DNA of 64,000 nt from an uncultured virus (IMG/VR IMGVR_UViG_3300046517_000919) (lineage: Duplodnaviria > Heunggongvirae > Uroviricota > Caudoviricetes), in the IMG/VR virus record IMGVR_UViG_3300046517_000919. The stretch is one strand, 5' to 3'. Below are positions 1 to 64,000 of the stretch, in pieces; the stretch's first letter is position 1; each line of letters starts with the position of its first letter. The notes beneath the pieces are model-generated. The model ran no database searches, was not told the origin of the DNA, and saw only the letters and a program-made list of their open reading frames with translations. Both the position numbers and the translations under genes were made by a program.

Positions 1-34
1 ACGGCCTATCCCCTCCCCCGAAGGAGAATGGAAA

Positions 35-370
35 GTGAGGGAGGTAGCCGATTGGATGATCCTGAACGGATACGCCACCGGGCACGGCGATACGACCGCC
101 GACATGTTGAGAGAGTTAGAGGTTCAGGCGCGCAACCGCCCCTACCCGAAGCCTGTCATCTGCATTGGAGAGCCTACCATCGCCAAGCTTCGAAACCGAG
201 AGACAGTGGAACTTAGTGACGCCATCCTAATCCATGCGAGCGCCCTCGCCGCAGAACCCGCCAGCGGGGAGACGACGCCAGATGATGATCTCTCCAGCGG
301 CAACCGCAACAAATACACCGGCCGGTTCCGCGCCCCTCCACCCCCGCCAACGCAGGGCGAGGAGCCATGA
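35..370 (+). CDS. phage hypothetical protein
   Basis: ORF with upstream AAGGAG; stop overlaps the next ATG (ATGA at 367-370). Confidence 0.5.
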   Translation: MREVADWMILNGYATGHGDTTADMLRELEVQARNRPYPKPVICIGEPTIAKLRNRETVELSDAILIHASALAAEPASGETTPDDDLSSGNRNKYTGRFRAPPPPPTQGEEP

Positions 371-528
371 GCAGCGTCGTCGGGATCGCCGCTGGCATCG
401 TGCTTCTGGCCATGTCGCTCGCTACGCGCAACACTGACGCGCCTGCGCTTGTCCCGTGGCTAACCGGATGGCTGGGCGCGATCTTGGTGATCGCTGGCAC
501 CGGCAAGTTGTTTTTTTTGGACGAATGA
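367..528 (+). CDS. small two-TM membrane protein (53 aa)
   Basis: Read manually as MSSVVGIAAGIVLLAMSLATRNTDAPALVPWLTGWLGAILVIAGTGKLFFLDE; GAGGAG RBS; coupled to the upstream stop. Confidence 0.55.
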   Translation: MSSVVGIAAGIVLLAMSLATRNTDAPALVPWLTGWLGAILVIAGTGKLFFLDE

Positions 529-694
529 TGCGACGGTGGCGCCGTCGGCGGGTGCGGCGGCGTTATTGGAGGCAGCGAGGATACTGAGATCGCCGTCCTT
601 ATTTCCCTTCGGGCGGCGTAGGGGGAGGGTGGGGCCAGCTTTCAGATTCGTCGCTGATGACCCCATCTTCCCCCGTTAATAAAGGAGAACTGCG

Positions 695-1012
695 ATGACG
701 ACCCTTGAAGCAAGCAAGAGAGCTGAGCCATTGACCATGGAGCGGGCGCAGTCGGCGCTTGCACGCACTGCGCGCAATGTCGGCCGCGTCTACGGCGTCG
801 GCCTAAGCGTCGGCCAGCAGAACGACATGCTGGTGTTCGTCGATGATCTCGGCGACCCGGTGATCGACGACTTTGCGCCCGAGGGCTCTACGGCCATCCA
901 GTGCGCAAGTCAGCAGGAGATCCGCGACGGCACGTTTTTGAAGCTGTTCGCGGCGCGCTCGCTCTATGCGTCGCTGACATTGAAGCTCACCGAGATTCTG
1001 GAGAGCGAATAA
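695..1012 (+). CDS. phage hypothetical protein
   Basis: AAAGGAG RBS before ATG; clean ORF. Confidence 0.65.
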   Translation: MTTLEASKRAEPLTMERAQSALARTARNVGRVYGVGLSVGQQNDMLVFVDDLGDPVIDDFAPEGSTAIQCASQQEIRDGTFLKLFAARSLYASLTLKLTEILESE

Positions 1013-1023
1013 GGGAGGAAACA

Positions 1024-1383
1024 GTGAATCGATATTCCGTTACGATCAAAATGGACCACGATGAATTGACGGCATTTCTGGCGAACGGCGTGGCAGGCAA
1101 GGTCCAGATCGAGATCCTGCCGGGAGAGCAGGCCGACGTAGTCCATCAGCTCCACCCGGCGCCCAAGCCGCGCGTGGCGCGCGGCTCCAAGGTCAATGAC
1201 GCCATTCTCGGCGCGCTTGCCGAGGGCACGCGGACGATCAAGGAGTTGAAGGCGGCGCTGGAGAAGGCGGGCCTTTCTGCGGGCTCGATATCGACTGGCC
1301 TCGCGGTGTTGCAGAAGGCTAACCGTATTGAGCGTACGACCGACGGCTCGTATGCTCTGGCGGTACAGAGGGCTGCGGAATGA
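1024..1383 (+). CDS. winged-helix DNA-binding protein (putative)
   Basis: GTG start after GGGAGG; C-terminal ILGALAEGTRTIKELKAAL...SISTGLAVLQKANRIERTTDGSYAL has a wHTH pattern. Confidence 0.6.
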   Translation: MNRYSVTIKMDHDELTAFLANGVAGKVQIEILPGEQADVVHQLHPAPKPRVARGSKVNDAILGALAEGTRTIKELKAALEKAGLSAGSISTGLAVLQKANRIERTTDGSYALAVQRAAE

Positions 1384-1562
1384 CCGGCGAACCCGCCCAA
1401 GCGCCGCCAATGGACAAGGGGCTCCAGTATTGGGTCGATCTGATCCGCGCGCCTCTTGAGACGCAAACTGGAGTCGAGATCGTTGACAGCTTGGGCGGGG
1501 CCACCCGGTTCCGCTTTCGCGGCCAGATCTTTGAGGTGATCATCAGGCCGGTCGATAAATGA
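1380..1562 (+). CDS. hypothetical protein
   Basis: ATGA overlaps at both ends. Confidence 0.55.
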   Translation: MTGEPAQAPPMDKGLQYWVDLIRAPLETQTGVEIVDSLGGATRFRFRGQIFEVIIRPVDK

Positions 1563-1813
1563 CCAGCCCGATGAAGATGTCGCTGAGCGTGACCGGCTGG
1601 AGCATCGACCCCGAGCTGCTCGACGACATCTCCATCGAACTCCTTCACTCGGAGATGACTGGGGACGCGCTGCGCGTCAAGCTCAAGTTCAAGACTGGGC
1701 GCGAGGTGCTGCTGGAGGGCGAGCTGGCGGAGGGGACCGGCAGCGAGGTCTATCTCAAGCTGGTGGCCGAGATCTCGATGCCGACCAAGACGGTGATCGA
1801 ACACGAGGGCTAA
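1559..1813 (+). CDS. hypothetical protein
   Basis: ATGA-coupled; typical GC3-rich codons. Confidence 0.6.
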   Translation: MTSPMKMSLSVTGWSIDPELLDDISIELLHSEMTGDALRVKLKFKTGREVLLEGELAEGTGSEVYLKLVAEISMPTKTVIEHEG

Positions 1814-1816
1814 GCG

Positions 1817-2050
1817 ATGCCGAAGATCTGGGAACGAGCGGTCGAGCACATCAAGGCTGAATCGCCGGGGGTGAACCCCTACGCGGCGGCGACGGCCTCG
1901 CTCCAGAAGGCGGGCGAGATGAAGCCGGGAACGCGCGAGCTAACCAAGAAGGGCGAGAAGCGGCAGGCGAAGGGCGTAAAATGGCGCCACGCTCATCCGC
2001 TGGCGACTGGCGGCGCCGTCAAGCCATCGCTGGGGCGGGCCGGGCGGTGA
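1817..2050 (+). CDS. small basic protein carrying ATGG and KPSLGRAGR motifs
   Basis: K/R-rich ORF in operon; shares peptides with 20861..21241. Confidence 0.65.
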   Translation: MPKIWERAVEHIKAESPGVNPYAAATASLQKAGEMKPGTRELTKKGEKRQAKGVKWRHAHPLATGGAVKPSLGRAGR

Positions 2051-2051
2051 G

Positions 2052-2618
2052 ATGGCGGCGGAACCGATCTGGGTTGCGCTGAATGAGCATGAGCGCGCGA
2101 TGGGTGCCAAGGAAGGGACCGCCCGTCAAGACGATGCGGTCAGGCGTGGCCTGAAAGACAAGTACGGCTTCGAAGGCGACCCGCTGGAAATTCACATTAA
2201 CGGCGCACGGGGCGAGATCGGCTTTGCAAAGGTTGTGGGCGCCCATTGGCGGAGTTCCGTAGGCACGTTCAAATCCGGTTATGACGTTGGCAAGCTGCAA
2301 GTGCGAACGAGATCGCGGCACGATTACGAATTAATTTTTCGTCCCGATGATCAACCGATGGAGAGCCAACCCTTTGTCTTGGTACTCGGTAATTTCTCGC
2401 TGTTCTCTGTTGTCGGATGGATTATCGGCCGGGATGCGCGCCGGGACGAGTGGTTGCAGACCCACGCAAACCGCCCCAAAGCATGGTTTGTGCCGCAGGA
2501 AAGGCTGCTCGACATACGCGAGCTGTCGCCGGATTTGACAGGCGGCACGGGACCACTTCGCCGCAGCATTGATTTGGCGGAGTGGGTGCGTGAGGCGTTC
2601 GAAAACGGCGACCAATGA
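2052..2618 (+). CDS. phage protein, possible restriction-endonuclease-like fold
   Basis: GARGEIGFAK...YDVGKLQVRT...FVLV...VVGWI...WFVPQERL pattern resembles phage PD-(D/E)xK-like proteins; recognised by eye only. Confidence 0.45.
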   Translation: MAAEPIWVALNEHERAMGAKEGTARQDDAVRRGLKDKYGFEGDPLEIHINGARGEIGFAKVVGAHWRSSVGTFKSGYDVGKLQVRTRSRHDYELIFRPDDQPMESQPFVLVLGNFSLFSVVGWIIGRDARRDEWLQTHANRPKAWFVPQERLLDIRELSPDLTGGTGPLRRSIDLAEWVREAFENGDQ

Positions 2619-2639
2619 CGGTCGCCGTCTCTGACAATA

Positions 2640-3059
2640 TCAACGACGCTTCGATGGCGTCGGATGCTCGCCAGTCGGAATGGCGACGACCACCCAGCCG
2701 GTCACTGGAGTCCACGCGACTTTCAGTTCCCAGTTGGGAGCAGGCCCGCCGGAAGGCGGCGGCGGCAGCACAATCGGGTGCTCGGGACGCACGTAGCCAG
2801 CATCCACGTCGATGCCATAACCGGGATCGACCGGATCGACCGGCGGCGGCGTTACCTCTACCGGGGGCGGCAGCACAATCGGGTTGGTCGGTCGCGGATC
2901 GGTTGGACCCCAGATGCCAAGACCAAGATCAATGCCATAGCCCGGATCGACCGGCTGATCGCCGCCTCCCGGCATCGGCCCGCCACCGATCTCAAGGCTG
3001 GGATCGACCGCCGCGACGACAACCGTCTCGCCAGCCTTCAACTTAATAGTCGTCCTCAT
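2640..3059 (-). CDS. proline-rich protein with internal repeat
   Basis: AGGAG RBS; PVDPGYGID x2, RPxxPIVLPPP x2; C-terminal WELKVAWTPVTGWVVVAIP. Confidence 0.65.
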   Translation of the reverse strand: MRTTIKLKAGETVVVAAVDPSLEIGGGPMPGGGDQPVDPGYGIDLGLGIWGPTDPRPTNPIVLPPPVEVTPPPVDPVDPGYGIDVDAGYVRPEHPIVLPPPPSGGPAPNWELKVAWTPVTGWVVVAIPTGEHPTPSKRR

Positions 3060-3174
3060 TGTGGTTTCTCCTAGTGTTGCAACGATTGCAACTTTATCAC
3101 GCCTTTGTAACCAGCGTCAGACTGCGCTAGAACCTTTTGCGAGGCGAGAGGAGGTGCGTTGAGGGAATCCGCCC

Positions 3175-3804
3175 ATGGCTACGCCGTCCAAGCCCGCCGA
3201 CAATCACAGGTCTGCGCAACACGCGCCCGCGAAGCACGAAGAGCCACCCAAGCCCGAAGCCCATAAGGCCCCCGCGCGCCGCGCGGCGCGTGCAGCGGAC
3301 CCCTACCCCGTCCTGATCGATGCTGCGTCGCTGTACAAGAATGGCCACCGCATCGCCAAAGAGGGCGACCCGCCCGAAAAATGGATGGTGATGGGCACAC
3401 TCGGCGATGGTACGCCGGTTCATCAGGTGCCGCTGACGCCCGAGATTGAAGCGGAGATCAGGTCCGGGGCATTCTATTTGGCCGACGGGCTGACGACGGG
3501 GGACGCCGCGCCGCCCATGGGGCCGCCGGTTGTCGTTGATAAGCCCTATGTCGGCGGCGTTGCGACAGTCGGCAGCACGCTCGACTGCACCCAAGGCAAC
3601 TGGACGAACGTCCCGACCAACAAGGTCTACCAGTGGCTACGCAGCGGGACGCCAATCGACGCTGCGACGACCGCCAGCTACCTCCTCGTGGCGGACGATG
3701 TCGGGGCGATGATGTCGTGCGAGGTCACCGCGATCAACGCGAGCGGGCAGGCAAGCTCGACCAGCAATGAAGTCGGCCCGGTTGCCGCGCTGGCTAGGAA
3801 GTAA
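3175..3804 (+). CDS. virion decoration-type protein with C-terminal Ig-like domain
   Basis: VGSTLDCTQGNW...YQWLRSGTPI...DVGAMMSCEVTAINASG is an Ig-like repeat also found in 60470..62299. Confidence 0.65.
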   Translation: MATPSKPADNHRSAQHAPAKHEEPPKPEAHKAPARRAARAADPYPVLIDAASLYKNGHRIAKEGDPPEKWMVMGTLGDGTPVHQVPLTPEIEAEIRSGAFYLADGLTTGDAAPPMGPPVVVDKPYVGGVATVGSTLDCTQGNWTNVPTNKVYQWLRSGTPIDAATTASYLLVADDVGAMMSCEVTAINASGQASSTSNEVGPVAALARK

Positions 3805-3810
3805 GCGCAA

Positions 3811-6555
3811 ATGGCGGCCGGACTGGGTGCGATTCGTTTGCCGGGATCGCTGGGCGACGGCATGGATGACATGGCGCCGCAGCGCAACAACGCGCGTCAG
3901 GGCAGCGTCATCATCGATCTGAACGACGATGACGAGCCCGACATTCCCGATGTCGATACCGACAAGGGCGTCGAGATCGAGGGCGGCGGGGTCGTCGTCC
4001 GTATCGGCCCGGCGCTCGCCAAGCCGAAGGAAGACCTCAAGTTCTACGACAACCTTGCCGAAGCCCTGCCAAGAGAGGTTCTCGGCGGGGTCGCCGACGA
4101 GCTGCTGCTGCGCATCGAGGAGGACAACCGCTCGCGGCAGGAATGGCTCGACACTCGGGGGCGCGGCATCAAGATCCTTGGCCTCAAGATCGAGGAGATG
4201 CGGTCGAGCGGGCCAGACGGCTCAGCGCCGCTGGAGGGCCAGTCGCAGATCCGCGCCAGCCTGCTGGCTGAGTCGGTCGTACGATTTGGGGCGAACGCCT
4301 TCGCCGAGATGTGCCCTATCGACGGCCCGGCCAAGGTCACTGAGGATACCGCCGCTGCGACCGTGGAGCTTGACGACCTCGCCGACGCCTTGGAGACGAC
4401 CCTCAACCATTACCTGACGGTGGTCGATAAGCCGTGGGTTCCCGATACCGATTCGATGCTGCTGCGGATCGGCGTCGACGGTTCGGTGTTCAAGAAGGTC
4501 TATCACGACCCCATTCTGCGCCGTCCGATCTCGCGCGCCGTCTATGGCGAAGACGTGATCATCAACAATTCGGCGACCTCGATTTACGACGCCAAGCGGA
4601 TCACCCACCGGGTGATGATGGCGCCCTCGACCCTCCGCCGCATGCAGCTCGCTGGCGCCTATCTCGACATCCCGATTGGCGATCCCGGCTGGAAGCAGAA
4701 GGATGCGCCCGAGCTACAGTCGGAGGAGGTCAGCGGCGTCCGCAAGAATGAGAGCCCCGAGCGCGACGACCGCGATCACGAGATCTTCGAATGCTATTGC
4801 GAACTCGATCTTGAGGGTTTCGAGCACAAGACGAAGGGCAAGCCTGACGGGCTCGCGGTGCCTTACAAGGTCGCCATCGACCGTGAATCGCGTGAGGTGC
4901 TGGAGATCCGGCGGAATTACAACGAAGACGACGAGATGTGTCTGCCGAAGACCTTTTTTGTCCAGTTCCCGTTTATTCGCGGGTTCGGCATTTACGGCAT
5001 CGGCCTCTCGCACCTTCTCGGCAACATCGCCAACGGCATCACCGCCGCGTGGCGGGAGTTCCTCGACGCCGGGATGTTCTCGAACTTCCCCGGCCTATTG
5101 GCTGCCAAGGGCTCGGGACGGCAGGACAATTCGGTCATCCGAATACCGCCCGGCGGCATGAAGGAGATCGAAACCGGCGGCCTGCCGATCCAGCAAGTCG
5201 TGATGGGCATGCCCTACAAGAGCCCCGATGCGACCTTCGTCAGCTTCATCCAGCAACTGAATCAGGAAGGGCAGCGCCTCGGCGGCACGGCCGACATCAT
5301 GGTCGGGGAAGGGCGGCAAGATGCACCTGTGGGCACGACGCTGGCACTCATCGAGCAAGCCATTAAGCCGCTCCTCGCCACCCACAAGCGACTGTGCGCC
5401 GCCCAGTCAGATGAGCTTCAACTTCTGGTCGAACGATTCCGAGAAGACCCCGAAGCCCTGTTCCGCCACAAGCCGAGCGCCAGCGGCGTGTCGTGGGACG
5501 AGCAGCTCGTCGTCAAGGCGCTGAACACCTACCAGATCGTCACCCGCGCCGATCCGAACACCGCTTCGCACTTGCAGCGCATGCTGCGCAACGCCGCCCT
5601 CTACATGATGGCGAAGGACGACCCACCCGCCTTTGACCTCACCGCGATCCGGCGCACTTGCATCCGGGGCATTGGCTTCGCCAACCCCGACCAGTTCTTG
5701 AACCAGAACCCGCAGCCGCCGCCGCCATCGGCCAAGGATCAGGCCGCCGCGACCACCGCTCAAGCCGCGCTCCTCGACGCGCAGGCCAAGATGGGCCAGC
5801 TCCAGCTTGATACTAAGAACGCGCCGATGGAGGCGCAGGCGCGGCAGATGGACGCGCAGGCGAAGATCGTCGGCGCTAAGGCTGGCGTCCAGAAGCAGCA
5901 GATGGCCACCCACACGGCGACCATCCAAGCCCAGAACGAGCAGATGAAGCCCGCCATGGAGCAAATGAAGCACCAGCACGAATCGCAGGAGAACCAAGCA
6001 GATCGTCAGACCGAGCTGATCAAGGAGCAGATGCAGCATGCCCACGAGATGCGGCTTGCCGGGATCGAGCAGCAGGGCGACCTCCAGAAAGCCCAGACGG
6101 ACCATGCGGGCCGTCTAGCGGAGGTTGGAGCTAAACACCAGACTGAGATTGCTAAAGCTGGGATGGATCAGCAGGGGCGGATGCAGGAGGCCCAGTTCGG
6201 GCACCAAGCCGCGCTTGCCGAGGGCCAGCAGGCCCATCAGACGGCGATGGCGCAGGGCGCGCAGCAGGAGCATACCGCTCTCGCGCAGGGCGCACAGAAG
6301 CATGCCACCACCATGGCGCAGGGCGCGATGCAGCGCGACACGTCACTGGCGCAGGGCGAGCAGCAGAACCAAGGCAAGCTTCAGCAGATCAAGGCGGCGC
6401 CCAAGCCAGCGGCTGGCGCGAAGAAGAAGCCGGGACGGGCGACCGGAGGCCGGGTGACGACGCCGTTCGGCGAGGCCCGTCAGGCGCCTGACGGCCACCA
6501 CTACGTCAAGCACCCCCACACCGGGCAGTATTTCCGGGTGAAGAAGGGGGAGTGA
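3811..6555 (+). CDS. portal protein with long coiled-coil C-terminal extension
   Basis: FYDNLAE, GSVFKKVYHDP, RITHR, PYKVAID...VLEIRRNY, GFGIYGIGL, DAGMFSNFPGL, APVGTTLALIEQ motifs typical of podovirus-type portals; start could be 3862. Confidence 0.9.
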   Translation: MAAGLGAIRLPGSLGDGMDDMAPQRNNARQGSVIIDLNDDDEPDIPDVDTDKGVEIEGGGVVVRIGPALAKPKEDLKFYDNLAEALPREVLGGVADELLLRIEEDNRSRQEWLDTRGRGIKILGLKIEEMRSSGPDGSAPLEGQSQIRASLLAESVVRFGANAFAEMCPIDGPAKVTEDTAAATVELDDLADALETTLNHYLTVVDKPWVPDTDSMLLRIGVDGSVFKKVYHDPILRRPISRAVYGEDVIINNSATSIYDAKRITHRVMMAPSTLRRMQLAGAYLDIPIGDPGWKQKDAPELQSEEVSGVRKNESPERDDRDHEIFECYCELDLEGFEHKTKGKPDGLAVPYKVAIDRESREVLEIRRNYNEDDEMCLPKTFFVQFPFIRGFGIYGIGLSHLLGNIANGITAAWREFLDAGMFSNFPGLLAAKGSGRQDNSVIRIPPGGMKEIETGGLPIQQVVMGMPYKSPDATFVSFIQQLNQEGQRLGGTADIMVGEGRQDAPVGTTLALIEQAIKPLLATHKRLCAAQSDELQLLVERFREDPEALFRHKPSASGVSWDEQLVVKALNTYQIVTRADPNTASHLQRMLRNAALYMMAKDDPPAFDLTAIRRTCIRGIGFANPDQFLNQNPQPPPPSAKDQAAATTAQAALLDAQAKMGQLQLDTKNAPMEAQARQMDAQAKIVGAKAGVQKQQMATHTATIQAQNEQMKPAMEQMKHQHESQENQADRQTELIKEQMQHAHEMRLAGIEQQGDLQKAQTDHAGRLAEVGAKHQTEIAKAGMDQQGRMQEAQFGHQAALAEGQQAHQTAMAQGAQQEHTALAQGAQKHATTMAQGAMQRDTSLAQGEQQNQGKLQQIKAAPKPAAGAKKKPGRATGGRVTTPFGEARQAPDGHHYVKHPHTGQYFRVKKGE

Positions 6556-6556
6556 T

Positions 6557-9500
6557 GTGGCCGTTGAAGACCTCGGCGACGCTGGCGACTGGAGAGCCTT
6601 TCCGGTAGATCACGATCCGTTCGCGGACGTTCCCGATTCATCCGCGTCACAGGACCGAAATCGCGATTTGGGTTATCAGCGCTTTTCCGGCCATGTCGCG
6701 GCTGGCCCCAGCGGCTTTGGGCGCCTCGACCAGATGGTTCGGGAGAGCGCTGCGCCTGACGCGCCCGAGGCCCAGCCGCCAGAGAAGCAATACTACGGCG
6801 GCCAATATGGCGCAGCCCTAGAGCATGGCTTCCAGAACCTCGCCGGGGGGATTGGCGGCGCGATAGGCGGGGCAACCGATCTGGTGGGTCAGGGGGTTGG
6901 CAGGGTAGCGGGCGCAGTCGGCGTTCCAGATCCCGAGGGGTTGGGCCGCGCCGTCACCCAGATGCTCGACTCCCCGGTTCATGGGCCGACGCCGAGTAGC
7001 GCCGCGCATGGGATGGCCGCCGCGCATGGGCTTGGCGGTCTGAGCGAATATGCTCCTGCCATGCTTCTAGGACCGCTGGCGCGGACGGCTGATCAAGGCA
7101 AGCTGGCGAAGGCCCAGACCATGTGGGCTCGTGGCGCTCTCCCGCAGGAAATATACGACGATACAAAGTGGCTCAAGACCCCGAAAGATCAGTGGCAGTT
7201 TGAAGCCCCAGATACCGCAGCCCGCTATGTCGAGGACAAGAAGGCTCGGATTCTCGGTGATGTCCTTCACCTTCCAGAGACGTATGCGGCCTATCCGGGG
7301 CTCCAATACATTCCGCTCAGCTATATGCCGAAGGGCAAAGAGGGCGGGCTTCGTGGCAGCTTTACGGCTAGCAGGCAAGCGCCGGGGTCAATGCAGTTTC
7401 CGCCGGGGGAGATGGAGCTGAAGCAGGGTCTTGGTAGCCCGAGTGTGCCGTTGCATGAAGTCCAGCATGGGGTGCAGTCGATAGAGCGTTTCCCCATGGG
7501 AGGAATGCCGAAGCGGCCATACGAGACTAATGCTAATTTCGATATGTGGGAGCAGTTCAGGCGCAACAACCTAGATAAGCTGGTACTTAATCCGCCAAAG
7601 AATCCGGTCGAATGGGGGAAGTACATGGGGATAGAAGACCCGACGGCGGCAGAGTTCGAATATGATGAGTTCAAAAGAGCCCACGATCTAGGTGTGAAAA
7701 CGAACAGCCTGTTGCCGAAAGTGATATCATACGCGGAAAGAAAGGCGAACCACGACTACTATCTCAGCCATTACGGCGAGGCCGAGGCCCGCAATGTTCA
7801 GCATCGCTGGGAGGAGGCGCAGAAGCTGGGCGGCTACGACAAGTTGCCCCACCCATACAAAACATTGGACACGACTTATGTGAGCTTCCCGCCCTACGCG
7901 GGTGGCGGCCGGGTCGGTTTTGCGGACGGCGGCGTCCTGACCGACGACAACACCGTCTGGCCAGAGGATCAGCCGGAACAGCGGCCTTCGAACGTCCCTC
8001 CGCCACAAGGCTTCCAGTGGAGCCCGATGAGTGCGCCGGGGCTTGTGGGCGGCCTCTACAACATGGCGAAGAGCGGGCTCGGCCTGACCGGCGATGTGGC
8101 CTCTGGCAAGGCCCGCATGGAAGACCCCGAGACGCAACGGCGCGTCAACGACATGGCGGGGCTGGTGACGCTCGGCGCGGGCGCGATGCCTGCGGAGGCT
8201 GGCGCACTGAGCATGGGGGCGCGCAACCTGTCGCCGCTCGGGTTCTATTCGCACGGCGCCGATGTGGCGGCGAACTTGCCCCAGAAGGTCGGGACGACGC
8301 AGCAGATGAGGGCGGCGCTGGACAAGGCTGGCGTCAAGCCCGTCGAGATGGAGGGGGTTGGGCTGGGTGCGGAAGCGATGCCCTATGGGTGGAAGAACCC
8401 ACCCGTCAACCCGTCCGTAAGCAGTGAAGAACTGGCGGGCCGGTTCCGGCAGGCCTCGCCGCAGCTTCAGGAGACGGTGCTGGCCAATAAGGGCTCTGGC
8501 AACAGTGCTCGCCGCTATCTTTATGTCGATCCCGAGACGGGCGCGCCAAGCCGCGCCGAGGGCGCGACAAGGATCGACAACCCGGCATGGGCGCCGTGGC
8601 GTCCGCCGCCGCAATTCGAACAGCACTCCCTGCCCGGCGGGCAGAACTACCGCGAAGTGCTGATGCACTTGCCAGCCAATCAGATCAGCGATGCGGACGC
8701 CCTAGCGGAGGCGCAAAGGTTTTCAAACCGCATCGGCGAAGATTGGAACAGGGTCGCGCCTGCCGATCAGGCCAGATACATCCAAACCGCTCGTGAGTCG
8801 CTGGCTGAACGAGGAGGCTCTCCAAGCAACTTCAAATCCTCCCACTGGGACCAGCCCAACGTTGTCGCCCATCTGCGGCTGAACGACCGCACGGGCGTGG
8901 CTGACCTAAACGATATCCGCAGTCGGGCGGCGAGCGCGCTTGGCGCTCGGCCACAGGATCTTGGCTCTGGCGCGGCGGCAGCGGCGGTCCAGAAAGGGGC
9001 CATAACCCCAGAAGAGGCCGCGTCGCTGTCCAATGCCTCTGGATGGATCAACGGCTTTAAGGGCAAGCCCGGGATCGAACCAAGGCTCCTGCACATGGAG
9101 GAGCTGCAAAGCGACTGGGGGCAGAAGGGGAGGGATGAGGGTTTTGCTGATCCCAAGGTGATCCAAGCGCATGAGGATTATGTCGCCGATATGCGTCGTC
9201 GGATGGCGGAAGGCATGACGCAGGACGGTATCGCTTCGGGTGTTGATCCTGTGAGATCGGGTCAACTGGCCAAAAGCACTGCTGAGAAGATGGAGCCGTG
9301 GCAGCTAGCTAAGTATTTGGGGGAAGATCAGACATTGCGTGATGTGTACGCCAAGCGGGTTGCGGAGGAGAAAAAGATCCCTCCCGGCCCCTACGTCACC
9401 AACACCAATAGCTGGACGGATCTCGGGCTCAAGCGGGCGCTGATCGAGGCCGCGCGCGGCGATTACACCCACCTAAGCTGGACGCCCGGCGCCGATCAGG

Positions 9501-12500
9501 CGGCGCGCTACGATCTGAGCAAGCAGATCGATGAATTGCACTACACCCCCGCAATGTCTGGTGGTCTTTTGCGAGGAAAAAAGGACGGACAATGGGTTGT
9601 TACGCAGAAAGGCGTCTCGCCGGATGATCTCGCTGGGGCGGTTGGGAAAGAGGTAGCGGATAAGCTTCTTGCTGCACCGCTCAATCACGAGCGATTTGAG
9701 GCTGGCCCAACGCATGAATTAAAGGGTCAAGACCTTCAGGTCGGCGGCGAGGGGATGAAGGGGTTCTACGACCGGCAAGTGCCCAATCAGCTCGCCAAAC
9801 TCGCCAAGAAGCTCGACCCCAACGCCAAGATCGGCACGAGCCAGATCAATGCGCCAGTAAGGCGAGACAATCCGATGGGCACCAAGACCGTCCCCTCGCT
9901 GGAGATTACGCCGCTGATGCACGAGCGGATCTTGCAGGGCCTGCCGCAATACCAGCGTGGCGGCCGGGTTGGGTTCGCAGACGGCGGCTCCACTGCCGCC
10001 GTCCCAGAGCATCCTGATACCTTGCGTCTCCAGCACGAAGCCCTAGTGAGCGGGAGAAAGGAGCTTGTCTTTTACCCCGGAGGCGAGGGCTTCAACAGAA
10101 ATAACTTTGCCGGTGTGGGTTCCAATCTTGGCGTGGTGCAGTTCCCGAATAAGGATACGGCTGTTTTTCGTAAGGACGGCCCAAACAGGCTTACGCCTAA
10201 AGGCGTCAAGGCAGCGATTCGGGCGGGCAGGCTTCACCATTTACTTGGCTATCCGGTATCCCGCGAAGAGGCGGTCGCCCGCACCCAGCCGCCGTTTAAC
10301 GAGCAAGGGCTCGGTATTGTCGAGCGCGCTCCTGATGGCACGGAGGCCAGAGCCGCTGCCGCGACAGACGCCACTGCCGCTACTCAGGCGGCGGCAATGG
10401 AGAGGTCGAAGCTTTCGCCGGAAAACACGATAAGCGCCGAGTCCCCGGAAAAGGTTTTGGCTGGCCGGGCGGGGTTCGCAGACGGCGGCGCGCTGGAGCC
10501 GGTCGAGGGCAATCCATTCGAGGACATGAGCGCGACCCTGTCGGCGAGGCCCGCCCCGCTGCATGATCGTACGATGCGGCCGACCGATGTCGCGCGGGCC
10601 AAGGGCTTCCCCGAGCCGCGCTCGCCGATGCACGAGCGAATCGCCGCCGCGTCGCGGGATGATCTGGAAGACCCGTCGATCACCGCCCATGGCGGCTACG
10701 GCACGCCGATGAACTCGGCCGACATCCTCGCAGGGCGCGCCGGGCCGGTGCAGGAGATGCGACCCTACGAAGATCCGACATTTAGCGGGCAGCTTGGCGC
10801 GGCGATGGAGCATGGCGCTGAGCGGCTGGGCGCGCCGATGTCAGTCGTACGGTCGGCTGGCGATATCGGGCAGACGGTGGGGGAGTTCACCGGCCTCGAC
10901 ATGCCGCATCACGCCGAGCAAGCCGTGCTCGCCGCGAAGCATGGCGACTACGGCGCGGCGGCAGGCGAGGCGCTCGGCGCGTTCCCAATGCTCCCTGCCG
11001 CTGGGGCTGCTCGTCTCCCGGTGCGGGGAAAGATCACGACGGCGATCCGCGAAGCCGCATCAAAAGGGAATGATGCTCGGGTGACGGCGTTGCAGACGAT
11101 CCATGACGCCCAGCAAACAAGGCTCAATGAGGACATCGAGAGGCTCAACCAGCTTACGCCGGTCCCTGTTGCCCCGCGCCGCTCCCCCGGCGGGAGCCAG
11201 AACCCGGGCACGGCAATTCGCGACAAGCCATATGATGAGGCGCTCTCCTTGGCGGATACCGATCATCACCTGATCCGCGATACGGGCGCCAACCCCAGCT
11301 CCTACTACGTCGGCGGCCCGACGACCGTGAAGAAGCCTGCCGATCTCACTGCGCTGCGTCGCCAGAATTATGGCTATCTGGCGGGCAGGCCTGATGGGTG
11401 GGATTGGTACGACCGCTATCGCGCCACGCTTGGCGAGCTTCATGGCGACACGCCGCCGCCCGGCAATGCTGTCCCGGCCGGGACATGGTCAGCGAGCATG
11501 GAGGGCCAGTGGTCGGCCCAGCACCCTCCTGCGACCGAGTTCGGCATGGCGCAGAAGGAGCGCTCGGGGGCGATTGCTGGCATCCCGCAGCGCGCCAATA
11601 CCGACGTGCAGCATGAAGCGTTCAACCGAGCCATCGCGACAGGTGACCCGAATGAAATGCAGCTAGGCAACAAGACAGGCCAGTACGCTCAATTGATTGA
11701 GGCGTCGCGCGGTTCTTTGCCGCCGCAGGCGACGGGGGTCAACGACTTTCGCCATGCCACGCAATTGGGTTACCGCGAACCGGACGGGAGCCCGTGGGAC
11801 CGTGCTCTAGGCGAGGCTCAGCATCGCTTTGTCGATAATGAAACCGCCAAAATGGTGAAGTGGGCGAATGACAACAGGATAGCAGGCAAGACCGACTGGA
11901 CCGGCGAACAGGTGCAAGCTGCGATCTGGACCCGGCAGAAGGCCGAGCAGGAGATGGTTGACCGGCCAAATCTTGTTGAAGAGCGCATAAGGCAGGGAAT
12001 GAGCCCAGAAGAGGCCTATGAGCATGCGTTCAACAATGAGGCATGGCCAGCGGGCAATGCGACGATAGCTGAACATCTGCCCGGGTTTACGACCTACACC
12101 ACGCACGAAGCGCAGCCGGGCCTAGAGATCGCGAAGACTGGTCATCTGCCGAAGGCAGCGCAAATGACCGACGAGGAGCGCCAGCAGTTCAAAGATAACC
12201 CCTTATCGAGCTGGCTGAGCCCGAAGGGGCATGACCGGGTGTATTCCGGCCTCGGCGTCGCCGGGACGCCGCAAGTGTCGATGATGACGCGGCCAGCGAG
12301 CCCGAGCCTTGGCAAGTTTCCTACCGATGCTGGCGTTGAATATAACCCGTCCACTACCGGGCGGGTCATCACGGGGCATGGAGCGAGGGAGTCGGAAGAG
12401 AAGGGGGCGAAGGCCGTTGCGGCTTACAACCCCGCCGACGAGGCGATTTTGACGGCTGGCGAGACGTTGAGAGGTGCAATAGACGCCCAGAATGCGAGCG

Positions 12501-13210
12501 CAGCGCACCGGATCTTCAAGGGGGGATCACCAAAAGAGATGAACGCGCTCGATATTCCGCTTAGGGGCGCGACGCGCGAGCAACTGGCCCAGTTGGAAAA
12601 TATAGGCAGTAAATATGGGCTACATGACGCTATCGACCGGGGGCAAAACGGCGTCACCCTAACCAGCTTCAGGGATCAACCTCCCGATCTCGCTGGGAGG
12701 TCGTATAGGGCGCTCCTCAACGATCTTCAGGCTGGCGGTTTTGACGCGAGCAAGATCGAGCGCGGCAAGATCGCCTCGATTTATGCTGATCTGGAAAAGC
12801 AATGGGCGGCAGGGCCGGGGTCCGGTCAGGTGACCCAGTTGATCCTCGATAAGCTCAGTACGCCAGAAATGCGCGAGGCTTTTGCTCAGAACCCGCATCT
12901 TGCCGAGATCGCCCGCAACCGCATCCTGCGCGACGACGAGGCCGCCAAGCAATGGGGCGGCCAGCGCTTAGACCTACGCAACTTGCGGGCGATCATCGCA
13001 ATGGGGAAGGACTGGCCCGACAGGCTTGAGCAAGCGCGTAAGTACGGGCTGAAAGCTCTTGTTCCAACGGCAGCGGCGGCGGGTATCGCACTCTATCCCG
13101 AGGCAGGCCTCCCGGCGGGATTAGGGAATGATGCCAATACCAGCGATCAGACGCCGTCAGCACGGCCGATGGCGGGGGCAGGCCGAGCGAGGCGAGATCA
13201 ACTCCAATGA
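6557..13210 (+). CDS. large polyvalent / internal virion protein (LPD23-like domain plus further modules)
   Basis: WQFEAPD...LGDVLHLPETYAAYPGL...LHEVQHGVQSIERFPMGG...GEAEARNVQHR (HExxH; LPD23-like); second module LPGGQNYRE...SSHWDQPNV...EELQSDW. Confidence 0.75.
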   Translation: MAVEDLGDAGDWRAFPVDHDPFADVPDSSASQDRNRDLGYQRFSGHVAAGPSGFGRLDQMVRESAAPDAPEAQPPEKQYYGGQYGAALEHGFQNLAGGIGGAIGGATDLVGQGVGRVAGAVGVPDPEGLGRAVTQMLDSPVHGPTPSSAAHGMAAAHGLGGLSEYAPAMLLGPLARTADQGKLAKAQTMWARGALPQEIYDDTKWLKTPKDQWQFEAPDTAARYVEDKKARILGDVLHLPETYAAYPGLQYIPLSYMPKGKEGGLRGSFTASRQAPGSMQFPPGEMELKQGLGSPSVPLHEVQHGVQSIERFPMGGMPKRPYETNANFDMWEQFRRNNLDKLVLNPPKNPVEWGKYMGIEDPTAAEFEYDEFKRAHDLGVKTNSLLPKVISYAERKANHDYYLSHYGEAEARNVQHRWEEAQKLGGYDKLPHPYKTLDTTYVSFPPYAGGGRVGFADGGVLTDDNTVWPEDQPEQRPSNVPPPQGFQWSPMSAPGLVGGLYNMAKSGLGLTGDVASGKARMEDPETQRRVNDMAGLVTLGAGAMPAEAGALSMGARNLSPLGFYSHGADVAANLPQKVGTTQQMRAALDKAGVKPVEMEGVGLGAEAMPYGWKNPPVNPSVSSEELAGRFRQASPQLQETVLANKGSGNSARRYLYVDPETGAPSRAEGATRIDNPAWAPWRPPPQFEQHSLPGGQNYREVLMHLPANQISDADALAEAQRFSNRIGEDWNRVAPADQARYIQTARESLAERGGSPSNFKSSHWDQPNVVAHLRLNDRTGVADLNDIRSRAASALGARPQDLGSGAAAAAVQKGAITPEEAASLSNASGWINGFKGKPGIEPRLLHMEELQSDWGQKGRDEGFADPKVIQAHEDYVADMRRRMAEGMTQDGIASGVDPVRSGQLAKSTAEKMEPWQLAKYLGEDQTLRDVYAKRVAEEKKIPPGPYVTNTNSWTDLGLKRALIEAARGDYTHLSWTPGADQAARYDLSKQIDELHYTPAMSGGLLRGKKDGQWVVTQKGVSPDDLAGAVGKEVADKLLAAPLNHERFEAGPTHELKGQDLQVGGEGMKGFYDRQVPNQLAKLAKKLDPNAKIGTSQINAPVRRDNPMGTKTVPSLEITPLMHERILQGLPQYQRGGRVGFADGGSTAAVPEHPDTLRLQHEALVSGRKELVFYPGGEGFNRNNFAGVGSNLGVVQFPNKDTAVFRKDGPNRLTPKGVKAAIRAGRLHHLLGYPVSREEAVARTQPPFNEQGLGIVERAPDGTEARAAAATDATAATQAAAMERSKLSPENTISAESPEKVLAGRAGFADGGALEPVEGNPFEDMSATLSARPAPLHDRTMRPTDVARAKGFPEPRSPMHERIAAASRDDLEDPSITAHGGYGTPMNSADILAGRAGPVQEMRPYEDPTFSGQLGAAMEHGAERLGAPMSVVRSAGDIGQTVGEFTGLDMPHHAEQAVLAAKHGDYGAAAGEALGAFPMLPAAGAARLPVRGKITTAIREAASKGNDARVTALQTIHDAQQTRLNEDIERLNQLTPVPVAPRRSPGGSQNPGTAIRDKPYDEALSLADTDHHLIRDTGANPSSYYVGGPTTVKKPADLTALRRQNYGYLAGRPDGWDWYDRYRATLGELHGDTPPPGNAVPAGTWSASMEGQWSAQHPPATEFGMAQKERSGAIAGIPQRANTDVQHEAFNRAIATGDPNEMQLGNKTGQYAQLIEASRGSLPPQATGVNDFRHATQLGYREPDGSPWDRALGEAQHRFVDNETAKMVKWANDNRIAGKTDWTGEQVQAAIWTRQKAEQEMVDRPNLVEERIRQGMSPEEAYEHAFNNEAWPAGNATIAEHLPGFTTYTTHEAQPGLEIAKTGHLPKAAQMTDEERQQFKDNPLSSWLSPKGHDRVYSGLGVAGTPQVSMMTRPASPSLGKFPTDAGVEYNPSTTGRVITGHGARESEEKGAKAVAAYNPADEAILTAGETLRGAIDAQNASAAHRIFKGGSPKEMNALDIPLRGATREQLAQLENIGSKYGLHDAIDRGQNGVTLTSFRDQPPDLAGRSYRALLNDLQAGGFDASKIERGKIASIYADLEKQWAAGPGSGQVTQLILDKLSTPEMREAFAQNPHLAEIARNRILRDDEAAKQWGGQRLDLRNLRAIIAMGKDWPDRLEQARKYGLKALVPTAAAAGIALYPEAGLPAGLGNDANTSDQTPSARPMAGAGRARRDQLQ

Positions 13211-13379
13211 GATCGGCCTTGTCGCAGGCGACATGGAATGGGATGCTATGTGTCCCCCCAGACCACCAAAACTTTGGCCTCCAGACGCAAATTGGCATCA
13301 GGGCTTCAACCCTGACCACCGCTGGAGCGGCGATCAGGCTGATCAGTCCCGTGAGGAATCTCCGCCGGGGTAGGATCAT
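12993..13379 (-). CDS. small protein with twin-arginine-like N-terminus
   Basis: MILPRRRFLTGLISLIAAPAVVR; coupled to upstream ORF; 3' part overlaps 6557..13210 antisense. Confidence 0.5.
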   Translation of the reverse strand: MILPRRRFLTGLISLIAAPAVVRVEALMPICVWRPKFWWSGGTHSIPFHVACDKADLIGVDLASLGLPPPSAVLTASDRWYWHHSLIPPGGLPRDRVRYPPPLPLEQELSARTYALAQACRASPSPLR

Positions 13380-13499
13380 CGTTCAGCTCTTCCTCTATGT
13401 CGGGCTTCCAGTCGTCGGGCAGGCCGTACTTCTCCCGTAAGACCTCTTGGTATTCGAGGCCGGTGCAGACCCAGACCTCCCACATGTCGTTCCAATGCA

Positions 13500-13871
13500 T
13501 CACTTGATCCCCACGGCCTGCTTGGCGGCTTCCTCGGCCTTCAGGATGATCATCAGCTTGTTGATCTCATCCTTCTTGCCCGCGAGCGCCGCGTCATGCT
13601 CCTTCTGATCCGCGATCTGTTCAGGGGTGCGCGGGTCGGGTTCGCCAATGTTCTCAATCGCGGGAAGCGGCATGGTCTTGACCGGCGGCGCGGGGTCGGG
13701 CGGCGTTGCGGTGATCTCGACGTAGTACGACTTGTCGGGCGCGGGTGCGTGAAGCGAAACGTGCGTGACGCCGCAGCGCTGCGGATAAGGGTATTTCCAC
13801 ACCGAAAAGCGATGGCAGGCGGTTGCGGGCTGGGCGCTGACCAGCAGCGTGGCGAGGGCGATCTTGATCAT
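13500..13871 (-). CDS. secreted/periplasmic protein with signal peptide
   Basis: MIKIALATLLVSAQPATA signal-like segment, Pro-rich linker, helical C-terminus; start could be 13883. Confidence 0.55.
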   Translation of the reverse strand: MIKIALATLLVSAQPATACHRFSVWKYPYPQRCGVTHVSLHAPAPDKSYYVEITATPPDPAPPVKTMPLPAIENIGEPDPRTPEQIADQKEHDAALAGKKDEINKLMIILKAEEAAKQAVGIK

Positions 13872-14116
13872 TGGCTGCACCATTCACAGTTGGGGGTTTC
13901 GCATTTGGCAACGCCGTAGTTCATGCGTTGCGCCACGTCGTCGAAGTCGGGCGTCCATGGCTGGCGGGAGCTATCGACCAGCTCGTGGATATCGGCGCAT
14001 TTCCAGACATGGCCATGCGGCGCCTCGACCCGCAGCTCGTTGTGGCCAAATCCGCGATCATACTCCACTGTCGCGCCAACAGCTTTGGCGAGGCTTTTGA
14101 TGCCTCTAAGGTTCAC
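13868..14116 (-). CDS. small Cys-containing hypothetical protein
   Basis: AAGGAG RBS; C-terminal CETPNCEWC; overlaps both neighbours. Confidence 0.55.
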   Translation of the reverse strand: MNLRGIKSLAKAVGATVEYDRGFGHNELRVEAPHGHVWKCADIHELVDSSRQPWTPDFDDVAQRMNYGVAKCETPNCEWCSQ

Positions 14117-14337
14117 GGGGTCGTCTCCTTGGTTTCGAGGCCCTTGAGGGTCCAGCGGTGGGTGACCGGGTCGTCCGACTCGACGGCGCGCCGGTTCTCG
14201 GCCCCGGCCTTGCAGCCCATCCAGCGGTTCTGAAGGTCGATGGCGTAATTGATCGCCTCGCCTGCGGTGGCGAAGCGCAGGCCGTTGCCGACCCAGCTAT
14301 TTTCGCCAACGCCTTTGATCTCGGGAATGAATGACAT
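14113..14337 (-). CDS. early hypothetical protein
   Basis: GAGGAG RBS; directly downstream of a consensus-like promoter. Confidence 0.7.
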   Translation of the reverse strand: MSFIPEIKGVGENSWVGNGLRFATAGEAINYAIDLQNRWMGCKAGAENRRAVESDDPVTHRWTLKGLETKETTP

Positions 14338-14349
14338 GGGGGCTCCTCT

Positions 14350-14389
14350 TGTCGCAGTAACAGCTACACTCGACCCTCCTCATTGTCAA
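14350..14389 (-). promoter_or_regulatory. sigma70-type promoter with overlapping operator
   Basis: TTGACA-N17-TAGCTG on - strand; operator TGTCGCA-GTAAC-AGCTACA at 14350-14368. Confidence 0.75.
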
Positions 14390-14455
14390 CCATGAGATTT
14401 CCGCGTAGCAATTGCAGCGAGGCAGATGCGGGATGTGAGAACCGGGAGGCTCCCT

Positions 14456-15469
14456 ATGACGGGGCTGACGCCGAAGGCTCATACCCAAGCGGTCCTCAAG
14501 AGGATGAATCTGGCGGGCTCTGTTCCGGGGAATTTGAACCGGGACAACGACGCCAGCGGCGACAATTACGGCCTCGCCTCCGCGCGCTCATCCGACTCTT
14601 CCAGCTTCCAGATGGACGGCGCGCCGAAGAGCCCGCACATGGGCAGGCCCGGGCGCCAGAGCGGCGGGCGGATCTCTGGCGACCTCGTTCGCACCCGGCG
14701 CACCCCCGAGGAAACCGCAAGCGACATCGCGAATGAGGACAAGGTCGTCAACGCTCTGGCGAAGGATCGTCGCAGCGAAGGCGCTAGGGACGCTGTAAAC
14801 GGGGCTAAGATTTTGCGTATGTCGCCAAGCCAGCGCGACGCCTACGCCAATGAAAAGGACGGGGGGCGGATTGGCCGCTGGAAGGGCGGGGCCGCTCGGG
14901 ACAAGCTGGGGCAGAAAGACGCTTTGGCCTCGGATAACCCCGGTTACGGGGATGCGATGCCGGGCGAGCGAGAATATTACAACTTCATTCGCGGCGGCCT
15001 TGGCACGACGAAGGTCGGAGCGCCGATGGGCAAGGGCGGCGTCGGGTCTGACGCAACCGCCGAGCCGACGAACCAAGCCAAGGGTGGCCGAGTCGGCCGC
15101 GCGCGGGGCGGGCGCACCAAGGGCAAGACGACCGTCAACGTGATCATCGGCGGGCAGAAGACGATGCCGCCGCCAGCTCCCATGATGCCTCCTCCGCCGA
15201 TGGCGGCCTCCGGTCCCGTCGGCCCGCCACGGCCTCCCATGCCACCTCCCGGCATGGGTCCGCCGCCCGGCGGCGCGCCTCCGGGCATGGGGGGTGGACC
15301 CCCTCCCGGTATGCCTCCGATGCTCCGGGCGCGGGGTGGGCGAATCGAGATCTCGACCCCCGGCAAGCACGACTACGGCAAGGCTGGCGTGCCGCACGGC
15401 AAGATCGATGAGAAGTACGGCGGCGGCTCTGGCCTCGGCCGACAGGCGAACGCGCGGCGCCAGAAATGA
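14456..15469 (+). CDS. basic, Gly/Pro-rich disordered head-associated protein with multiple xxxGG motifs
   Basis: GGGAGG RBS; RQSGGRI, KDGGRIGRWKGG, AKGGRVGRARGGRTKGKTTVNVII, RARGGRI. Confidence 0.7.
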   Translation: MTGLTPKAHTQAVLKRMNLAGSVPGNLNRDNDASGDNYGLASARSSDSSSFQMDGAPKSPHMGRPGRQSGGRISGDLVRTRRTPEETASDIANEDKVVNALAKDRRSEGARDAVNGAKILRMSPSQRDAYANEKDGGRIGRWKGGAARDKLGQKDALASDNPGYGDAMPGEREYYNFIRGGLGTTKVGAPMGKGGVGSDATAEPTNQAKGGRVGRARGGRTKGKTTVNVIIGGQKTMPPPAPMMPPPPMAASGPVGPPRPPMPPPGMGPPPGGAPPGMGGGPPPGMPPMLRARGGRIEISTPGKHDYGKAGVPHGKIDEKYGGGSGLGRQANARRQK

Positions 15470-15696
15470 CAGACCAGACTTTCGGCGAGCGCGCGGTCGG
15501 GCTGTCGTTCAATCCGAGCGGCGACGACGCGGTGCATCTTTTGAAGAGCGCTGCGGCGTCGTTCATCGACCTCTGCAATGAAGCGCGCGAGCTGACGCAA
15601 GACCCCGAGATCAAGCGGATGTACTCGATTGCGATCACCGAGGCGCAGACCGCGCAGATGTGGGGAGTCAAGGCGGCCACATGGAAGGCGGCCTGA
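15466..15696 (+). CDS. Acb2/Tad1-like helical-hairpin protein (putative nucleotide-signal sponge)
   Basis: GERAVGLSFNPSGDDAV...K...A..FIDL...EIKRMYSIAITEAQTAQMWGVKAATW pattern. Confidence 0.55.
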   Translation: MTDQTFGERAVGLSFNPSGDDAVHLLKSAAASFIDLCNEARELTQDPEIKRMYSIAITEAQTAQMWGVKAATWKAA

Positions 15697-15915
15697 TTGG
15701 ACGCCGCCAGCCTCTATTTCGGAGGCAAGCTCTTGGAGATCATCCGCGCCAAGCAGGCTGAGATGTCGAAGCCCTTATTGCTCGGGCAGGCGCTCGACTA
15801 CCCCGACTACAAGGCCCGCGCCGGGTATCTGAAGGGCTTAGCCGATGTCGTCGGCTGGATGAAATCAATCGACATGGAAGATAAGGAGACGGCGTCAGCA
15901 TGGCGACAGGATTAG
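15697..15915 (+). CDS. small head-module protein
   Basis: L..G.ALDYPDYK...GYLKGL pattern, directly upstream of the groES-like gene as in related phages. Confidence 0.6.
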   Translation: MDAASLYFGGKLLEIIRAKQAEMSKPLLLGQALDYPDYKARAGYLKGLADVVGWMKSIDMEDKETASAWRQD

Positions 15916-16310
15916 TTCAGAAGCTAGCGCACAAGGAAGACCCAGCCACCGTGATCTGGCTCGCGCTGGGCAATGCGCTCGACGAGTTCGACATCGCCGC
16001 GCAAGGCGTCCTGATCGCCATGTATGAACGGCCGGATGACGTGAAGACCGAAGGCGGCATCCTCCTCCCGCACGCCCATGTGAAAGAGGACGAATATCAG
16101 AGCCGGGTCGCGCTGGTGGTGAAGCTCGGCCGCCGCGCCTTCACTGACGACGAGCATGTGAAGTGGGACGGCTACCACTGCGAGGTCGGCGACTGGGTCG
16201 CGCTGCGTTCCAGCGACGGCATGAAGCTCAGCGTCAGGGGCGTCCACTGCCGCCTGATCTCTGATGTGTACCTGAAATTGAAGATCCCTCATGCGGATGC
16301 GGTGTTCTGA
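15900..16310 (+). CDS. groES: GroES-like co-chaperonin
   Basis: VLI...KTEGGILLP...ALVVKLG.RAF...CEVGDWV...G..L...G..CRLISD matches the Cpn10 pattern. Confidence 0.85.
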   Translation: MATGLVQKLAHKEDPATVIWLALGNALDEFDIAAQGVLIAMYERPDDVKTEGGILLPHAHVKEDEYQSRVALVVKLGRRAFTDDEHVKWDGYHCEVGDWVALRSSDGMKLSVRGVHCRLISDVYLKLKIPHADAVF

Positions 16311-17257
16311 TGCCCCCCGATGACGACGAGATCGCCAAGACCCAGAAGGAGCATGGCGCCTATTTTCGCGCTTCGACCGAGGAAGAGGAATCGCCAGAAG
16401 GGCGTTTCGATCCGGTCGATGTCGATCTGAACGCGCCAGAGAAGGGCGATAAGCCCGATACCGGCGCCGCCGCCGAGGAGCTGCGCGCCCAGCTAAGGCA
16501 GGCGCAGGAAGCCGCCGCCATGGCGACGCGCGCGGCGCAGGAACAAAGCCAGCGGGCGGCATACGCCGAGCAGCGCGCCGTCGGTTCGACGGTCGGCATG
16601 ATCGATTCGGCGCTCGAAAACGCGCAGTCGGTCGCCGCCAACGCCAAGGCGAAATTCCAAGCCGCGCTCGATGCGGCGGACCACGCGGTCGCCGCGCAGG
16701 CGCAAGAGGAACTCTCCGACGCCCGCCATAACCTCCTTCGCCTGCAAGAACAGCGCGCGATGGTCGAGGCGCAACTGCGGCAAGCGCAGCAACAGCCGCA
16801 AAGGCAGCAACCGCCGCAAGAGCCGCAGAGCATCGACACGATCTCTCGCGATCTCGTCAACGCAGGCTATCCCCGCTCGGCCGATTGGCTCCGCTCGCAT
16901 CCCGAATGGGTGAGCAGGCCAGACCTCCTGAAGCGGGTGGCGAGCGCCGACAACCACCTCGTCGATAACAAGGGGTTTGTGCGGGAGTCGGACGAGTATT
17001 TCGCCGCGCTGGAACAGGAGCTGGGCGTGAACCAACAGCAGCGGCGCCCTGATTACGGTCAACAGCGCCGCAGCGCCGCCGCCCCGACATCCAATTCCGC
17101 TCCGAGCCTGCGCACCGGCCAGCCGATGATGCGTTCGCACGTCACCCTGACCCCGGCGCAGCGCGAGGCGGCGGAACTGAGCGGCATGACCGAGCGCGAA
17201 TACGCGCAGGAGTTCGAAACGGCGAGGGTCAACAACAAGCTGATTGGATATCGATGA
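16310..17257 (+). CDS. capsid scaffolding protein (putative)
   Basis: Acidic N-terminus, long coiled coil, C-terminal VTLTPAQREAAELSGMTEREYA; position upstream of the capsid genes. Confidence 0.75.
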   Translation: MPPDDDEIAKTQKEHGAYFRASTEEEESPEGRFDPVDVDLNAPEKGDKPDTGAAAEELRAQLRQAQEAAAMATRAAQEQSQRAAYAEQRAVGSTVGMIDSALENAQSVAANAKAKFQAALDAADHAVAAQAQEELSDARHNLLRLQEQRAMVEAQLRQAQQQPQRQQPPQEPQSIDTISRDLVNAGYPRSADWLRSHPEWVSRPDLLKRVASADNHLVDNKGFVRESDEYFAALEQELGVNQQQRRPDYGQQRRSAAAPTSNSAPSLRTGQPMMRSHVTLTPAQREAAELSGMTEREYAQEFETARVNNKLIGYR

Positions 17258-17805
17258 TGAGCGACGCCGCCACCGCCCGAGTGGGCAATAAGGAAACCGT
17301 GCGCAGCGAGGCCGAGGTCGCGTCAGCCAAGCCGCAGATCGTCGATCACGAGGCCCGCGCCCGGGCGCGCGTCGCCGAGATCAGGGCAATCCATGGCGAT
17401 GACGACTTCAGCGAGGTGTTCGTCGATAAATGGTATGCCGAAGCGCCTCCCGGCTGGGTCTACAACTGGAAGACGCACTCGGTTTGGAACAAAGAGTATC
17501 CGCAGTATCTGAGCAACATGCAGCACAATGGCTGGAGCCCGGTCCCGTCGCACCGCGTGCGCCACCTCCTCTACCCCGAGTATGACGCCGAGAACACCAT
17601 CATCGACGGCATGATTCTGATGGAGCGGCCGAAGGAAATCAACGACCGGGTGAACAAGCGCGATCACCGTCTCGCCATCGACGCCGTTCGCAACAGCGAG
17701 AGGAAGCTCTCGGACGCACCGAGCGGCACCGCGCCGCGCACCGCCTTCGCGGACACAATGCCCAAGGTGCGTGGCCACGTCGGCCCGGTCACCATCGACG
17801 ATTGA
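17254..17805 (+). CDS. head-module protein
   Basis: APPGWVYNWK...GWSPVP...DGMILMERP pattern, between scaffold and capsid genes. Confidence 0.7.
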   Translation: MMSDAATARVGNKETVRSEAEVASAKPQIVDHEARARARVAEIRAIHGDDDFSEVFVDKWYAEAPPGWVYNWKTHSVWNKEYPQYLSNMQHNGWSPVPSHRVRHLLYPEYDAENTIIDGMILMERPKEINDRVNKRDHRLAIDAVRNSERKLSDAPSGTAPRTAFADTMPKVRGHVGPVTIDD

Positions 17806-17954
17806 CATAAATCGGTGATGTGCATTAAGACTTGCGCTTAGCCGGTCCTTCCGGCCTCACGGCCCCGTGGCGCTCTCGGGCTCGTGCATAATCCAAGCTC
17901 ATTGGCGGCGCTCGTCGATGGCGATTCTTCTAACCCTTGCGGGAGAAGTTCGTC
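17802..17954 (+). promoter_or_regulatory. putative promoter and structured 5' leader of the capsid genes
   Basis: TTGACA at 17802, TAAGAC 18 nt later; hairpins GCCGG-TCCTT-CCGGC and CTTCT-AA-CCC-TTGC-GGG-AGAAG covering the SD. Confidence 0.45.
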
Positions 17955-18617
17955 ATGGCGAATACGTTTGCCCCCTTTGGCTTCGCAGAATCCCACCGCC
18001 TCGGCGCTGCGCCGACCTACCAGCTCGGCGCCGCGCGCCGCTGGATTCTTTCCAGCAACACTACTGCGATCTATTTTGGCGACCCCGTCATCCAGCTCTC
18101 GTCTGGCTACATTGGCCAAGCGGTCCCCGGGGCTAATCAAGTCAGCGGTATCTTCGCAGGCTGCGAGTACATCTCCAAATCCGCCAAGAGGGTCATTTGG
18201 AGCCCATGGTGGCCGGGAACCGGCGATGCCGTAGCCGCTCCAGCAGGCGGCCAGAACACCGGCTTCGACGTTATGGCGAAGGTGATCGACGACCCGATGA
18301 CCGTCTTCCGCGTTCAGGCGAATGGCCAGCTCGCGGTGGGCCAGATCGGCATGAACGCCACCTTCACCTTCGGACTGACCGGGACCACGTTCAACGCGGC
18401 TGGCGCCCTCCCTGCGGCGAACCAGAGTAGCGGTATCAGCAACGTCGCGCTCGACATCACCCAGACTGCGCCTGCGGCGACCGCTGGGCTTCCCTTCCGC
18501 ATCCTCGACTTCATCCGTGAGCCGCCGGGGGCGCCGGGAACGGACTTCACGAGCGCCTACGGATGGGCGTTCGTCACCTTCAACACTCAGGACTTCAAGA
18601 CTTTAACCGGGATCTAA
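17955..18617 (+). CDS. capsid-associated (cement/decoration) protein
   Basis: MANTFAPFGF...IYFGDPV...GIFAGCEY...VIDDPMTVFRVQ; immediately upstream of the major capsid gene. Confidence 0.75.
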   Translation: MANTFAPFGFAESHRLGAAPTYQLGAARRWILSSNTTAIYFGDPVIQLSSGYIGQAVPGANQVSGIFAGCEYISKSAKRVIWSPWWPGTGDAVAAPAGGQNTGFDVMAKVIDDPMTVFRVQANGQLAVGQIGMNATFTFGLTGTTFNAAGALPAANQSSGISNVALDITQTAPAATAGLPFRILDFIREPPGAPGTDFTSAYGWAFVTFNTQDFKTLTGI

Positions 18618-18668
18618 AACGATCTGTGACGGCCCTGTCCTGCCCGTCGCACATAGTGGAGAAGTTCA

Positions 18669-19583
18669 ATGGCCGTCTCCGTCGCGCAGGCGTATGATCT
18701 GCTCTTCCCGGGTTTGCGCAAAGTCGCGGGCGAGTACAAGGATATCGACCGGATCTACCCTAAGATCTATCAGGTCGATAAGTCCTACATGGCCGTGGAG
18801 CGTACAGCCTCCATGAGGTTCCTCGGCCTTGCCGGTCTAAAGAACGAAGGCCAGCCAACTATTATTGATAATCAGGCTGGCGAAAGGTATATCTACAATC
18901 AATACCATAAGGAGATCGGACTTGGATACGCTTTCACCAGAAGAATGGTAGACGATAATCTTTACAAAAGACAATGGCGGCCATCTAATCTTGGTCTTCA
19001 GAAGTCGTTCAACCAGACGAAGGAAATCTACGGGGCCACTCCACTCAATACGGCGACCGTCTATGACCCGTCCGTGCTTGGCGATCAGGTTTCGCTCTGC
19101 AATCTGAACCATCCGATTGATGGCGGGTCGATCCCAAATCGGTTCACGGTCGATATGGATCTCAACGAGGCCTCGCTCCTCAATGCGCAGGCGTCGATCA
19201 GGGGGCTCTTCCGCGACAATGCTGGCTTGCGCATGCAGGCGCGAGCGAAGAGGCTGATCGTCCCCATCGCTCTTGAGCCTATCGCCATCCGCCTCCTGAA
19301 GACTGTCCTAAGACCGGGCAGCTCCGACAATGATGTCAACGCAATTCTGGAAACAAGCGGCGGTATCCCTGACGGGTTCCTCGTCCACGACTACCTGACA
19401 TCGCCGACGTTCTGGTTCGTATTGACAGATCAGGAAGGCCTGTTGTATTTGCAGCGCGTCGCCTTCGAAATGTCAATGCAAGTAGACTTCACAACCGACA
19501 ACCTCCTTGTGAAGGGTTACGAGCGTTATAGTTTCGGATACTTTGATTGGCGAGCTATCTGGGGCTCGTTCCCGTCGCAATAA
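18669..19583 (+). CDS. major capsid protein (HK97 fold)
   Basis: LLFPGL, K.EG, DDNLY, GDQVSLCNLNHP, DLNEASL, KRLIVP, DNDVNA, DYLTSPTFWFVLTD, ERYSFGYFDWRAIWGS. Confidence 0.9.
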   Translation: MAVSVAQAYDLLFPGLRKVAGEYKDIDRIYPKIYQVDKSYMAVERTASMRFLGLAGLKNEGQPTIIDNQAGERYIYNQYHKEIGLGYAFTRRMVDDNLYKRQWRPSNLGLQKSFNQTKEIYGATPLNTATVYDPSVLGDQVSLCNLNHPIDGGSIPNRFTVDMDLNEASLLNAQASIRGLFRDNAGLRMQARAKRLIVPIALEPIAIRLLKTVLRPGSSDNDVNAILETSGGIPDGFLVHDYLTSPTFWFVLTDQEGLLYLQRVAFEMSMQVDFTTDNLLVKGYERYSFGYFDWRAIWGSFPSQ

Positions 19584-19596
19584 CTGAGGCACATCT

Positions 19597-20850
19597 ATGG
19601 CCAAGGACACGTTTACTGGCCCGCTGATCGCCCTCGGTGGATTGGCTGGGGGATCTGGCGTCAGTTCGCCGAGGGAATACTCGGACGAAATCGGTCCCTC
19701 GATCTTCTGGGGCGGCGTGGCGATCCCGGCGAGCAGCGGGCCAGCTAGCAAGGATCGCACCGGCCCCGGCTCAATTGCGTCGGTTTACTGCGCCAGCCCG
19801 ATCAGGACGATCAACTGCGCCCCGGTGGCAGGCGCCGTTAACCTGACCGTAGCCGGTCTGCCGACGCTTGGCACGCCGCTGGTCAATGTCACGACCTATG
19901 CCGCCGGGATTGGGGTCGGTACGCCGGTTCTCACCTCTGGCGGCGTTGCGACGACCGGCATCGCGCTCGACATGGGGCTCGATCTCGCCACGTTTGCGGC
20001 CACAGGCGGCTCGCCAAGTGGCGGCACGGCGACGCTGACGGGAACGTCGGCAGGCAATGCGTGGCGCTATCAGGTCGGTCAGTGGATTGGCCTCCTGAAC
20101 GGCGGCACGGCTGGCGTGACGCGCATGTCGCAGATCGTAGGGATTGCGGGCGCCGTCCTCTCGGTTAACCCCGCCCCGGTGGCTGCGAGCGGCCAGATCA
20201 CCCTCTCCAACCGCTACAACCCCAACCAGTATGGCGCGAGCCAGACGACGCCTACCTCAATCTCCTCGACGGCGTCGGCTGGCTCGGCGCGCATTCTGAT
20301 CCCCGAGCTGGGCACCACACGCGGCGTCGGCGTCACCGCAGCGGCGTCAACGAATGGGCAAGTCCTCATTCAGGGCATTGGCGCTTTCGGCATGCAAGTA
20401 AGCGAGATCATCACCGCAGTTGCTGGCACGACTGTCTGGGGCAAGAAGACCTACGACATCTTCATTTCGGCAACGCCGCTGTTCAGTGACCCCACTGGCG
20501 GCCACAATCTGACCGTGAAGACATCGGACTTCATCGGCTTCCCAATGTCGGTCATGGACGCAAGCAGCATCGTCTCGGCGACCTTCGCGGGGACGCAATT
20601 GGTTTATACCGGCACCTCGACCGCGATCATCATTCCGGCTGATCTGACCTACCCGGCGACGACCATAACAGGCGATCCGAGGGGTGGGCTCCAGTTGAGC
20701 GCCAATGGGCCAGTGACCGGGCCGACGGGGACGCCGCCGGTCCTCAACGGCACCAACCTTCTGGTTGTCGATCAGCGGCTCAATCCGCTGCAAGTGGCGT
20801 TGTCTACTACGATCAATCCCGGGCCGCTGCTCGGCGTTCCCGGGGTCTGA
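19597..20850 (+). CDS. structural protein, G/A/T/S-rich
   Basis: Follows the capsid gene; beta-rich composition; SEIIT...GKKT...GDPRG pattern. Confidence 0.65.
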   Translation: MAKDTFTGPLIALGGLAGGSGVSSPREYSDEIGPSIFWGGVAIPASSGPASKDRTGPGSIASVYCASPIRTINCAPVAGAVNLTVAGLPTLGTPLVNVTTYAAGIGVGTPVLTSGGVATTGIALDMGLDLATFAATGGSPSGGTATLTGTSAGNAWRYQVGQWIGLLNGGTAGVTRMSQIVGIAGAVLSVNPAPVAASGQITLSNRYNPNQYGASQTTPTSISSTASAGSARILIPELGTTRGVGVTAAASTNGQVLIQGIGAFGMQVSEIITAVAGTTVWGKKTYDIFISATPLFSDPTGGHNLTVKTSDFIGFPMSVMDASSIVSATFAGTQLVYTGTSTAIIIPADLTYPATTITGDPRGGLQLSANGPVTGPTGTPPVLNGTNLLVVDQRLNPLQVALSTTINPGPLLGVPGV

Positions 20851-20860
20851 GGAGGTTTCA

Positions 20861-21241
20861 ATGGATCGCGAAGGCAGAGCCAAAGGCGGCGTCGTTTATG
20901 CTGGCAAGGGCTCAGTTCCGGCCAAGATCTTCAAGGGTAACAAGCGCTCGCCCAACACGCCTGATGCGAGCCTGAAGCGCGGCGCGGGGCCGATCTTCCG
21001 CAAGCGCGGCGGCAGGCTTCCCGAGGCGTTCAAGGAACATGAGGGCGACCCGGAAGATCGCGATGACAAGGCGACGGGCGGCGCCATCTCTGGCGGCAGC
21101 TCCAAGCCGAGCATGGGCCGTGCTGGCCGCAAGACCGGCGGCGCGTGCGGCAAGGCCGACATGAAGCCGACAACCTATCCTGAGACGCCGTCGATGCCGA
21201 AGGGCACGAAACTGATGGGAGATAGCGAAAGGGTTCCCTGA
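20861..21241 (+). CDS. small basic protein with four xxxGG motifs
   Basis: GGAGG RBS; RAKGGVV, RKRGGRL, KATGGAI, KPSMGRAGRKTGGAC. Confidence 0.7.
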   Translation: MDREGRAKGGVVYAGKGSVPAKIFKGNKRSPNTPDASLKRGAGPIFRKRGGRLPEAFKEHEGDPEDRDDKATGGAISGGSSKPSMGRAGRKTGGACGKADMKPTTYPETPSMPKGTKLMGDSERVP

Positions 21242-21295
21242 TTTCGCATCCCCTCTGCCTCAACGACAGGGGGCCTTTTCGCAGAACCTGTTAGC

Positions 21296-21339
21296 TCGCC
21301 GCCGTTCCTTTTCCGCAAAAGGGCGGCGGCGATTTTGTT
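21296..21339 (+). terminator. intrinsic terminator after the capsid operon
   Basis: TCGCCGCCGTTCCTTTT-CCGC-AAAAGGGCGGCGGCGA stem followed by TTTTGTT. Confidence 0.7.
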
Positions 21340-21344
21340 AGAGG

Positions 21345-21611
21345 ATGAACGCGATGTGTGGCTTTGGCATCAACACGATTTTTCAGGTGGCGATTTTCGT
21401 CATCGTCGTCCTCGTCGTTCTGGCGTTGCTGCGCGCCCTTCTGGGTGATTTCTTCACCAGCATTACCAGCGCGCCCTACTGGAACATCATCCAGATCGTC
21501 ATCGGCGGCGTCGTTGCGATCCTGATCCTGCTGTTCCTGTGGCGGCTGGCGGAATGCGCGGGCTTGTTCGGCGGGCGGGTTGGGGAGATGCTGCTCCCCG
21601 CTCTAACGTAA
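21345..21611 (+). CDS. two-TM membrane protein (holin-like candidate)
   Basis: Two long hydrophobic segments; GAGG RBS. Confidence 0.6.
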   Translation: MNAMCGFGINTIFQVAIFVIVVLVVLALLRALLGDFFTSITSAPYWNIIQIVIGGVVAILILLFLWRLAECAGLFGGRVGEMLLPALT

Positions 21612-21621
21612 GAGGCTAGGC

Positions 21622-22290
21622 ATGCGCCCGATTTCCGTCACCCTTGGCCCCTACGCCGCTGGCGTCGCCAACAACATTGCGACAGCCCAAACGCTGACCG
21701 GGACGCCGCCTTTCGCATTCGCGATCAATGGCGCTCTGCTCAGCGGCCCGGCGGCGGTTCTCGACGCTCCCCGCCAAGTCGCGATCACCTCGGCCGGAAA
21801 CGATAGCGGCGTCATTTTCACCGTCAACGGGACCAACGCCAATGGCGATCCGATAGGTGAGCAAGTGCGCGGGGCCAGCGGCGCCGTGGCGACGACGAAC
21901 ACTCTGTTCAAGAGGGTCTATGCCGTATCGGCGAGCGGCCCGACGACCAGCGTGACCATCGGCACGGCGGCGGCGCCTTGGTTTAGTTCACCGATCAGGC
22001 TTGATGAGTGGGCGGAGCCCCAAATCGGCGTTCAGGTCGCGGTGACTGGCACGGTCAACTACACCGTCCAGTCAAGCTTCGATGAGGGGCCGGATTCGCT
22101 GACCAATCCAATTCCTCTAGCTTCGATGACTTGGGATACGAGCACGGCTATCGGCCTGCCCGCAGCGGCGGGGACGGCGACGGCTTCATTCGGACTGACG
22201 GTTGCGCCGCTATGGCTTAGGATTGCGCTCAACAGCGGCACCGGCTCGGTGAGAATGAACGTGGTGCAGTACAACAACTACACGACCTAG
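21622..22290 (+). CDS. virion structural protein
   Basis: PRQVAITSAGNDSGVIFTVNGT...GTVNYTVQ...RIALNSGTGSV beta-rich pattern within the structural module. Confidence 0.65.
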   Translation: MRPISVTLGPYAAGVANNIATAQTLTGTPPFAFAINGALLSGPAAVLDAPRQVAITSAGNDSGVIFTVNGTNANGDPIGEQVRGASGAVATTNTLFKRVYAVSASGPTTSVTIGTAAAPWFSSPIRLDEWAEPQIGVQVAVTGTVNYTVQSSFDEGPDSLTNPIPLASMTWDTSTAIGLPAAAGTATASFGLTVAPLWLRIALNSGTGSVRMNVVQYNNYTT

Positions 22291-22311
22291 GATCGTACGA
22301 TTGAGGACTAG

Positions 22312-23004
22312 ATGGTTGACCTTAACCTCACCGAAACCTTCGACTTCGCGCCGTCGGTTGGCGAGGTCGTCCTCAATGGGCTGAGCCGCATCCAAATTCG
22401 CGGCCCGATGGTCAAGACCCCGATGCTCCAGATGGCCAATCAAGAGGCCAATCTGATGCAAGTCGAGTGGTCGAACCGGGGTCCGAACTTGTGGACGGTC
22501 GATGCGCAGGAAGTCGATACCGTTCCCGGCTATGCGACCTATTCCGTCGATCCTTCGACCATTGCCATCTTGGAGGCGACGCTCGGGCAGGGCGACCCGC
22601 CGAACGAAACGCAGATCCTGCTGACCTCGATCAGCCGCACCGAGTACATGGCTTACCCAAACAAGGCGACGCCGGGACGCCCGACCGTCTACTGGTACGA
22701 CATCCTGATTGCGCCGACGATCACCCTGTGGCCAGTGCCTGACCGGGTCTACCATCTGCACTTCAGCCGCTACCGGCAGCAGATGGATGCGACGATGCGC
22801 CGCGCCGGGAACTTCGAAGTGCCCTATCGGTGGCTCGATGTGGCCTGTGCTGGCATGGCGCACCGGCTTGCGCGCCACTATGCGCCAGCATTGGAGCAGC
22901 AGCGCAAGGCCGACTACAACGAGGCCTACGAACACGCCGCCAGCCGCGACAAGGAGAACGCGCCGATCTATCTCTCGCCGATGATCGAGTACTACCATGC
23001 CTGA
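22312..23004 (+). CDS. head-to-tail adaptor protein (putative)
   Basis: EWSNRGPNLWT...ISRTEY.AYPNK...GRPT.YW...LWPVPD...PYRWL pattern of podovirus adaptor/tubular proteins. Confidence 0.75.
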   Translation: MVDLNLTETFDFAPSVGEVVLNGLSRIQIRGPMVKTPMLQMANQEANLMQVEWSNRGPNLWTVDAQEVDTVPGYATYSVDPSTIAILEATLGQGDPPNETQILLTSISRTEYMAYPNKATPGRPTVYWYDILIAPTITLWPVPDRVYHLHFSRYRQQMDATMRRAGNFEVPYRWLDVACAGMAHRLARHYAPALEQQRKADYNEAYEHAASRDKENAPIYLSPMIEYYHA

Positions 23005-23020
23005 CAAGAAAGAATGAGCC

Positions 23021-23407
23021 ATGGGATGGGCGAGCCAATCTGGCCGGGCGATCACAAATCCAGAAGCGCCGCGCGCCTTCGCGGTCTGCGACAATTGCGG
23101 CTTCTGGTACAACCATTCCGCGCTGAAATGGAACATGGAATGGCAGGGGACGCAGCTCGTCAACTCGGGCTTCTTGGTCTGTTACCGCTGCAACGACAGG
23201 CCAAACCCGCAGCTCAAGGCGCGGCTGATGCCGCCAGACCCGGTGCCGATCCGCAATCCTCGGCCCGAGCAATATCTCTATTCGAGCCCGGTCAGGCACC
23301 TCGGGACCGAGCAGCAGCCTCCTCCGCCGCAGGGGTCTGCGATCTCGACTGAGCCGGATCGGCGCAAGAATTGGCCTGCTGGCGTGCCGCTGGAGATCGA
23401 GCCGTGA
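23021..23407 (+). CDS. small zinc-binding structural-module protein
   Basis: [10 protein letters not shown]...[13 protein letters not shown]...[10 protein letters not shown] (two CxxC). Confidence 0.7.
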
Positions 23408-25707
23408 ACGACTTCTCCGAGAGCAAGTTCGCGTGGAAGGGGCCGTTCGACAAGGCCAGCTCCAGACTGGCGACCTCGACGCGCCAGACGCCTGTAGGGC
23501 TTGATCAGGGCGTCCCGCCGCCAATTGAGCTTGAGATCCCGATCTCGCAGCTCCCGCTCGCCGGGCCGCTGTTCGGCGACGAGCTGGTCGCCATCGTCCA
23601 GAACGGCATCACGATGCGCTCGACGACGGCGGTCGTTGGCGCCCAAGGCGAGACGCCGGTCTTCATCTACAAGACCGCACAATTGGTCTATTCGGCCACG
23701 GTCGGGCAGACGGTATTCTCACTCTCGGTGCCGGATCACTACGGCAAGTTCTTTCGCCTGACAGATGCTGACGCGCTTCAAGTCACGGTTGGCGGCATCC
23801 GCTTCATTCAGGATGACGGCAGCGGCACGTTTGGCCAGTACACCGTCGATCTGCTGAACAACCGGGTTATCCTCCTCACGCCGTTCAGCACCGATTCGGT
23901 GGTCATCGTTGGCGATGGCGATGTGGCGGTGTTCGATATTTTCACCCTGACCGCGCCTGCCAGCGGCGGCGGGGGCGGCGGTGGGGGTGGGGGTGGGGGC
24001 GGCGCCACCATCCAGATTCATACGCAGGCGCTGGTTCTTGCGACCGTAAACACCTTCCCCGATCTGGATCTCTCGCCCGACGGCGGCATGATCATCATGT
24101 ACGTCAATGGTGTGGCGTTCTCCAACGATTCGATCCCGCCCGCCTTTGAAGTGTCCGGCCGTACGATCACTTGGCTGAACACCGACTACTCCGTCTATCC
24201 AGCCGATGAAGTGGTGATCGCCTACAGCTATGGCGGCACGCCGTCCACAACGACAATGATGGATGGGAGAGGCGGTGGGCGGAGCGGCATTTCCCTGTTC
24301 GATGCTGGCACCGTGTCCGGGCTCAATACCGAGGGCTTGACCATTGCGACGGTGAATGTCTTTCCGTCGCTGGCGCTCGCCCCTAACGGGCAAATGATCA
24401 TTGTTTACGTCAATGGCCGGGCATTCTCCAACAGCGCGGCGACGCCCGATTTTAGCGTGGCTGGCCAGACGATCACTTGGCTAAACGAAGATTATTCCGT
24501 CTACCCGTCTGACGAGGTCGTGGCCTGCTACACTTACGGCTCGACTTCCGGGGGAGGCGGCGGAGGAGGAGGGGGCATCCCCGAGGCGCCAGCCGATAAC
24601 CAGCAATATGGCCGGGAGAATTTCGCGTGGACGGTAATCACGCCGTCAATCGGCGACGCCCCGAGCGATAGCGTCCTTTACGGCCGGGAGAACGGCGACT
24701 GGGTTGCGGTATCGACCTCCGGTAGCGGCATCCCCGATGCGCCCGGCGGGGCTGGCGTCGCCTACGCTCGTAGGGACTTTGGCTGGTCTACGCTGACGCA
24801 TTCCGACATCACCGACTGGAACGCGAGCGTCCCCCCGGCCTACAGCCTTCCTCCAGCCTCTACGGTGCTGCGTGGCGGGGTGAGAGTCGATGGCACGACA
24901 ATCACCGTCAGCGGCGACATGATCTCGTCCACGGGCGGCTACACGCTTCCCACAGCCTCCACGAGTGTTCTGGGCGGCGTCAAGATCGACGGCACCTCGA
25001 TCACCATCGCCAGCGGCGTGATTTCATCTAATTATTCCCTCCCCACCGCATCCACCTCAGTGCTCGGCGGCGTCAAGATCGACGGGACGACGGTCACGAT
25101 AAGTGTTGGCGGCGTCATCTCTGCTTCGCCCGGCGGCTACAGCCTTCCGGCGGCTACCACGTCGGTGCGCGGGGGCGTGAGGGTAGATGGCACGTCGATC
25201 ACCACAAGTAGCGGCGACATCATCTCGGCGACTGCCTACACGCTTCCTACGGCCTCTACGAGCGTGCTCGGCGGCGTGAAGGTGGATGGCACCTCGGTCA
25301 CCATTGCGAGCGGGGTGATTTCGGTCGCGGCGGTCGGCTACGCCGCGCTCCCGACGGAGGTGCAGCAAGTCCCGGTCAGCTTCATCTTCAGCGGCGTGCC
25401 CGCGACCGGGGCGGTGGTGAACGTGCCGATTGCGATGGCTCTGACCGTGCCTGCGAGCCTCGCCGGGACGAAGGTTTACGACAGCGTGCTATCGACCGGC
25501 TCTCCTAGCTTTACGGTGAACAAGATTTCGGGCGGCTCGACCACCGGGATTGGCACGGTGCAAATCACCAATGGTAGCCACACCTCGGCGACGCTCGGGG
25601 GGTCGGGCGGGTCATTGGCGGCGGGCGACGTGCTCCAGATCCTCGCGCCGACGGCGGATGCGACGCTCGCCGATCTCGGGATCACGCTTTTGCTGACGAG
25701 GGTCTGA
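23404..25707 (+). CDS. fibre protein (head or tail) with tandem repeats
   Basis: GTG coupled to upstream stop; duplicated ~70-aa domain; poly-Gly linkers; APxD...YGR motifs; 5x [17 protein letters not shown] repeats. Confidence 0.75.
24841..25325 (+). repeat. five tandem coding repeats YxLPxA(S/T)TxxxGGV(K/R)xDGT
   Basis: Visible in the translation of 23404..25707. Confidence 0.85.
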
Positions 25708-26171
25708 TGGCTACCGAGAAATGGATCGCAGGCGCGGTATCGTGGACGGCGTGCTTTGGCTCGGAGGTCAACTCATGCGCCAGTGGCAGCTCGGTCCTGT
25801 CGTCGAGCGTTCTCACCAATACCGCTGGGGACATGTTCGCCGACGTGTCGTTCGCCCTTGGATCGATGACAACTCTCGCGCCAAACACGCTTTCCTTATT
25901 TCTCTACCCGCTAAACCAAGACGGCTCGACCTACGGCGACAGTCAGTTGACGACCTCGCCGCAGGCGAAGACGCCATCCGCGACGTTGTTCGCCGGTCAG
26001 TTCAGCTCGCCGATTGTCACGACCACGCCGCTCACCGGCTTCATTACGCGCATCATCCTGCCAACCATTGGCGAGAGTTTCTGTTTCGCCATCCAAAACA
26101 ATCTGGGCAACGCCATCGCGGCGAGCGCCAACACGATCAAGTGGCAGACATACAACCGACAAGTGGTATGA
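25707..26171 (+). CDS. small structural protein, paralog of 62305..62793
   Basis: Shared WT..F...SS.LSS...N...DG.T(Y/F)GD..LT...ILP...F..A.QNNLG pattern. Confidence 0.7.
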   Translation: MATEKWIAGAVSWTACFGSEVNSCASGSSVLSSSVLTNTAGDMFADVSFALGSMTTLAPNTLSLFLYPLNQDGSTYGDSQLTTSPQAKTPSATLFAGQFSSPIVTTTPLTGFITRIILPTIGESFCFAIQNNLGNAIAASANTIKWQTYNRQVV

Positions 26172-26172
26172 C

Positions 26173-26946
26173 GTGCTCACATTTGACGGGAGGCTCGACC
26201 GCTACGACCGCGTTCCAGACCTTAGCCCGCCGCATCTGCGGTACGGGCTTGTCGGATGGTGGCGCGGCAGCAGCGGCCAAGATTATTCCGGCTACGGCAA
26301 TCACGTCATTCCCGGCTCGTCATCGACTACGCGCCAAGCGCCGTTTGGAATAGGCAGCGCCTATTTCCTGAACGCCACGGTGGCCACTGCCCTGATTGGC
26401 GCGACTTCGAGGCCGTCAATAAACACTCAAGCCCTCACCTATGCGGCGTGGATAAATCTAGGCGCGACCGGACTGTTTAAGGTTGTGTATGGCGGCAACA
26501 CCGCCACCCGCAACCCGCAAATGCTGACCAATAACGCCAATCCGGCGACAATTGGCTTTAGCGTCAACGGGAGTGGCTCTACCCTTAACAGCCCCGCAAC
26601 CTTGACGACGGGGAAATGGTATCATGTCGCCGCGTCCTATATTTTTGCTGGAGATGAATGCTGCGTCTACCTGAATGGGGTACGGGTCGCTCATTCAAAA
26701 CCATTCGGCAATAGCTCTGCCCTTGTTTACACAGGAGGGCAGATGGGCATCGGGGGAAATAGTAGCTTTATCTTCAACGGTCAGATAGCCGACATGCGGG
26801 TATACAACCGTGTGCTTGCCGATGCCGAAGTGTACCAGATTTATGCGCTGCCGTTCGTGACCGGGTTTGAATCAATCGAGCTGTCGCTGATGCCGCCGCC
26901 GCCCCCAGCCACGGGACGGAAGACGCAGGCAATGATAATGGCTTGA
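26173..26946 (+). CDS. LamG/concanavalin-A-like lectin domain protein (putative receptor binding)
   Basis: GLVGWW...DYSGYGNH...TYAAWI...GKWYHVAASY...YLNG...FNGQIADMRVYNRVLADAEV. Confidence 0.85.
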   Translation: MLTFDGRLDRYDRVPDLSPPHLRYGLVGWWRGSSGQDYSGYGNHVIPGSSSTTRQAPFGIGSAYFLNATVATALIGATSRPSINTQALTYAAWINLGATGLFKVVYGGNTATRNPQMLTNNANPATIGFSVNGSGSTLNSPATLTTGKWYHVAASYIFAGDECCVYLNGVRVAHSKPFGNSSALVYTGGQMGIGGNSSFIFNGQIADMRVYNRVLADAEVYQIYALPFVTGFESIELSLMPPPPPATGRKTQAMIMA

Positions 26947-26983
26947 GGGCGCCATATGGCGCATTTCTGGAGGCTAGATAGCC

Positions 26984-29584
26984 ATGAACCGGGTCCAAAC
27001 CCTACGCTCTTCGATCACCGGCTGGGCGCCTGTCGCGGGGACGCGCCAGCCCGGTGAGATTTATGTGAACTGGGCCGATCAGGCCTTGGGGGTCATCGAC
27101 GCCTCCAAGACTGCGATGGATCTGATCGCGGTGCGGTACTGGAGCATCCAAGCAAATTACGCTGCGGGCGCGCACGTCATTTACAGTGGGGCAATGTATA
27201 AGGCGCTCGTGCCGATAACGGCCGGGCCGTTCGACCCGACGCAATGGGGAAGCATCGTCGTTGGGGGCGTCGAGGAAGCGCCGCTGGACGGTCAGCAGTA
27301 TGCCCGTCAGAGCGGGGACTGGTCAGTGGTGACCGGCCCCGGCGGCGCCTTCCTGCCCATCACGGGAGGCACGCTCACCGGGGATCTGGTCATTGCCGAG
27401 GCAACCGGCAACTCCTCGCTCATCATCAATAAGTTTGCCGCTGGTCATCTCGCCCAGCTCGAAGGTCGTACGAATACCGGGCTTCGCTGGGCCATCACGC
27501 TCGGCGATCAAACCCTTGAAACCGGGTCGAACGCCGGGTCGAATTTCAGCATCAACGCCTTCGCCGACGGCCCTGCCGACATTACGGGCCAGACCCCGCT
27601 GATCCATACGCCGCTGTTCATTGATCGCGCGAGCGGGCTGATCAGGGTCACGAATGATCCGCAGGACACGTACGGCGTCGCCACCAAGAACTACGTCGAT
27701 CTGCACGCATGGCGCGAGGCGCCGACTGGCGGCGCGATCTATGGCCGCCAGAGCGCGTCGTGGGTGGTTATCCCGGGCAGCAGCATCTCCTATTTGCCGC
27801 TCGCGGGCGGCACCCTCACGGGCAACCTAGGTATCGCCCCGCCTGCGGGCAATCCCACTATTGCCCTAAGCAAGTATTCCGGCACTGCCGGTCTGGACAA
27901 TGTGATTTACGGAGCGACAGCGGGCAGCGTCCGCTGGGTTATCGTTCCGGGTGATGACACCCCTGAAGGCCCCGGCAACGTCGGGTCGAATTTTGAAATT
28001 AATCCTGTCGCCAACGACGGCGTGACGGCTGGAGCCTCGGCGATCTCCATTGCGCGCTCCACCGGCCAAGTGTCAGTCGCGCACGATCCTCTCCCGGGCA
28101 TACCGCTTGGCGTCGCCACCAAGCAATACGTCGATTCCACCGCCACGACCGTCGTCCGTGAGGCGCCGACGGATGGCCAGATTTATGGCCGCAAGAGCGC
28201 GGGATGGGCGGTGGTCCCGACCGGCGGTGGCCCCAGCGGCTCCTACCTTCCTCTGACCGGCGGCACCCTCACGGGCGACCTGACGGTTGCGGAGGCGACG
28301 GGCAACTCCACGATCATCATCAGCAAAGTCGGTAGCACGCATCTCGCTCAGCTAGAGGGGCGGACTGGCTCCAATATTCGCTGGGACATGACGCTTGGCG
28401 ATCAGACGCCTGAGGCTGGCGGCAATGCGGGATCGGACTTCAGCCTCAATGCCTTTGCTGACGGCGCGGTCGATGGCTCGGCGCCGCTCTCCACGCCGAT
28501 CTTCATTAGTCGCTCGACTGGGTACGTACAGTTTCCGGTGGGCGACCCTGTTTCTCCAACCGGCGCCGCGACCAAGCACTATGTCGATCAGCAAGTGGCG
28601 ACGGTGAGCAGCGGCGGCTTTAACAACAACCTCATCGACAATGGCGACATGTCGATCTCCCAGCGCGGCACTGGCACACTCGTGGTGACGAGCGGTCAAC
28701 CCCGGTTTTGGGTTGATCGCTGGGCGGGCGTTGCGACCGCGACGCGGTTTACCATGGGGCAGAACTATAACGGCCTCCCGCCTCCGACGGGGTTCGCAAA
28801 TTTCCTTGGCGCGCGATGCACAACGAGTGGAACGCCCGGCTCAACCGACTATTTTGCCTTTCAGCACGGGTTTGAGGGGACGACCCTCAACGGGCTCAAT
28901 TGGGGCACGGCATCGGCGCAGTCCCTGACCCTATCGTTCTGGGCGTGCTCGGATCGGACAGGCACGTTCTCAGGCGCAATCAACAATGCTGCGAGCACGA
29001 GGTCGTTCGTTTTCACGTTTGTGCTCTCCGTCGCCAATACGCCAGCCCGCTTTACCGTCACCATCCCCGGCGACACCACTGGGACATGGATCAACAGCGG
29101 CACCGGGCTTGCGATGTGGCTGTTTTTCAATCTTGGGTCGGGTACGAGCCTGTACACCGGCACGACCGGCTCATGGGTCGCGGGCAATTTTATCGGCGCG
29201 ACCGGCTCGAACGGGATTATCGGGCATCTCAATTCGAACTTCTATGTGACCGGGGTCAAGCTGGAGCCGGGCAGCACCGCGACGGCGTTCGCGTATGATC
29301 CGCCAGCGGTCAGATTGCAGCGTTGCCAGAGGTACTACCAAGTTCTCGGACAGGTCATCTGCGACGGATATGGCGGACAAGGATTTATGACCATGTCGCA
29401 CACATTCGTCTGCCAAATGCGGGATATCCCGTCGGCGAATGTCGTCGGCAGCGTCACCTACAGCAACGCCAATTCGTTCCAGTTTTTTACGAGAACCACG
29501 AACACGGTGACGGTGGGAGCCGTCACGACCGGCACCGGGGAGTCGGGGGCGTCGGCGACGGTTGAGCTGACGGCGGAGATATAG
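26984..29584 (+). CDS. tail fibre protein with three ~140-aa repeats and a C-terminal carbohydrate-binding-like domain
   Basis: 3x EAPxxG..Y.R...W...LPxxGGTLTG.L...RW...GD...GS.F...ATK.YVD; then NLIDNGDMSISQRG...DRW...VKLEPGSTATAF...CQRYY. Confidence 0.85.
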   Translation: MNRVQTLRSSITGWAPVAGTRQPGEIYVNWADQALGVIDASKTAMDLIAVRYWSIQANYAAGAHVIYSGAMYKALVPITAGPFDPTQWGSIVVGGVEEAPLDGQQYARQSGDWSVVTGPGGAFLPITGGTLTGDLVIAEATGNSSLIINKFAAGHLAQLEGRTNTGLRWAITLGDQTLETGSNAGSNFSINAFADGPADITGQTPLIHTPLFIDRASGLIRVTNDPQDTYGVATKNYVDLHAWREAPTGGAIYGRQSASWVVIPGSSISYLPLAGGTLTGNLGIAPPAGNPTIALSKYSGTAGLDNVIYGATAGSVRWVIVPGDDTPEGPGNVGSNFEINPVANDGVTAGASAISIARSTGQVSVAHDPLPGIPLGVATKQYVDSTATTVVREAPTDGQIYGRKSAGWAVVPTGGGPSGSYLPLTGGTLTGDLTVAEATGNSTIIISKVGSTHLAQLEGRTGSNIRWDMTLGDQTPEAGGNAGSDFSLNAFADGAVDGSAPLSTPIFISRSTGYVQFPVGDPVSPTGAATKHYVDQQVATVSSGGFNNNLIDNGDMSISQRGTGTLVVTSGQPRFWVDRWAGVATATRFTMGQNYNGLPPPTGFANFLGARCTTSGTPGSTDYFAFQHGFEGTTLNGLNWGTASAQSLTLSFWACSDRTGTFSGAINNAASTRSFVFTFVLSVANTPARFTVTIPGDTTGTWINSGTGLAMWLFFNLGSGTSLYTGTTGSWVAGNFIGATGSNGIIGHLNSNFYVTGVKLEPGSTATAFAYDPPAVRLQRCQRYYQVLGQVICDGYGGQGFMTMSHTFVCQMRDIPSANVVGSVTYSNANSFQFFTRTTNTVTVGAVTTGTGESGASATVELTAEI

Positions 29585-29587
29585 GCC

Positions 29588-30337
29588 ATGAGCTACACCT
29601 ATGACACTTTCCAGACGGCGCTCGCCATCGAGATGGCGGTGCCCAACAACGACCCTACCGATCCGCAGTTCATCGCCATCCTGCCAACCCTGATCGATCA
29701 GGCCGAGCAGCGCTGCTACCGCGATCTCGACCTATTGTACCTCACAACCACGCACAACATCACGCTCGTCCCCAACACCAACAATGTCGATATCTCCCTG
29801 TACCAGCCGCAAGTGCTGATCCTTGAGGATGTCTGGGTCATTCTCCCGGCTGGCGTTACCAATCCAGACCTCGCTGAAATCGTCCCGGTCTACCCGGCCA
29901 GCTTCGAATGGGTGCGGATGGTCTACGGAAACTCGGCGCAGAAGGGGCCGCCAAATTATTATTTTATGATCTCTGACCACCTCGTTGGGTGGGGTCCGTT
30001 CCCTGACGCCGCGTACACGGTGATCATCAAGGGCAAATATCGCCCGGCGCCTCTCTATTCGGCCGCGCCAAATAATGGGACACAGAGCACCGTGCTGACA
30101 ACGCTCGTGCCGGATCTCTTCCTTGCGGCCGCGATGTCGGCCGCCGCCGCCTATCAGCACAACTGGGGCGCGCAGAGCGACGACCCGCGCTCGGCGATGT
30201 CGTGGGAGACAAGCTACCAGACCCTGCTGGTGGGCGCGCAGATTGAGGAAATGAGGAAGAAGATGCACGGCTGGATGCAGATGACCTCCGAGACGCCGCC
30301 GATGCCAATGCGGCCGGGAACGCCGGGACCAACCTGA
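29588..30337 (+). CDS. tail adaptor / DNA-stabilisation protein
   Basis: AEQRCYRDL...GP.PDAAYTV...PDLFLAA...W..SYQ pattern; precedes the nozzle gene. Confidence 0.7.
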   Translation: MSYTYDTFQTALAIEMAVPNNDPTDPQFIAILPTLIDQAEQRCYRDLDLLYLTTTHNITLVPNTNNVDISLYQPQVLILEDVWVILPAGVTNPDLAEIVPVYPASFEWVRMVYGNSAQKGPPNYYFMISDHLVGWGPFPDAAYTVIIKGKYRPAPLYSAAPNNGTQSTVLTTLVPDLFLAAAMSAAAAYQHNWGAQSDDPRSAMSWETSYQTLLVGAQIEEMRKKMHGWMQMTSETPPMPMRPGTPGPT

Positions 30338-31902
30338 TGCCTTTCCAGACCGTCAAGCTGATGCCCGGGGTGCGCGCTGAGCAAACGCCCCTCCTGTTGC
30401 AGGCGGGGGTTGTCCAGTCGAACCTCATTCGGTGGCGTGACGGCCTGCCGGAAAAGTATGGCGGCTGGAAGCGGTTCAATTACGTCAGCGCCGGGCCGCC
30501 GCCGATCAACATCGCGCCGCCGCCGCTGGCGGGACCGCTCCGCGAGATGTGGCCATGGTCTGATTTCGTCGGCAATCTGCGCCTCGCTTGCGGCGGCGAT
30601 CAGGGGCTCTTTGTCGTTCAGACAGGCGCGGTCGCCAACATCACCCCGACCGGCGCCGAGACGAGCACCGACTGGTGCTTGGTCAACTTCGGCGAAGACC
30701 TGATTGCCCAGCCGGAAGGCCAAGGCTTGTTCGTTTGGGTTGTGACGAACGGCGTCCCAGCCGGGCCAATCGCCGTGCCGATTGCCGAGGCGCCGCAGAT
30801 CGCCACCGGGTTCTTCCTCGCGATGCCGCAGCAGCAGCTCGTGGCCTATGGCGCCTCGACCGGCACCGGCAGCGTGCAAGACCCGATGCTGGTGCGCTGG
30901 TGCGACAATGCCGACTATCACGACTGGACGGCGGCGGTGAACAATCAGGCGGGCAGCTTCCGCCTCGCGCGCGGCTCGCGGATCGTCGGCGGCATGCAGA
31001 CGCCAATGCAGGCGATGCTATGGACCGATATCGGCATGTGGCTAATGACCTATATCGGCTACCCCGATGTCTGGGGTTTCAGCGAAATCGCGCAGGAGTG
31101 CGGCCTGATCGCCAAGAAGGCGGTCGCGGTGTGCGGCACGCAAGTGTTCTGGATGTCGCAGGACAGGTTCTGGACCTTCGTTGGCGGTCAAGCTGCGCCT
31201 CTTCCCTGCGAAGTTTACGACGCCGTCTTCCAGAACCTCAATCTCGCTCTTCTCCACAAGATCAGGTGCGGAACGAACGCTGGCTTCGACGAGATCACTT
31301 GGTTCTACCCATCGTTGGCGACCACGCGGGAGGGCGCGATCCAAGAGAACGATTCATACGTCAAATTTAACAGGGTGACGGGCGAGTGGGACTATGGAAC
31401 GCCGATTGATGTCTTCGGCGGCGGCGCGAGCGGCGGCCTGATGGTTTCGGACTGGGTCGATTTCAATGTGTTCGGCCACCCGATCTCAGCAATGACGCTC
31501 TCGGACGGCATGACTTCGCAGATCATGTGGATGGAGATGGGCCGGGACGCCGATGTTGCGCCGATGAACTGGTGGTTCAGGACCGGATTTTTTCTCCTCA
31601 ACGACGGCGAGGACTTTTTGTTCATCGACCGCGTGCGGCCTGACTTTCGGTGGCGGAAGTTCGGCGACGACCCGGTGAGAACCAGCGCGCAGATTCTGAT
31701 CACGCTCTACACCCAGAGCGACCCGGCCAGCACCCGCCCCGCGACCTATGGGCCGTTCCTTGTGAATGCGCAGAAAGTGGAATTTGACCCGCGCTGCCGG
31801 GGGCGGTACTTCTCGCTCAAGGTAGAGGGTGACGATCTGGGATCTTTTGCCCGCTTAGGCGCGGTGAAGTTCCGTTTCGGCGTCGATGGGCGAGCGGGTT
31901 GA
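30337..31902 (+). CDS. tail nozzle / P22 gp10-like DNA-stabilisation protein
   Basis: RWRDGLPEKYGGW, NFGEDLIA, DPMLVRWCD, NQAGSFRL..GSRIV, WTD, CGLI, LPCEVYD.VF, EITWFYPS, PRCRGR. Confidence 0.8.
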   Translation: MPFQTVKLMPGVRAEQTPLLLQAGVVQSNLIRWRDGLPEKYGGWKRFNYVSAGPPPINIAPPPLAGPLREMWPWSDFVGNLRLACGGDQGLFVVQTGAVANITPTGAETSTDWCLVNFGEDLIAQPEGQGLFVWVVTNGVPAGPIAVPIAEAPQIATGFFLAMPQQQLVAYGASTGTGSVQDPMLVRWCDNADYHDWTAAVNNQAGSFRLARGSRIVGGMQTPMQAMLWTDIGMWLMTYIGYPDVWGFSEIAQECGLIAKKAVAVCGTQVFWMSQDRFWTFVGGQAAPLPCEVYDAVFQNLNLALLHKIRCGTNAGFDEITWFYPSLATTREGAIQENDSYVKFNRVTGEWDYGTPIDVFGGGASGGLMVSDWVDFNVFGHPISAMTLSDGMTSQIMWMEMGRDADVAPMNWWFRTGFFLLNDGEDFLFIDRVRPDFRWRKFGDDPVRTSAQILITLYTQSDPASTRPATYGPFLVNAQKVEFDPRCRGRYFSLKVEGDDLGSFARLGAVKFRFGVDGRAG

Positions 31903-31903
31903 T

Positions 31904-32548
31904 ATGGCTCCCTTTACCGCTGGCGTGCAGGGCGATCTTCAGCCCGTCATCGCCGCGCTTCAAGCGATCACGGTCAAGCTGGGCGATCTCATCCGGCAAC
32001 TGAACCTGTCGTTTCCGCCCGGAGGCAGCCCCTACGTCCTCAGTGCCGGGGGGACCATGACGGCAGACCCTACCGTCCCGCTCGGAGTGGCCACTAAGAG
32101 CTACGTCGATCACTTGACTAGCGGCCATTACGTCAGGGTCCGCGCCGCAAACAACACGCTCAACGCTACCGTCGCCAATGGCGCGGTCTTGCAGTTCGAC
32201 ACGGTCGATACCGACACCAATGGATACGCGCCGGGAACGACGCCGTTCAGTACGATCACGATCCCGGTGGGCTACGGCGGCGCCTACGTCATCAACGGAT
32301 GGTCGAGCGGCACCGGCACTCAGGCGACGACGCTGGGCATGGGCATTATGATCAACGGCGGCGCCCTTTCCGGCACCAACCAGTCGATCACCGGACCCGC
32401 CAGCGTCACTTATGTCTTGGACAATGCGGCAGTCTCGGTCCTGCATCTGAGCGCGGGCGACACTGTCCAGTTGGTCAACAACAGCGTGAGCGCCGGGACG
32501 AACGCCTTCACCGCCGTCTTCCTGTCTCTGGCTTGGCTAGGAGGCTAA
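31904..32548 (+). CDS. small fibre/needle protein with C1q/BclA-like C-terminus
   Basis: DPTVPLGVATKSYVD linker shared with the fibre; LQFDTV...TITIP...GAYVI...LHLSAGDTVQL. Confidence 0.6.
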   Translation: MAPFTAGVQGDLQPVIAALQAITVKLGDLIRQLNLSFPPGGSPYVLSAGGTMTADPTVPLGVATKSYVDHLTSGHYVRVRAANNTLNATVANGAVLQFDTVDTDTNGYAPGTTPFSTITIPVGYGGAYVINGWSSGTGTQATTLGMGIMINGGALSGTNQSITGPASVTYVLDNAAVSVLHLSAGDTVQLVNNSVSAGTNAFTAVFLSLAWLGG

Positions 32549-32549
32549 G

Positions 32550-33242
32550 GTGCCCGGTTTCAACCCTGTCCCCAGCTCGATCCAGATCTCACGCATGCTG
32601 CGCCGTCAACCGCCCATCGGCGGGATTGCGTTCAAATCTGGCGTGACGCAGCGTCCATTCCCGTTGAAGCGCGCGACTGGCGGTGGCATTCCCGAGGTCA
32701 TTCCAGACGATCCGAGCACGCCGGTTATCGGGGGGATCAACACCGCTACCCCCGGCCGCGCCGATGCCCATCCGACGCACGTTCCGAAGGGCAGCTACGT
32801 CATGCCAGCCCACATTGTTTCGATGATGGGCGAGGGCAATACTGCGGCAGGGCTTGCGATGCTCACGAAGATGTTCCTGCCGCTGAAGGCGCAGGCGGGG
32901 CAGCAGATCACCATGATGGGGCAGCATGCTCCCTACGGGGCGACTGGCGCGCCCTATGGGGCGCAGATGCCGGGGCTGCACATGGGTCCGGGCGTTGGCA
33001 TCCCGTCCCCTCCCCGCGCGCCGGTTCAATACGCGGGCGGCGCCGTGCCGGGCCAGCCTGATGAGGCGCTGGGCACGCCGATCAACATCAGCGGCGGCGA
33101 GTTCGTCATTCCGCCGGATGAGGTGAAGCGCAGGGGGCAGGGCAACATCAATTTGGGCCACGAGGTTCTCGACCGCTGGGTCAACGATCTTCAGGCCCAC
33201 CACATCAAAACGCTGAAGCGCTTACCCGGCCCGGCCAAATGA
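32550..33242 (+). CDS. internal virion protein with two GG...G(E/S)(F/Y)V(I/M)P modules
   Basis: RATGG...PGRADAHPTHVPKGSYVMPAHIVSMMGEGNTAAG and YAGG...INISGGEFVIPPDEVKRRGQGNINLGHEVLD. Confidence 0.7.
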   Translation: MPGFNPVPSSIQISRMLRRQPPIGGIAFKSGVTQRPFPLKRATGGGIPEVIPDDPSTPVIGGINTATPGRADAHPTHVPKGSYVMPAHIVSMMGEGNTAAGLAMLTKMFLPLKAQAGQQITMMGQHAPYGATGAPYGAQMPGLHMGPGVGIPSPPRAPVQYAGGAVPGQPDEALGTPINISGGEFVIPPDEVKRRGQGNINLGHEVLDRWVNDLQAHHIKTLKRLPGPAK

Positions 33243-33796
33243 GCAAGACCTTCAGCCACAACGACCGGCCGCCCAAGTCGCCTACGGATCTCTCTCACAT
33301 CCGCCTCGCGGGCGAGGCCGACGAGATGCAGATCTTCTCGCTGTTCAGCCTGATGCATGCGGAAGTTTCGCAGCACCGGCTTTCATGGCCAAAGGTCGCT
33401 GCAATGATCCGGCTTGCGACCCAGCGCACGAGAGGGATCATTGGCGTCATTGGCGAGACGCATGACATCAAGGCGGCGCTGTTCGCGGTGATCGAGCCGG
33501 TCTGGTACTCGGACGAGTTCGTCCTCATCGAGTACTTCAACTACGTCAGGCCAGACGCGCGCCGCTCAACCTATGCGACCGACCTCCTCGCCTATGGCAA
33601 GCGGTGCGCCGAGGATCTGGGGATCGATTTTGTTTGCGGCGTATATTCGACTGTTCGTACAGAAGCAAAGTGTAGGCTGTACCGCCGGGTGATGCCGAAG
33701 ATGGGCGAGTTCTATCGCTATCGGCCGCAGGGCGAGGTGACGGCGCGGACGCCTCTATCGCGGGCGACCCCCGCAAACCAAGTCGCGGCGGAGTAG
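33239..33796 (+). CDS. GNAT-fold acetyltransferase-like protein
   Basis: IRLA..AD...WYSDE..L.E...YVRPDARRS..A..LL.YGK...RLY pattern. Confidence 0.65.
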   Translation: MSKTFSHNDRPPKSPTDLSHIRLAGEADEMQIFSLFSLMHAEVSQHRLSWPKVAAMIRLATQRTRGIIGVIGETHDIKAALFAVIEPVWYSDEFVLIEYFNYVRPDARRSTYATDLLAYGKRCAEDLGIDFVCGVYSTVRTEAKCRLYRRVMPKMGEFYRYRPQGEVTARTPLSRATPANQVAAE

Positions 33797-33800
33797 AGCG

Positions 33801-36800
33801 ATGGGCAGCGTACTGGCTGGCGGCAGCAACACATCGACGACATCGAGTTCACCACCGCCACAGGTCTTGGCCAATTATCAAGGCTTGGTGAACCGCGCGA
33901 CCGGCGTCGCGAACACGCCTTACACTCCCTACCCGGGCGAGATGGTCGCCGCGCTGAGCGATCAGACATTGCAGGGCCTTGGCGGCGTCAACCAGTACGC
34001 GGGGGCCGCCCAGCCGTATCTTCAGCAAGCTGGCCAGATGGTGCAGCAGGGCAGTCAGAATCTTGGCCAAGCTGGCCAGATGACCCAGCAGGCGGCCAAT
34101 AGCCCAGTGACGCCGCAGGCATTTTCTGGCAGCGAGATCGACAAGTACTCCAATCCGTTCACCAAGTCGGTGATCGATGCGACGCAGGCCGAGTTCAACA
34201 ATCAGAACGCGCAGCAGGCGCAGTTCTTAAACTCGCAGAACATTGGAGCTGGAGCGTTCGGCGGCGACCGGGCCGGGATCAGTCAAGACATCCTCGCCAA
34301 TCAGCAGAACCTCGCCCAAGCCCCGGTGATCGCTGGCCTTAACCAGTCGAATTACAATCAGGCTCTGGCTGAGTTCAACAACCAGCAGCAAACTGGCCTT
34401 GGCGCGCAAGAGTACAACAACAGCATGCTTGGCCAGATGGCCAATCAGTACGGCAACATCGGCACGGCGTTAGGCACCCTCGGTGGGCAGTACGGCAATG
34501 TCGGCACGGGGATACAAAACGCCGGGATGCAGGGCTCGAACGCGCAAGTCCAATCCGGCATGATCCCGCAGGCGGAGCAGCAAGCAGTTGATACCTCTCT
34601 CCAGAATGTCTGGAATCAGGGGCAGGCCTATCCGTTCCAGACGACCGACTTCCTCGGCAACATCATCGAGGGCACCGGAACCAATAGCGGCGGGACATCG
34701 CAGTCAACGTCGCCGGGGCCTAGCGCGCTTGGGCAGACCATAGGCCTCGGGACAGCAGGCCTCGGCGCGCTTTCCAATCCGGCCGTCACCAGCGGCATTG
34801 GCGCCGCATTCGCGGCTCTGCCGTTCATGGCGCGAGGGGGAAGAACCCCGTCGGATCGTGAGAATGTGAGGACGGTAGGAAAGACGTTCGACGGTCAGGA
34901 TATCCAGAGCTACAACTTCGCGGGCGATCCGCGCACCCATTACGATAGCGGCGGCAGCGTCTCGCCGGGCCAGATCTACAACCTCGGCGTTGGTAAGGCG
35001 GCATCCCCGGCGGGCGCGCTGGCGCTGTTGGCTCCCAGTTCTGGCGCGGAAGCCGGGACGGGAAAATTTGGCAAGGGCTCGCTGGCGCTGACGCCGGGCG
35101 GCACGATCATGCAGGCGACCCCCGCACCGTCTCAATGGGCGCCGGGGCCTCAGTCTGTTCAGCCGGAATGGGGCGGCGGGGCAGCGTCACCCGCGAACCC
35201 CTTGCCAGCGGGTCCGATGCAGCAAGCTTCGGGGCCGAGGCCTCCGTTGCGGCCGGGGCCGATGGTGGACCCGCGACAGGTGGCGGCGGCGGACGGCGGG
35301 CGGATTGGCCGCGCGACTGGCGGGACGGCAATCGGCGGCGGCGCTCCTCAGATGTCGAACTGGGCCGTCTATCCGTTTCTCGACACGGCAACGCCGGGGG
35401 CGATAGCGCAGGGCTACGGCGTGCCATCGCCGTTATCCGGCCTCGCCCAGATGGAATATTCCGCCCTTACTGGCGGCGCGGCCCCCGGCTCCACTTTGCC
35501 AGCCAACGCCTTCACCCAGACTGGCAATGAATCGCTGTCGCCATCGCTGCCGAACACCTCGGGCGCCGCGCCCGGCACGGTGTTCAATCCAATCAATTAC
35601 ATGGACCCCACCCAGAATTTCCAGACGGCGGCGGCAGCGAATAGCGCCAACACGGCGAATGACATTGCCCTGCGAGGCATCGATCCCGCTTCCATGGGGC
35701 CGAACGCTTTTATCGGCTCGAACCCGCCGGGTGGGAGCCACCTTCCCCAGAACCCCGCAGCCGCTGCCGCTGGACCTCCGGTCAATCTGCTTGGCTCTGG
35801 TTCGGGTGGCGGGGGAGGCGGTGGGGGTGGGGGCGGAGGTGGCGGGGGTGGAGGCGGTTCAGGCTCTGGGGGCTCTGGCTCTCATAGCAGCACCTCGGGC
35901 TCGGGCTCCCAGAGCAACAGCAGTAGCGCTCCTAAATGGCTGGGCACTCCCATCAGCTCGATCCTCGATTTGGAGGGCAAAAACTATGTTGGGCCGACGA
36001 TATCGGGCGGTTGGGTTGGCACGCCTTATAACCAGCTTTCGCCCACGCAGCAGGCATGGGCGGATCAGCAGAGGAGTGTAACCAGCCAGATAAAGAACAT
36101 GAGCCCCAGCGAAGTTCTGAGCAAACTCACCTTGATGCCTTCCAAGGCTTACGGCGGCAGGACCGGGCGGCAGGACGGCGGCGGGCTCGGCGACCTAAGC
36201 TATTACACGCCGACCACCGGCAACGCGCGCGGGGCGACCTACCATCCGCCGATTCCGCCCCTCGCGCCGCCGCCCACCCCGCAGCCGATATATACGCCGC
36301 AGCATCACGCGCCGCACCGCGCTCCCCCGAGAGCGCAAGTTCCCTTGCCTCCGCCCCGGCCCCTGACGCCGCCGTCGCCAATGACGCCGCAGCCCGTTGC
36401 GTCCGCGCCTGCGCCGATATCGTTGCCCATCCTCAATCCCGACGAGACGAAAGATCCGTTCATCCATTATCCAGACGCCAGCTTCCCGCAGCCGTCATCG
36501 CGTCAGCCTGACGCCAATCCCGATGATGATCCAGCCGCACGTGAGCGCGGCCTCGACGCGCTCAAGGCTCTGCTGGGCGGCGGGCGACCCGGCTTCAACA
36601 TGGGCGGCGCGAATGCGGGCATGCTGGGCCAAATGCCGCTCGCGGGCGCCACCGGCTACACGCCGCCGGGACAGGGCGTCACCGGCATGGATTCGCAGGG
36701 TTCGCCGATGGGCTCGGGCAGCGCCAAGGCCGCAGGCTTCGACGGTCTGTTCGGCTCTGGGTTCCAGAGAGGCGGGCGGATCGGCTTCGCGGAGGGCGGG

Positions 36801-39800
36801 CTGGCCGGGCTCGGGATGGACCCGTCGCAATCCACCGATCTCTCTGCTCTCCTTGCGGCGATTGGACAGCCGCTGCCAATGGGGCCGGGCGTCCATATCC
36901 CGAGGCCCCCAGAGCAGAAGGACCAGAAGCAGTCGGACTCGGGTTTCGGGGGGCTTGGCGACGCTCTCAGCAAACTTGGCCAGACCCATAAGGGAGGCGG
37001 CCTTGGGCCGGGCCAGACCGGGGCCGGGCTGGGCGCTCTGGCCAATCCGCCTGACGCCGACATCTCGGGCATGAACGTCGATATGAACCCGGCCGACTTC
37101 GCCGAATTTAGTGGCGGCGAGTTCGCCCAAGGCGGCATCGTACGACCAAGATTTCAGGATGGCGGCGTCGGCGATGGCACAAACGGCACCACCGCAGCGG
37201 TAGGCGATCCCGGTGTTGGAACGCCGGGGCCGGGCAACCCCGGGGGACTGGGGTTCGGCATCAGCGGCGCCACGAGTGGCTCGGGCTCGGCGAACGCGGG
37301 TAATGCAGTGGGGGGTCACGGGGGCGGCGCCGCCGCCAGCGGCAGTGACGGCTTCGGTGCTGGCGGCAATCCCGGCAACCAAGGCAATGTGTCGCCCGCG
37401 CAAGTGGCGCTCGATCAGCAAAGTTTAGCGCACGCCGCAGCCGTACATGCTGCGCAAAATCAGGGCGTACAGGGCCTCAACCCCGCAGTTCAGAACCCAC
37501 TTACTGTGGCAGCGCAGTTGGGCCTTGGTCACCTCGGTGCTCTAAGCAATGTGAGCCTCGCCCATCCGACGCCTCAAGTGACGGTTTCGCCGCTCGCGCC
37601 GCCGCCGTTCCATATTAACCCTGATGTGGTGACGCAGCTCAACAACCAATTTAATCCTCTGCACGATATGCGCCGGGGCCTGTTCGGCCCGCAGGCCTCT
37701 CCCTCCACTTCGCATGTCGCCACGGTCGCCAACCCGGGACAGGGGCCGCATGGGCCGAGCACGGCGGTTACCGGCGGGGCGAACAACAGCGGCGGGCCGG
37801 GGGCTGGGATAGCGGGGATTGCCGCAGCTCCCGCGTCGGTGGGGAACACGGGCGTCGCGAACAATAACTTCGGGCGCGGGTACATTCCTGCCAGCGCAGT
37901 CTCCAACCCGAACACTGGCGGTCGCGGCTTCGGCTTTGGAGGGATCGTACGACCGGGGTTTGATGATGGCGGCGTTGCTGCTGCCGCTGCGGGTGATCCT
38001 GCTGGCGGTGTTGGCGGCCTCGGCGGCGCTGGCACCGGCGGTCCATCAAGCACTGGCTCATTTGGCGGAATTAGCGGCGTTGGCGGCACTGGTGGCGGTC
38101 TTGGCGGCGCTGGTGGCTTTGGCTTTGGAAACAGCACCGGAAGCTTCGGCGGGGGCGATAGCGTTGGCATCGGCGCTCCCGCTGGTCCTGCTGGCCCCGG
38201 CGGCGCTGGCGCGGGCGGCGGCACAGGCTCTGGCAGCAGCGCGGGCGGCGACGGCGCATCAGCGTCTGGTGGCCCGGGTGCGGGAACCTCGGGCACTGGC
38301 GGCGGGAGCACAGGCAGCGTCGGCGGCGGCGGTCATGGCGGCGGGACGGCCTCTGGACCCGGCTCTCAGTATGGGGTTCTCGCCTCTGGGGCGCACACCG
38401 CGCTGGTTGCTCTCCAGCATGGATTGGCGATATCGCCCGATGTGGCGCTGCGGGCGGCGCAAGCGATACAGAACGGATTGGTGAGCCCGGCAGACGCGAA
38501 GTCACTTTCGCTCAACAACGCGATCAACCACCAGTTAACTCAGCTACGCGGGAGCGGCGGCGTGGGGCCTGCAACCACTTCGAATGTTGTCAGCAACCCA
38601 AACCAACAAGCCCAGTACAACGCTATTCAAGCTCTCCTTGGCCACCTTGGTCAGCCATCATTGCCCGGGCTTAGTGGAGAGGCGCCCGGGCTTTCGCCGG
38701 GCATGTCGATGGGGTTCCCGGCATTTAACCCTTCCCTCGGCGCGCACGGCATACAGGGCACGCCTGCCCCGGCCGGGACGCTGGGACCGGCTCATAATTT
38801 TGGCGGCACGGGTGGTGCGAACAACACAGGAGGGCTTGGGGCGGGAATCGCGGGTAATTCTACGGCTGCGCCGAGCATGGCGGTTACCGGCGGGGCGGAC
38901 AACAGCGGCGGGCCGGGCGCAGGCATCAGCGGTAACGCCACGGCGCTTGCGCCGGGGCCGGGGCCGTCCACGAGCCATACCCAAAATATGACGCTAGGGA
39001 TGCTGGCTGCGCCCGCGACAGCACAAGCATTGATGGGGCAACTTGGCCCTGCTTCGGCAGGGTTGGGCACGGTCGGGACCGGCGGAGCGAACAATTCTGG
39101 CGGCCGGGGCGCCGGGCTCATGGGTAACCAAGTCTCCGGTGGTCGCGGCTTCGGGCTCGGAGGCATCGTGCGGCCGGGTTTTTTGGAAGGGGGCGACGCA
39201 CCGGCTGACGCGCCCCCGACTGCGCCTGAAGCCGCCCCTGCGCCGCTAGACCCCAATACAGCCGACCTCTCCAAGCGGATCATCGGCGTCGAGAGCGGCG
39301 GGAAGAACCTCGTCAGCCCGGCGGGAGCGCGCGGGCCGGGCCAGATCATGCCCGGAACCTTCGCTCAGTATGCCCGACCCGGCGAGAGCATCGATAATCC
39401 GAAAGACAACATGGCGGTCCACGACCGGATCATGGCCGACTACGCGCAGCGCTGGCCCAATGATGCGGCGCGTCAAGCGACCGCCTATTTTTCCGGTCCC
39501 GGCAATGTCGCGCCTCCCGGCTCGGCAACGCCGTGGAAGCGCAACGTCAGCGACGTTAACGAAAACGTGTCGAAGTACGTCGATAGCGTCGGGGCAGGCG
39601 GCGGCAATGGCTTAGGGGGTGCCGGAACGCTGGCCTATGCTGGCGCGGACCAGAACCAGCAGCAGCGGCAGTTCCAACCGAGCGCCCTTGCCCATGCCGA
39701 CCCGGAGACGCAGATCGGCGCGGCGATGGATGACGCCGCCCGCGCGCCCGACAAGCAGCTATTGCAGTCCAATTTCAGCAACGCCTTGATGCAGGCGGGC

Positions 39801-41267
39801 TTTGCGATGATGGCGAGCCGGTCGTCACATCCCGGGGTCGCCATCGGCGAAGGCGCAATGGCTGGCATGAAGTACATGCAGGACCAGCAAACGCTCGACC
39901 GCGCGTGGAAACTGAACCAAGCCAAGATCCAAGAGCTGGGCAGCGAGTCGCGCTATCACGACGAGCAGACCTCGCTCGGGGCGGCGAACCTGACGCTGGA
40001 ATGGTACAAGGCTCAGCGCGATAACTGGAACGTCCAGTATCAGGCTTATCTGGCGAACGGCGCTCATGGCGATCCGCCGCCATATCCGCCGATGCCGCCG
40101 CTCCCCAATTTGGGCGGGGGCGGGGGCGGCTCAGCGCCTGCTTCTGTGGCGGCGCCCGCTGCGTCAACACCAGCGCCTTCGGCGGCCCAGCCGCCGGTTC
40201 CGGCTGCTTCTGGCGAGGTTGTCCAACCTCCTAAGAAGGCCGCTGAAGCTCCTCCGGTTCAGGCCCCTCCTGCTCCTGCCCCCGACACGGCGAAGCCGCC
40301 CAGCGAGGCTCCTGCGCCCGCTGATGCAGCCACGCAAAGGGAGGGGCCTGATTGGTTCAAGGCGCAGGGCATCCCAGACGATCAGAACCCGTACGAAATG
40401 TACCGCTTGGCCAAGGCATACCAAGCCGCCGCTGGCGTAAACCCAGAGAACGCCAAGACAGCGGAGGAGTATCGCAAGCGGGGTGACGCCATCTGGAACA
40501 GCGGGATGGCCGGTGGCGTCCAGATCCCGAGCGTCGCCAGAGCCAAGCAGCAGATCGAAGCGCAGACCAAGTACGGCGGCGCGATGGGTGAGACGGCAGG
40601 CAAGAACGAGGGCGAGATTCAGGCGAAAATGGATTCGCGCGCCTCGACTGACCAGAGCCTTGAGAGAATGCAGGACATCATGCTGCATTTCACTCCCGAG
40701 CGCTTCGCTGAAGACAAGGCTGGCATCACCGCAGCGTTGGTATCGATATTCGGTCAGGATGCTGTGAGCGCATCCGCACTGGATCAAGCGCAAAGCTACC
40801 AAGAGTTCAACAAGGATGCCTACAAGCTGGTTATGAACCAAGCCAAGGAGCAGGGCGGGCGGCTGCTTGCCCAAGAGATCCAAACCTTCGCGAAGGCATC
40901 GGCGCAGCCGGGACTAACGCCGGGGGCGGCGGCGGCGATCATCGCCCAGACCCGTGGCCTCCTGCATTGGCAGGACGCCCACGACAGCGCATTCCTCGAC
41001 TGGAGGGATCAGCATCCCGCTGACAATCCGGCCAAGTTTGATCGCGAATGGCTGAACCCCAAAACGCACCCCGAAAACCGGCCCAAGGCCTTTATCGATA
41101 AGGCGCGGAAGAACTTCCCCTATCAACATGACATGGACAATCTGACGAAGGAGCAGCTTGAAGACGGGCGCGCCTACATGACGACAGATCAGACGACGGG
41201 GGAGCAGAAGCCAATGCGGTGGAACGCCAAGAAGCAGCGGTTCCTCACCTATACGCCGGAAGAGTGA
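33801..41267 (+). CDS. giant internal virion (ejection) protein with lytic transglycosylase domain
   Basis: N-terminal Q/N-rich region (NPFTKSVIDAT, GAGAFGGDR); SLT motifs IIGVESGG...SPAGARGPGQIMPGT...AYFSGPGNV...YV at about 39265-39590. Confidence 0.8.
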   Translation: MGSVLAGGSNTSTTSSSPPPQVLANYQGLVNRATGVANTPYTPYPGEMVAALSDQTLQGLGGVNQYAGAAQPYLQQAGQMVQQGSQNLGQAGQMTQQAANSPVTPQAFSGSEIDKYSNPFTKSVIDATQAEFNNQNAQQAQFLNSQNIGAGAFGGDRAGISQDILANQQNLAQAPVIAGLNQSNYNQALAEFNNQQQTGLGAQEYNNSMLGQMANQYGNIGTALGTLGGQYGNVGTGIQNAGMQGSNAQVQSGMIPQAEQQAVDTSLQNVWNQGQAYPFQTTDFLGNIIEGTGTNSGGTSQSTSPGPSALGQTIGLGTAGLGALSNPAVTSGIGAAFAALPFMARGGRTPSDRENVRTVGKTFDGQDIQSYNFAGDPRTHYDSGGSVSPGQIYNLGVGKAASPAGALALLAPSSGAEAGTGKFGKGSLALTPGGTIMQATPAPSQWAPGPQSVQPEWGGGAASPANPLPAGPMQQASGPRPPLRPGPMVDPRQVAAADGGRIGRATGGTAIGGGAPQMSNWAVYPFLDTATPGAIAQGYGVPSPLSGLAQMEYSALTGGAAPGSTLPANAFTQTGNESLSPSLPNTSGAAPGTVFNPINYMDPTQNFQTAAAANSANTANDIALRGIDPASMGPNAFIGSNPPGGSHLPQNPAAAAAGPPVNLLGSGSGGGGGGGGGGGGGGGGGGSGSGGSGSHSSTSGSGSQSNSSSAPKWLGTPISSILDLEGKNYVGPTISGGWVGTPYNQLSPTQQAWADQQRSVTSQIKNMSPSEVLSKLTLMPSKAYGGRTGRQDGGGLGDLSYYTPTTGNARGATYHPPIPPLAPPPTPQPIYTPQHHAPHRAPPRAQVPLPPPRPLTPPSPMTPQPVASAPAPISLPILNPDETKDPFIHYPDASFPQPSSRQPDANPDDDPAARERGLDALKALLGGGRPGFNMGGANAGMLGQMPLAGATGYTPPGQGVTGMDSQGSPMGSGSAKAAGFDGLFGSGFQRGGRIGFAEGGLAGLGMDPSQSTDLSALLAAIGQPLPMGPGVHIPRPPEQKDQKQSDSGFGGLGDALSKLGQTHKGGGLGPGQTGAGLGALANPPDADISGMNVDMNPADFAEFSGGEFAQGGIVRPRFQDGGVGDGTNGTTAAVGDPGVGTPGPGNPGGLGFGISGATSGSGSANAGNAVGGHGGGAAASGSDGFGAGGNPGNQGNVSPAQVALDQQSLAHAAAVHAAQNQGVQGLNPAVQNPLTVAAQLGLGHLGALSNVSLAHPTPQVTVSPLAPPPFHINPDVVTQLNNQFNPLHDMRRGLFGPQASPSTSHVATVANPGQGPHGPSTAVTGGANNSGGPGAGIAGIAAAPASVGNTGVANNNFGRGYIPASAVSNPNTGGRGFGFGGIVRPGFDDGGVAAAAAGDPAGGVGGLGGAGTGGPSSTGSFGGISGVGGTGGGLGGAGGFGFGNSTGSFGGGDSVGIGAPAGPAGPGGAGAGGGTGSGSSAGGDGASASGGPGAGTSGTGGGSTGSVGGGGHGGGTASGPGSQYGVLASGAHTALVALQHGLAISPDVALRAAQAIQNGLVSPADAKSLSLNNAINHQLTQLRGSGGVGPATTSNVVSNPNQQAQYNAIQALLGHLGQPSLPGLSGEAPGLSPGMSMGFPAFNPSLGAHGIQGTPAPAGTLGPAHNFGGTGGANNTGGLGAGIAGNSTAAPSMAVTGGADNSGGPGAGISGNATALAPGPGPSTSHTQNMTLGMLAAPATAQALMGQLGPASAGLGTVGTGGANNSGGRGAGLMGNQVSGGRGFGLGGIVRPGFLEGGDAPADAPPTAPEAAPAPLDPNTADLSKRIIGVESGGKNLVSPAGARGPGQIMPGTFAQYARPGESIDNPKDNMAVHDRIMADYAQRWPNDAARQATAYFSGPGNVAPPGSATPWKRNVSDVNENVSKYVDSVGAGGGNGLGGAGTLAYAGADQNQQQRQFQPSALAHADPETQIGAAMDDAARAPDKQLLQSNFSNALMQAGFAMMASRSSHPGVAIGEGAMAGMKYMQDQQTLDRAWKLNQAKIQELGSESRYHDEQTSLGAANLTLEWYKAQRDNWNVQYQAYLANGAHGDPPPYPPMPPLPNLGGGGGGSAPASVAAPAASTPAPSAAQPPVPAASGEVVQPPKKAAEAPPVQAPPAPAPDTAKPPSEAPAPADAATQREGPDWFKAQGIPDDQNPYEMYRLAKAYQAAAGVNPENAKTAEEYRKRGDAIWNSGMAGGVQIPSVARAKQQIEAQTKYGGAMGETAGKNEGEIQAKMDSRASTDQSLERMQDIMLHFTPERFAEDKAGITAALVSIFGQDAVSASALDQAQSYQEFNKDAYKLVMNQAKEQGGRLLAQEIQTFAKASAQPGLTPGAAAAIIAQTRGLLHWQDAHDSAFLDWRDQHPADNPAKFDREWLNPKTHPENRPKAFIDKARKNFPYQHDMDNLTKEQLEDGRAYMTTDQTTGEQKPMRWNAKKQRFLTYTPEE

Positions 41268-41268
41268 C

Positions 41269-44200
41269 GTGGCCGACGATGAAGAGGGCGTGACGTTTGA
41301 GCAGGCAACGGGTCGAGCCGCGCCTGCGCCAGCCCCGGAGCAAGCGGCTCAGCCGACGACTGGTCAGGTTATCGTCCACGCACGTCCGAAGCCGAAGGCG
41401 CCGCCCGCGCCGATCCCGCCTCACGAGGCCGCGCCGCTCTCGGTCCAGCCCACTGTCGCCGCGCCCTCCGCAGAAGGGCAGCAGCCGCCCGAACCATCTA
41501 AAATTGCGCGCGAAGAAGAGGGCGTGCCGTTCGAACAGGTCGCCCCGCCACGCTACCCGGGACTGGCCACCGATATCGGCAAGGGGGCGTGGGGCGGCCT
41601 CGCGGAGGGAACCGAGGGGATCTTCGGCTTGCCGCACGATCTCCCTAATATTGCCGACTACGGCATTGATTGGGCGGCGGCCCATGCCCGCTCGGCGGTT
41701 ACCGGCGAAGACCCGCAAAGCTTGCTCAAGAGCACCCATGGTTCAGCCATGCGGGTGATCTTCGGCGACGACGCTGCTGATGCCTTGGGGAAGTTTTCTC
41801 CGCTGACCTACTGGCCGGGCGCCGCCAAGTGGAAGGCAGGCGCCAAGAGTATCGGCCTCGATCCCGATTATACACCGCAGAGCATAGGCGGGCGGTACGC
41901 CCATGAGATCGCTGCGTTCCTCCCCGGCGCGGCCTTGCCAATCGGCGAGGCGGGCCTGCTCACGCGGCTCGGGCAGTCTGTCGGCCCGGCCATTGGTTCC
42001 GAGACGCTTGGCCATGCGGTGCAGGGCACTGGGTGGGAACCGGCGGCGCGGCTCATTGGGGCCGGGGCTGGCGGCCTTGGGCAGTACGGCGCAACCGAGG
42101 CTGGGACGGCGGCGAGATCGTGGGCGGAACCGCTGACCACTTCAGGGAAATTGAACAGAGCAGCGAGGGATTTCCAACGGGGGACTGACGACCCCGATGC
42201 GGCGCTTCAGGCGATCAGGCAAGCCCGCTCGCAGACGCCGCCGGGTGGCGCGACCGGCGAGAACATCCCCGGCTCCAAGCCAACGACCCCTCAAGTCACG
42301 GGCGACTATGGTCAAGCCGACATGGAGCGCCAGCTCCAGATGGCGAACCCGGCTCAGCACGCCAAGCAGATGCAGGCGCAACGCGCCGCCCAGACGACGG
42401 CCCTCAAGGGGGTTCAGGCGACGGGGGCGCCAGAAACCGTCGCCGACCTGATCACCCAGCGCCTGCAACAGATCGACCAGAACCATGAGGCACAGGTCGA
42501 GATGGCGCGGCAACTGCACGAGGAGGGGCAGCAACTGCACGGGCAGGGGGTCGCCCAAGCGGAGGAGGCGGCGCGCGGCGCGACTGGTCAGGTCGCTCGG
42601 CAGGGCGAGCCGGAAACTCTCGGCGCGCGGGCGAGGAAGGCCATTGCCGATTCGATGGCGGCGCGAAGGGCCGAGGAGAAGAGGCTTTGGGATGCGATAG
42701 GGGCCGACAAGATCGGCGTTCGACCTCACCAGATCGGGGGTCAGGCCAGAAGGCTTCAGCGCCAAGTGGGGCGAATGCAAAAGCCGATGGAGGGCGACGA
42801 AAGGCGGATCTTCGACAATGCCTCCCAGCTCGGCAAGGACGTGACGAAGCTTTCGGACATCACTGACCTCACGTCCGATCTCAAAACGGCAATGCGCAAG
42901 GAGCGGATGACCAACGGCAAGACGCCAGCTCTCGCGCGGATGGCAGAACTTCTCAAGACGGCCGAAAACGTCATCAAGAACGCCGCCACCCGGCAGAGCG
43001 CCAAGGAGGCAGAGGAGGGTATGGGGCGCCTGCGCGCCATGACCCCGCAGGACCGCGCCAACATTATGAAGGCGCGGGCGGCGAGCAGGGCGCGCGGCGA
43101 CATCGAGCGCGGGCCAGCCGGGGCGATCACCCGGCAGGGCGCGACGGCGGATTCCTATCGTACGATGGAGTCGCAAGTCCCCGGCAAGATCTTCGCCAAG
43201 GGTCCGACCGGCTACCAGAAGGCCAAGGCCTACGCCGATGCGACCGGCAAGCCGTGGCTCGACCCGTTTACGGACATCGTCTCCGACTCGATGGCGCGGC
43301 ATGCGGCGCCGGATGGCGTGATCGATCCGGCCAAGCTCGCCAAATGGCAGCAGGATTACGGCGAAGCGCTGCGCGCCTTGCCCGACGAGGTGCGCGAGAA
43401 CTACGTCAAGGGGCCTGCCGAGGCAGCGGCGCAATTGGCGAAGGATGCAGCGGGCCGACGGACTGCGATGGTCGCTCATGGCAAGATCGATATCGTCAAG
43501 CAGATGGGCAAGACCTCGCCAGAGGCCGCCGCGCTGCGCGCCAATCCAGCGTTCAAGGCTTTCGAAGGCCTGACCAGCGCCGATGATGTCCAGAGGGCCG
43601 TCGGCGGCCTTCTCGGTCGCACGGATTCGGTCACACGGCTGCGTGAGCTACGACAGTTTCTCGCCCAGCAGCCCGATGGCGCGGCGGCGCTCGACGGGTT
43701 GAAGCGCGCCACTCTTGATCATGTCATCCAGAAGGTCATTAGCCAGACCGAGGCAGGGATGACGGGGATCAAGCAACTGAAGCCGGGAATGACGCAGAAG
43801 CTCATCGCCGATGACCGGGCGCGCCTTGAGGCGGCGGGGCTCGACCAGCGGCAGCTCGCCGCGCTTGACGGGATCGCGGCCGATATCGAGCGGCAGCAGC
43901 GGTTCTTCGCCACCAAGGCCGCCGGGCAGTCGAACACGCCGCAGGATTTGTTCAGGATGATGAAGAAGGCATCCCAGACCGAGCACGGCATCGGCTTCTG
44001 GGGTAAGCTGTTTGCGGCCCATGAGACAGGTGGCTGGCGCGCCGCAGGGCTCTATCTTGGCAGCGAAGCCGTCAACCATATGCGGAACGCTGGCCTTGAG
44101 AAGGTTGAGCAGCTTTTACAGAATGCGGTGCTGAACCCAGATCAGGCAGAGGCCTTACTGACCCACAAGGCGCCGATGATTTCCAACCGTGGGTGGCAGA

Positions 44201-44331
44201 AGCGCTTGTCTTCTTCGCTCAAACGCAACGCCATGTACGGCACGCTCGCGGCGGAGCGCCATCAGGCCTTGGATCGGCCGGGGCCTGCTGGCCGCGACGT
44301 GTACGTCAGAAAGTCCGGTGCCTTGCAATAG
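41269..44331 (+). CDS. large internal virion (ejection/DNA transfer) protein
   Basis: Ala-rich helical protein ending the virion operon; EEGV(T/P)FEQ x2; G/A-rich hydrophobic segments. Confidence 0.65.
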   Translation: MADDEEGVTFEQATGRAAPAPAPEQAAQPTTGQVIVHARPKPKAPPAPIPPHEAAPLSVQPTVAAPSAEGQQPPEPSKIAREEEGVPFEQVAPPRYPGLATDIGKGAWGGLAEGTEGIFGLPHDLPNIADYGIDWAAAHARSAVTGEDPQSLLKSTHGSAMRVIFGDDAADALGKFSPLTYWPGAAKWKAGAKSIGLDPDYTPQSIGGRYAHEIAAFLPGAALPIGEAGLLTRLGQSVGPAIGSETLGHAVQGTGWEPAARLIGAGAGGLGQYGATEAGTAARSWAEPLTTSGKLNRAARDFQRGTDDPDAALQAIRQARSQTPPGGATGENIPGSKPTTPQVTGDYGQADMERQLQMANPAQHAKQMQAQRAAQTTALKGVQATGAPETVADLITQRLQQIDQNHEAQVEMARQLHEEGQQLHGQGVAQAEEAARGATGQVARQGEPETLGARARKAIADSMAARRAEEKRLWDAIGADKIGVRPHQIGGQARRLQRQVGRMQKPMEGDERRIFDNASQLGKDVTKLSDITDLTSDLKTAMRKERMTNGKTPALARMAELLKTAENVIKNAATRQSAKEAEEGMGRLRAMTPQDRANIMKARAASRARGDIERGPAGAITRQGATADSYRTMESQVPGKIFAKGPTGYQKAKAYADATGKPWLDPFTDIVSDSMARHAAPDGVIDPAKLAKWQQDYGEALRALPDEVRENYVKGPAEAAAQLAKDAAGRRTAMVAHGKIDIVKQMGKTSPEAAALRANPAFKAFEGLTSADDVQRAVGGLLGRTDSVTRLRELRQFLAQQPDGAAALDGLKRATLDHVIQKVISQTEAGMTGIKQLKPGMTQKLIADDRARLEAAGLDQRQLAALDGIAADIERQQRFFATKAAGQSNTPQDLFRMMKKASQTEHGIGFWGKLFAAHETGGWRAAGLYLGSEAVNHMRNAGLEKVEQLLQNAVLNPDQAEALLTHKAPMISNRGWQKRLSSSLKRNAMYGTLAAERHQALDRPGPAGRDVYVRKSGALQ

Positions 44332-44656
44332 GGGCTGGGTCGAGCACCTCGACATCGATTGGCCTACCGCGCTCGTCCCATGCCTGCCACCAACGGAGCA
44401 GGGTCCGGTGCTTGAAGGCTGCGATCAGAACTAGGATTGTGAACCAGAACAGAAAGGCGAATTGCCAAGGCGGCAGGCGACCGTGCGTCACCGCGTCGAA
44501 CTGCAACGCCCCTAACACGACGAGCTGGAAGGCGCTGTACCACGCGAGCGTATAGCGCCATTGTTCGCTCTGTAAGAGGCGCCCAAAGGCCGCGAGCACG
44601 CCCCCGATGATGAGGGCGAGGCCGCAGATGCCAAGAATGGAGCCAAGCACAACCAT
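44306..44656 (-). CDS. three-TM membrane protein
   Basis: Three hydrophobic segments; coupled to the upstream ORF. Confidence 0.6.
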   Translation of the reverse strand: MVVLGSILGICGLALIIGGVLAAFGRLLQSEQWRYTLAWYSAFQLVVLGALQFDAVTHGRLPPWQFAFLFWFTILVLIAAFKHRTLLRWWQAWDERGRPIDVEVLDPAPIARHRTF

Positions 44657-44868
44657 CACGGCTCCTCGGGGAACAGGGTCTGCGACCACTTCGCGGTGAC
44701 CATCGCGCCCTCTAGCTGCTGCTTAGCGTCGTTGAGATGCCGCCACGCATCCTTCGGGCGCCCGTCGGTCATCGCCTCCTCCGCGTCGAGGAGGAGATCC
44801 TTCACCTCGCGAACGCGCTCGGCGACCTCACTGATGGCGCGCGAGTAGTTCTTCGCCGGGGTGGTCAT
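44656..44868 (-). CDS. small helical hypothetical protein
   Basis: Coupled ORF in the - strand operon. Confidence 0.55.
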   Translation of the reverse strand: MTTPAKNYSRAISEVAERVREVKDLLLDAEEAMTDGRPKDAWRHLNDAKQQLEGAMVTAKWSQTLFPEEP

Positions 44869-45028
44869 TTAGAAACCCATGGCGCCGGGATCGCCCATTT
44901 CGCCATGCGCCGCCGTTTCATACGCCCATATCTGACGAACAGGCGTTTCCGCCATGCGGCCTGTTCCTCGGGGGTGCGTTGGTAATTGCGCTGCCATGCG
45001 TTTATCCATTTTTTGGTGCCATAGATGG

Positions 45029-46183
45029 TCATCCCGTCGCCCTCTCAGCGATGTCCCGCCAGCGCTTCTCCATCGCCGAGGTCACCCGCGCGATCTCGTC
45101 ACTGGTGAGAAAGTCCATCCACTCATCGAGAAACCGCGTTCCCTTGGCCGCAGCAGCGTCGCCGTCTGCCTGAAGGCGCTCCTCCAAGGACGGCTTGCGC
45201 GCGGCGCGCGGGGCGCGCGGCGGCGGTTCGGGGGAAACGGGAGCCGCCGGGCTGGGGGGCAAAACAGCGGCTCCCGCCCCATCCGGCGTCGGTGCGCTGA
45301 CGCCAGATTCTTTGATCTCGCCCGTTACCGGGTCCACCTTGGAGATCGCCTTGAGCTTCTCTTCCAGCGTCTCGGGCGTCGGCCCTGCCGCCCGCTCTTC
45401 GGGGAAGAGCTGGTCGAGCGTGGACTCGCCGGTCTTCAGCGCCGCTCGCATGCCGCCAAGATCGACAAGGTGGTCGAGCGTAACGTCGTCGAGGTGGCTG
45501 ATCTCCAGAGCCCGCAAGACCCGCTCGGTCTGGACCCCCATCTTGTTGAAGTAGGAGATGGCGGCGTCGCGCCTCTCGACCAGCGTCTTCTGGTCGCCCT
45601 TGATGACGCTCTCGACGCTCTCTAGCGCTCGCCTCCATACTGTCTTGGGGATCGCCCCGAGGATGGCGTTGCGCCTTGCGACCGAGATCGCCGCCGCGCC
45701 AGCGATCTGGATCATGTCGGCATCGACGCTCTTTCGGCCTCGCTTCAGCTCGATGCGGCGCCGCGCGCGGGCGACGTAGCCGACATTGCTTTCCAGATCA
45801 TGGACGAGAGCCTCGGCCTCGACGTAGCGCTCGATGCGGTCCTCGTGCGTGACGCGCGCCGCGCAACGCACATTGCCCCACGCGCTCAAAACAACTTCCG
45901 CAAACCTGATGCTCGGACCTCTGATCTGCTTGCCGCCACGCGGCACGCTGTAGATGCATTCCTCCGCCATCTGCGGGTCGAAGGTGGCAAGGCTGATCAT
46001 CATGTCGCGAGCCCGAGCTGGCGAGCGCGGCCACGCATGGGCCGTGGCGATCTGCTGGTCGATCTCGGCTTTCGTCAGCGTCGCAGCGAGCGATACCGGC
46101 ACGAGCGGGTTCTCGACCTCGGGCGCCGGGGCCGGGCCAGTGAGCACCGGCATCTCTTCGTCTTGGTAGCGTTGGTCGCTCAT
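45029..46183 (-). CDS. phage protein, putative single-strand annealing partner of YqaJ
   Basis: AEIDQQIATA..WPRS...YSVPRGGKQIRGPSIRFAE...WGN...DLESN...ARRNAIL pattern; in operon with YqaJ. Confidence 0.55.
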   Translation of the reverse strand: MSDQRYQDEEMPVLTGPAPAPEVENPLVPVSLAATLTKAEIDQQIATAHAWPRSPARARDMMISLATFDPQMAEECIYSVPRGGKQIRGPSIRFAEVVLSAWGNVRCAARVTHEDRIERYVEAEALVHDLESNVGYVARARRRIELKRGRKSVDADMIQIAGAAAISVARRNAILGAIPKTVWRRALESVESVIKGDQKTLVERRDAAISYFNKMGVQTERVLRALEISHLDDVTLDHLVDLGGMRAALKTGESTLDQLFPEERAAGPTPETLEEKLKAISKVDPVTGEIKESGVSAPTPDGAGAAVLPPSPAAPVSPEPPPRAPRAARKPSLEERLQADGDAAAAKGTRFLDEWMDFLTSDEIARVTSAMEKRWRDIAERATG

Positions 46184-46368
46184 GGCTGTTGTTCTCCGGG
46201 GGTTTCAGGGACAGGGCCGTAGAGCACCTCGCGGATGCGCCGCAGGGCTTCCTCGCCGTCGCACTCGTTGAGGATGGCGTGGATGTCGGCTCTCGTTGTG
46301 TCGGGCTTCGGCTTTGGCTTACGCACAACTCTCTTCGCAATCTTCTTCTTTACGACCTTCTTAACCAT
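46180..46368 (-). CDS. small basic hypothetical protein
   Basis: GGAGG RBS; K-rich N-terminus; coupled. Confidence 0.55.
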   Translation of the reverse strand: MVKKVVKKKIAKRVVRKPKPKPDTTRADIHAILNECDGEEALRRIREVLYGPVPETPGEQQP

Positions 46369-46819
46369 CTGCTTCCTCCTTCCAAATCAGCACGCCCGGC
46401 AGATCGCGCACGCCGAGCAGGATGCCCATCTTGATGGCGTCATCAACGGCGGACGCCCGAAAGTACGGCTTGAGCCGCTCAAACTGGAGCGCCTCGAAAT
46501 TGGTGATCTTGTACACCCAGTGGGCTGCTTCAGTTTCCTCTGGCGGCTTCGGGGTATTCTCCGCGAACTTGCGGTAGAACGAGATGATACGCCGCATCCG
46601 CTTCGACAGCGGGCCGAAGAAGGCGTTGTTCTGGTTGCCGCCCCGGCTCTTGCGCCATGCGTCGCCGATGCGCAGGAGCGCAGCTTCAGCGCCTTCAAGG
46701 ATGGCGGCGGCGTGCGGCTTCGGGTCGTTGCGCGCGGCATTGGCGCGCTCGGCCACCAGTTCGATGTCAGCGAGCAGCTCACCGTATTTCTCAGCCAGAG
46801 CGGGCGCATGAATATTCAC
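46361..46819 (-). CDS. phage hypothetical protein
   Basis: C-terminal W.YKIT.F...LKPYF...VDDAIK..I..GVRDLPGV.IW pattern. Confidence 0.6.
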   Translation of the reverse strand: MNIHAPALAEKYGELLADIELVAERANAARNDPKPHAAAILEGAEAALLRIGDAWRKSRGGNQNNAFFGPLSKRMRRIISFYRKFAENTPKPPEETEAAHWVYKITNFEALQFERLKPYFRASAVDDAIKMGILLGVRDLPGVLIWKEEADG

Positions 46820-47754
46820 GACTTCACCTTAACCGAGCGATATGAGGTCGGCTCGACCGTGTAGCCCTTCCGGCGCACCGTCTTGGCTTCGACCAGCCGC
46901 CCGTCGAGCAGCCTGCCCTTGGCGTAATTGCCCAAGATCGAGATGATCTCGGCGTCAACCGGCCGCCGCGCCTTGGCTGCGGCGTTGCCATCGTCTTCCA
47001 GCCGCTTCAGCCCTTCGCGCATGTCGCATAGCGGCCCGATCCGCTCGTTGGCGGCGAGATCGACGATTGCGCCGTCGTCGTTGCGATAGATGTCCAAGAC
47101 GGTCGCGGCGTCCTTCCCCCAGTCTATGCCGTAGGGGTCTTTCTCCGCGACGCGGCGCCAGAAATCCGCCGCTAGCTCGCGGAATTTGTCCATTAGAGCG
47201 GGCATGAGCGGCACGTCGATGATCTCAACGTCGAGCCCGGCGTCGCCGATGGTGATCGCGGTCACCGCTGCCCACTTTGCTTCCGCCAGAGCCGCCTCGA
47301 TGGAAACCTGTATGGCGATCCACAACGGCAGCGCGACCTCGCCGGTATCGCGATCCTTCCATGCGCGGAAAGCCTGCTGCCCGACGCTCTTGACCTGAAT
47401 GACGCCGGGGCCTTCGATATCAAGGCGCCACGCTACGAGGTCGGGCGTCGCGCCGATCCGCGCCTCGGTATCGCGGTAGTAGTGGATATTGTGGTGAACG
47501 ATCCACTCTGGCCGCTCTTCCTCAATGATGCTGGGCGCAATCTTCTCGATGACATCGCCACGGCGGGCGAGCCGCGCGTCGATGATGTCAGGCTTGGGGA
47601 CGAGGCCGCTCTTCTGCGCCCACAATTGATAGGCTGAAACATAGGGGTGAATGTCATCTCCGAAGAGGGCGGCGGCCACTGACGCCGTCAGGTCTTCTTT
47701 GCGCCACTCCAGCCACTCTGGCCGGTTGGTGATCTCGCGGCGCTCAATTGGCAT
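46816..47754 (-). CDS. YqaJ / lambda-exonuclease family protein
   Basis: EWLEWRKEDLTAS.AAAL...PYVSAYQLWAQKSG...G..IE...IGATPD...IQVKS...Q. Confidence 0.85.
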   Translation of the reverse strand: MPIERREITNRPEWLEWRKEDLTASVAAALFGDDIHPYVSAYQLWAQKSGLVPKPDIIDARLARRGDVIEKIAPSIIEEERPEWIVHHNIHYYRDTEARIGATPDLVAWRLDIEGPGVIQVKSVGQQAFRAWKDRDTGEVALPLWIAIQVSIEAALAEAKWAAVTAITIGDAGLDVEIIDVPLMPALMDKFRELAADFWRRVAEKDPYGIDWGKDAATVLDIYRNDDGAIVDLAANERIGPLCDMREGLKRLEDDGNAAAKARRPVDAEIISILGNYAKGRLLDGRLVEAKTVRRKGYTVEPTSYRSVKVKS

Positions 47755-47938
47755 CTGTGGCCTCTGGCTCGGCCTTGAACGCCGCCATCCGGCGCAGCAG
47801 CTCGCAGGCGACGCCGAGCCGTTCGTAGCCCTTCTGCTCAAAGACGTAACCGAGCATCTCCGAGAACCGCTCGACCCCGAGGTGGTCGATGATCACCCCG
47901 ATCAGATCTTCCCAATGCTTATTGTCGAGCGTGTGCAT
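47744..47938 (-). CDS. hypothetical protein, first gene of the leftward operon
   Basis: GGGAG RBS; downstream of the leftward promoter. Confidence 0.6.
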   Translation of the reverse strand: MHTLDNKHWEDLIGVIIDHLGVERFSEMLGYVFEQKGYERLGVACELLRRMAAFKAEPEATDAN

Positions 47939-48054
47939 ATTGCTCCCCCCTCTTGGGGCGGGGATAACGAGCGCCGCAGTCCCCGCCCCGTTGATCAGGC
48001 CCATGCCCGGCGCTCCCCCGGAACGCCGCCTCCCGGCTGCGGCCCGATTTCCGC

Positions 48055-48122
48055 TATGTAGCAGCAAGCGCGACATAAGGCAAATCCGTTGGTTGACCTT
48101 GCGACGCAAGATATGAGACAAG
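48055..48122. promoter_or_regulatory. divergent promoter pair with two operator copies
   Basis: Leftward TTGCCT-N17-TACATA with operator at 48057-48075; rightward TTGACC at 48093 with a degenerate operator at 48102-48120. Confidence 0.7.
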
Positions 48123-48131
48123 AGGGCCGCA

Positions 48132-48356
48132 ATGCGCCTTGACCGCTACCTTGAAGCACACAACACGCCAGTTGAACGGTTCGCCGAGTCTATCGGGGTC
48201 CACAGAACGAGCGTCTACAGATTTATGAAAGGGCTGGCGTTCCCCCGGCCCAGTACGATTGAGCGCATCACCGAGGTGACCAAGGGCAACGTGACCGCCA
48301 ACGACTTCATCGCCCTGCTGCCAAGCAAGGACCGCCGACTGACCGCTGTCGGTTGA
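48132..48356 (+). CDS. Cro/XRE-family HTH regulator
   Basis: FAESIGVHRTSVYRFMKG..FPRP....RI.EVTKG.VTANDF. Confidence 0.85.
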   Translation: MRLDRYLEAHNTPVERFAESIGVHRTSVYRFMKGLAFPRPSTIERITEVTKGNVTANDFIALLPSKDRRLTAVG

Positions 48357-48360
48357 CCCC

Positions 48361-48846
48361 ATGATCGTCGCTGGCATCGACATTGGCGTCAGTGGGGCTA
48401 TTGCGGTCCTCTCATCCAGCGGCTCGATCATCGAAATCCACGACATGCCGGTCCTCAAGGACGGCCCAAAGCACCGCAACAGCGTCAACGCGCCATTGCT
48501 CGCCGACATCCTCGCCAACAGCCGTGCTGAGCGCGTCCTGATCGAGTGGGTGGGTGTGCGGCCCGGCGAGGGCGCGGTAGGAGCATTCGCATTCGGCCGG
48601 TCACGCGGCGTCTGCGAGGGCGTTTGCGCCGGGCTCAATCTGCCCGTCCAGTTCATCTCCAGCCCGCAGTGGAAGCGGCTGCACAACATTCCGCCGGGCA
48701 AGGACGGGACCAAAGACCTCGCCCGCTCGAAAGCAATCGCCCGCTGGCCAGCCCGCGCCGATCTCTTCAAGCGGGTTAAGGACGACGGGCGCGCGGAGGC
48801 CGCTCTGATCGCCGCCGCCGGGTTCATGTTGGAGGGCGCGGCTTGA
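48361..48846 (+). CDS. RuvC-like Holliday junction resolvase
   Basis: GIDIG.SGAIA, VLIE, AFAFG, SPQWK, KD.AR, DDGRAEAALIA. Confidence 0.85.
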   Translation: MIVAGIDIGVSGAIAVLSSSGSIIEIHDMPVLKDGPKHRNSVNAPLLADILANSRAERVLIEWVGVRPGEGAVGAFAFGRSRGVCEGVCAGLNLPVQFISSPQWKRLHNIPPGKDGTKDLARSKAIARWPARADLFKRVKDDGRAEAALIAAAGFMLEGAA

Positions 48847-49148
48847 CCTCTTTCGCAGCCATGAAGGGCGGCGATGTCCTTTGCTATGTCCGCGACGCCC
48901 TCCTCAAGGTGGCGGCGGACAAGCGGTCCTTTCTGGAGCAGTCGGCGGCGATTGGCGGCGTCCCGCTCAAAGACGAGGAGCTGGCGGAGGTCAATGCGCT
49001 CGGCGCGGCGGCTGACCTTGTCCAGTACGCGGTGACCGCCGGGCAAGCCGCGAAGGGCAAGGAGCGGCCCCCGCCCGGCTGGGTCATGGGAATGGCGGCG
49101 CAGGCGCGGGTGGCGCTCAGTTCGCCGGAAGGAGAGAACCAAGGCTAA
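48843..49148 (+). CDS. hypothetical protein
   Basis: GGAGG RBS; coupled to the resolvase. Confidence 0.55.
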   Translation: MTSFAAMKGGDVLCYVRDALLKVAADKRSFLEQSAAIGGVPLKDEELAEVNALGAAADLVQYAVTAGQAAKGKERPPPGWVMGMAAQARVALSSPEGENQG

Positions 49149-49160
49149 GGCGAGGAAAAA

Positions 49161-50375
49161 ATGTCAGCGGCGCAATGGACTGCATGGGTCGATCAAGCTC
49201 GCAACGCCGACATCCTCGCAACGGCTCAAAGCCTCGGCGCCCGGTTGAAGAAGTCGAGCACCACCGAATGGGAAGGCCCCTGTCTGGTCTGCGGCGGGAC
49301 TGACCGCTTCTCGATCAACGTCAAAAAGCGCATTTTCAATTGCCGAAAATGCGGCATTGCGGGCAACGTCATCGGTCTTGTGCAAGCGGCCACCGGGGCC
49401 GCTTTCTTAGAGGCCTGCGAGCACCTCAACGGCACGCCGCGTCCTGACCGCTCTCGCGACGAAACGGCGGAACAGCGCAGCTCCCGCCTCGCTGAGAACG
49501 CCGCGCGCAATGCGGCCTACCAGCAGCGTCAGGAGGAAGATCGCGCCGCCGAGGCGGCTCGGGCTCGCCACACCGAGCAAATAATATCGGCGGTCCTCGA
49601 CCGGGCCGTGCCGATCTCGGGGACGCATGGCGAGGCCTATCTCAGGGGGCGCGGGCTCAACCCGCATAAGCGGTTCGTCGGTGACATCAAGTTCGTTCCT
49701 GATCTCGACTACTGGGGTGTGAGCGACAACGGCACCCGAAGCATTGTCCACCTCGCCACACTGCCAGCCATCGTCGCCGTCATCCGCAATTTTGCCAGCG
49801 ACATTATCGGCATCAGCCAGACCTATCTCGATCCGGTCGAGCCACGCAAATGGACCCCAACCGGCTCGCCAACCAATTCCCCCACCAAAATCAGGGGGGA
49901 AAAAAGGGGGGGAATGATCCGCCTTGGGAAGATCGGCGAAGTGCTGGCGCTCGGCGAGGGCTGGGCTAACTGCCTCGCATGGCATCAGCTTGGCCACGGC
50001 CCGGAGAACGTGACGCTCGCTGCCGCTATTGATCTTGGCAATCTGGCGGGCGGCGCGACAGGACATGTGGATCATCCCGTCGCCACAGACGCTGATGGGC
50101 GGAAGCTCAAAATTAAAAACGGCGTTCCCGACCCAAAGTCGCCGGGGGTGATCCTGCCAGACGGAGCGGAGGTCAAGCAAATCATCTTGCTCGCCGATCT
50201 CGATAGCGAAACCTATTCCACCGCCGCCCATCTCCGCACTGCGGCCAAGCGATTTTTGGCCAAGGGCATCTCGGTCGAACTGGCGTGGCCAGACCGGGCG
50301 ACCGATTGGAATGACGTGCTCATCCGAGAGATGATGATGGAGGCCGGTCATGGGGTCGCCGCCGCCAGTCCTTGA
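49161..50375 (+). CDS. DNA primase (N-terminal zinc finger plus TOPRIM)
   Basis: GPCLVCGGTDRF...FNCRKC; EAYLRGRG; LGEG; LLADLD; DWND. Confidence 0.85.
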   Translation: MSAAQWTAWVDQARNADILATAQSLGARLKKSSTTEWEGPCLVCGGTDRFSINVKKRIFNCRKCGIAGNVIGLVQAATGAAFLEACEHLNGTPRPDRSRDETAEQRSSRLAENAARNAAYQQRQEEDRAAEAARARHTEQIISAVLDRAVPISGTHGEAYLRGRGLNPHKRFVGDIKFVPDLDYWGVSDNGTRSIVHLATLPAIVAVIRNFASDIIGISQTYLDPVEPRKWTPTGSPTNSPTKIRGEKRGGMIRLGKIGEVLALGEGWANCLAWHQLGHGPENVTLAAAIDLGNLAGGATGHVDHPVATDADGRKLKIKNGVPDPKSPGVILPDGAEVKQIILLADLDSETYSTAAHLRTAAKRFLAKGISVELAWPDRATDWNDVLIREMMMEAGHGVAAASP

Positions 50376-51666
50376 CCATCCATATCGTACGATTGAGAGC
50401 GCCGAAGACTTTTTAAAGCGCACCGATTGGATTTTTCAGCCGCCGGTCAAAAGCCGGTTCGGCGCCATCAGCCTCGACCAGCTCGACGATCAGGGCGAGC
50501 AGTTCGACTGGCTGGTCAGCGGCTGGCTGTCGAGCCGCGACCGCTCGGTGCTGGCGGGCGACAGCAAGGCTGGCAAATCGTTCTTCGCGCTGGAGCTGGC
50601 GCTATGCGTCGCGTTCGGCCGTGACCTGTTTGGTTTACCGACCAAAAAAGGAGGGGTGGTTTACCAAGTCGGCGAAGGCTTGCTTGGGTTCAAAAAGCGG
50701 CTGCGCGCGTGGCGCGCCTACTACGGCGCCGACTTCACCCGAGAGGTGCCGTTCAGGTTATTTCAAAGGGGGATCGATATCTATCGCGACTTTGATCAGG
50801 TGGACGCGCTGATCGAGGAGATTTTGCAGCATGCCGCGCTGTTCGACGTGCCCCTGCGCCTCGTCGTGATCGACACGCTCGCCAAGGCTTCCATCGGCGC
50901 CGATGAGAACGCCGTGAAAGACATGGGCGTGGTGATGAGAAATGTGGAAAAAATCAACGAGCGAACCGGCGCGCATGTGATGCTCATCCATCATCTCACC
51001 AAAGGCGGCGTCGTGCGTGGATCGACCAGCGTCTACGCGGGCGTGGATCAAGTTTTGCTGCTGACGCGCGATGAGCAAACCAAGCTGCGCACGCTGTCCC
51101 TCGACAAGCAGAAAGACGACGAGGAGGGCGTCTCGCTCAGCTTCGAACTGGAGAAGGTGGCGCTAGGCACCGACGAGGACGGGAGACAGGTCACCTCATG
51201 CATATGCCAAGCGGTGAGCGACCGCGACCGCATCCGCCGCGAGGAGGAGCTGCGAGGCATGCGGATGTCGGTCGCGCTGGAGGTGTTCGTCAAAGCGTTC
51301 TTTGAGGCCGAGAGGCGCTACGGGATGCCCGTGCCGCCCCAGCTCGACCTACCGCCGTCTGTCCGTTCAGTGGCCTCGTGGGAGGACGTAAAGCGGGTCT
51401 ACGGCGACATGGCGCCGAGCGACGCCCTCACCCGCGAGGAGCGCACGACCGACGAGCAGGAGGCGCTGACCGAAAAGCACTTCCAGATGCTGAAGTCGAG
51501 GCTCCGCCGGTTCCGCGAGGAGTCGATTGCGCATGGTATTTTGAAATTTGACACGCTGGAAAACAGGGCGCTCTGCTGGTGGACAGGGAAGCCACTGCGG
51601 GCCTTTCCGCATACCCAGCCGCCGAAGAAAGAGGATATTGATCCGATCTACGCGGTCGAGTTCTAG
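50350..51666 (+). CDS. RepA-like (AAA_25) replicative helicase
   Basis: Walker A GDSKAGKS, Walker B LVVIDT, DEN...DM, IHH..K...RGSTS...VD. Confidence 0.9.
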   Translation: MGSPPPVLDHPYRTIESAEDFLKRTDWIFQPPVKSRFGAISLDQLDDQGEQFDWLVSGWLSSRDRSVLAGDSKAGKSFFALELALCVAFGRDLFGLPTKKGGVVYQVGEGLLGFKKRLRAWRAYYGADFTREVPFRLFQRGIDIYRDFDQVDALIEEILQHAALFDVPLRLVVIDTLAKASIGADENAVKDMGVVMRNVEKINERTGAHVMLIHHLTKGGVVRGSTSVYAGVDQVLLLTRDEQTKLRTLSLDKQKDDEEGVSLSFELEKVALGTDEDGRQVTSCICQAVSDRDRIRREEELRGMRMSVALEVFVKAFFEAERRYGMPVPPQLDLPPSVRSVASWEDVKRVYGDMAPSDALTREERTTDEQEALTEKHFQMLKSRLRRFREESIAHGILKFDTLENRALCWWTGKPLRAFPHTQPPKKEDIDPIYAVEF

Positions 51667-51668
51667 GG

Positions 51669-52778
51669 CTACCTTTTCGCCCTACGCGCCTCCTGCACTG
51701 CCCTCTTTCGCGCTTCCCAGTCGGCGGGCGTTTTGGGCAGGGACGGGATTCTCATTTGTTCAATATCTTTTTCGTCCGCTGAGCGAAGAAGAAATTCCTT
51801 CTTCTTGAAGAGGATGAAGGCCTCGGTGCGTTTGACGCTCTGGGCGTCTGGGTGCAATGCCGAAAGCACAAGCTTGTATTCGTCATTGGTGAACGGCGGA
51901 CGCACTCGACCCGTCGTTCTGGAAAGCAATTCCTTGCACTTCTCCAGCAGCTCACCATCCGCCTCGTCGCGCTGCGCTAGTCGTTTATCGACCCCGTCCC
52001 GTACTCGCTGCTCAAATGAAATTTCAAGTTGGGCCGCCAGCACCTTAAGTCGCGCCTCGACATGGGTGCCTTGCGCCTTGGACAGCTTATTAGGCTGCTG
52101 CGGCGCTATGTTATCTTCGGCAACCACCTCCCCAAGCGCCCGCTCCACCACAATGCGGGAGCGCCCGCTTTCTTTCTCGGCTTGGATGACGGTGGGGTAG
52201 ACCCCATGCATGGCCTTGTGCGCGCGAATAACATTTTTGGCCTCATCGCGTACCTGTGTTGGGCGCGGTGTGGCGGGAGCCTTTTTTCTAGCCCGCACTT
52301 TGTCGGCGATGGCGCGCATCCCTGCCTTGCCTGATTTCGCAGAGGCAATCTCTTCCGGCGTGCCACCCTTCAGGATGGTTTTCGCAGATTCGATGGTGGT
52401 TCTCGGCACGTCCAGCTTCTCGGCTGCATCATCAATAAAGACTGCATTTGCAGTTTTTTCCTTGGGCGGGCGACCATGCGCCGCCGTCACTAACGCTGCC
52501 GCTACAAATGCACGCTCGGCTACGGTCATATGCCTCCGGGTCATGTTCTTGCTGAGCGAGAACGCGAAGGGGTCACCTTCGTGAACAACTGTCATTGGTT
52601 CGACGCCCGCCATCACACAGGCGCGTTCTCGATTGCGCCCATCGAGGAGCTTGCCGTCAGGCGTCAATGTGAGTGGTTCAAGCAGACCGTTGGCAGCGAT
52701 GTCATCGGCAAGCGCGCTGAGTTCAGTCGGCCCCATCTCTGGCCATGCGGCACAGGCGGGGTGCAGTTCGTAGGTCAT
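51669..52778 (-). CDS. ParB/Srx N-terminal domain protein with HTH
   Basis: HP....P.M...EL..LADDIAANGLLEP...LLDGRNR.RAC...S.N..RRH.T...RA; AAEKLDVPRTTIESAK. Confidence 0.8.
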   Translation of the reverse strand: MTYELHPACAAWPEMGPTELSALADDIAANGLLEPLTLTPDGKLLDGRNRERACVMAGVEPMTVVHEGDPFAFSLSKNMTRRHMTVAERAFVAAALVTAAHGRPPKEKTANAVFIDDAAEKLDVPRTTIESAKTILKGGTPEEIASAKSGKAGMRAIADKVRARKKAPATPRPTQVRDEAKNVIRAHKAMHGVYPTVIQAEKESGRSRIVVERALGEVVAEDNIAPQQPNKLSKAQGTHVEARLKVLAAQLEISFEQRVRDGVDKRLAQRDEADGELLEKCKELLSRTTGRVRPPFTNDEYKLVLSALHPDAQSVKRTEAFILFKKKEFLLRSADEKDIEQMRIPSLPKTPADWEARKRAVQEARRAKR

Positions 52779-52975
52779 TGCGCCGCACCTAATTTCGTCA
52801 TCGCTTCACGTATCGTCAGGTCGCCTCTCTGGACAGCCTCGATGAGTTCAATATCACCGCTTTCGTTGATGGCGTGCGCTTGCAAGAGAAGGCCAAAACC
52901 TATGTCCTCTCGGTCAAGCGCTTTCACCGCTTCTTTCAGTTTGGTGGCTGTTTCAATTGAGATTGGTTTATTCAT
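52775..52975 (-). CDS. hypothetical protein
   Basis: Coupled to the ParB-like gene; ELIEAVQRGDLTIREA. Confidence 0.5.
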   Translation of the reverse strand: MNKPISIETATKLKEAVKALDREDIGFGLLLQAHAINESGDIELIEAVQRGDLTIREAMTKLGAAQ

Positions 52976-52993
52976 GGGAAGGCTTCTTTCCCC

Positions 52994-53021
52994 AAAAGGG
53001 GGCGAGCCGAAGCCCGCCCCC
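52994..53021 (-). terminator. intrinsic terminator
   Basis: GGGGGCGGGC-TTCG-GCTCGCCCCC followed by TTTT on the - strand. Confidence 0.8.
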
Positions 53022-53032
53022 AAGATTGCGGC

Positions 53033-53428
53033 CTACTCGTTGATGTCGGGAACGACTTCGCCGCCGACCGTGTTGCGACGTGTCTTGCGGTCTTCCTCGT
53101 AACGCCGCAGCACTACGCCGAGCGCCTTGATGATGGTCGCCAGCTTTTGCGCCGCGACTTCCCCGTCCGGGTTGACCTCGGTGGCCTTGTTGCGGAGCAT
53201 CTCAGCCGCCTTCACATTATCGGCGGAAAGCGACCCCTCGACCGCTTGCTCGTCGTAGACGGCATAGAGGAAACGCTTGTACTCCTTGTCGTTCGCCAAC
53301 TCTAAGTGAACGTCCTCAATCTGATCATTGAGGGTGCGCACCGCCTTGATCTTACGCTTGGCGAGGAACGCTTCCCGCGACTCGGGGAGTTGCGCTGGAA
53401 GTGGCTTTGGAACATTATTCATACCCAT
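53033..53428 (-). CDS. hypothetical protein
   Basis: AGGAG RBS; followed by a terminator. Confidence 0.6.
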   Translation of the reverse strand: MGMNNVPKPLPAQLPESREAFLAKRKIKAVRTLNDQIEDVHLELANDKEYKRFLYAVYDEQAVEGSLSADNVKAAEMLRNKATEVNPDGEVAAQKLATIIKALGVVLRRYEEDRKTRRNTVGGEVVPDINE

Positions 53429-53504
53429 ACTCCTAGTCGGCAGGCGCATTGCACTGCCGAGGCCTACGATAGTCGCAGCTCGTGCGACGGTCAAGGGACG
53501 AACA

Positions 53505-53990
53505 ATGGCGACAACTGAGCGTCTGTCCCCCTCAAAGTTAATTCTCTCGCAGGCGGGGGTGGACGTTCTTGCTGACAGAGAGGGCAACGAGCTGACCGCC
53601 TATCTCGATTCGGTAGGCGTGCTGACCATCGGCATCGGCCACACCAGCGCCGCCGGGCCGCCCAAGGTCTACCAAGGGATGGTGATCACCGAGGATCAGA
53701 GCCACAAGATATTCAGGGCCGACAACACCCGCTTCCGCAAGGAGGCGCTGCCGCTGGTCAAGGCGCCGCTCTACCAGCACGAATGGGACGCGCTCTGTTC
53801 GTTTCTGTTCAACGTCGGGACGACCCAATTCGCTGGCTCGACCGTGCTCAAGCGGGTCAACGCCAAAGATTACGCCGGGGTGCCCGAAGCGCTTCTTTGG
53901 TGGAATAAGCCCCCTGAAATCATCCCCCGGCGCAAAGGCGAGGCGCACGATTTCGCCGAGGGCGAGCCTTATATCGCGCGGATCAGTTGA
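53505..53990 (+). CDS. endolysin, T4-lysozyme-like (GH24) muramidase
   Basis: REG..LTAYLDSVGVLTIGIGHT catalytic E-D-T motif; DAL.SF.FNVG...ST.LKR.N...RRK.E. Confidence 0.9.
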   Translation: MATTERLSPSKLILSQAGVDVLADREGNELTAYLDSVGVLTIGIGHTSAAGPPKVYQGMVITEDQSHKIFRADNTRFRKEALPLVKAPLYQHEWDALCSFLFNVGTTQFAGSTVLKRVNAKDYAGVPEALLWWNKPPEIIPRRKGEAHDFAEGEPYIARIS

Positions 53991-54276
53991 AGCTCGCCGG
54001 GTACTCGGTCTTTGGGTAGGTGATCTCGAAGCTGGTCGGATTGGGGCTGACGTGCGTTCCGCCTCGACAATCGCGGATATCGCCAACCAGCTTCGCGATC
54101 AGCTCCATCTGCCCCTTGTTACGTTCGCTGGCGTTCGCCGCCACCTCGCCCAAAACGTAGCCTGCGAAACCGAGGAAGCCGACATTGATGATCAGCAACG
54201 CAATCGCCAGCGGTTGCGACGACATCGCTGAGACTGCCGCAGTCCCAACCTTGCCGCCCTCTTCGACAACGCCCAT
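53983..54276 (-). CDS. single-TM membrane protein (possible holin/spanin component)
   Basis: QPLAIALLIINVGFLGFAGYVL TM segment plus coiled coil and Cys; convergent with the endolysin. Confidence 0.5.
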   Translation of the reverse strand: MGVVEEGGKVGTAAVSAMSSQPLAIALLIINVGFLGFAGYVLGEVAANASERNKGQMELIAKLVGDIRDCRGGTHVSPNPTSFEITYPKTEYPASFN

Positions 54277-54320
54277 CAGCCCAGCCCATCGCGCCTCCGC
54301 CTCGCCGCCACCATAGCACG

Positions 54321-54809
54321 TCAGTGCCGGGGCTGGCGCTGATTTTGCCTCTGCTCCCTTCGCGTGGCCCAATAGCAATTATCCGGCTCATAGTGCCCAT
54401 CATTATTCCGACGATCCAATGTCAGCCCCGGCGGGGGATCGCCCATATCGGCATAAAAATTGTCGAAGATCATCCACCGCGCACACACTTTGATTCCTCG
54501 GCCACCATAATCGTCCCAGCGATCAGCCCTTGGGTTCAGGCAGCGATTCTTCATATTCGCCCATCTGGAATAAGCCGATGACGGCTTCTCCCCAACAGCA
54601 TGCCCGTGCCTCAAGCGGAGCCCGCGAGTGTCGCGATAAAGGCATCCGCAACTATGAGTGGTCCCCCGAAGGTTGCCGGTAGTGGCGCGTATTTCGGTTC
54701 CGCAATCGCAGCGGCAAAGCCAATATCGATTGTGAGAACCGCTATGCGACAGTCCAAGAACGGTTAGCCGACCGAAGCGCTGACCTACGATATTAACCGG
54801 GGCGGGCAT
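54321..54809 (-). CDS. HNH-type homing endonuclease-like protein
   Basis: GQRFGRLTV...WLCRCDCG...SCGC...W.NMKNRC...YGGRGIKVC.RW..F.NF.ADMG...TLDRRNNDGHYEPDNC.WAT. Confidence 0.85.
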   Translation of the reverse strand: MPAPVNIVGQRFGRLTVLGLSHSGSHNRYWLCRCDCGTEIRATTGNLRGTTHSCGCLYRDTRGLRLRHGHAVGEKPSSAYSRWANMKNRCLNPRADRWDDYGGRGIKVCARWMIFDNFYADMGDPPPGLTLDRRNNDGHYEPDNCYWATRREQRQNQRQPRH

Positions 54810-54818
54810 GACGCGATC

Positions 54819-55298
54819 TTAATGGTAAGAAAACAGGTTGTCGAAGCGCCCGTAGCTGCGGTCGGGGCTCTCGCCCGCTTCGCTGTCCAGAGCGAGATCG
54901 ACGCACCGGCCCTTCTTGTTGCGCTTGATCCGCCAGCGGCGCAGCTTGTGATCGACGCCGTCGGTGGCGATGGCGATCACCACCTCAACGCGGTCCTTGG
55001 CCTGTGCGGGCCGCTCTGAGTCGTCATATTCCTTTGGCCGGATAATCATCCACGCCTCCGAGACGAACATGTAGGCGGTGACGGAATGTTCGCGGATCAG
55101 CTCGCGGATCTCTTGCGCTGCGGCCTCCTTGGAATCGTCGCCGTGGAACGGCGCCTGAACGATCAGATCGTGCGTGCCGGGACAGACGAGATGAAAGAGC
55201 GGCGTCAGCTCGCCCAGTTGGGCGGTGACGAGCACCGTCCGCGCATGATGTTCGGCGACGCGGAGAAGCCGGTCGAGATCAGTCTCGTCGTTGACCAC
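54819..55298 (-). CDS. hypothetical protein
   Basis: GAGGAGG RBS; Y.FVSEAW...DRVEVV pattern. Confidence 0.65.
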   Translation of the reverse strand: MVNDETDLDRLLRVAEHHARTVLVTAQLGELTPLFHLVCPGTHDLIVQAPFHGDDSKEAAAQEIRELIREHSVTAYMFVSEAWMIIRPKEYDDSERPAQAKDRVEVVIAIATDGVDHKLRRWRIKRNKKGRCVDLALDSEAGESPDRSYGRFDNLFSYH

Positions 55299-55479
55299 GC
55301 AATTCCTCCTCGAATTGAGCCAGAGCGGCGTCCAGCTCCCAGACGCAGTCCTGCACCAGCTTGGCCCGCAGCGCGGCGGCGAGGATGGCGATTCTATCCT
55401 CCAGCACCTTCACCCGCTCCATGTCCTCGCGAAAGAGGGCGGCGTCGCGCTGCCCGAAGAGGATGTCCAGCTCGCTCAT
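55279..55479 (-). CDS. small coiled-coil hypothetical protein
   Basis: GGAGG RBS before MSELDIL; coupled. Confidence 0.5.
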   Translation of the reverse strand: MSELDILFGQRDAALFREDMERVKVLEDRIAILAAALRAKLVQDCVWELDAALAQFEEELRGQRRD

Positions 55480-55787
55480 GGGCGCGCCTCCTGCGTCGCG
55501 TTGTAGGCCTTGCGCGCGTACTTGAGGGCGCACTGAAGCGAGCAGAACGGCTGGTGCGGAGAGCCATACGATTCGCCGTCCCATATCCATCGCGTTGTGG
55601 TGAATGTCGGGATATCGGATGCCCCGCCCCGCGCGTTGAGCATGTAGGGCTGGCTGGTGTTGACCACCCTGCCGTTGCCTTTGTAGGCAGGGATGGGCTC
55701 GCCCTTCGGCCAGCGCACGGTTTCAGCAGTGACTCTTCGCGTGCCATAGCGCTCGCCGCACGAGACGCATTGGGGGCGGTGGGTCAT
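55476..55787 (-). CDS. zinc-binding hypothetical protein
   Basis: CVSCG...FCSLQC; GAGGAG RBS. Confidence 0.65.
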   Translation of the reverse strand: MTHRPQCVSCGERYGTRRVTAETVRWPKGEPIPAYKGNGRVVNTSQPYMLNARGGASDIPTFTTTRWIWDGESYGSPHQPFCSLQCALKYARKAYNATQEARP

Positions 55788-56011
55788 TGGTCACTCCTCA
55801 CTTGATCCTGCATCTGGTCGAGCAAATCCTCTATCGCCTCGTCAGGCGTGCGGCCGGTGCCAACCGTGCAGCCGGGCTCATACTCCCCGACCCATGCGCC
55901 CCAGCCGTAGCCGTCAGGCGCGCCCTCGTTGCTCTCGCAAGTGACATCCTCCAGCCCCTTGAGGCCGAGGCGCTTGGCGATCCCGTCGAGGCGCAACTCG
56001 TCGTCGTTCAT
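55784..56011 (-). CDS. hypothetical protein
   Basis: GAGG RBS; GTGRTPDEAIEDL. Confidence 0.6.
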   Translation of the reverse strand: MNDDELRLDGIAKRLGLKGLEDVTCESNEGAPDGYGWGAWVGEYEPGCTVGTGRTPDEAIEDLLDQMQDQVRSDQ

Positions 56012-56204
56012 GGCGCCTCTCCAATCGGCTTCATGTCAGCACGGATTTTGCCGGTTCCCTTGCGGAGCACGGTCGGGATGTCCTTGGCATGCTGCGCGCA
56101 ATAGACGTTGCCCTTGGGGTCCGCCCAGCGGGCCTCCCGCGTGCATTGGCTCCCAGCCCCATGCTTCCAATTGATGCGCGAGGTTGTTCTGGCTTGGCAT
56201 TGGG

Positions 56205-56396
56205 TCATCGCTTCTCTCCCGGTTTCGAGGGCTTGTGACGGTAGGCCCCGGTGCGGTTGATCACGGCGCGGATCGTGGCGTGGCTGACGTTGAACGAGCG
56301 CGCCAGCGCCATCACTGTCCACTTGGTGTTCTGGGTCCGGTAGAGGTCGCGGACTTCGTCCGCTTCCTTCGGTGGCAGTTGAGTGCGGCGGCTCAT
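56205..56396 (-). CDS. small HTH protein
   Basis: TVMALARSFNVSHATIRAVI; GGAGG RBS. Confidence 0.55.
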   Translation of the reverse strand: MSRRTQLPPKEADEVRDLYRTQNTKWTVMALARSFNVSHATIRAVINRTGAYRHKPSKPGEKR

Positions 56397-56706
56397 CGCA
56401 TCGCCCTCCACTTGAGCCAATCGGCGCGCGAGGCGAAGCACATGTACCCGCCGTCGACCTTGCAGATGATGGCGGCGCGCGGGTATCGGCGGCGCGCCGC
56501 GCGGTAACTCTTGACGGGCACGAAGACCATCGCTCACCCCCTCCACATGCCGCTGCGGCGCAACCTATGGCAGGGCTGGCAGACGGTCAGCGGCGCCCCT
56601 CTCTCTTCCCACTCCAGTTCCACCCCAAGCTGGCGCACGACCTTGTTGGTATGCAGCGGCTCCTTCCTGTGATGGCAGAGCGGGCATTTGTCGTTAGCAA
56701 GGTTTC

Positions 56707-57135
56707 TCATCGTTCTCTCCCCAACTGGATATTGCCGACATGCGACGTGCTCACACCGTAGGCGAGGCCCAGTGCTCGCTGGGTGATATGACCGCGCAAT
56801 TGCTTGATTTCCCACACTTCGCGAGCGGTGAGCTTGGGGTTGGGACCGCCGTTCCCGCGCCCCTTCGCAGCCATGTCCTGCATATTGTCGAGATGGGTTC
56901 CGAGAAAGAGGTGGCTCGGATTGACGCAGAGCGTCACGTCACACTTGTGGAGAACGTGCAGATCGTCTGGGATCAGGCCGTGGTACAGCAGCCATGCGAC
57001 GCGCGCGGCATACTGATCTTCGCCTTCGAACCAAAAGCGGGGTTGGTCATGTCCAGCTACCCCGCCCAGCCAGAGCCAGCACCCACTGTTCGGCTCTGGA
57101 ATGTATTTCGCTTCGAAGCGGGCTAAGGGGCTCAC
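56707..57135 (-). CDS. HNH endonuclease with C-terminal HTH
   Basis: PEPNSGCWLW.G...AARVAW...VLHKCD..LCVNPSHL.LGT..DN.QD...KGR. Confidence 0.9.
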   Translation of the reverse strand: MSPLARFEAKYIPEPNSGCWLWLGGVAGHDQPRFWFEGEDQYAARVAWLLYHGLIPDDLHVLHKCDVTLCVNPSHLFLGTHLDNMQDMAAKGRGNGGPNPKLTAREVWEIKQLRGHITQRALGLAYGVSTSHVGNIQLGRER

Positions 57136-59123
57136 TGAGCCCCTCCCCGGATCACTGCCAGCAGCGCGGGATCGAGCTGCCGTCCGTACTTGATGACCAT
57201 CGGCCGAGCGGCCTTGGCCTGCCCTTGGGTCAGGAACGACCGGCCAGCGAGCGAATGGCCGAATGAAGTGTCCAACTTGTTAAAGCCCTGCCCGTCGAGC
57301 GAGAAGGCGCCGTCGCAGCGGGCTGAGAGGACGCGCAGAGCCTCGTGGACGGCTTCGACCACTTCCGAGGGGAGATCGGTCGTCCCGTTGCCCCGAGGGG
57401 CCTGTAGGGGCTTCTCAGGGGCTGCGACAGGCACGTCCAGAAGCTTGGGAGCCTCCAGCGCGCCGTCCGCGTCCTTGCTGTCCACCGCCGCCGCGATCAC
57501 GTCCATCTTATCGACGATGATCTGAGCCATCCGGCAGTCGAGCGAGCCGTCGAGCACGAGGTGCTGGACGAGGACGCTGTCGGTCTGGCCGATGCGGTGG
57601 CAGCGGTCTTCGGCCTGCGAGAGGTTGCCGGGAACCCAGTCCAGCTCGGCGAACACGACGTGGCTGGCTGCGGTGAGGGTGATGCCGACGCCTGCCGCTT
57701 GGATGCCGCCAATGAATACGCGGCAAGCCGGATCAGTCTGGAAGCGGGTAACCGCTGCGTCGCGGTCCTTGAGGTTCATCCGGCCGTCAAGCTTGACGAC
57801 GCAGTAGCTCGCGAACGCCTTCTCGATCTGGTCGATCACGTCGTGATGGTGCGCGAAGATGACGATCTTCTGGCCATTCTGAAGGCAGTCTTCGACGTGG
57901 GCGATGACCTGATCGACCTTGGCCAGCGCGACCTCGTGGCGGACCTTGGCCGTCTCGGCAAAAGCCGCCATGTTGCCTTGGTTCAGCTCCTCGACGGCCC
58001 GCTTGTAGGCGGCGGGGTCGTTCCAAGTGCGGGTTTCCTCGACGCGGGCGCGCAGCTTGGCCAGCTTGTCTTCGGCGGCGCGGGCCACTTCCGCCTCATG
58101 CTCGACCGCTGCCTTTTCGGCTGCGCTCAGCGCTTGAAAGGCGATGACCGAACGGCGCTTGGCGGGCAGCTCGGTCAAGACATCGGCCTTCATCCGGCGG
58201 ACCATGATCGAGGCGCGCAGCTTGGCCTGTAGCTCGTCCAAGTTGGAGGCCCCGGTCACGTCCCAGCCGTAGCGGCTCTGGCGCCCGGCGCAGTAGCGCA
58301 TGGCGAAGCCCTTCCAGTTGGCGCCGAGCCCCTTGCGGTCGAGCGCGTGGACGAGGGTCCACAATTCGATTGGCCGGTTGAGGATCGGCGTGCCAGTCAG
58401 GAACACCCGGCGGCGGGCGCGGATCGGGTTGACGACCAGCTTCGGGTCGCGGTCCCAGTGGCCGAGGACGATCTGGGTCCGGTTCGCCTTGCCATTCTTC
58501 AGGTAATGGGCCTCGTCGCAAATCAGCAAGTCCCAAGGGGTGGCGTCGATCACGGCGCGGTACTTGGCGACCTGTTCGTAGTTGATGATCACGAAGCCGC
58601 CCGGGTTCATCGTCCCGTTGGCAATCGAAACCTTGAGCGGGCGGGTCAGCCACTTCTTGGCCTCGCGCGCCCAGTTGAGCTTGAGCGAGGCCGGGCAGAT
58701 CACCAGCACGTTGGCGACAGACTTGTCGGTGTTGATGAGGCCCAAGGCTTGGATCGTCTTGCCGAGGCCCATCTCGTCGGCGATCAGCGTGTCGGTGCGG
58801 GCCTGCGCGTAGGCGACGCCAGCGAGCTGGTACGGGAGGTAGCTGAGCCCCTGCGGGGCCGGGACGGCGATGTCGGCGGTCGCGGCGCGGCTCGCCTCGA
58901 TGGAGGCCTGATCGCGCGCTGCCTTGGCGAGGCGGTCGGCGTTGATGGCGGCGACGGCTGCGGCGTCGCCCTGCGCGAGGCGCTCAGCGACTTCCGGCTT
59001 GTCGGTCCACCAGACCTTGCGGTCGGGGTTCCAGCGGGCGCCTGCGGCCTTGACGAGGTCTTTGTCGGAGAACGCCGAGCGTACGATCCAGAGAGCGCCT
59101 TCCTTCGAAACTGAGATGGTCAT
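57132..59123 (-). CDS. SNF2-family helicase (SMARCAL1/HARP-like)
   Basis: LIADEMGLGKT, VICPASLKLNW, DEAH, LTGTPILNRP.EL, IFAHH, AAGVGITLTAA, QAEDR.HRIGQ. Confidence 0.93.
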   Translation of the reverse strand: MTISVSKEGALWIVRSAFSDKDLVKAAGARWNPDRKVWWTDKPEVAERLAQGDAAAVAAINADRLAKAARDQASIEASRAATADIAVPAPQGLSYLPYQLAGVAYAQARTDTLIADEMGLGKTIQALGLINTDKSVANVLVICPASLKLNWAREAKKWLTRPLKVSIANGTMNPGGFVIINYEQVAKYRAVIDATPWDLLICDEAHYLKNGKANRTQIVLGHWDRDPKLVVNPIRARRRVFLTGTPILNRPIELWTLVHALDRKGLGANWKGFAMRYCAGRQSRYGWDVTGASNLDELQAKLRASIMVRRMKADVLTELPAKRRSVIAFQALSAAEKAAVEHEAEVARAAEDKLAKLRARVEETRTWNDPAAYKRAVEELNQGNMAAFAETAKVRHEVALAKVDQVIAHVEDCLQNGQKIVIFAHHHDVIDQIEKAFASYCVVKLDGRMNLKDRDAAVTRFQTDPACRVFIGGIQAAGVGITLTAASHVVFAELDWVPGNLSQAEDRCHRIGQTDSVLVQHLVLDGSLDCRMAQIIVDKMDVIAAAVDSKDADGALEAPKLLDVPVAAPEKPLQAPRGNGTTDLPSEVVEAVHEALRVLSARCDGAFSLDGQGFNKLDTSFGHSLAGRSFLTQGQAKAARPMVIKYGRQLDPALLAVIRGGAQ

Positions 59124-59176
59124 GTTGTCCTCGGTAGTGTGCCGAATGAATTAGGGGCCGGGTTTGACCCCAGCCC

Positions 59177-59205
59177 CATGTAGCACCTACTGCGACAACA
59201 CGCAA
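59177..59205 (-). promoter_or_regulatory. promoter with operator upstream of the SNF2 gene
   Basis: TTGCGT-N17-TACATG; operator TGTCGCA-GTAGG-TGCTACA at 59179-59197. Confidence 0.7.
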
Positions 59206-59209
59206 GCGG

Positions 59210-59503
59210 TTAGATGATGTCTCGCGAGATGACGTAGCCGAGCGAGCGCAGCCACTTGTAGGCTGGGCGCGGGAAGGACATGACGCCGTCGTAGTCCACG
59301 ATGCGCTTGCCCTCCAGCCCGAGCCCAATCGTCTCGGTCGTCTCAAGGCTCGGGAAGTCCCACTCAAGGAATACGTCAGCGCCCTGCCTGTAGAGCGTCA
59401 TGGTCGAGGCGTGACGGCCGAGGCTGCGCTCGCCCCACGAACCCTGTTGGATGATCTCCTTAGCCGGGAAGGTGATGCTGGCGATGGTTTCAAGGTTGCT
59501 CAT
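59210..59503 (-). CDS. hypothetical protein
   Basis: Coupled ORF in an early operon. Confidence 0.6.
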   Translation of the reverse strand: MSNLETIASITFPAKEIIQQGSWGERSLGRHASTMTLYRQGADVFLEWDFPSLETTETIGLGLEGKRIVDYDGVMSFPRPAYKWLRSLGYVISRDII

Positions 59504-59751
59504 TGGTCACTCACTTTCTCGGCAATGGTTTCGATCTCGCGGATCAGGTTGGTAAGGGTCTGGTAGCGGGCGGCGTGCTCCTTGGCGGCTTGGAAGCCCG
59601 CCAGCCCGCCTTGGACGTAGTAGTCGCGGGGGTTGGGCGCGGCGGCGCCAAGGGCGTCCCGCGCCGCGCGCAGGGCATCCAGCGCGTGGATGTAGCCGTC
59701 GAGGAGCGCCTGCTTGGCGCTCCCGTTGAGGTGTACGGTCGGGACCACCAT
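59500..59751 (-). CDS. phage hypothetical protein
   Basis: PTVHLNGS...L...Y...A..PNPRDYYVQG pattern; coupled to the SprT-like gene. Confidence 0.65.
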   Translation of the reverse strand: MVVPTVHLNGSAKQALLDGYIHALDALRAARDALGAAAPNPRDYYVQGGLAGFQAAKEHAARYQTLTNLIREIETIAEKVSDQ

Positions 59752-60401
59752 CACGCCTCCTCCGCCTTCATGGGCTCGTCGCAGTCGCCGCAGATCAGGT
59801 TGGCGTCGGGCTTGGCCCATGCGTTGGCGTCGCACGCCGGGCAGGAGTACTTGGTCTTGGACGCGGCCTTCTTCTTGGCCTTGGCCCGGCCCTCGGTCGT
59901 CCACGCCTCGACGTAGTCGATCACCACGCCCTGACGCAGAAGCTTGGCGCACGCCACGTCGAAGGCCGCGCCTTTGACGATCTGGTGGGTGACCTTGTTG
60001 CCGACTTCCTTGCCCGGCTGATCGACGCTGATCGGCTTGAGGCCGACGCGGTGCATCCACGCCGCCCATTCGCGGTTGTGGTAGCCGCCCTTGGCGGGTT
60101 TGCCGGTGTGGTACTGCTCCAGATGCACCATCTCGTGGACGAGGATCGACAGGATGAAGGTCGTATCGGTCTTCTCGAAATGGGATGGGTTCAGCGCGAT
60201 CTCGTCGGTGTGGGCCTTGCCGTCGCGGGTCTTGAAGCGCGCCCCGGCGAAATATCCGCCGCAGTTTGCCTTGCGCTGGAGGGTGACGAGGCACGTCGGC
60301 AGTTTGCCGCCGAACAGCTCGGCGTTGAGGTAGTCGTAGGCCTGAACCAAGCTGAGATAGGTGGTCTTGGTGGGGTCTTTGGCTGGGGTAATGGCGTTCA
60401 T
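59751..60401 (-). CDS. SprT-like zinc metalloprotease domain protein
   Basis: YDYLNAELFGGKLP...EIALNP...ILVHEMVH...YHNREW...KYSCPAC...LICGDC. Confidence 0.9.
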   Translation of the reverse strand: MNAITPAKDPTKTTYLSLVQAYDYLNAELFGGKLPTCLVTLQRKANCGGYFAGARFKTRDGKAHTDEIALNPSHFEKTDTTFILSILVHEMVHLEQYHTGKPAKGGYHNREWAAWMHRVGLKPISVDQPGKEVGNKVTHQIVKGAAFDVACAKLLRQGVVIDYVEAWTTEGRAKAKKKAASKTKYSCPACDANAWAKPDANLICGDCDEPMKAEEA

Positions 60402-60445
60402 GGAACTGCTCCCTTCGTGACGCAGATGATCCTGCGTCGTACGAC

Positions 60446-60473
60446 GGTGTAGCAGTTACTGCGACAAAGTCAA
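60446..60473 (-). promoter_or_regulatory. promoter with operator upstream of the SprT-like gene
   Basis: TTGACT-N16-TACACC; operator TGTCGCA-GTAAC-TGCTACA at 60448-60466; CGTCGTACGACG palindrome adjacent. Confidence 0.7.
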
Positions 60474-62299
60474 CTGATAGGGGTGAATATGTGGGTGGCG
60501 GGGTTGATCGTCCCGATGGTCACCCAAGCGCCAGTGCTGTCCTGCACTTGCACGGCTTGCAGCGTCGAGGGCGGCGGCAAGGCGATGATGCCGATATTGA
60601 GCGTCGCAGGCAGGGTGCCGACCACCGGCAGCGGCGTCACCAAGATCTGGTTGCTGAGCTGCGAGGTCACCGAGGCTTGGGTGTTCGTGCCGATGACCAC
60701 GCAGCCAATATTGGAGTTGGTGTCGTTGGGATCATGGGTCTGGTAGTTAGATGAGTCGGTCCCGACCGGGACCGTCCCATTCCGCTTCCAGTTGTAGGAA
60801 AGCGTCGGCGAGCCGGTCCAAGAGCCGCCGTCGCAATGCAGGGTCGAGCCCACTTGCGAGAGGCCGGTTATCTGGGGCTGCACGAGGATAGTCGGCGGCG
60901 GGCCGAGCCCTGACGTGATGGTGATGCCCGCAGTGGCTGTTGCGGTTACTGGCCCGGCTGCGTTGGTCGCGGTGACGACGCAAGTCAGGGTGGTGCCCAC
61001 ATAAGAGTTGTCGGCGACGAAATCCGGCGAATTGGGAGCGCTGGTGATGGTGATCCCATTGCCCTTCCACACGTAGGAATAAGTCGGCGAGTACAGCCAA
61101 TTGCCATGGTCGCAATGGATGGTGGTCGTGGCGCCCGGCGTCACCAGTTGCGAGCCCGAGAGGGTGGGGCTCGACTGGAGCACCGGCAGCGCCGTCACGG
61201 TGATCTGGTTGCTGATCGGCGATGTCCCCGAGCCGCCCGCATTGGTCGCAGTGACGATGACGCCAATTTGCGCGTTGAAATCGGTGGTGGCGACGGTTGT
61301 GTAGGAGGTGGCGAGCGGGCCGACCGCGCCAGCGATGCTGATGCCGTTGCGCTTCCATTGGTAGTTGTAGCCGGTTGGCGAGCCGTTCCAAGTGCCGCCG
61401 GGCAGAGGGTTAACGGTGAGGGTGGTGGGCGCGGGGCCTGCCGATCCGGTGATGACCGGGGCGCCGGTATTGGTGGGCGCCGCCGGGCCGCCGCTGGGGC
61501 CTCGGATGTTCGACAGAGCGATTATCCGGTCAACACGGCGCTCGTAAACCAAGTCCCAAGGGTTGCTGGCGAAATCGACCAACTGTTTGGTGTTGAGAAA
61601 TTTAGCGGCGATGAAGCCCATTGCTTCTCTATTGTGCGGGACGCCGCCTGCGCCCTCGGTCAGCATCGTATAGCTCGTCCCTGCCGCGAGGGCGTTCAGC
61701 GAGGAATGCGTGCTGACTGACAGCACCCCAGAGGTGAGATCATTGACGACCATCGTCGCCCTCGACCCGGCGGCCGTGCTGTAGGAGATGGCGTAGAAAT
61801 AGCAATGCCCGTCCTGCGGGAGCTGCGGCTGAACATCGAAGGTTAGATTTACCTTGCCGCCGTTCATAAACCAAATAAATAGCGGATCGCTATAGATACT
61901 CAGCAGGCAATTCGCGCCATACGAAATCATGTTTTGCGTACCGGCGCTATCCTGTCTGACTTGAACGATGCACCCCATCGTGAGTTCGTTCATTGTCTCA
62001 GGAATAGCAGGCCAATGAGCAGCAAACGTCGATGCCGTAGTAGGATAAATCGCCGGGCCTACTGGGGTCATAACCGAATGACTGACGTTGACGCTTCCAA
62101 TAGCGCTTACTTTGTTTGTAACATAATCATAAAAACAGCCGCCCCCAGCGGCGTTTCCGGTGTTTAGACTTCCCGGCAGGGCGAGAGCCGCCAGCCGCAA
62201 CTTGGGGCCATAGAGGATATGGTTGCGATTGAGCCGCGCTTGGCCGCCGGGATAGCGATACCGGGTCAAAACATGCGGCGGTGCGATCAGGCGAGCCAT
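60470..62299 (-). CDS. accessory fibre/decoration protein: lectin-like N-terminus plus three Ig-like repeats
   Basis: 3x P.I.G....TL.C..G.W..SPT.SY.WK.NG...I.C.V.ATN; beta-rich N-terminal domain ending NPWDL. Confidence 0.75.
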   Translation of the reverse strand: MARLIAPPHVLTRYRYPGGQARLNRNHILYGPKLRLAALALPGSLNTGNAAGGGCFYDYVTNKVSAIGSVNVSHSVMTPVGPAIYPTTASTFAAHWPAIPETMNELTMGCIVQVRQDSAGTQNMISYGANCLLSIYSDPLFIWFMNGGKVNLTFDVQPQLPQDGHCYFYAISYSTAAGSRATMVVNDLTSGVLSVSTHSSLNALAAGTSYTMLTEGAGGVPHNREAMGFIAAKFLNTKQLVDFASNPWDLVYERRVDRIIALSNIRGPSGGPAAPTNTGAPVITGSAGPAPTTLTVNPLPGGTWNGSPTGYNYQWKRNGISIAGAVGPLATSYTTVATTDFNAQIGVIVTATNAGGSGTSPISNQITVTALPVLQSSPTLSGSQLVTPGATTTIHCDHGNWLYSPTYSYVWKGNGITITSAPNSPDFVADNSYVGTTLTCVVTATNAAGPVTATATAGITITSGLGPPPTILVQPQITGLSQVGSTLHCDGGSWTGSPTLSYNWKRNGTVPVGTDSSNYQTHDPNDTNSNIGCVVIGTNTQASVTSQLSNQILVTPLPVVGTLPATLNIGIIALPPPSTLQAVQVQDSTGAWVTIGTINPATHIFTPIS

Positions 62300-62304
62300 C
62301 GCGA

Positions 62305-62793
62305 TTAAGCCGCGTTGGTGTTGATGTCGCCCGTCAGGATTTTTACGGTGCCGGAATTGATGGTGACGCCCAAATTGTTCTGAAGAGCGAGGACGAACGT
62401 CGAAGGCGGCAGCAAGAGGTTGCTCTTGGCGAGGTAAACGAAGGCCGTTGATCTCGGGTACGCCGCCATCACGCACAGCGGCTCCCATGGCGGGGTGTAG
62501 GTGGCTTGGGTGCCAGCGGTGAGCCCGCCATCGCCAAAGGTGGTCAGATCGTCCAGTTGCTCGGCCGCCCAGATGGTGACGCAGGCTCCCGCGAGGAGGG
62601 ATGCCGTGGTGATGGACACTTTCATCGAGACTTTGCAGAGCTGGTCGTAATTGCCCGCGCCATCATTTGCGAACGCCGTGAGGCTCGACAGGATCGTGCT
62701 GCCGTTGGTGAGGGCGGTGAGGTCCGAGGCTTGGAAGGCGTTGGTCCAAGTCGATGCGAGACGGCCGACAGCAAGACCAGTGATATTGGCCAT
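62305..62793 (-). CDS. small structural protein, paralog of 25707..26171
   Basis: WTNAF...NGSTILSS...TTFGDGGLT...LLLPPSTFVLALQNNLG. Confidence 0.75.
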   Translation of the reverse strand: MANITGLAVGRLASTWTNAFQASDLTALTNGSTILSSLTAFANDGAGNYDQLCKVSMKVSITTASLLAGACVTIWAAEQLDDLTTFGDGGLTAGTQATYTPPWEPLCVMAAYPRSTAFVYLAKSNLLLPPSTFVLALQNNLGVTINSGTVKILTGDINTNAA

Positions 62794-62890
62794 GGCTCAA
62801 TTAGCCCTTGGTGGTCCCGACGCCTCGCGCCCTTCATAGCTCAGCCCGCGACAAGAGAAAAGGGGAGCCGTCCACGTCGTACGAATGTCG

Positions 62891-62919
62891 TTGACCGATG
62901 TCGCAGAATGTGCGACAAA
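62891..62919 (+). promoter_or_regulatory. promoter with perfect palindromic operator
   Basis: TTGACC at 62891; TGTCGCA-GAATG-TGCGACA at 62899-62917. Confidence 0.7.
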
Positions 62920-62956
62920 CAGTGCGGGCAGAATTCACGCCCATCTGGAGGCAGCT

Positions 62957-63304
62957 ATGAATTTCAACATCGATATCGCCCGCGACGGTTTCAGCGCCAC
63001 CCGCAACACCGAGGACGGCCCGGTTCAGGTCTGGGAAGAGTATTCCGTCATCATCGCCACCTCCGAGCGCGGCGACCGCTGGTCGCTGGCGGACATCGGC
63101 AAAGGGGCCGGGCTTGTGATCAGCGACGATGAGGCGACCATGCGCGAAGTTCTCGCGGCCCTCGACCATAACCCGGATACCCAGCCCGTTCGCTGGCTCC
63201 CCTGCGATCCGGTCTACGGCTCGGACGCTTGGGATGATGACGCGGAGCATTCGCTGGCTTGCTTCGAAGCCGATTGCTACGGCGAGCCGCGCCCCCGCTG
63301 GTGA
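62957..63304 (+). CDS. acidic early hypothetical protein
   Basis: GGAGG RBS; W...DPVYGSDAW motif. Confidence 0.7.
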   Translation: MNFNIDIARDGFSATRNTEDGPVQVWEEYSVIIATSERGDRWSLADIGKGAGLVISDDEATMREVLAALDHNPDTQPVRWLPCDPVYGSDAWDDDAEHSLACFEADCYGEPRPRW

Positions 63305-63397
63305 GAGCCCCTCAACACCGTGCTTCAGGCCCGCTCCTTCAGCGGGCCTTTGGCGTCAGGAGGGTCCGGTGACCCGCCCAAGCTTAGGAGACGTGAG

Positions 63398-63898
63398 ATG
63401 AGAGAGTTCACCAAGTCCGAGGCAATCGCCCTCGCTGCGCACGATCACTACCATAGCATTTTGCACCTTCACGGCGACCGCTACGGCGTCTGGGACGCCA
63501 AGGGTGACAGCTTGGTTGAGTTCGACGAGGCGCCGCGTCCCACCACCCGCATCATCCAACTGACCGCTACGGTCGCCAACCCAGCGAAGGACGGGCGCAA
63601 GACCGATTGGACCGGCGCCAAAACCTTCGATGAAGGAACGCGCTTCTCCGACAACGGCTCGACCATCCGCATCGTGAACGCCACGGCTTACAGCTACGTC
63701 AGGAGCATGAGCGCCGAGGGCCGCGCGATCCTTGCCAACAGCGTTGAGGTCGAGCCCGAGACGGTCGCCGAGCTGATCGCCGTCCACGAGTGCATGGATG
63801 CCGACTTGGTTCTGCGCGTGCTGTTCAAGCAGGGGCGCGTCAACGCGGCCGACTTCAAGGCTGCTGGCGAGGTGATCAACAGCGAGGAGGTTCTCTGA
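63398..63898 (+). CDS. early hypothetical protein
   Basis: AGGAG RBS; stop overlaps the next ATG. Confidence 0.65.
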   Translation: MREFTKSEAIALAAHDHYHSILHLHGDRYGVWDAKGDSLVEFDEAPRPTTRIIQLTATVANPAKDGRKTDWTGAKTFDEGTRFSDNGSTIRIVNATAYSYVRSMSAEGRAILANSVEVEPETVAELIAVHECMDADLVLRVLFKQGRVNAADFKAAGEVINSEEVL

Positions 63899-64000
63899 TG
63901 GCCGCGACCCGCCAGTGGCGCCCGAGCGAGGCGCAGAAGGAGCGCAACCGGCTCATCCGCCAGCAGCGCGCCAACGACCGGCGAGCAGCCAAGCGCCGCT

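Follow-up and report, generated by a model that had tools for sequence, protein, structure and literature searches.

The palindrome TCGTACGA, present in ten exact copies along the 64,000-nucleotide stretch of DNA analysed here (the window), which belongs to a novel podophage found in soil and rhizosphere metagenomes, is supported as a DNA-level signal under selection. An earlier note on this DNA had suggested such a signal, and that part of its proposal is borne out by null models, by related genomes, and by conservation at synonymous positions, whereas the parS-like reading offered with it fails on the absence of the ParB-like gene from other carriers of the motif. The palindrome was re-found at all ten claimed positions (Table 1), as were the four sites of the ATCGTACGAT form and the CGTCGTACGACG form at 60437. 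The GC content of the window, previously put at about 65%, was measured as 63.2%.

Table 1. Positions of the palindromic sites and of the resolvase gene in the window
Feature	Position	Strand	Context
TCGTACGA	4277..4284	.	inside portal gene; GTC GTA CGA = V V R
ATCGTACGAT	10567..10574	.	inside gene for 2217-aa virion protein
ATCGTACGAT	22293..22300	.	intergenic; 3 nt past stop of gene 21622-22290, before adaptor gene 22312-23004
TCGTACGA	27466..27473	.	inside tail-fibre gene 26984-29584
TCGTACGA	37138..37145	.	GGIVRP repeat 1, gene for 2488-aa ejection protein
TCGTACGA	37945..37952	.	GGIVRP repeat 2, ejection protein gene
ATCGTACGAT	43158..43165	.	inside gene 41269-44331 (1020-aa protein)
ATCGTACGAT	50385..50392	.	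10 nt past primase stop, start of AAA_25 helicase gene
CGTCGTACGACG	60437..60444	.	intergenic, upstream of SprT-like gene 59751-60401 (minus strand)
TCGTACGA	62877..62884	.	intergenic, adjoins ATG of ORF 62885-63304
MOC1/RuvC-like Holliday-junction resolvase gene	48361..48846	+	PDB 6kvn, E 4e-10; catalytic D/E/D/E aligned

The claimed over-representation (10 copies compared to ~0.4–1 expected, a density of 156 per Mb) survives both higher-order and codon-aware null models. Dinucleotide shuffles of the window gave a mean of 0.41 copies and a maximum of 3, with none of 100 reaching ten. Markov models of orders 1–4 predict 0.46–1.10 copies, and at order 3 TCGTACGA ranks as the most over-represented 8-mer of the window (P 3e-8). 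At order 6 the expectation rises to 9.6, because TCGTACG and CGTACGA are nearly confined to this 8-mer. Permuting synonymous codons inside each gene left 0.10 coding sites on average and never more than 2 in 200 shuffles, compared to the seven observed. The word contains two nested palindromes, CGTACG and GTAC, and is embedded in the extended consensus RTCGTACGAY, with a purine at position −1 in 58/64 half-sites and a weak extra preference for C at position −5 (33/64). One-mismatch variants are found at background level, and deamination-type neighbours such as TTGTACGA are in neither excess nor deficit. No larger repeat unit was found around the sites, and the flanks that they have in common reflect homology or chance.

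The sites occupy two coding frames and three of them are intergenic, in agreement with the spread over frames and intergenic DNA described before. The intergenic fraction (22293, 60437, and 62877, i.e., 3/10) compares with ~6% of non-coding DNA, a figure taken from crude gene calls of the window (binomial P about 0.02). Two sites directly precede gene starts, and the majority lie deep within long structural genes. The atypical codons reported for the IVRP repeats are present as described, with two of the three GGIVRP repeats reading ATC GTA CGA CC and the third ATC GTG CGG CC, in a window in which GTA accounts for 5.4% of Val codons, and CGA and CGT for 6.6% and 9.1% of Arg codons, respectively. 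The operator-bearing promoters said to adjoin two of the sites were not confirmed: a simple sigma-70 scan of 60250–62950 yielded one promoter-like site, compared to 0.9 expected, and none at TCGTACGA.

No annotated relative matched the window in the phage collection, at either the DNA or the protein level, and a portal search of genome contigs gave no match, while a capsid search of genome contigs led to one 12-kb MAG contig. A tblastx screen for presence or absence was discarded, as it was swamped by spurious short matches in GC-rich off-frames. Three other genomes of the family carry the motif, namely G002 (12 copies, 1.5 expected), G004 (10 copies, 0.9 expected), and G008 (9 copies, 1.1 expected). 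In each of them, as in the window, TCGTACGA is the top palindromic 8-mer, and the four carriers together contain 41 copies compared to 4.5 expected, an excess of about 9–10-fold. Trees of the portal, helicase, and primase place the carriers in two lineages, with G008 apart from the window, G004, and G002, and show the motif-free clade to be monophyletic.

The general avoidance of palindromes by phages, invoked in the earlier note, applies strongly to the window, from which 18 palindromic hexamers are absent; GCCGGC, for example, occurs 0 times compared to 110 expected. The core hexamer CGTACG is found 0–2 times in the five full genomes of the motif-free sister clade, where about 11 copies are expected, and its count is 0 in 36/55 capsid-linked loci. 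Outside TCGTACGA, the four carriers contain 17 copies of CGTACG compared to 53 expected; this depletion of about 3-fold is not accounted for by the reading of the sites as landmarks that is set out below. Such extreme, genome-specific loss of palindromic hexamers, exemplified by CGTACG in the sister clade, resembles restriction-site avoidance in phage and virus genomes (excerpts of PMC7230728 and PMC6286503). However, when restriction-target avoidance was tested in the carriers, TCGTACGA was not depleted but about 9-fold enriched, a deviation of the opposite sign. None of the literature matches listed on bacteriophage palindromes and restriction avoidance concerned a phage with an enriched palindrome, and, among the full-text matches listed for TCGTACGA, the word occurred in primers or oligonucleotides only.

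Conservation of synonymous sites, suggested earlier as a check of the signal, is observed, with the TCGTACGA sites kept at synonymous positions. When sites were aligned between motif genomes, 18 of the 34 comparisons matched exactly although the flanks had diverged by 21%; the remaining 16 have 3–5 of the 8 letters changed, and none has one or two changes. A site is either kept exactly or replaced, and near-miss counterparts are absent. Some copies stand at conserved places with rare codons, and others have turned over. The portal site at 4277 is kept, always as GTC GTA CGA, in 8/11 aligned portal loci, one of the eight (L001) being the window's own phage, and G008 has TCGTACGA at the homologous place. 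G004 keeps the sites at 10567 (within a 183-nt island of homology), 43158, and 50385, and has one at the same place as 22293, after the homologue of gene 21622-22290. G002 keeps the site at 37945, its counterpart of 50385 is not a site, and its homologue of 43158 has none, with TCGTACGA located instead 31 nt upstream. The ejection-protein genes of G004 and G008 each contain a site about halfway along. Site 69264 of G002, positioned at the start of its SprT-like gene, has flanking words in common with 60437 of the window, and the tail-fibre site at 27466 has no aligned counterpart among the relatives.

Gaps between the sites of the window range from 0.8 to 11.7 kb. The coefficient of variation of the gaps is 0.50–0.67, compared to about 0.86 under random placement, and the smallest gap in G002, G004, and G008 is at least 2.3 kb (P 0.006–0.056). 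Evenness of spacing is a modest test, with per-genome P values of 0.013–0.24 and some sites common to the genomes. Their interpretation as mosaic boundaries is unconvincing, as in 18 tests the sites showed no clear coincidence with the ends of the blocks of homology that relatives share (P 0.03–1.0), and this counts against the landmark reading set out below.

Host-wide enrichment of TCGTACGA was not found in 401 genomes of one order, with a maximum of about 10 copies per Mb, and none of 301 genomes of the phylum was enriched, with a maximum of four ATCGTACGAT each. These are the order and phylum of a Roseiarcus-labelled MAG that holds a motif-free relative and has 21 copies of TCGTACGA compared to 25 of a control word; the host of the phage may lie outside them. 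A metagenome scan for two TCGTACGA within 30 nt gave, among the matches listed, local tandem clusters only. These searches bear on the possibility that the palindrome has no function in the phage and that its excess merely follows from biased mutation or repair, or from adaptation to a word-rich host. Some members of the family are temperate, G002 encoding an integrase, the host may be word-rich, and the difference of absent sites at 3–5 letters could reflect patch-wise change. Nevertheless, the exact conservation at synonymous positions amid divergent flanks, the use of rare codons, the even spacing with local replacement of a lost site, and the unremarkable number of deamination-type neighbours speak for a function, as do the lack of a word-rich genome among the 702 sampled and of anything other than local clusters among the listed matches of the paired-site scan. 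We consider a functionless origin improbable.

The KorB operators (OB sites) of the IncP plasmid RK2 are about a dozen near-perfect palindromes spread over a 60–75 kb replicon. The window similarly has dispersed palindromes on a replicon of comparable size and encodes a ParB-like protein (51669-52778), for which the sites had been proposed to serve as parS. Its gene is limited to the window among the genomes compared, lacking a homologue in G002, G004, and G008 in spite of their 12, 10, and 9 sites, and the protein was therefore rejected as the reader. The TCGTACGA sites also differ from KorB or parS sites in being 8–10 letters long and mostly intragenic, with no clustering near a partition locus. 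A wider version of this idea, in which a phage DNA-binding protein of the KorB/ParB kind regulates or organises the whole genome from dispersed sites, is consistent with about 10–12 exact palindromes per 64–75 kb replicon, with the excess of intergenic sites and the two copies immediately before gene starts, and with the preference at position −5, which hints at a wider footprint. Apart from the restricted ParB-like gene, two other candidates were considered for this role. The first, a Cro-like HTH gene (48132-48356), has conserved counterparts in both G002 and G004, but that of G008 is nearer to the versions of the motif-free genomes (38–45% identity) than to that of G002 (29%), with no match to the window or G004. 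The second, the only gene besides the resolvase gene to be co-distributed with the motif, encodes a 74-aa protein (14113-14337, minus strand); it was found in 4/4 motif genomes and 0/5 motif-free genomes, all its homologues being unnamed. This protein was rejected as well, since a homologue with 75% identity is encoded by G678, a member of the family with 0 CGTACG in 71 kb, and the protein also occurs in G679, which has 0 TCGTACGA, and since its confident model (pLDDT 92) matches no PDB fold at E ≤ 0.001, DNA-binding folds included. With most sites buried in long structural genes and one-mismatch sites not enriched, a genome-organising protein of this kind seems rather unlikely.

Chi sites and the nick consensuses of T5, phiKMV, and tf are exact, short, dispersed words used in DNA processing, features common to TCGTACGA, but they are asymmetric and orientation- or strand-dependent, whereas TCGTACGA is a perfect palindrome with symmetric R/Y flanks. 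Programmed nicking or cleavage of virion or replicating DNA, as in the T5, phiKMV, or tf type, would agree with a dispersed and exact consensus and with the presence of HNH endonuclease genes at 54321-54809 and 56707-57135. These genes, however, are not co-distributed with the motif, known nick consensuses are strand-specific, and nicks in the two strands of a palindrome, separated by a few bases, would amount to a double-strand break, making this explanation very improbable.

HIP1 (GCGATCGC) and the alternate HIPs of cyanobacteria resemble TCGTACGA in being GC-rich palindromes of 8 letters built around a 6-letter core of restriction type. HIP1 and TCGTACGA alike are in strong excess, occur in genes regardless of frame or codon preference, are selectively conserved and non-randomly spread, and have no agreed function (for HIP1, excerpts of PMC5861425 and PMC4390886). 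HIP1 is described as selected and quasi-periodic, with 15–300-fold over-representation (excerpts of PMC5861425), which is above the roughly 9-fold excess of TCGTACGA, and it is found about once per kb in a cellular genome, compared to about once per 6 kb for TCGTACGA in the phage. In further contrast to HIP1, Pfam detected no cognate methyltransferase among the proteins scanned from the window, G002, and G008, none of the 401 + 301 cellular genomes sampled, outside of which the host may lie, is enriched, and the core hexamer of TCGTACGA is strongly avoided by the sister clade.

The comparison with HIP1 raises the possibility of an epigenetic mark, with the sites being targets of a methyltransferase, most likely host-encoded and either orphan or part of a restriction-modification system, with a specificity for CGTACG or for the full 8 letters. 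The sites would then be kept for methyl-dependent strand discrimination in repair, for timing, or for DNA uptake or processing, as proposed for HIP1. TCGTACGA, with its nested CGTACG and GTAC, looks like a type II target, and the very strong avoidance of CGTACG in the sister clade argues that enzymes of that specificity circulate among hosts. The palindrome-avoidance profile of G008 correlates better with those of G004 (r 0.63) and the window (0.51) than with those of its phylogenetic kin (0.03–0.45), so the motif may follow the host; G002, however, keeps the motif despite a different avoidance profile. A cognate methyltransferase is reported to accompany high-frequency HIPs in a genome (PMC4390886), and methylated HIP1 to boost transformation (bioRxiv 10.1101/2024.09.10.611283). 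On the other hand, Pfam revealed no DNA methyltransferase domain in the scanned proteins of the window, G002, and G008 (27+34+16+65), with the structural genes of G002 and G008 partly covered, so a phage methyltransferase was set aside as the partner of TCGTACGA within that set. The 702 sampled genomes, outside of which the host may lie, show no host-wide enrichment either. An epigenetic role is possible, if doubtful.

The reading that we tentatively prefer, regarding it as possible rather than probable, is that TCGTACGA is a lineage-specific, selected, HIP1-like iterated palindrome borne by a phage and serving as a landmark in the processing of recombining or branched DNA. The palindrome would be recognised by a protein with two-fold symmetry, as exacting as a restriction or modification enzyme. 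This reader, which may be host-encoded, would need a copy of TCGTACGA at intervals of a few kilobases throughout the genome, and the sites would therefore not be local operators. With low confidence, we can speculate that they mark recombining or branched replicating phage DNA, acting like Chi or HIP1 in palindromic form or as preferred points of junction resolution, and that they might serve a pathway of a RecE-like exonuclease and a RuvC-type resolvase ahead of packaging. The window encodes a YqaJ/RecE-like exonuclease and G008 encodes RecT, and HIP1 is reported to raise recombination efficiency in a manner "reminiscent of Chi" (excerpt of bioRxiv 10.1101/2024.09.10.611283).

The resolvase of the window, MOC1-like and with an intact catalytic tetrad, is a weak candidate for the reader of TCGTACGA. 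The cognate junction cores of MOC1, CCGG and CGCG, are also short palindromes, cleaved at C|C/G, but the specificity of RuvC-family enzymes extends over 2–4 letters only (excerpts of PMC7078210), compared to 8–10 letters for TCGTACGA. The gene is present in 4/4 full or near-full motif genomes and in 0/5 motif-free full genomes, an association that, given the monophyly of the motif-free clade, amounts to one evolutionary event only. Loci with a resolvase of at least 63% identity (L100–L106, which include the four carrier phages themselves) have 1–3 TCGTACGA sites in 7/7 cases. Homologues at 56–60% identity occur in L107–L110, with 0 TCGTACGA in 13.9–20.5 kb each, and in G679, with 0 in 28.8 kb. 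The recognition loop is nearly alike in the motif-free L109 and L110 and diverged in G004, which has 10 sites. Both the motif-free homologues and a recognition loop that does not track the motif weaken the case for a resolvase that reads eight letters. In phages with a resolvase, other enriched palindromes proved to be single conserved sites and not dispersed sets.

A bolder form of the landmark reading, which we think unlikely as a whole, is that these phages run an iterated-palindrome system of their own, in which a symmetric phage or host reader makes evenly spaced TCGTACGA obligatory for recombination-dependent replication or junction resolution, and that the sister phages gave up this system and, under pressure from restriction, rid themselves of the core hexamer. 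If true, these viruses would carry a palindromic equivalent of Chi or HIP1, and it would be the first system tractable enough to learn what iterated palindromes are for, because the phage genome is small and natural on/off relatives exist. A dispersed palindrome beside a ParB-like gene, as the present case warns, need not be parS. Iterated palindromes of the HIP1 type have been known for three decades with no agreed function, and a signal of that kind is now found in phage genomes of 64–78 kb whose avoidance of palindromes is otherwise among the strongest to be seen. Close relatives provide a natural contrast, with about ten copies of TCGTACGA in some and not even the core hexamer in others. 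This contrast leaves a small set of genes, or the host, as the place to look for the reader, and it presents a restriction-type word as both a liability and an asset within one family of viruses.

The palindrome TCGTACGA, with its nested core CGTACG, is found in the window at all ten positions claimed in the earlier note, as against a mean of 0.41 and a maximum of 3 in dinucleotide shuffles, none of 100 of which reaches ten. Markov models of orders 1–4 predict 0.46–1.10 copies, with TCGTACGA being the most over-represented 8-mer of the window at order 3; the order-6 expectation is 9.6 only because the 7-mers concerned scarcely occur beyond TCGTACGA. Seven copies are coding, compared to a mean of 0.10 and a maximum of 2 in 200 within-gene synonymous-codon shuffles, and the codons at the sites (GTA, CGA, and CGT) each supply 5–9% of those used for their own amino acid. 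What the earlier note said of the 10-letter form ATCGTACGAT (four sites), of the 12-mer at 60437, and of the IVRP repeats holds; a simple promoter scan did not support the operator-bearing promoters said to adjoin two of the sites. Three of the ten sites are intergenic vs. ~6% of non-coding DNA in the window, as judged by our own crude GC3-based gene calls. Another palindromic 8-mer, CGATATCG, is moderately enriched in the window (10 vs. 1.9 expected) and in the relative G003 (9 vs. 2.0), and it lies outside the top four palindromic 8-mers in the remaining genomes compared.

In 32 sites pooled from three genomes, the base preceding TCGTACGA is a purine in 58 of the 64 half-sites, so that the unit reads RTCGTACGAY, and one-mismatch variants of TCGTACGA are at the background level. 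The core CGTACG, a known type II target, occurs 16 times in the window, ten of them as the full TCGTACGA. In the four phages carrying the motif (that of the window, G002, G004, and G008), the pooled counts are 41 vs. 4.5 expected for the full TCGTACGA, 8 vs. 23.2 for CGTACG with one matching flank, and 9 vs. 30.0 for CGTACG with none; thus, the hexamer is depleted about 3-fold in these carriers except as the full TCGTACGA. Eighteen palindromic hexamers are wholly missing from the window, including GCCGGC (110 expected), CGATCG (64), CCGCGG (59), CAGCTG (33), and CTCGAG (30), and the list of lost hexamers differs genome by genome among the four carriers and five motif-free relatives (G003 and G009–G012). 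Such extreme loss is a classical signature of restriction pressure, and a single enriched palindrome is more striking amid it. Avoidance of similar breadth is described for the HF1-group haloviruses (PMC7230728).

Enrichment extends to related phages, with 12 copies of TCGTACGA in G002 (74 kb), 10 in G004 (62 kb), and 9 in G008 (73 kb), where 0.9–1.5 are expected per whole record and where TCGTACGA is in each case the top palindromic 8-mer. The five motif-free relatives, all full genomes, have no TCGTACGA and 0–2 copies of CGTACG vs. ~11 expected, and CGTACG is absent from G678 and G680–G682 (42–71 kb). Among 55 capsid-linked loci, 12 contain TCGTACGA, 36 lack CGTACG, and six have one CGTACG outside TCGTACGA. 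The last one, L035 (an IMG/VR contig, 17.6 kb examined), has a capsid 91% identical to that of the window, four copies of CGTACG, and no TCGTACGA; its lineage may exhibit neither avoidance nor enrichment. Trees of portal, helicase, and primase yield three lineages, one comprising the window phage, G004, and G002, another G008, and the third a monophyletic motif-free clade. The carriers fall in two of these lineages, and a single change on the tree would suffice to account for the distribution of the motif.

The window (64 kb, GC 63.2%) covers the greater part of the genome of a novel tailed phage, for which no similar entry was found in an annotated phage collection by either DNA or protein comparison; its relatives are IMG/VR contigs of 62–78 kb, and a 10-kb piece of it was found in 24 metagenome runs from 24 studies (rhizosphere, soil, mine). 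Besides the features listed below, its structural genes encode two SU10-type adaptor proteins, tail fibres, and a 2217-aa polyvalent protein, and the ejection protein bears a transglycosylase domain. The replication and recombination set consists of a DnaG-type primase, an AAA_25 helicase, a YqaJ/RecE-like exonuclease, an SNF2 helicase, HNH endonucleases, an SprT-like protein, and the ParB-like protein. Direct terminal repeats are present in G008. The integrase and PEP-CTERM proteins of G002 indicate that this phage is temperate and that an exosortase system is probably present in the bacterium it infects.

Coordinates of the palindrome and of the genes discussed, in the window and in two relatives
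Feature	Record	Coordinates	Strand	Remarks
TCGTACGA sites	window	4277, 10567, 22293, 27466, 37138, 37945, 43158, 50385, 60437, 62877
Portal gene	window	3811-6555
Cassette of four genes	window	13306-14337	minus	between plus-strand structural genes
74-aa protein	window	14113-14337	minus	unnamed phage protein family; present in all four carriers
Repeats in the ejection protein (2488 aa)	window	37131-39176		three G-rich repeats, ends GGIVRPGF; palindrome in two, absent from one
MOC1-like putative resolvase (161 aa)	window	48361-48846		PDB 6kvn, E 4e-10; catalytic D/E/D/E aligned
ParB-like gene	window	51669-52778
Block from ParB-like gene	window	51669 to ~54400		no counterpart in compared relatives
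Two PEP-CTERM cargo proteins and tyrosine integrase	G002	L013 5650-7264; L016 1089-2330
Large terminase (972 aa)	G008	L080 2067-4988		intein with Hint and LAGLIDADG domains

Individual sites are conserved at synonymous positions. The portal site reads GTC GTA CGA in 8 of 11 aligned loci, including that of the window phage itself, and lies at the same place in G008; one other locus has lost it through a single synonymous change, and in the two portals from motif-free phages several of its letters are different. Among 34 carrier-to-carrier comparisons of alignable positions (reciprocal pairs counted twice, and the genomes being phylogenetically non-independent), 18 are exact despite a 21% difference in the flanks, 16 differ at 3–5 of the eight letters, and none at one or two. 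In the gene of a 1020-aa protein, the site found in the window and G004 is missing in G002, which has one 31 nt upstream instead. The sites are spaced more evenly than by chance: the coefficient of variation of the gaps is 0.50–0.67 vs. ~0.86 for random placement (P 0.013–0.24 per genome), and three genomes have no gap shorter than 2.3 kb (P 0.006–0.056), although these tests are non-independent since some sites are common to several genomes. That a palindrome so placed should have no function appears improbable, and this explanation is ranked fourth.

The earlier note proposed, among other options, a parS-like site for the ParB-like protein, but the gene of the latter is without a counterpart in G002, G004, and G008, and this protein is rejected as the reader; together with its neighbours the gene looks like an accessory block specific to the window. 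The broader explanation, in which a phage regulator or organiser would bind the copies throughout the genome, is ranked third and considered unlikely. A presence/absence screen, with genes in the relatives called by our own heuristic and the window and G004 being incomplete genomes, left two genes found in 4/4 carriers and 0/5 motif-free genomes; as the motif-free clade is monophyletic, this association counts as one event. The product of the first is homologous to MOC1, the Holliday-junction resolvase of chloroplasts, and has relatives in 61 IMG/VR loci. TCGTACGA is present in 7/7 loci with a resolvase at least 63% identical (L100–L106, the four carriers included), and homologues 56–60% identical are found in DNA without it (L107–L110, and G679 with no site in 28.8 kb). 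The base-recognition loop is nearly the same in the motif-free L109 and L110 and differs at several positions in G004. MOC1 itself is described as specific only for C|C/G in CCGG or CGCG cores (PMC7078210). With motif-free homologues, a loop that does not follow the motif, and a single event, the resolvase is unconvincing as the reader. The 74-aa protein is equally subject to the single event and also has a homologue (75% identity) in G678, with no CGTACG in 71 kb, making it unconvincing as well; its confidently predicted fold (pLDDT 92) matched no solved structure.

The profile of palindrome avoidance in G008 is nearest to those of G004 (r 0.63) and the window (r 0.51), compared to r 0.03–0.45 for its phylogenetic kin, a hint that the motif follows the host; the profile of G002 differs, although it is a carrier. 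A motif-free relative is present on a 12-kb contig of a MAG labelled Roseiarcus, which is not rich in TCGTACGA (21 in 3.9 Mb vs. 25 for a control word). Among the genomes sampled, 401 of the order of this MAG contain at most ~10 TCGTACGA per Mb vs. 156 in the window, and 301 of its phylum at most four ATCGTACGAT each vs. four in the 64-kb window; a host rich in TCGTACGA may lie beyond these samples. A metagenome scan for two TCGTACGA within 30 nt revealed only local tandem clusters among the matches listed. The second-ranked explanation, possible if doubtful, is that TCGTACGA would be a methylation mark, probably of a host enzyme; no DNA methyltransferase domain was found by Pfam among the scanned proteins of the window, G002, and G008.

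The nearest known phenomenon is HIP1, which is also described as being under selection irrespective of codon use and as having a non-random spacing (PMC5861425). HIP1 has been linked with cognate methyltransferases (PMC4390886), and a recent report describes it as raising recombination in a Chi-like, methylation-dependent manner (bioRxiv 10.1101/2024.09.10.611283). In the phages compared here, selection preserves a strict palindrome of 8–10 letters in two lineages of the same family, where it is distributed over the length of the genome and fixed at some of its positions, and a sister clade has purged even its core CGTACG. We infer that the putative reader would be two-fold symmetric, with an exactness like that of an enzyme, and would need a site every few kilobases. 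Putative nick sites are a very improbable explanation, ranked last. The first-ranked reading, itself tentative, is that TCGTACGA may serve these phages as a landmark for recombination or for the processing of branched DNA.
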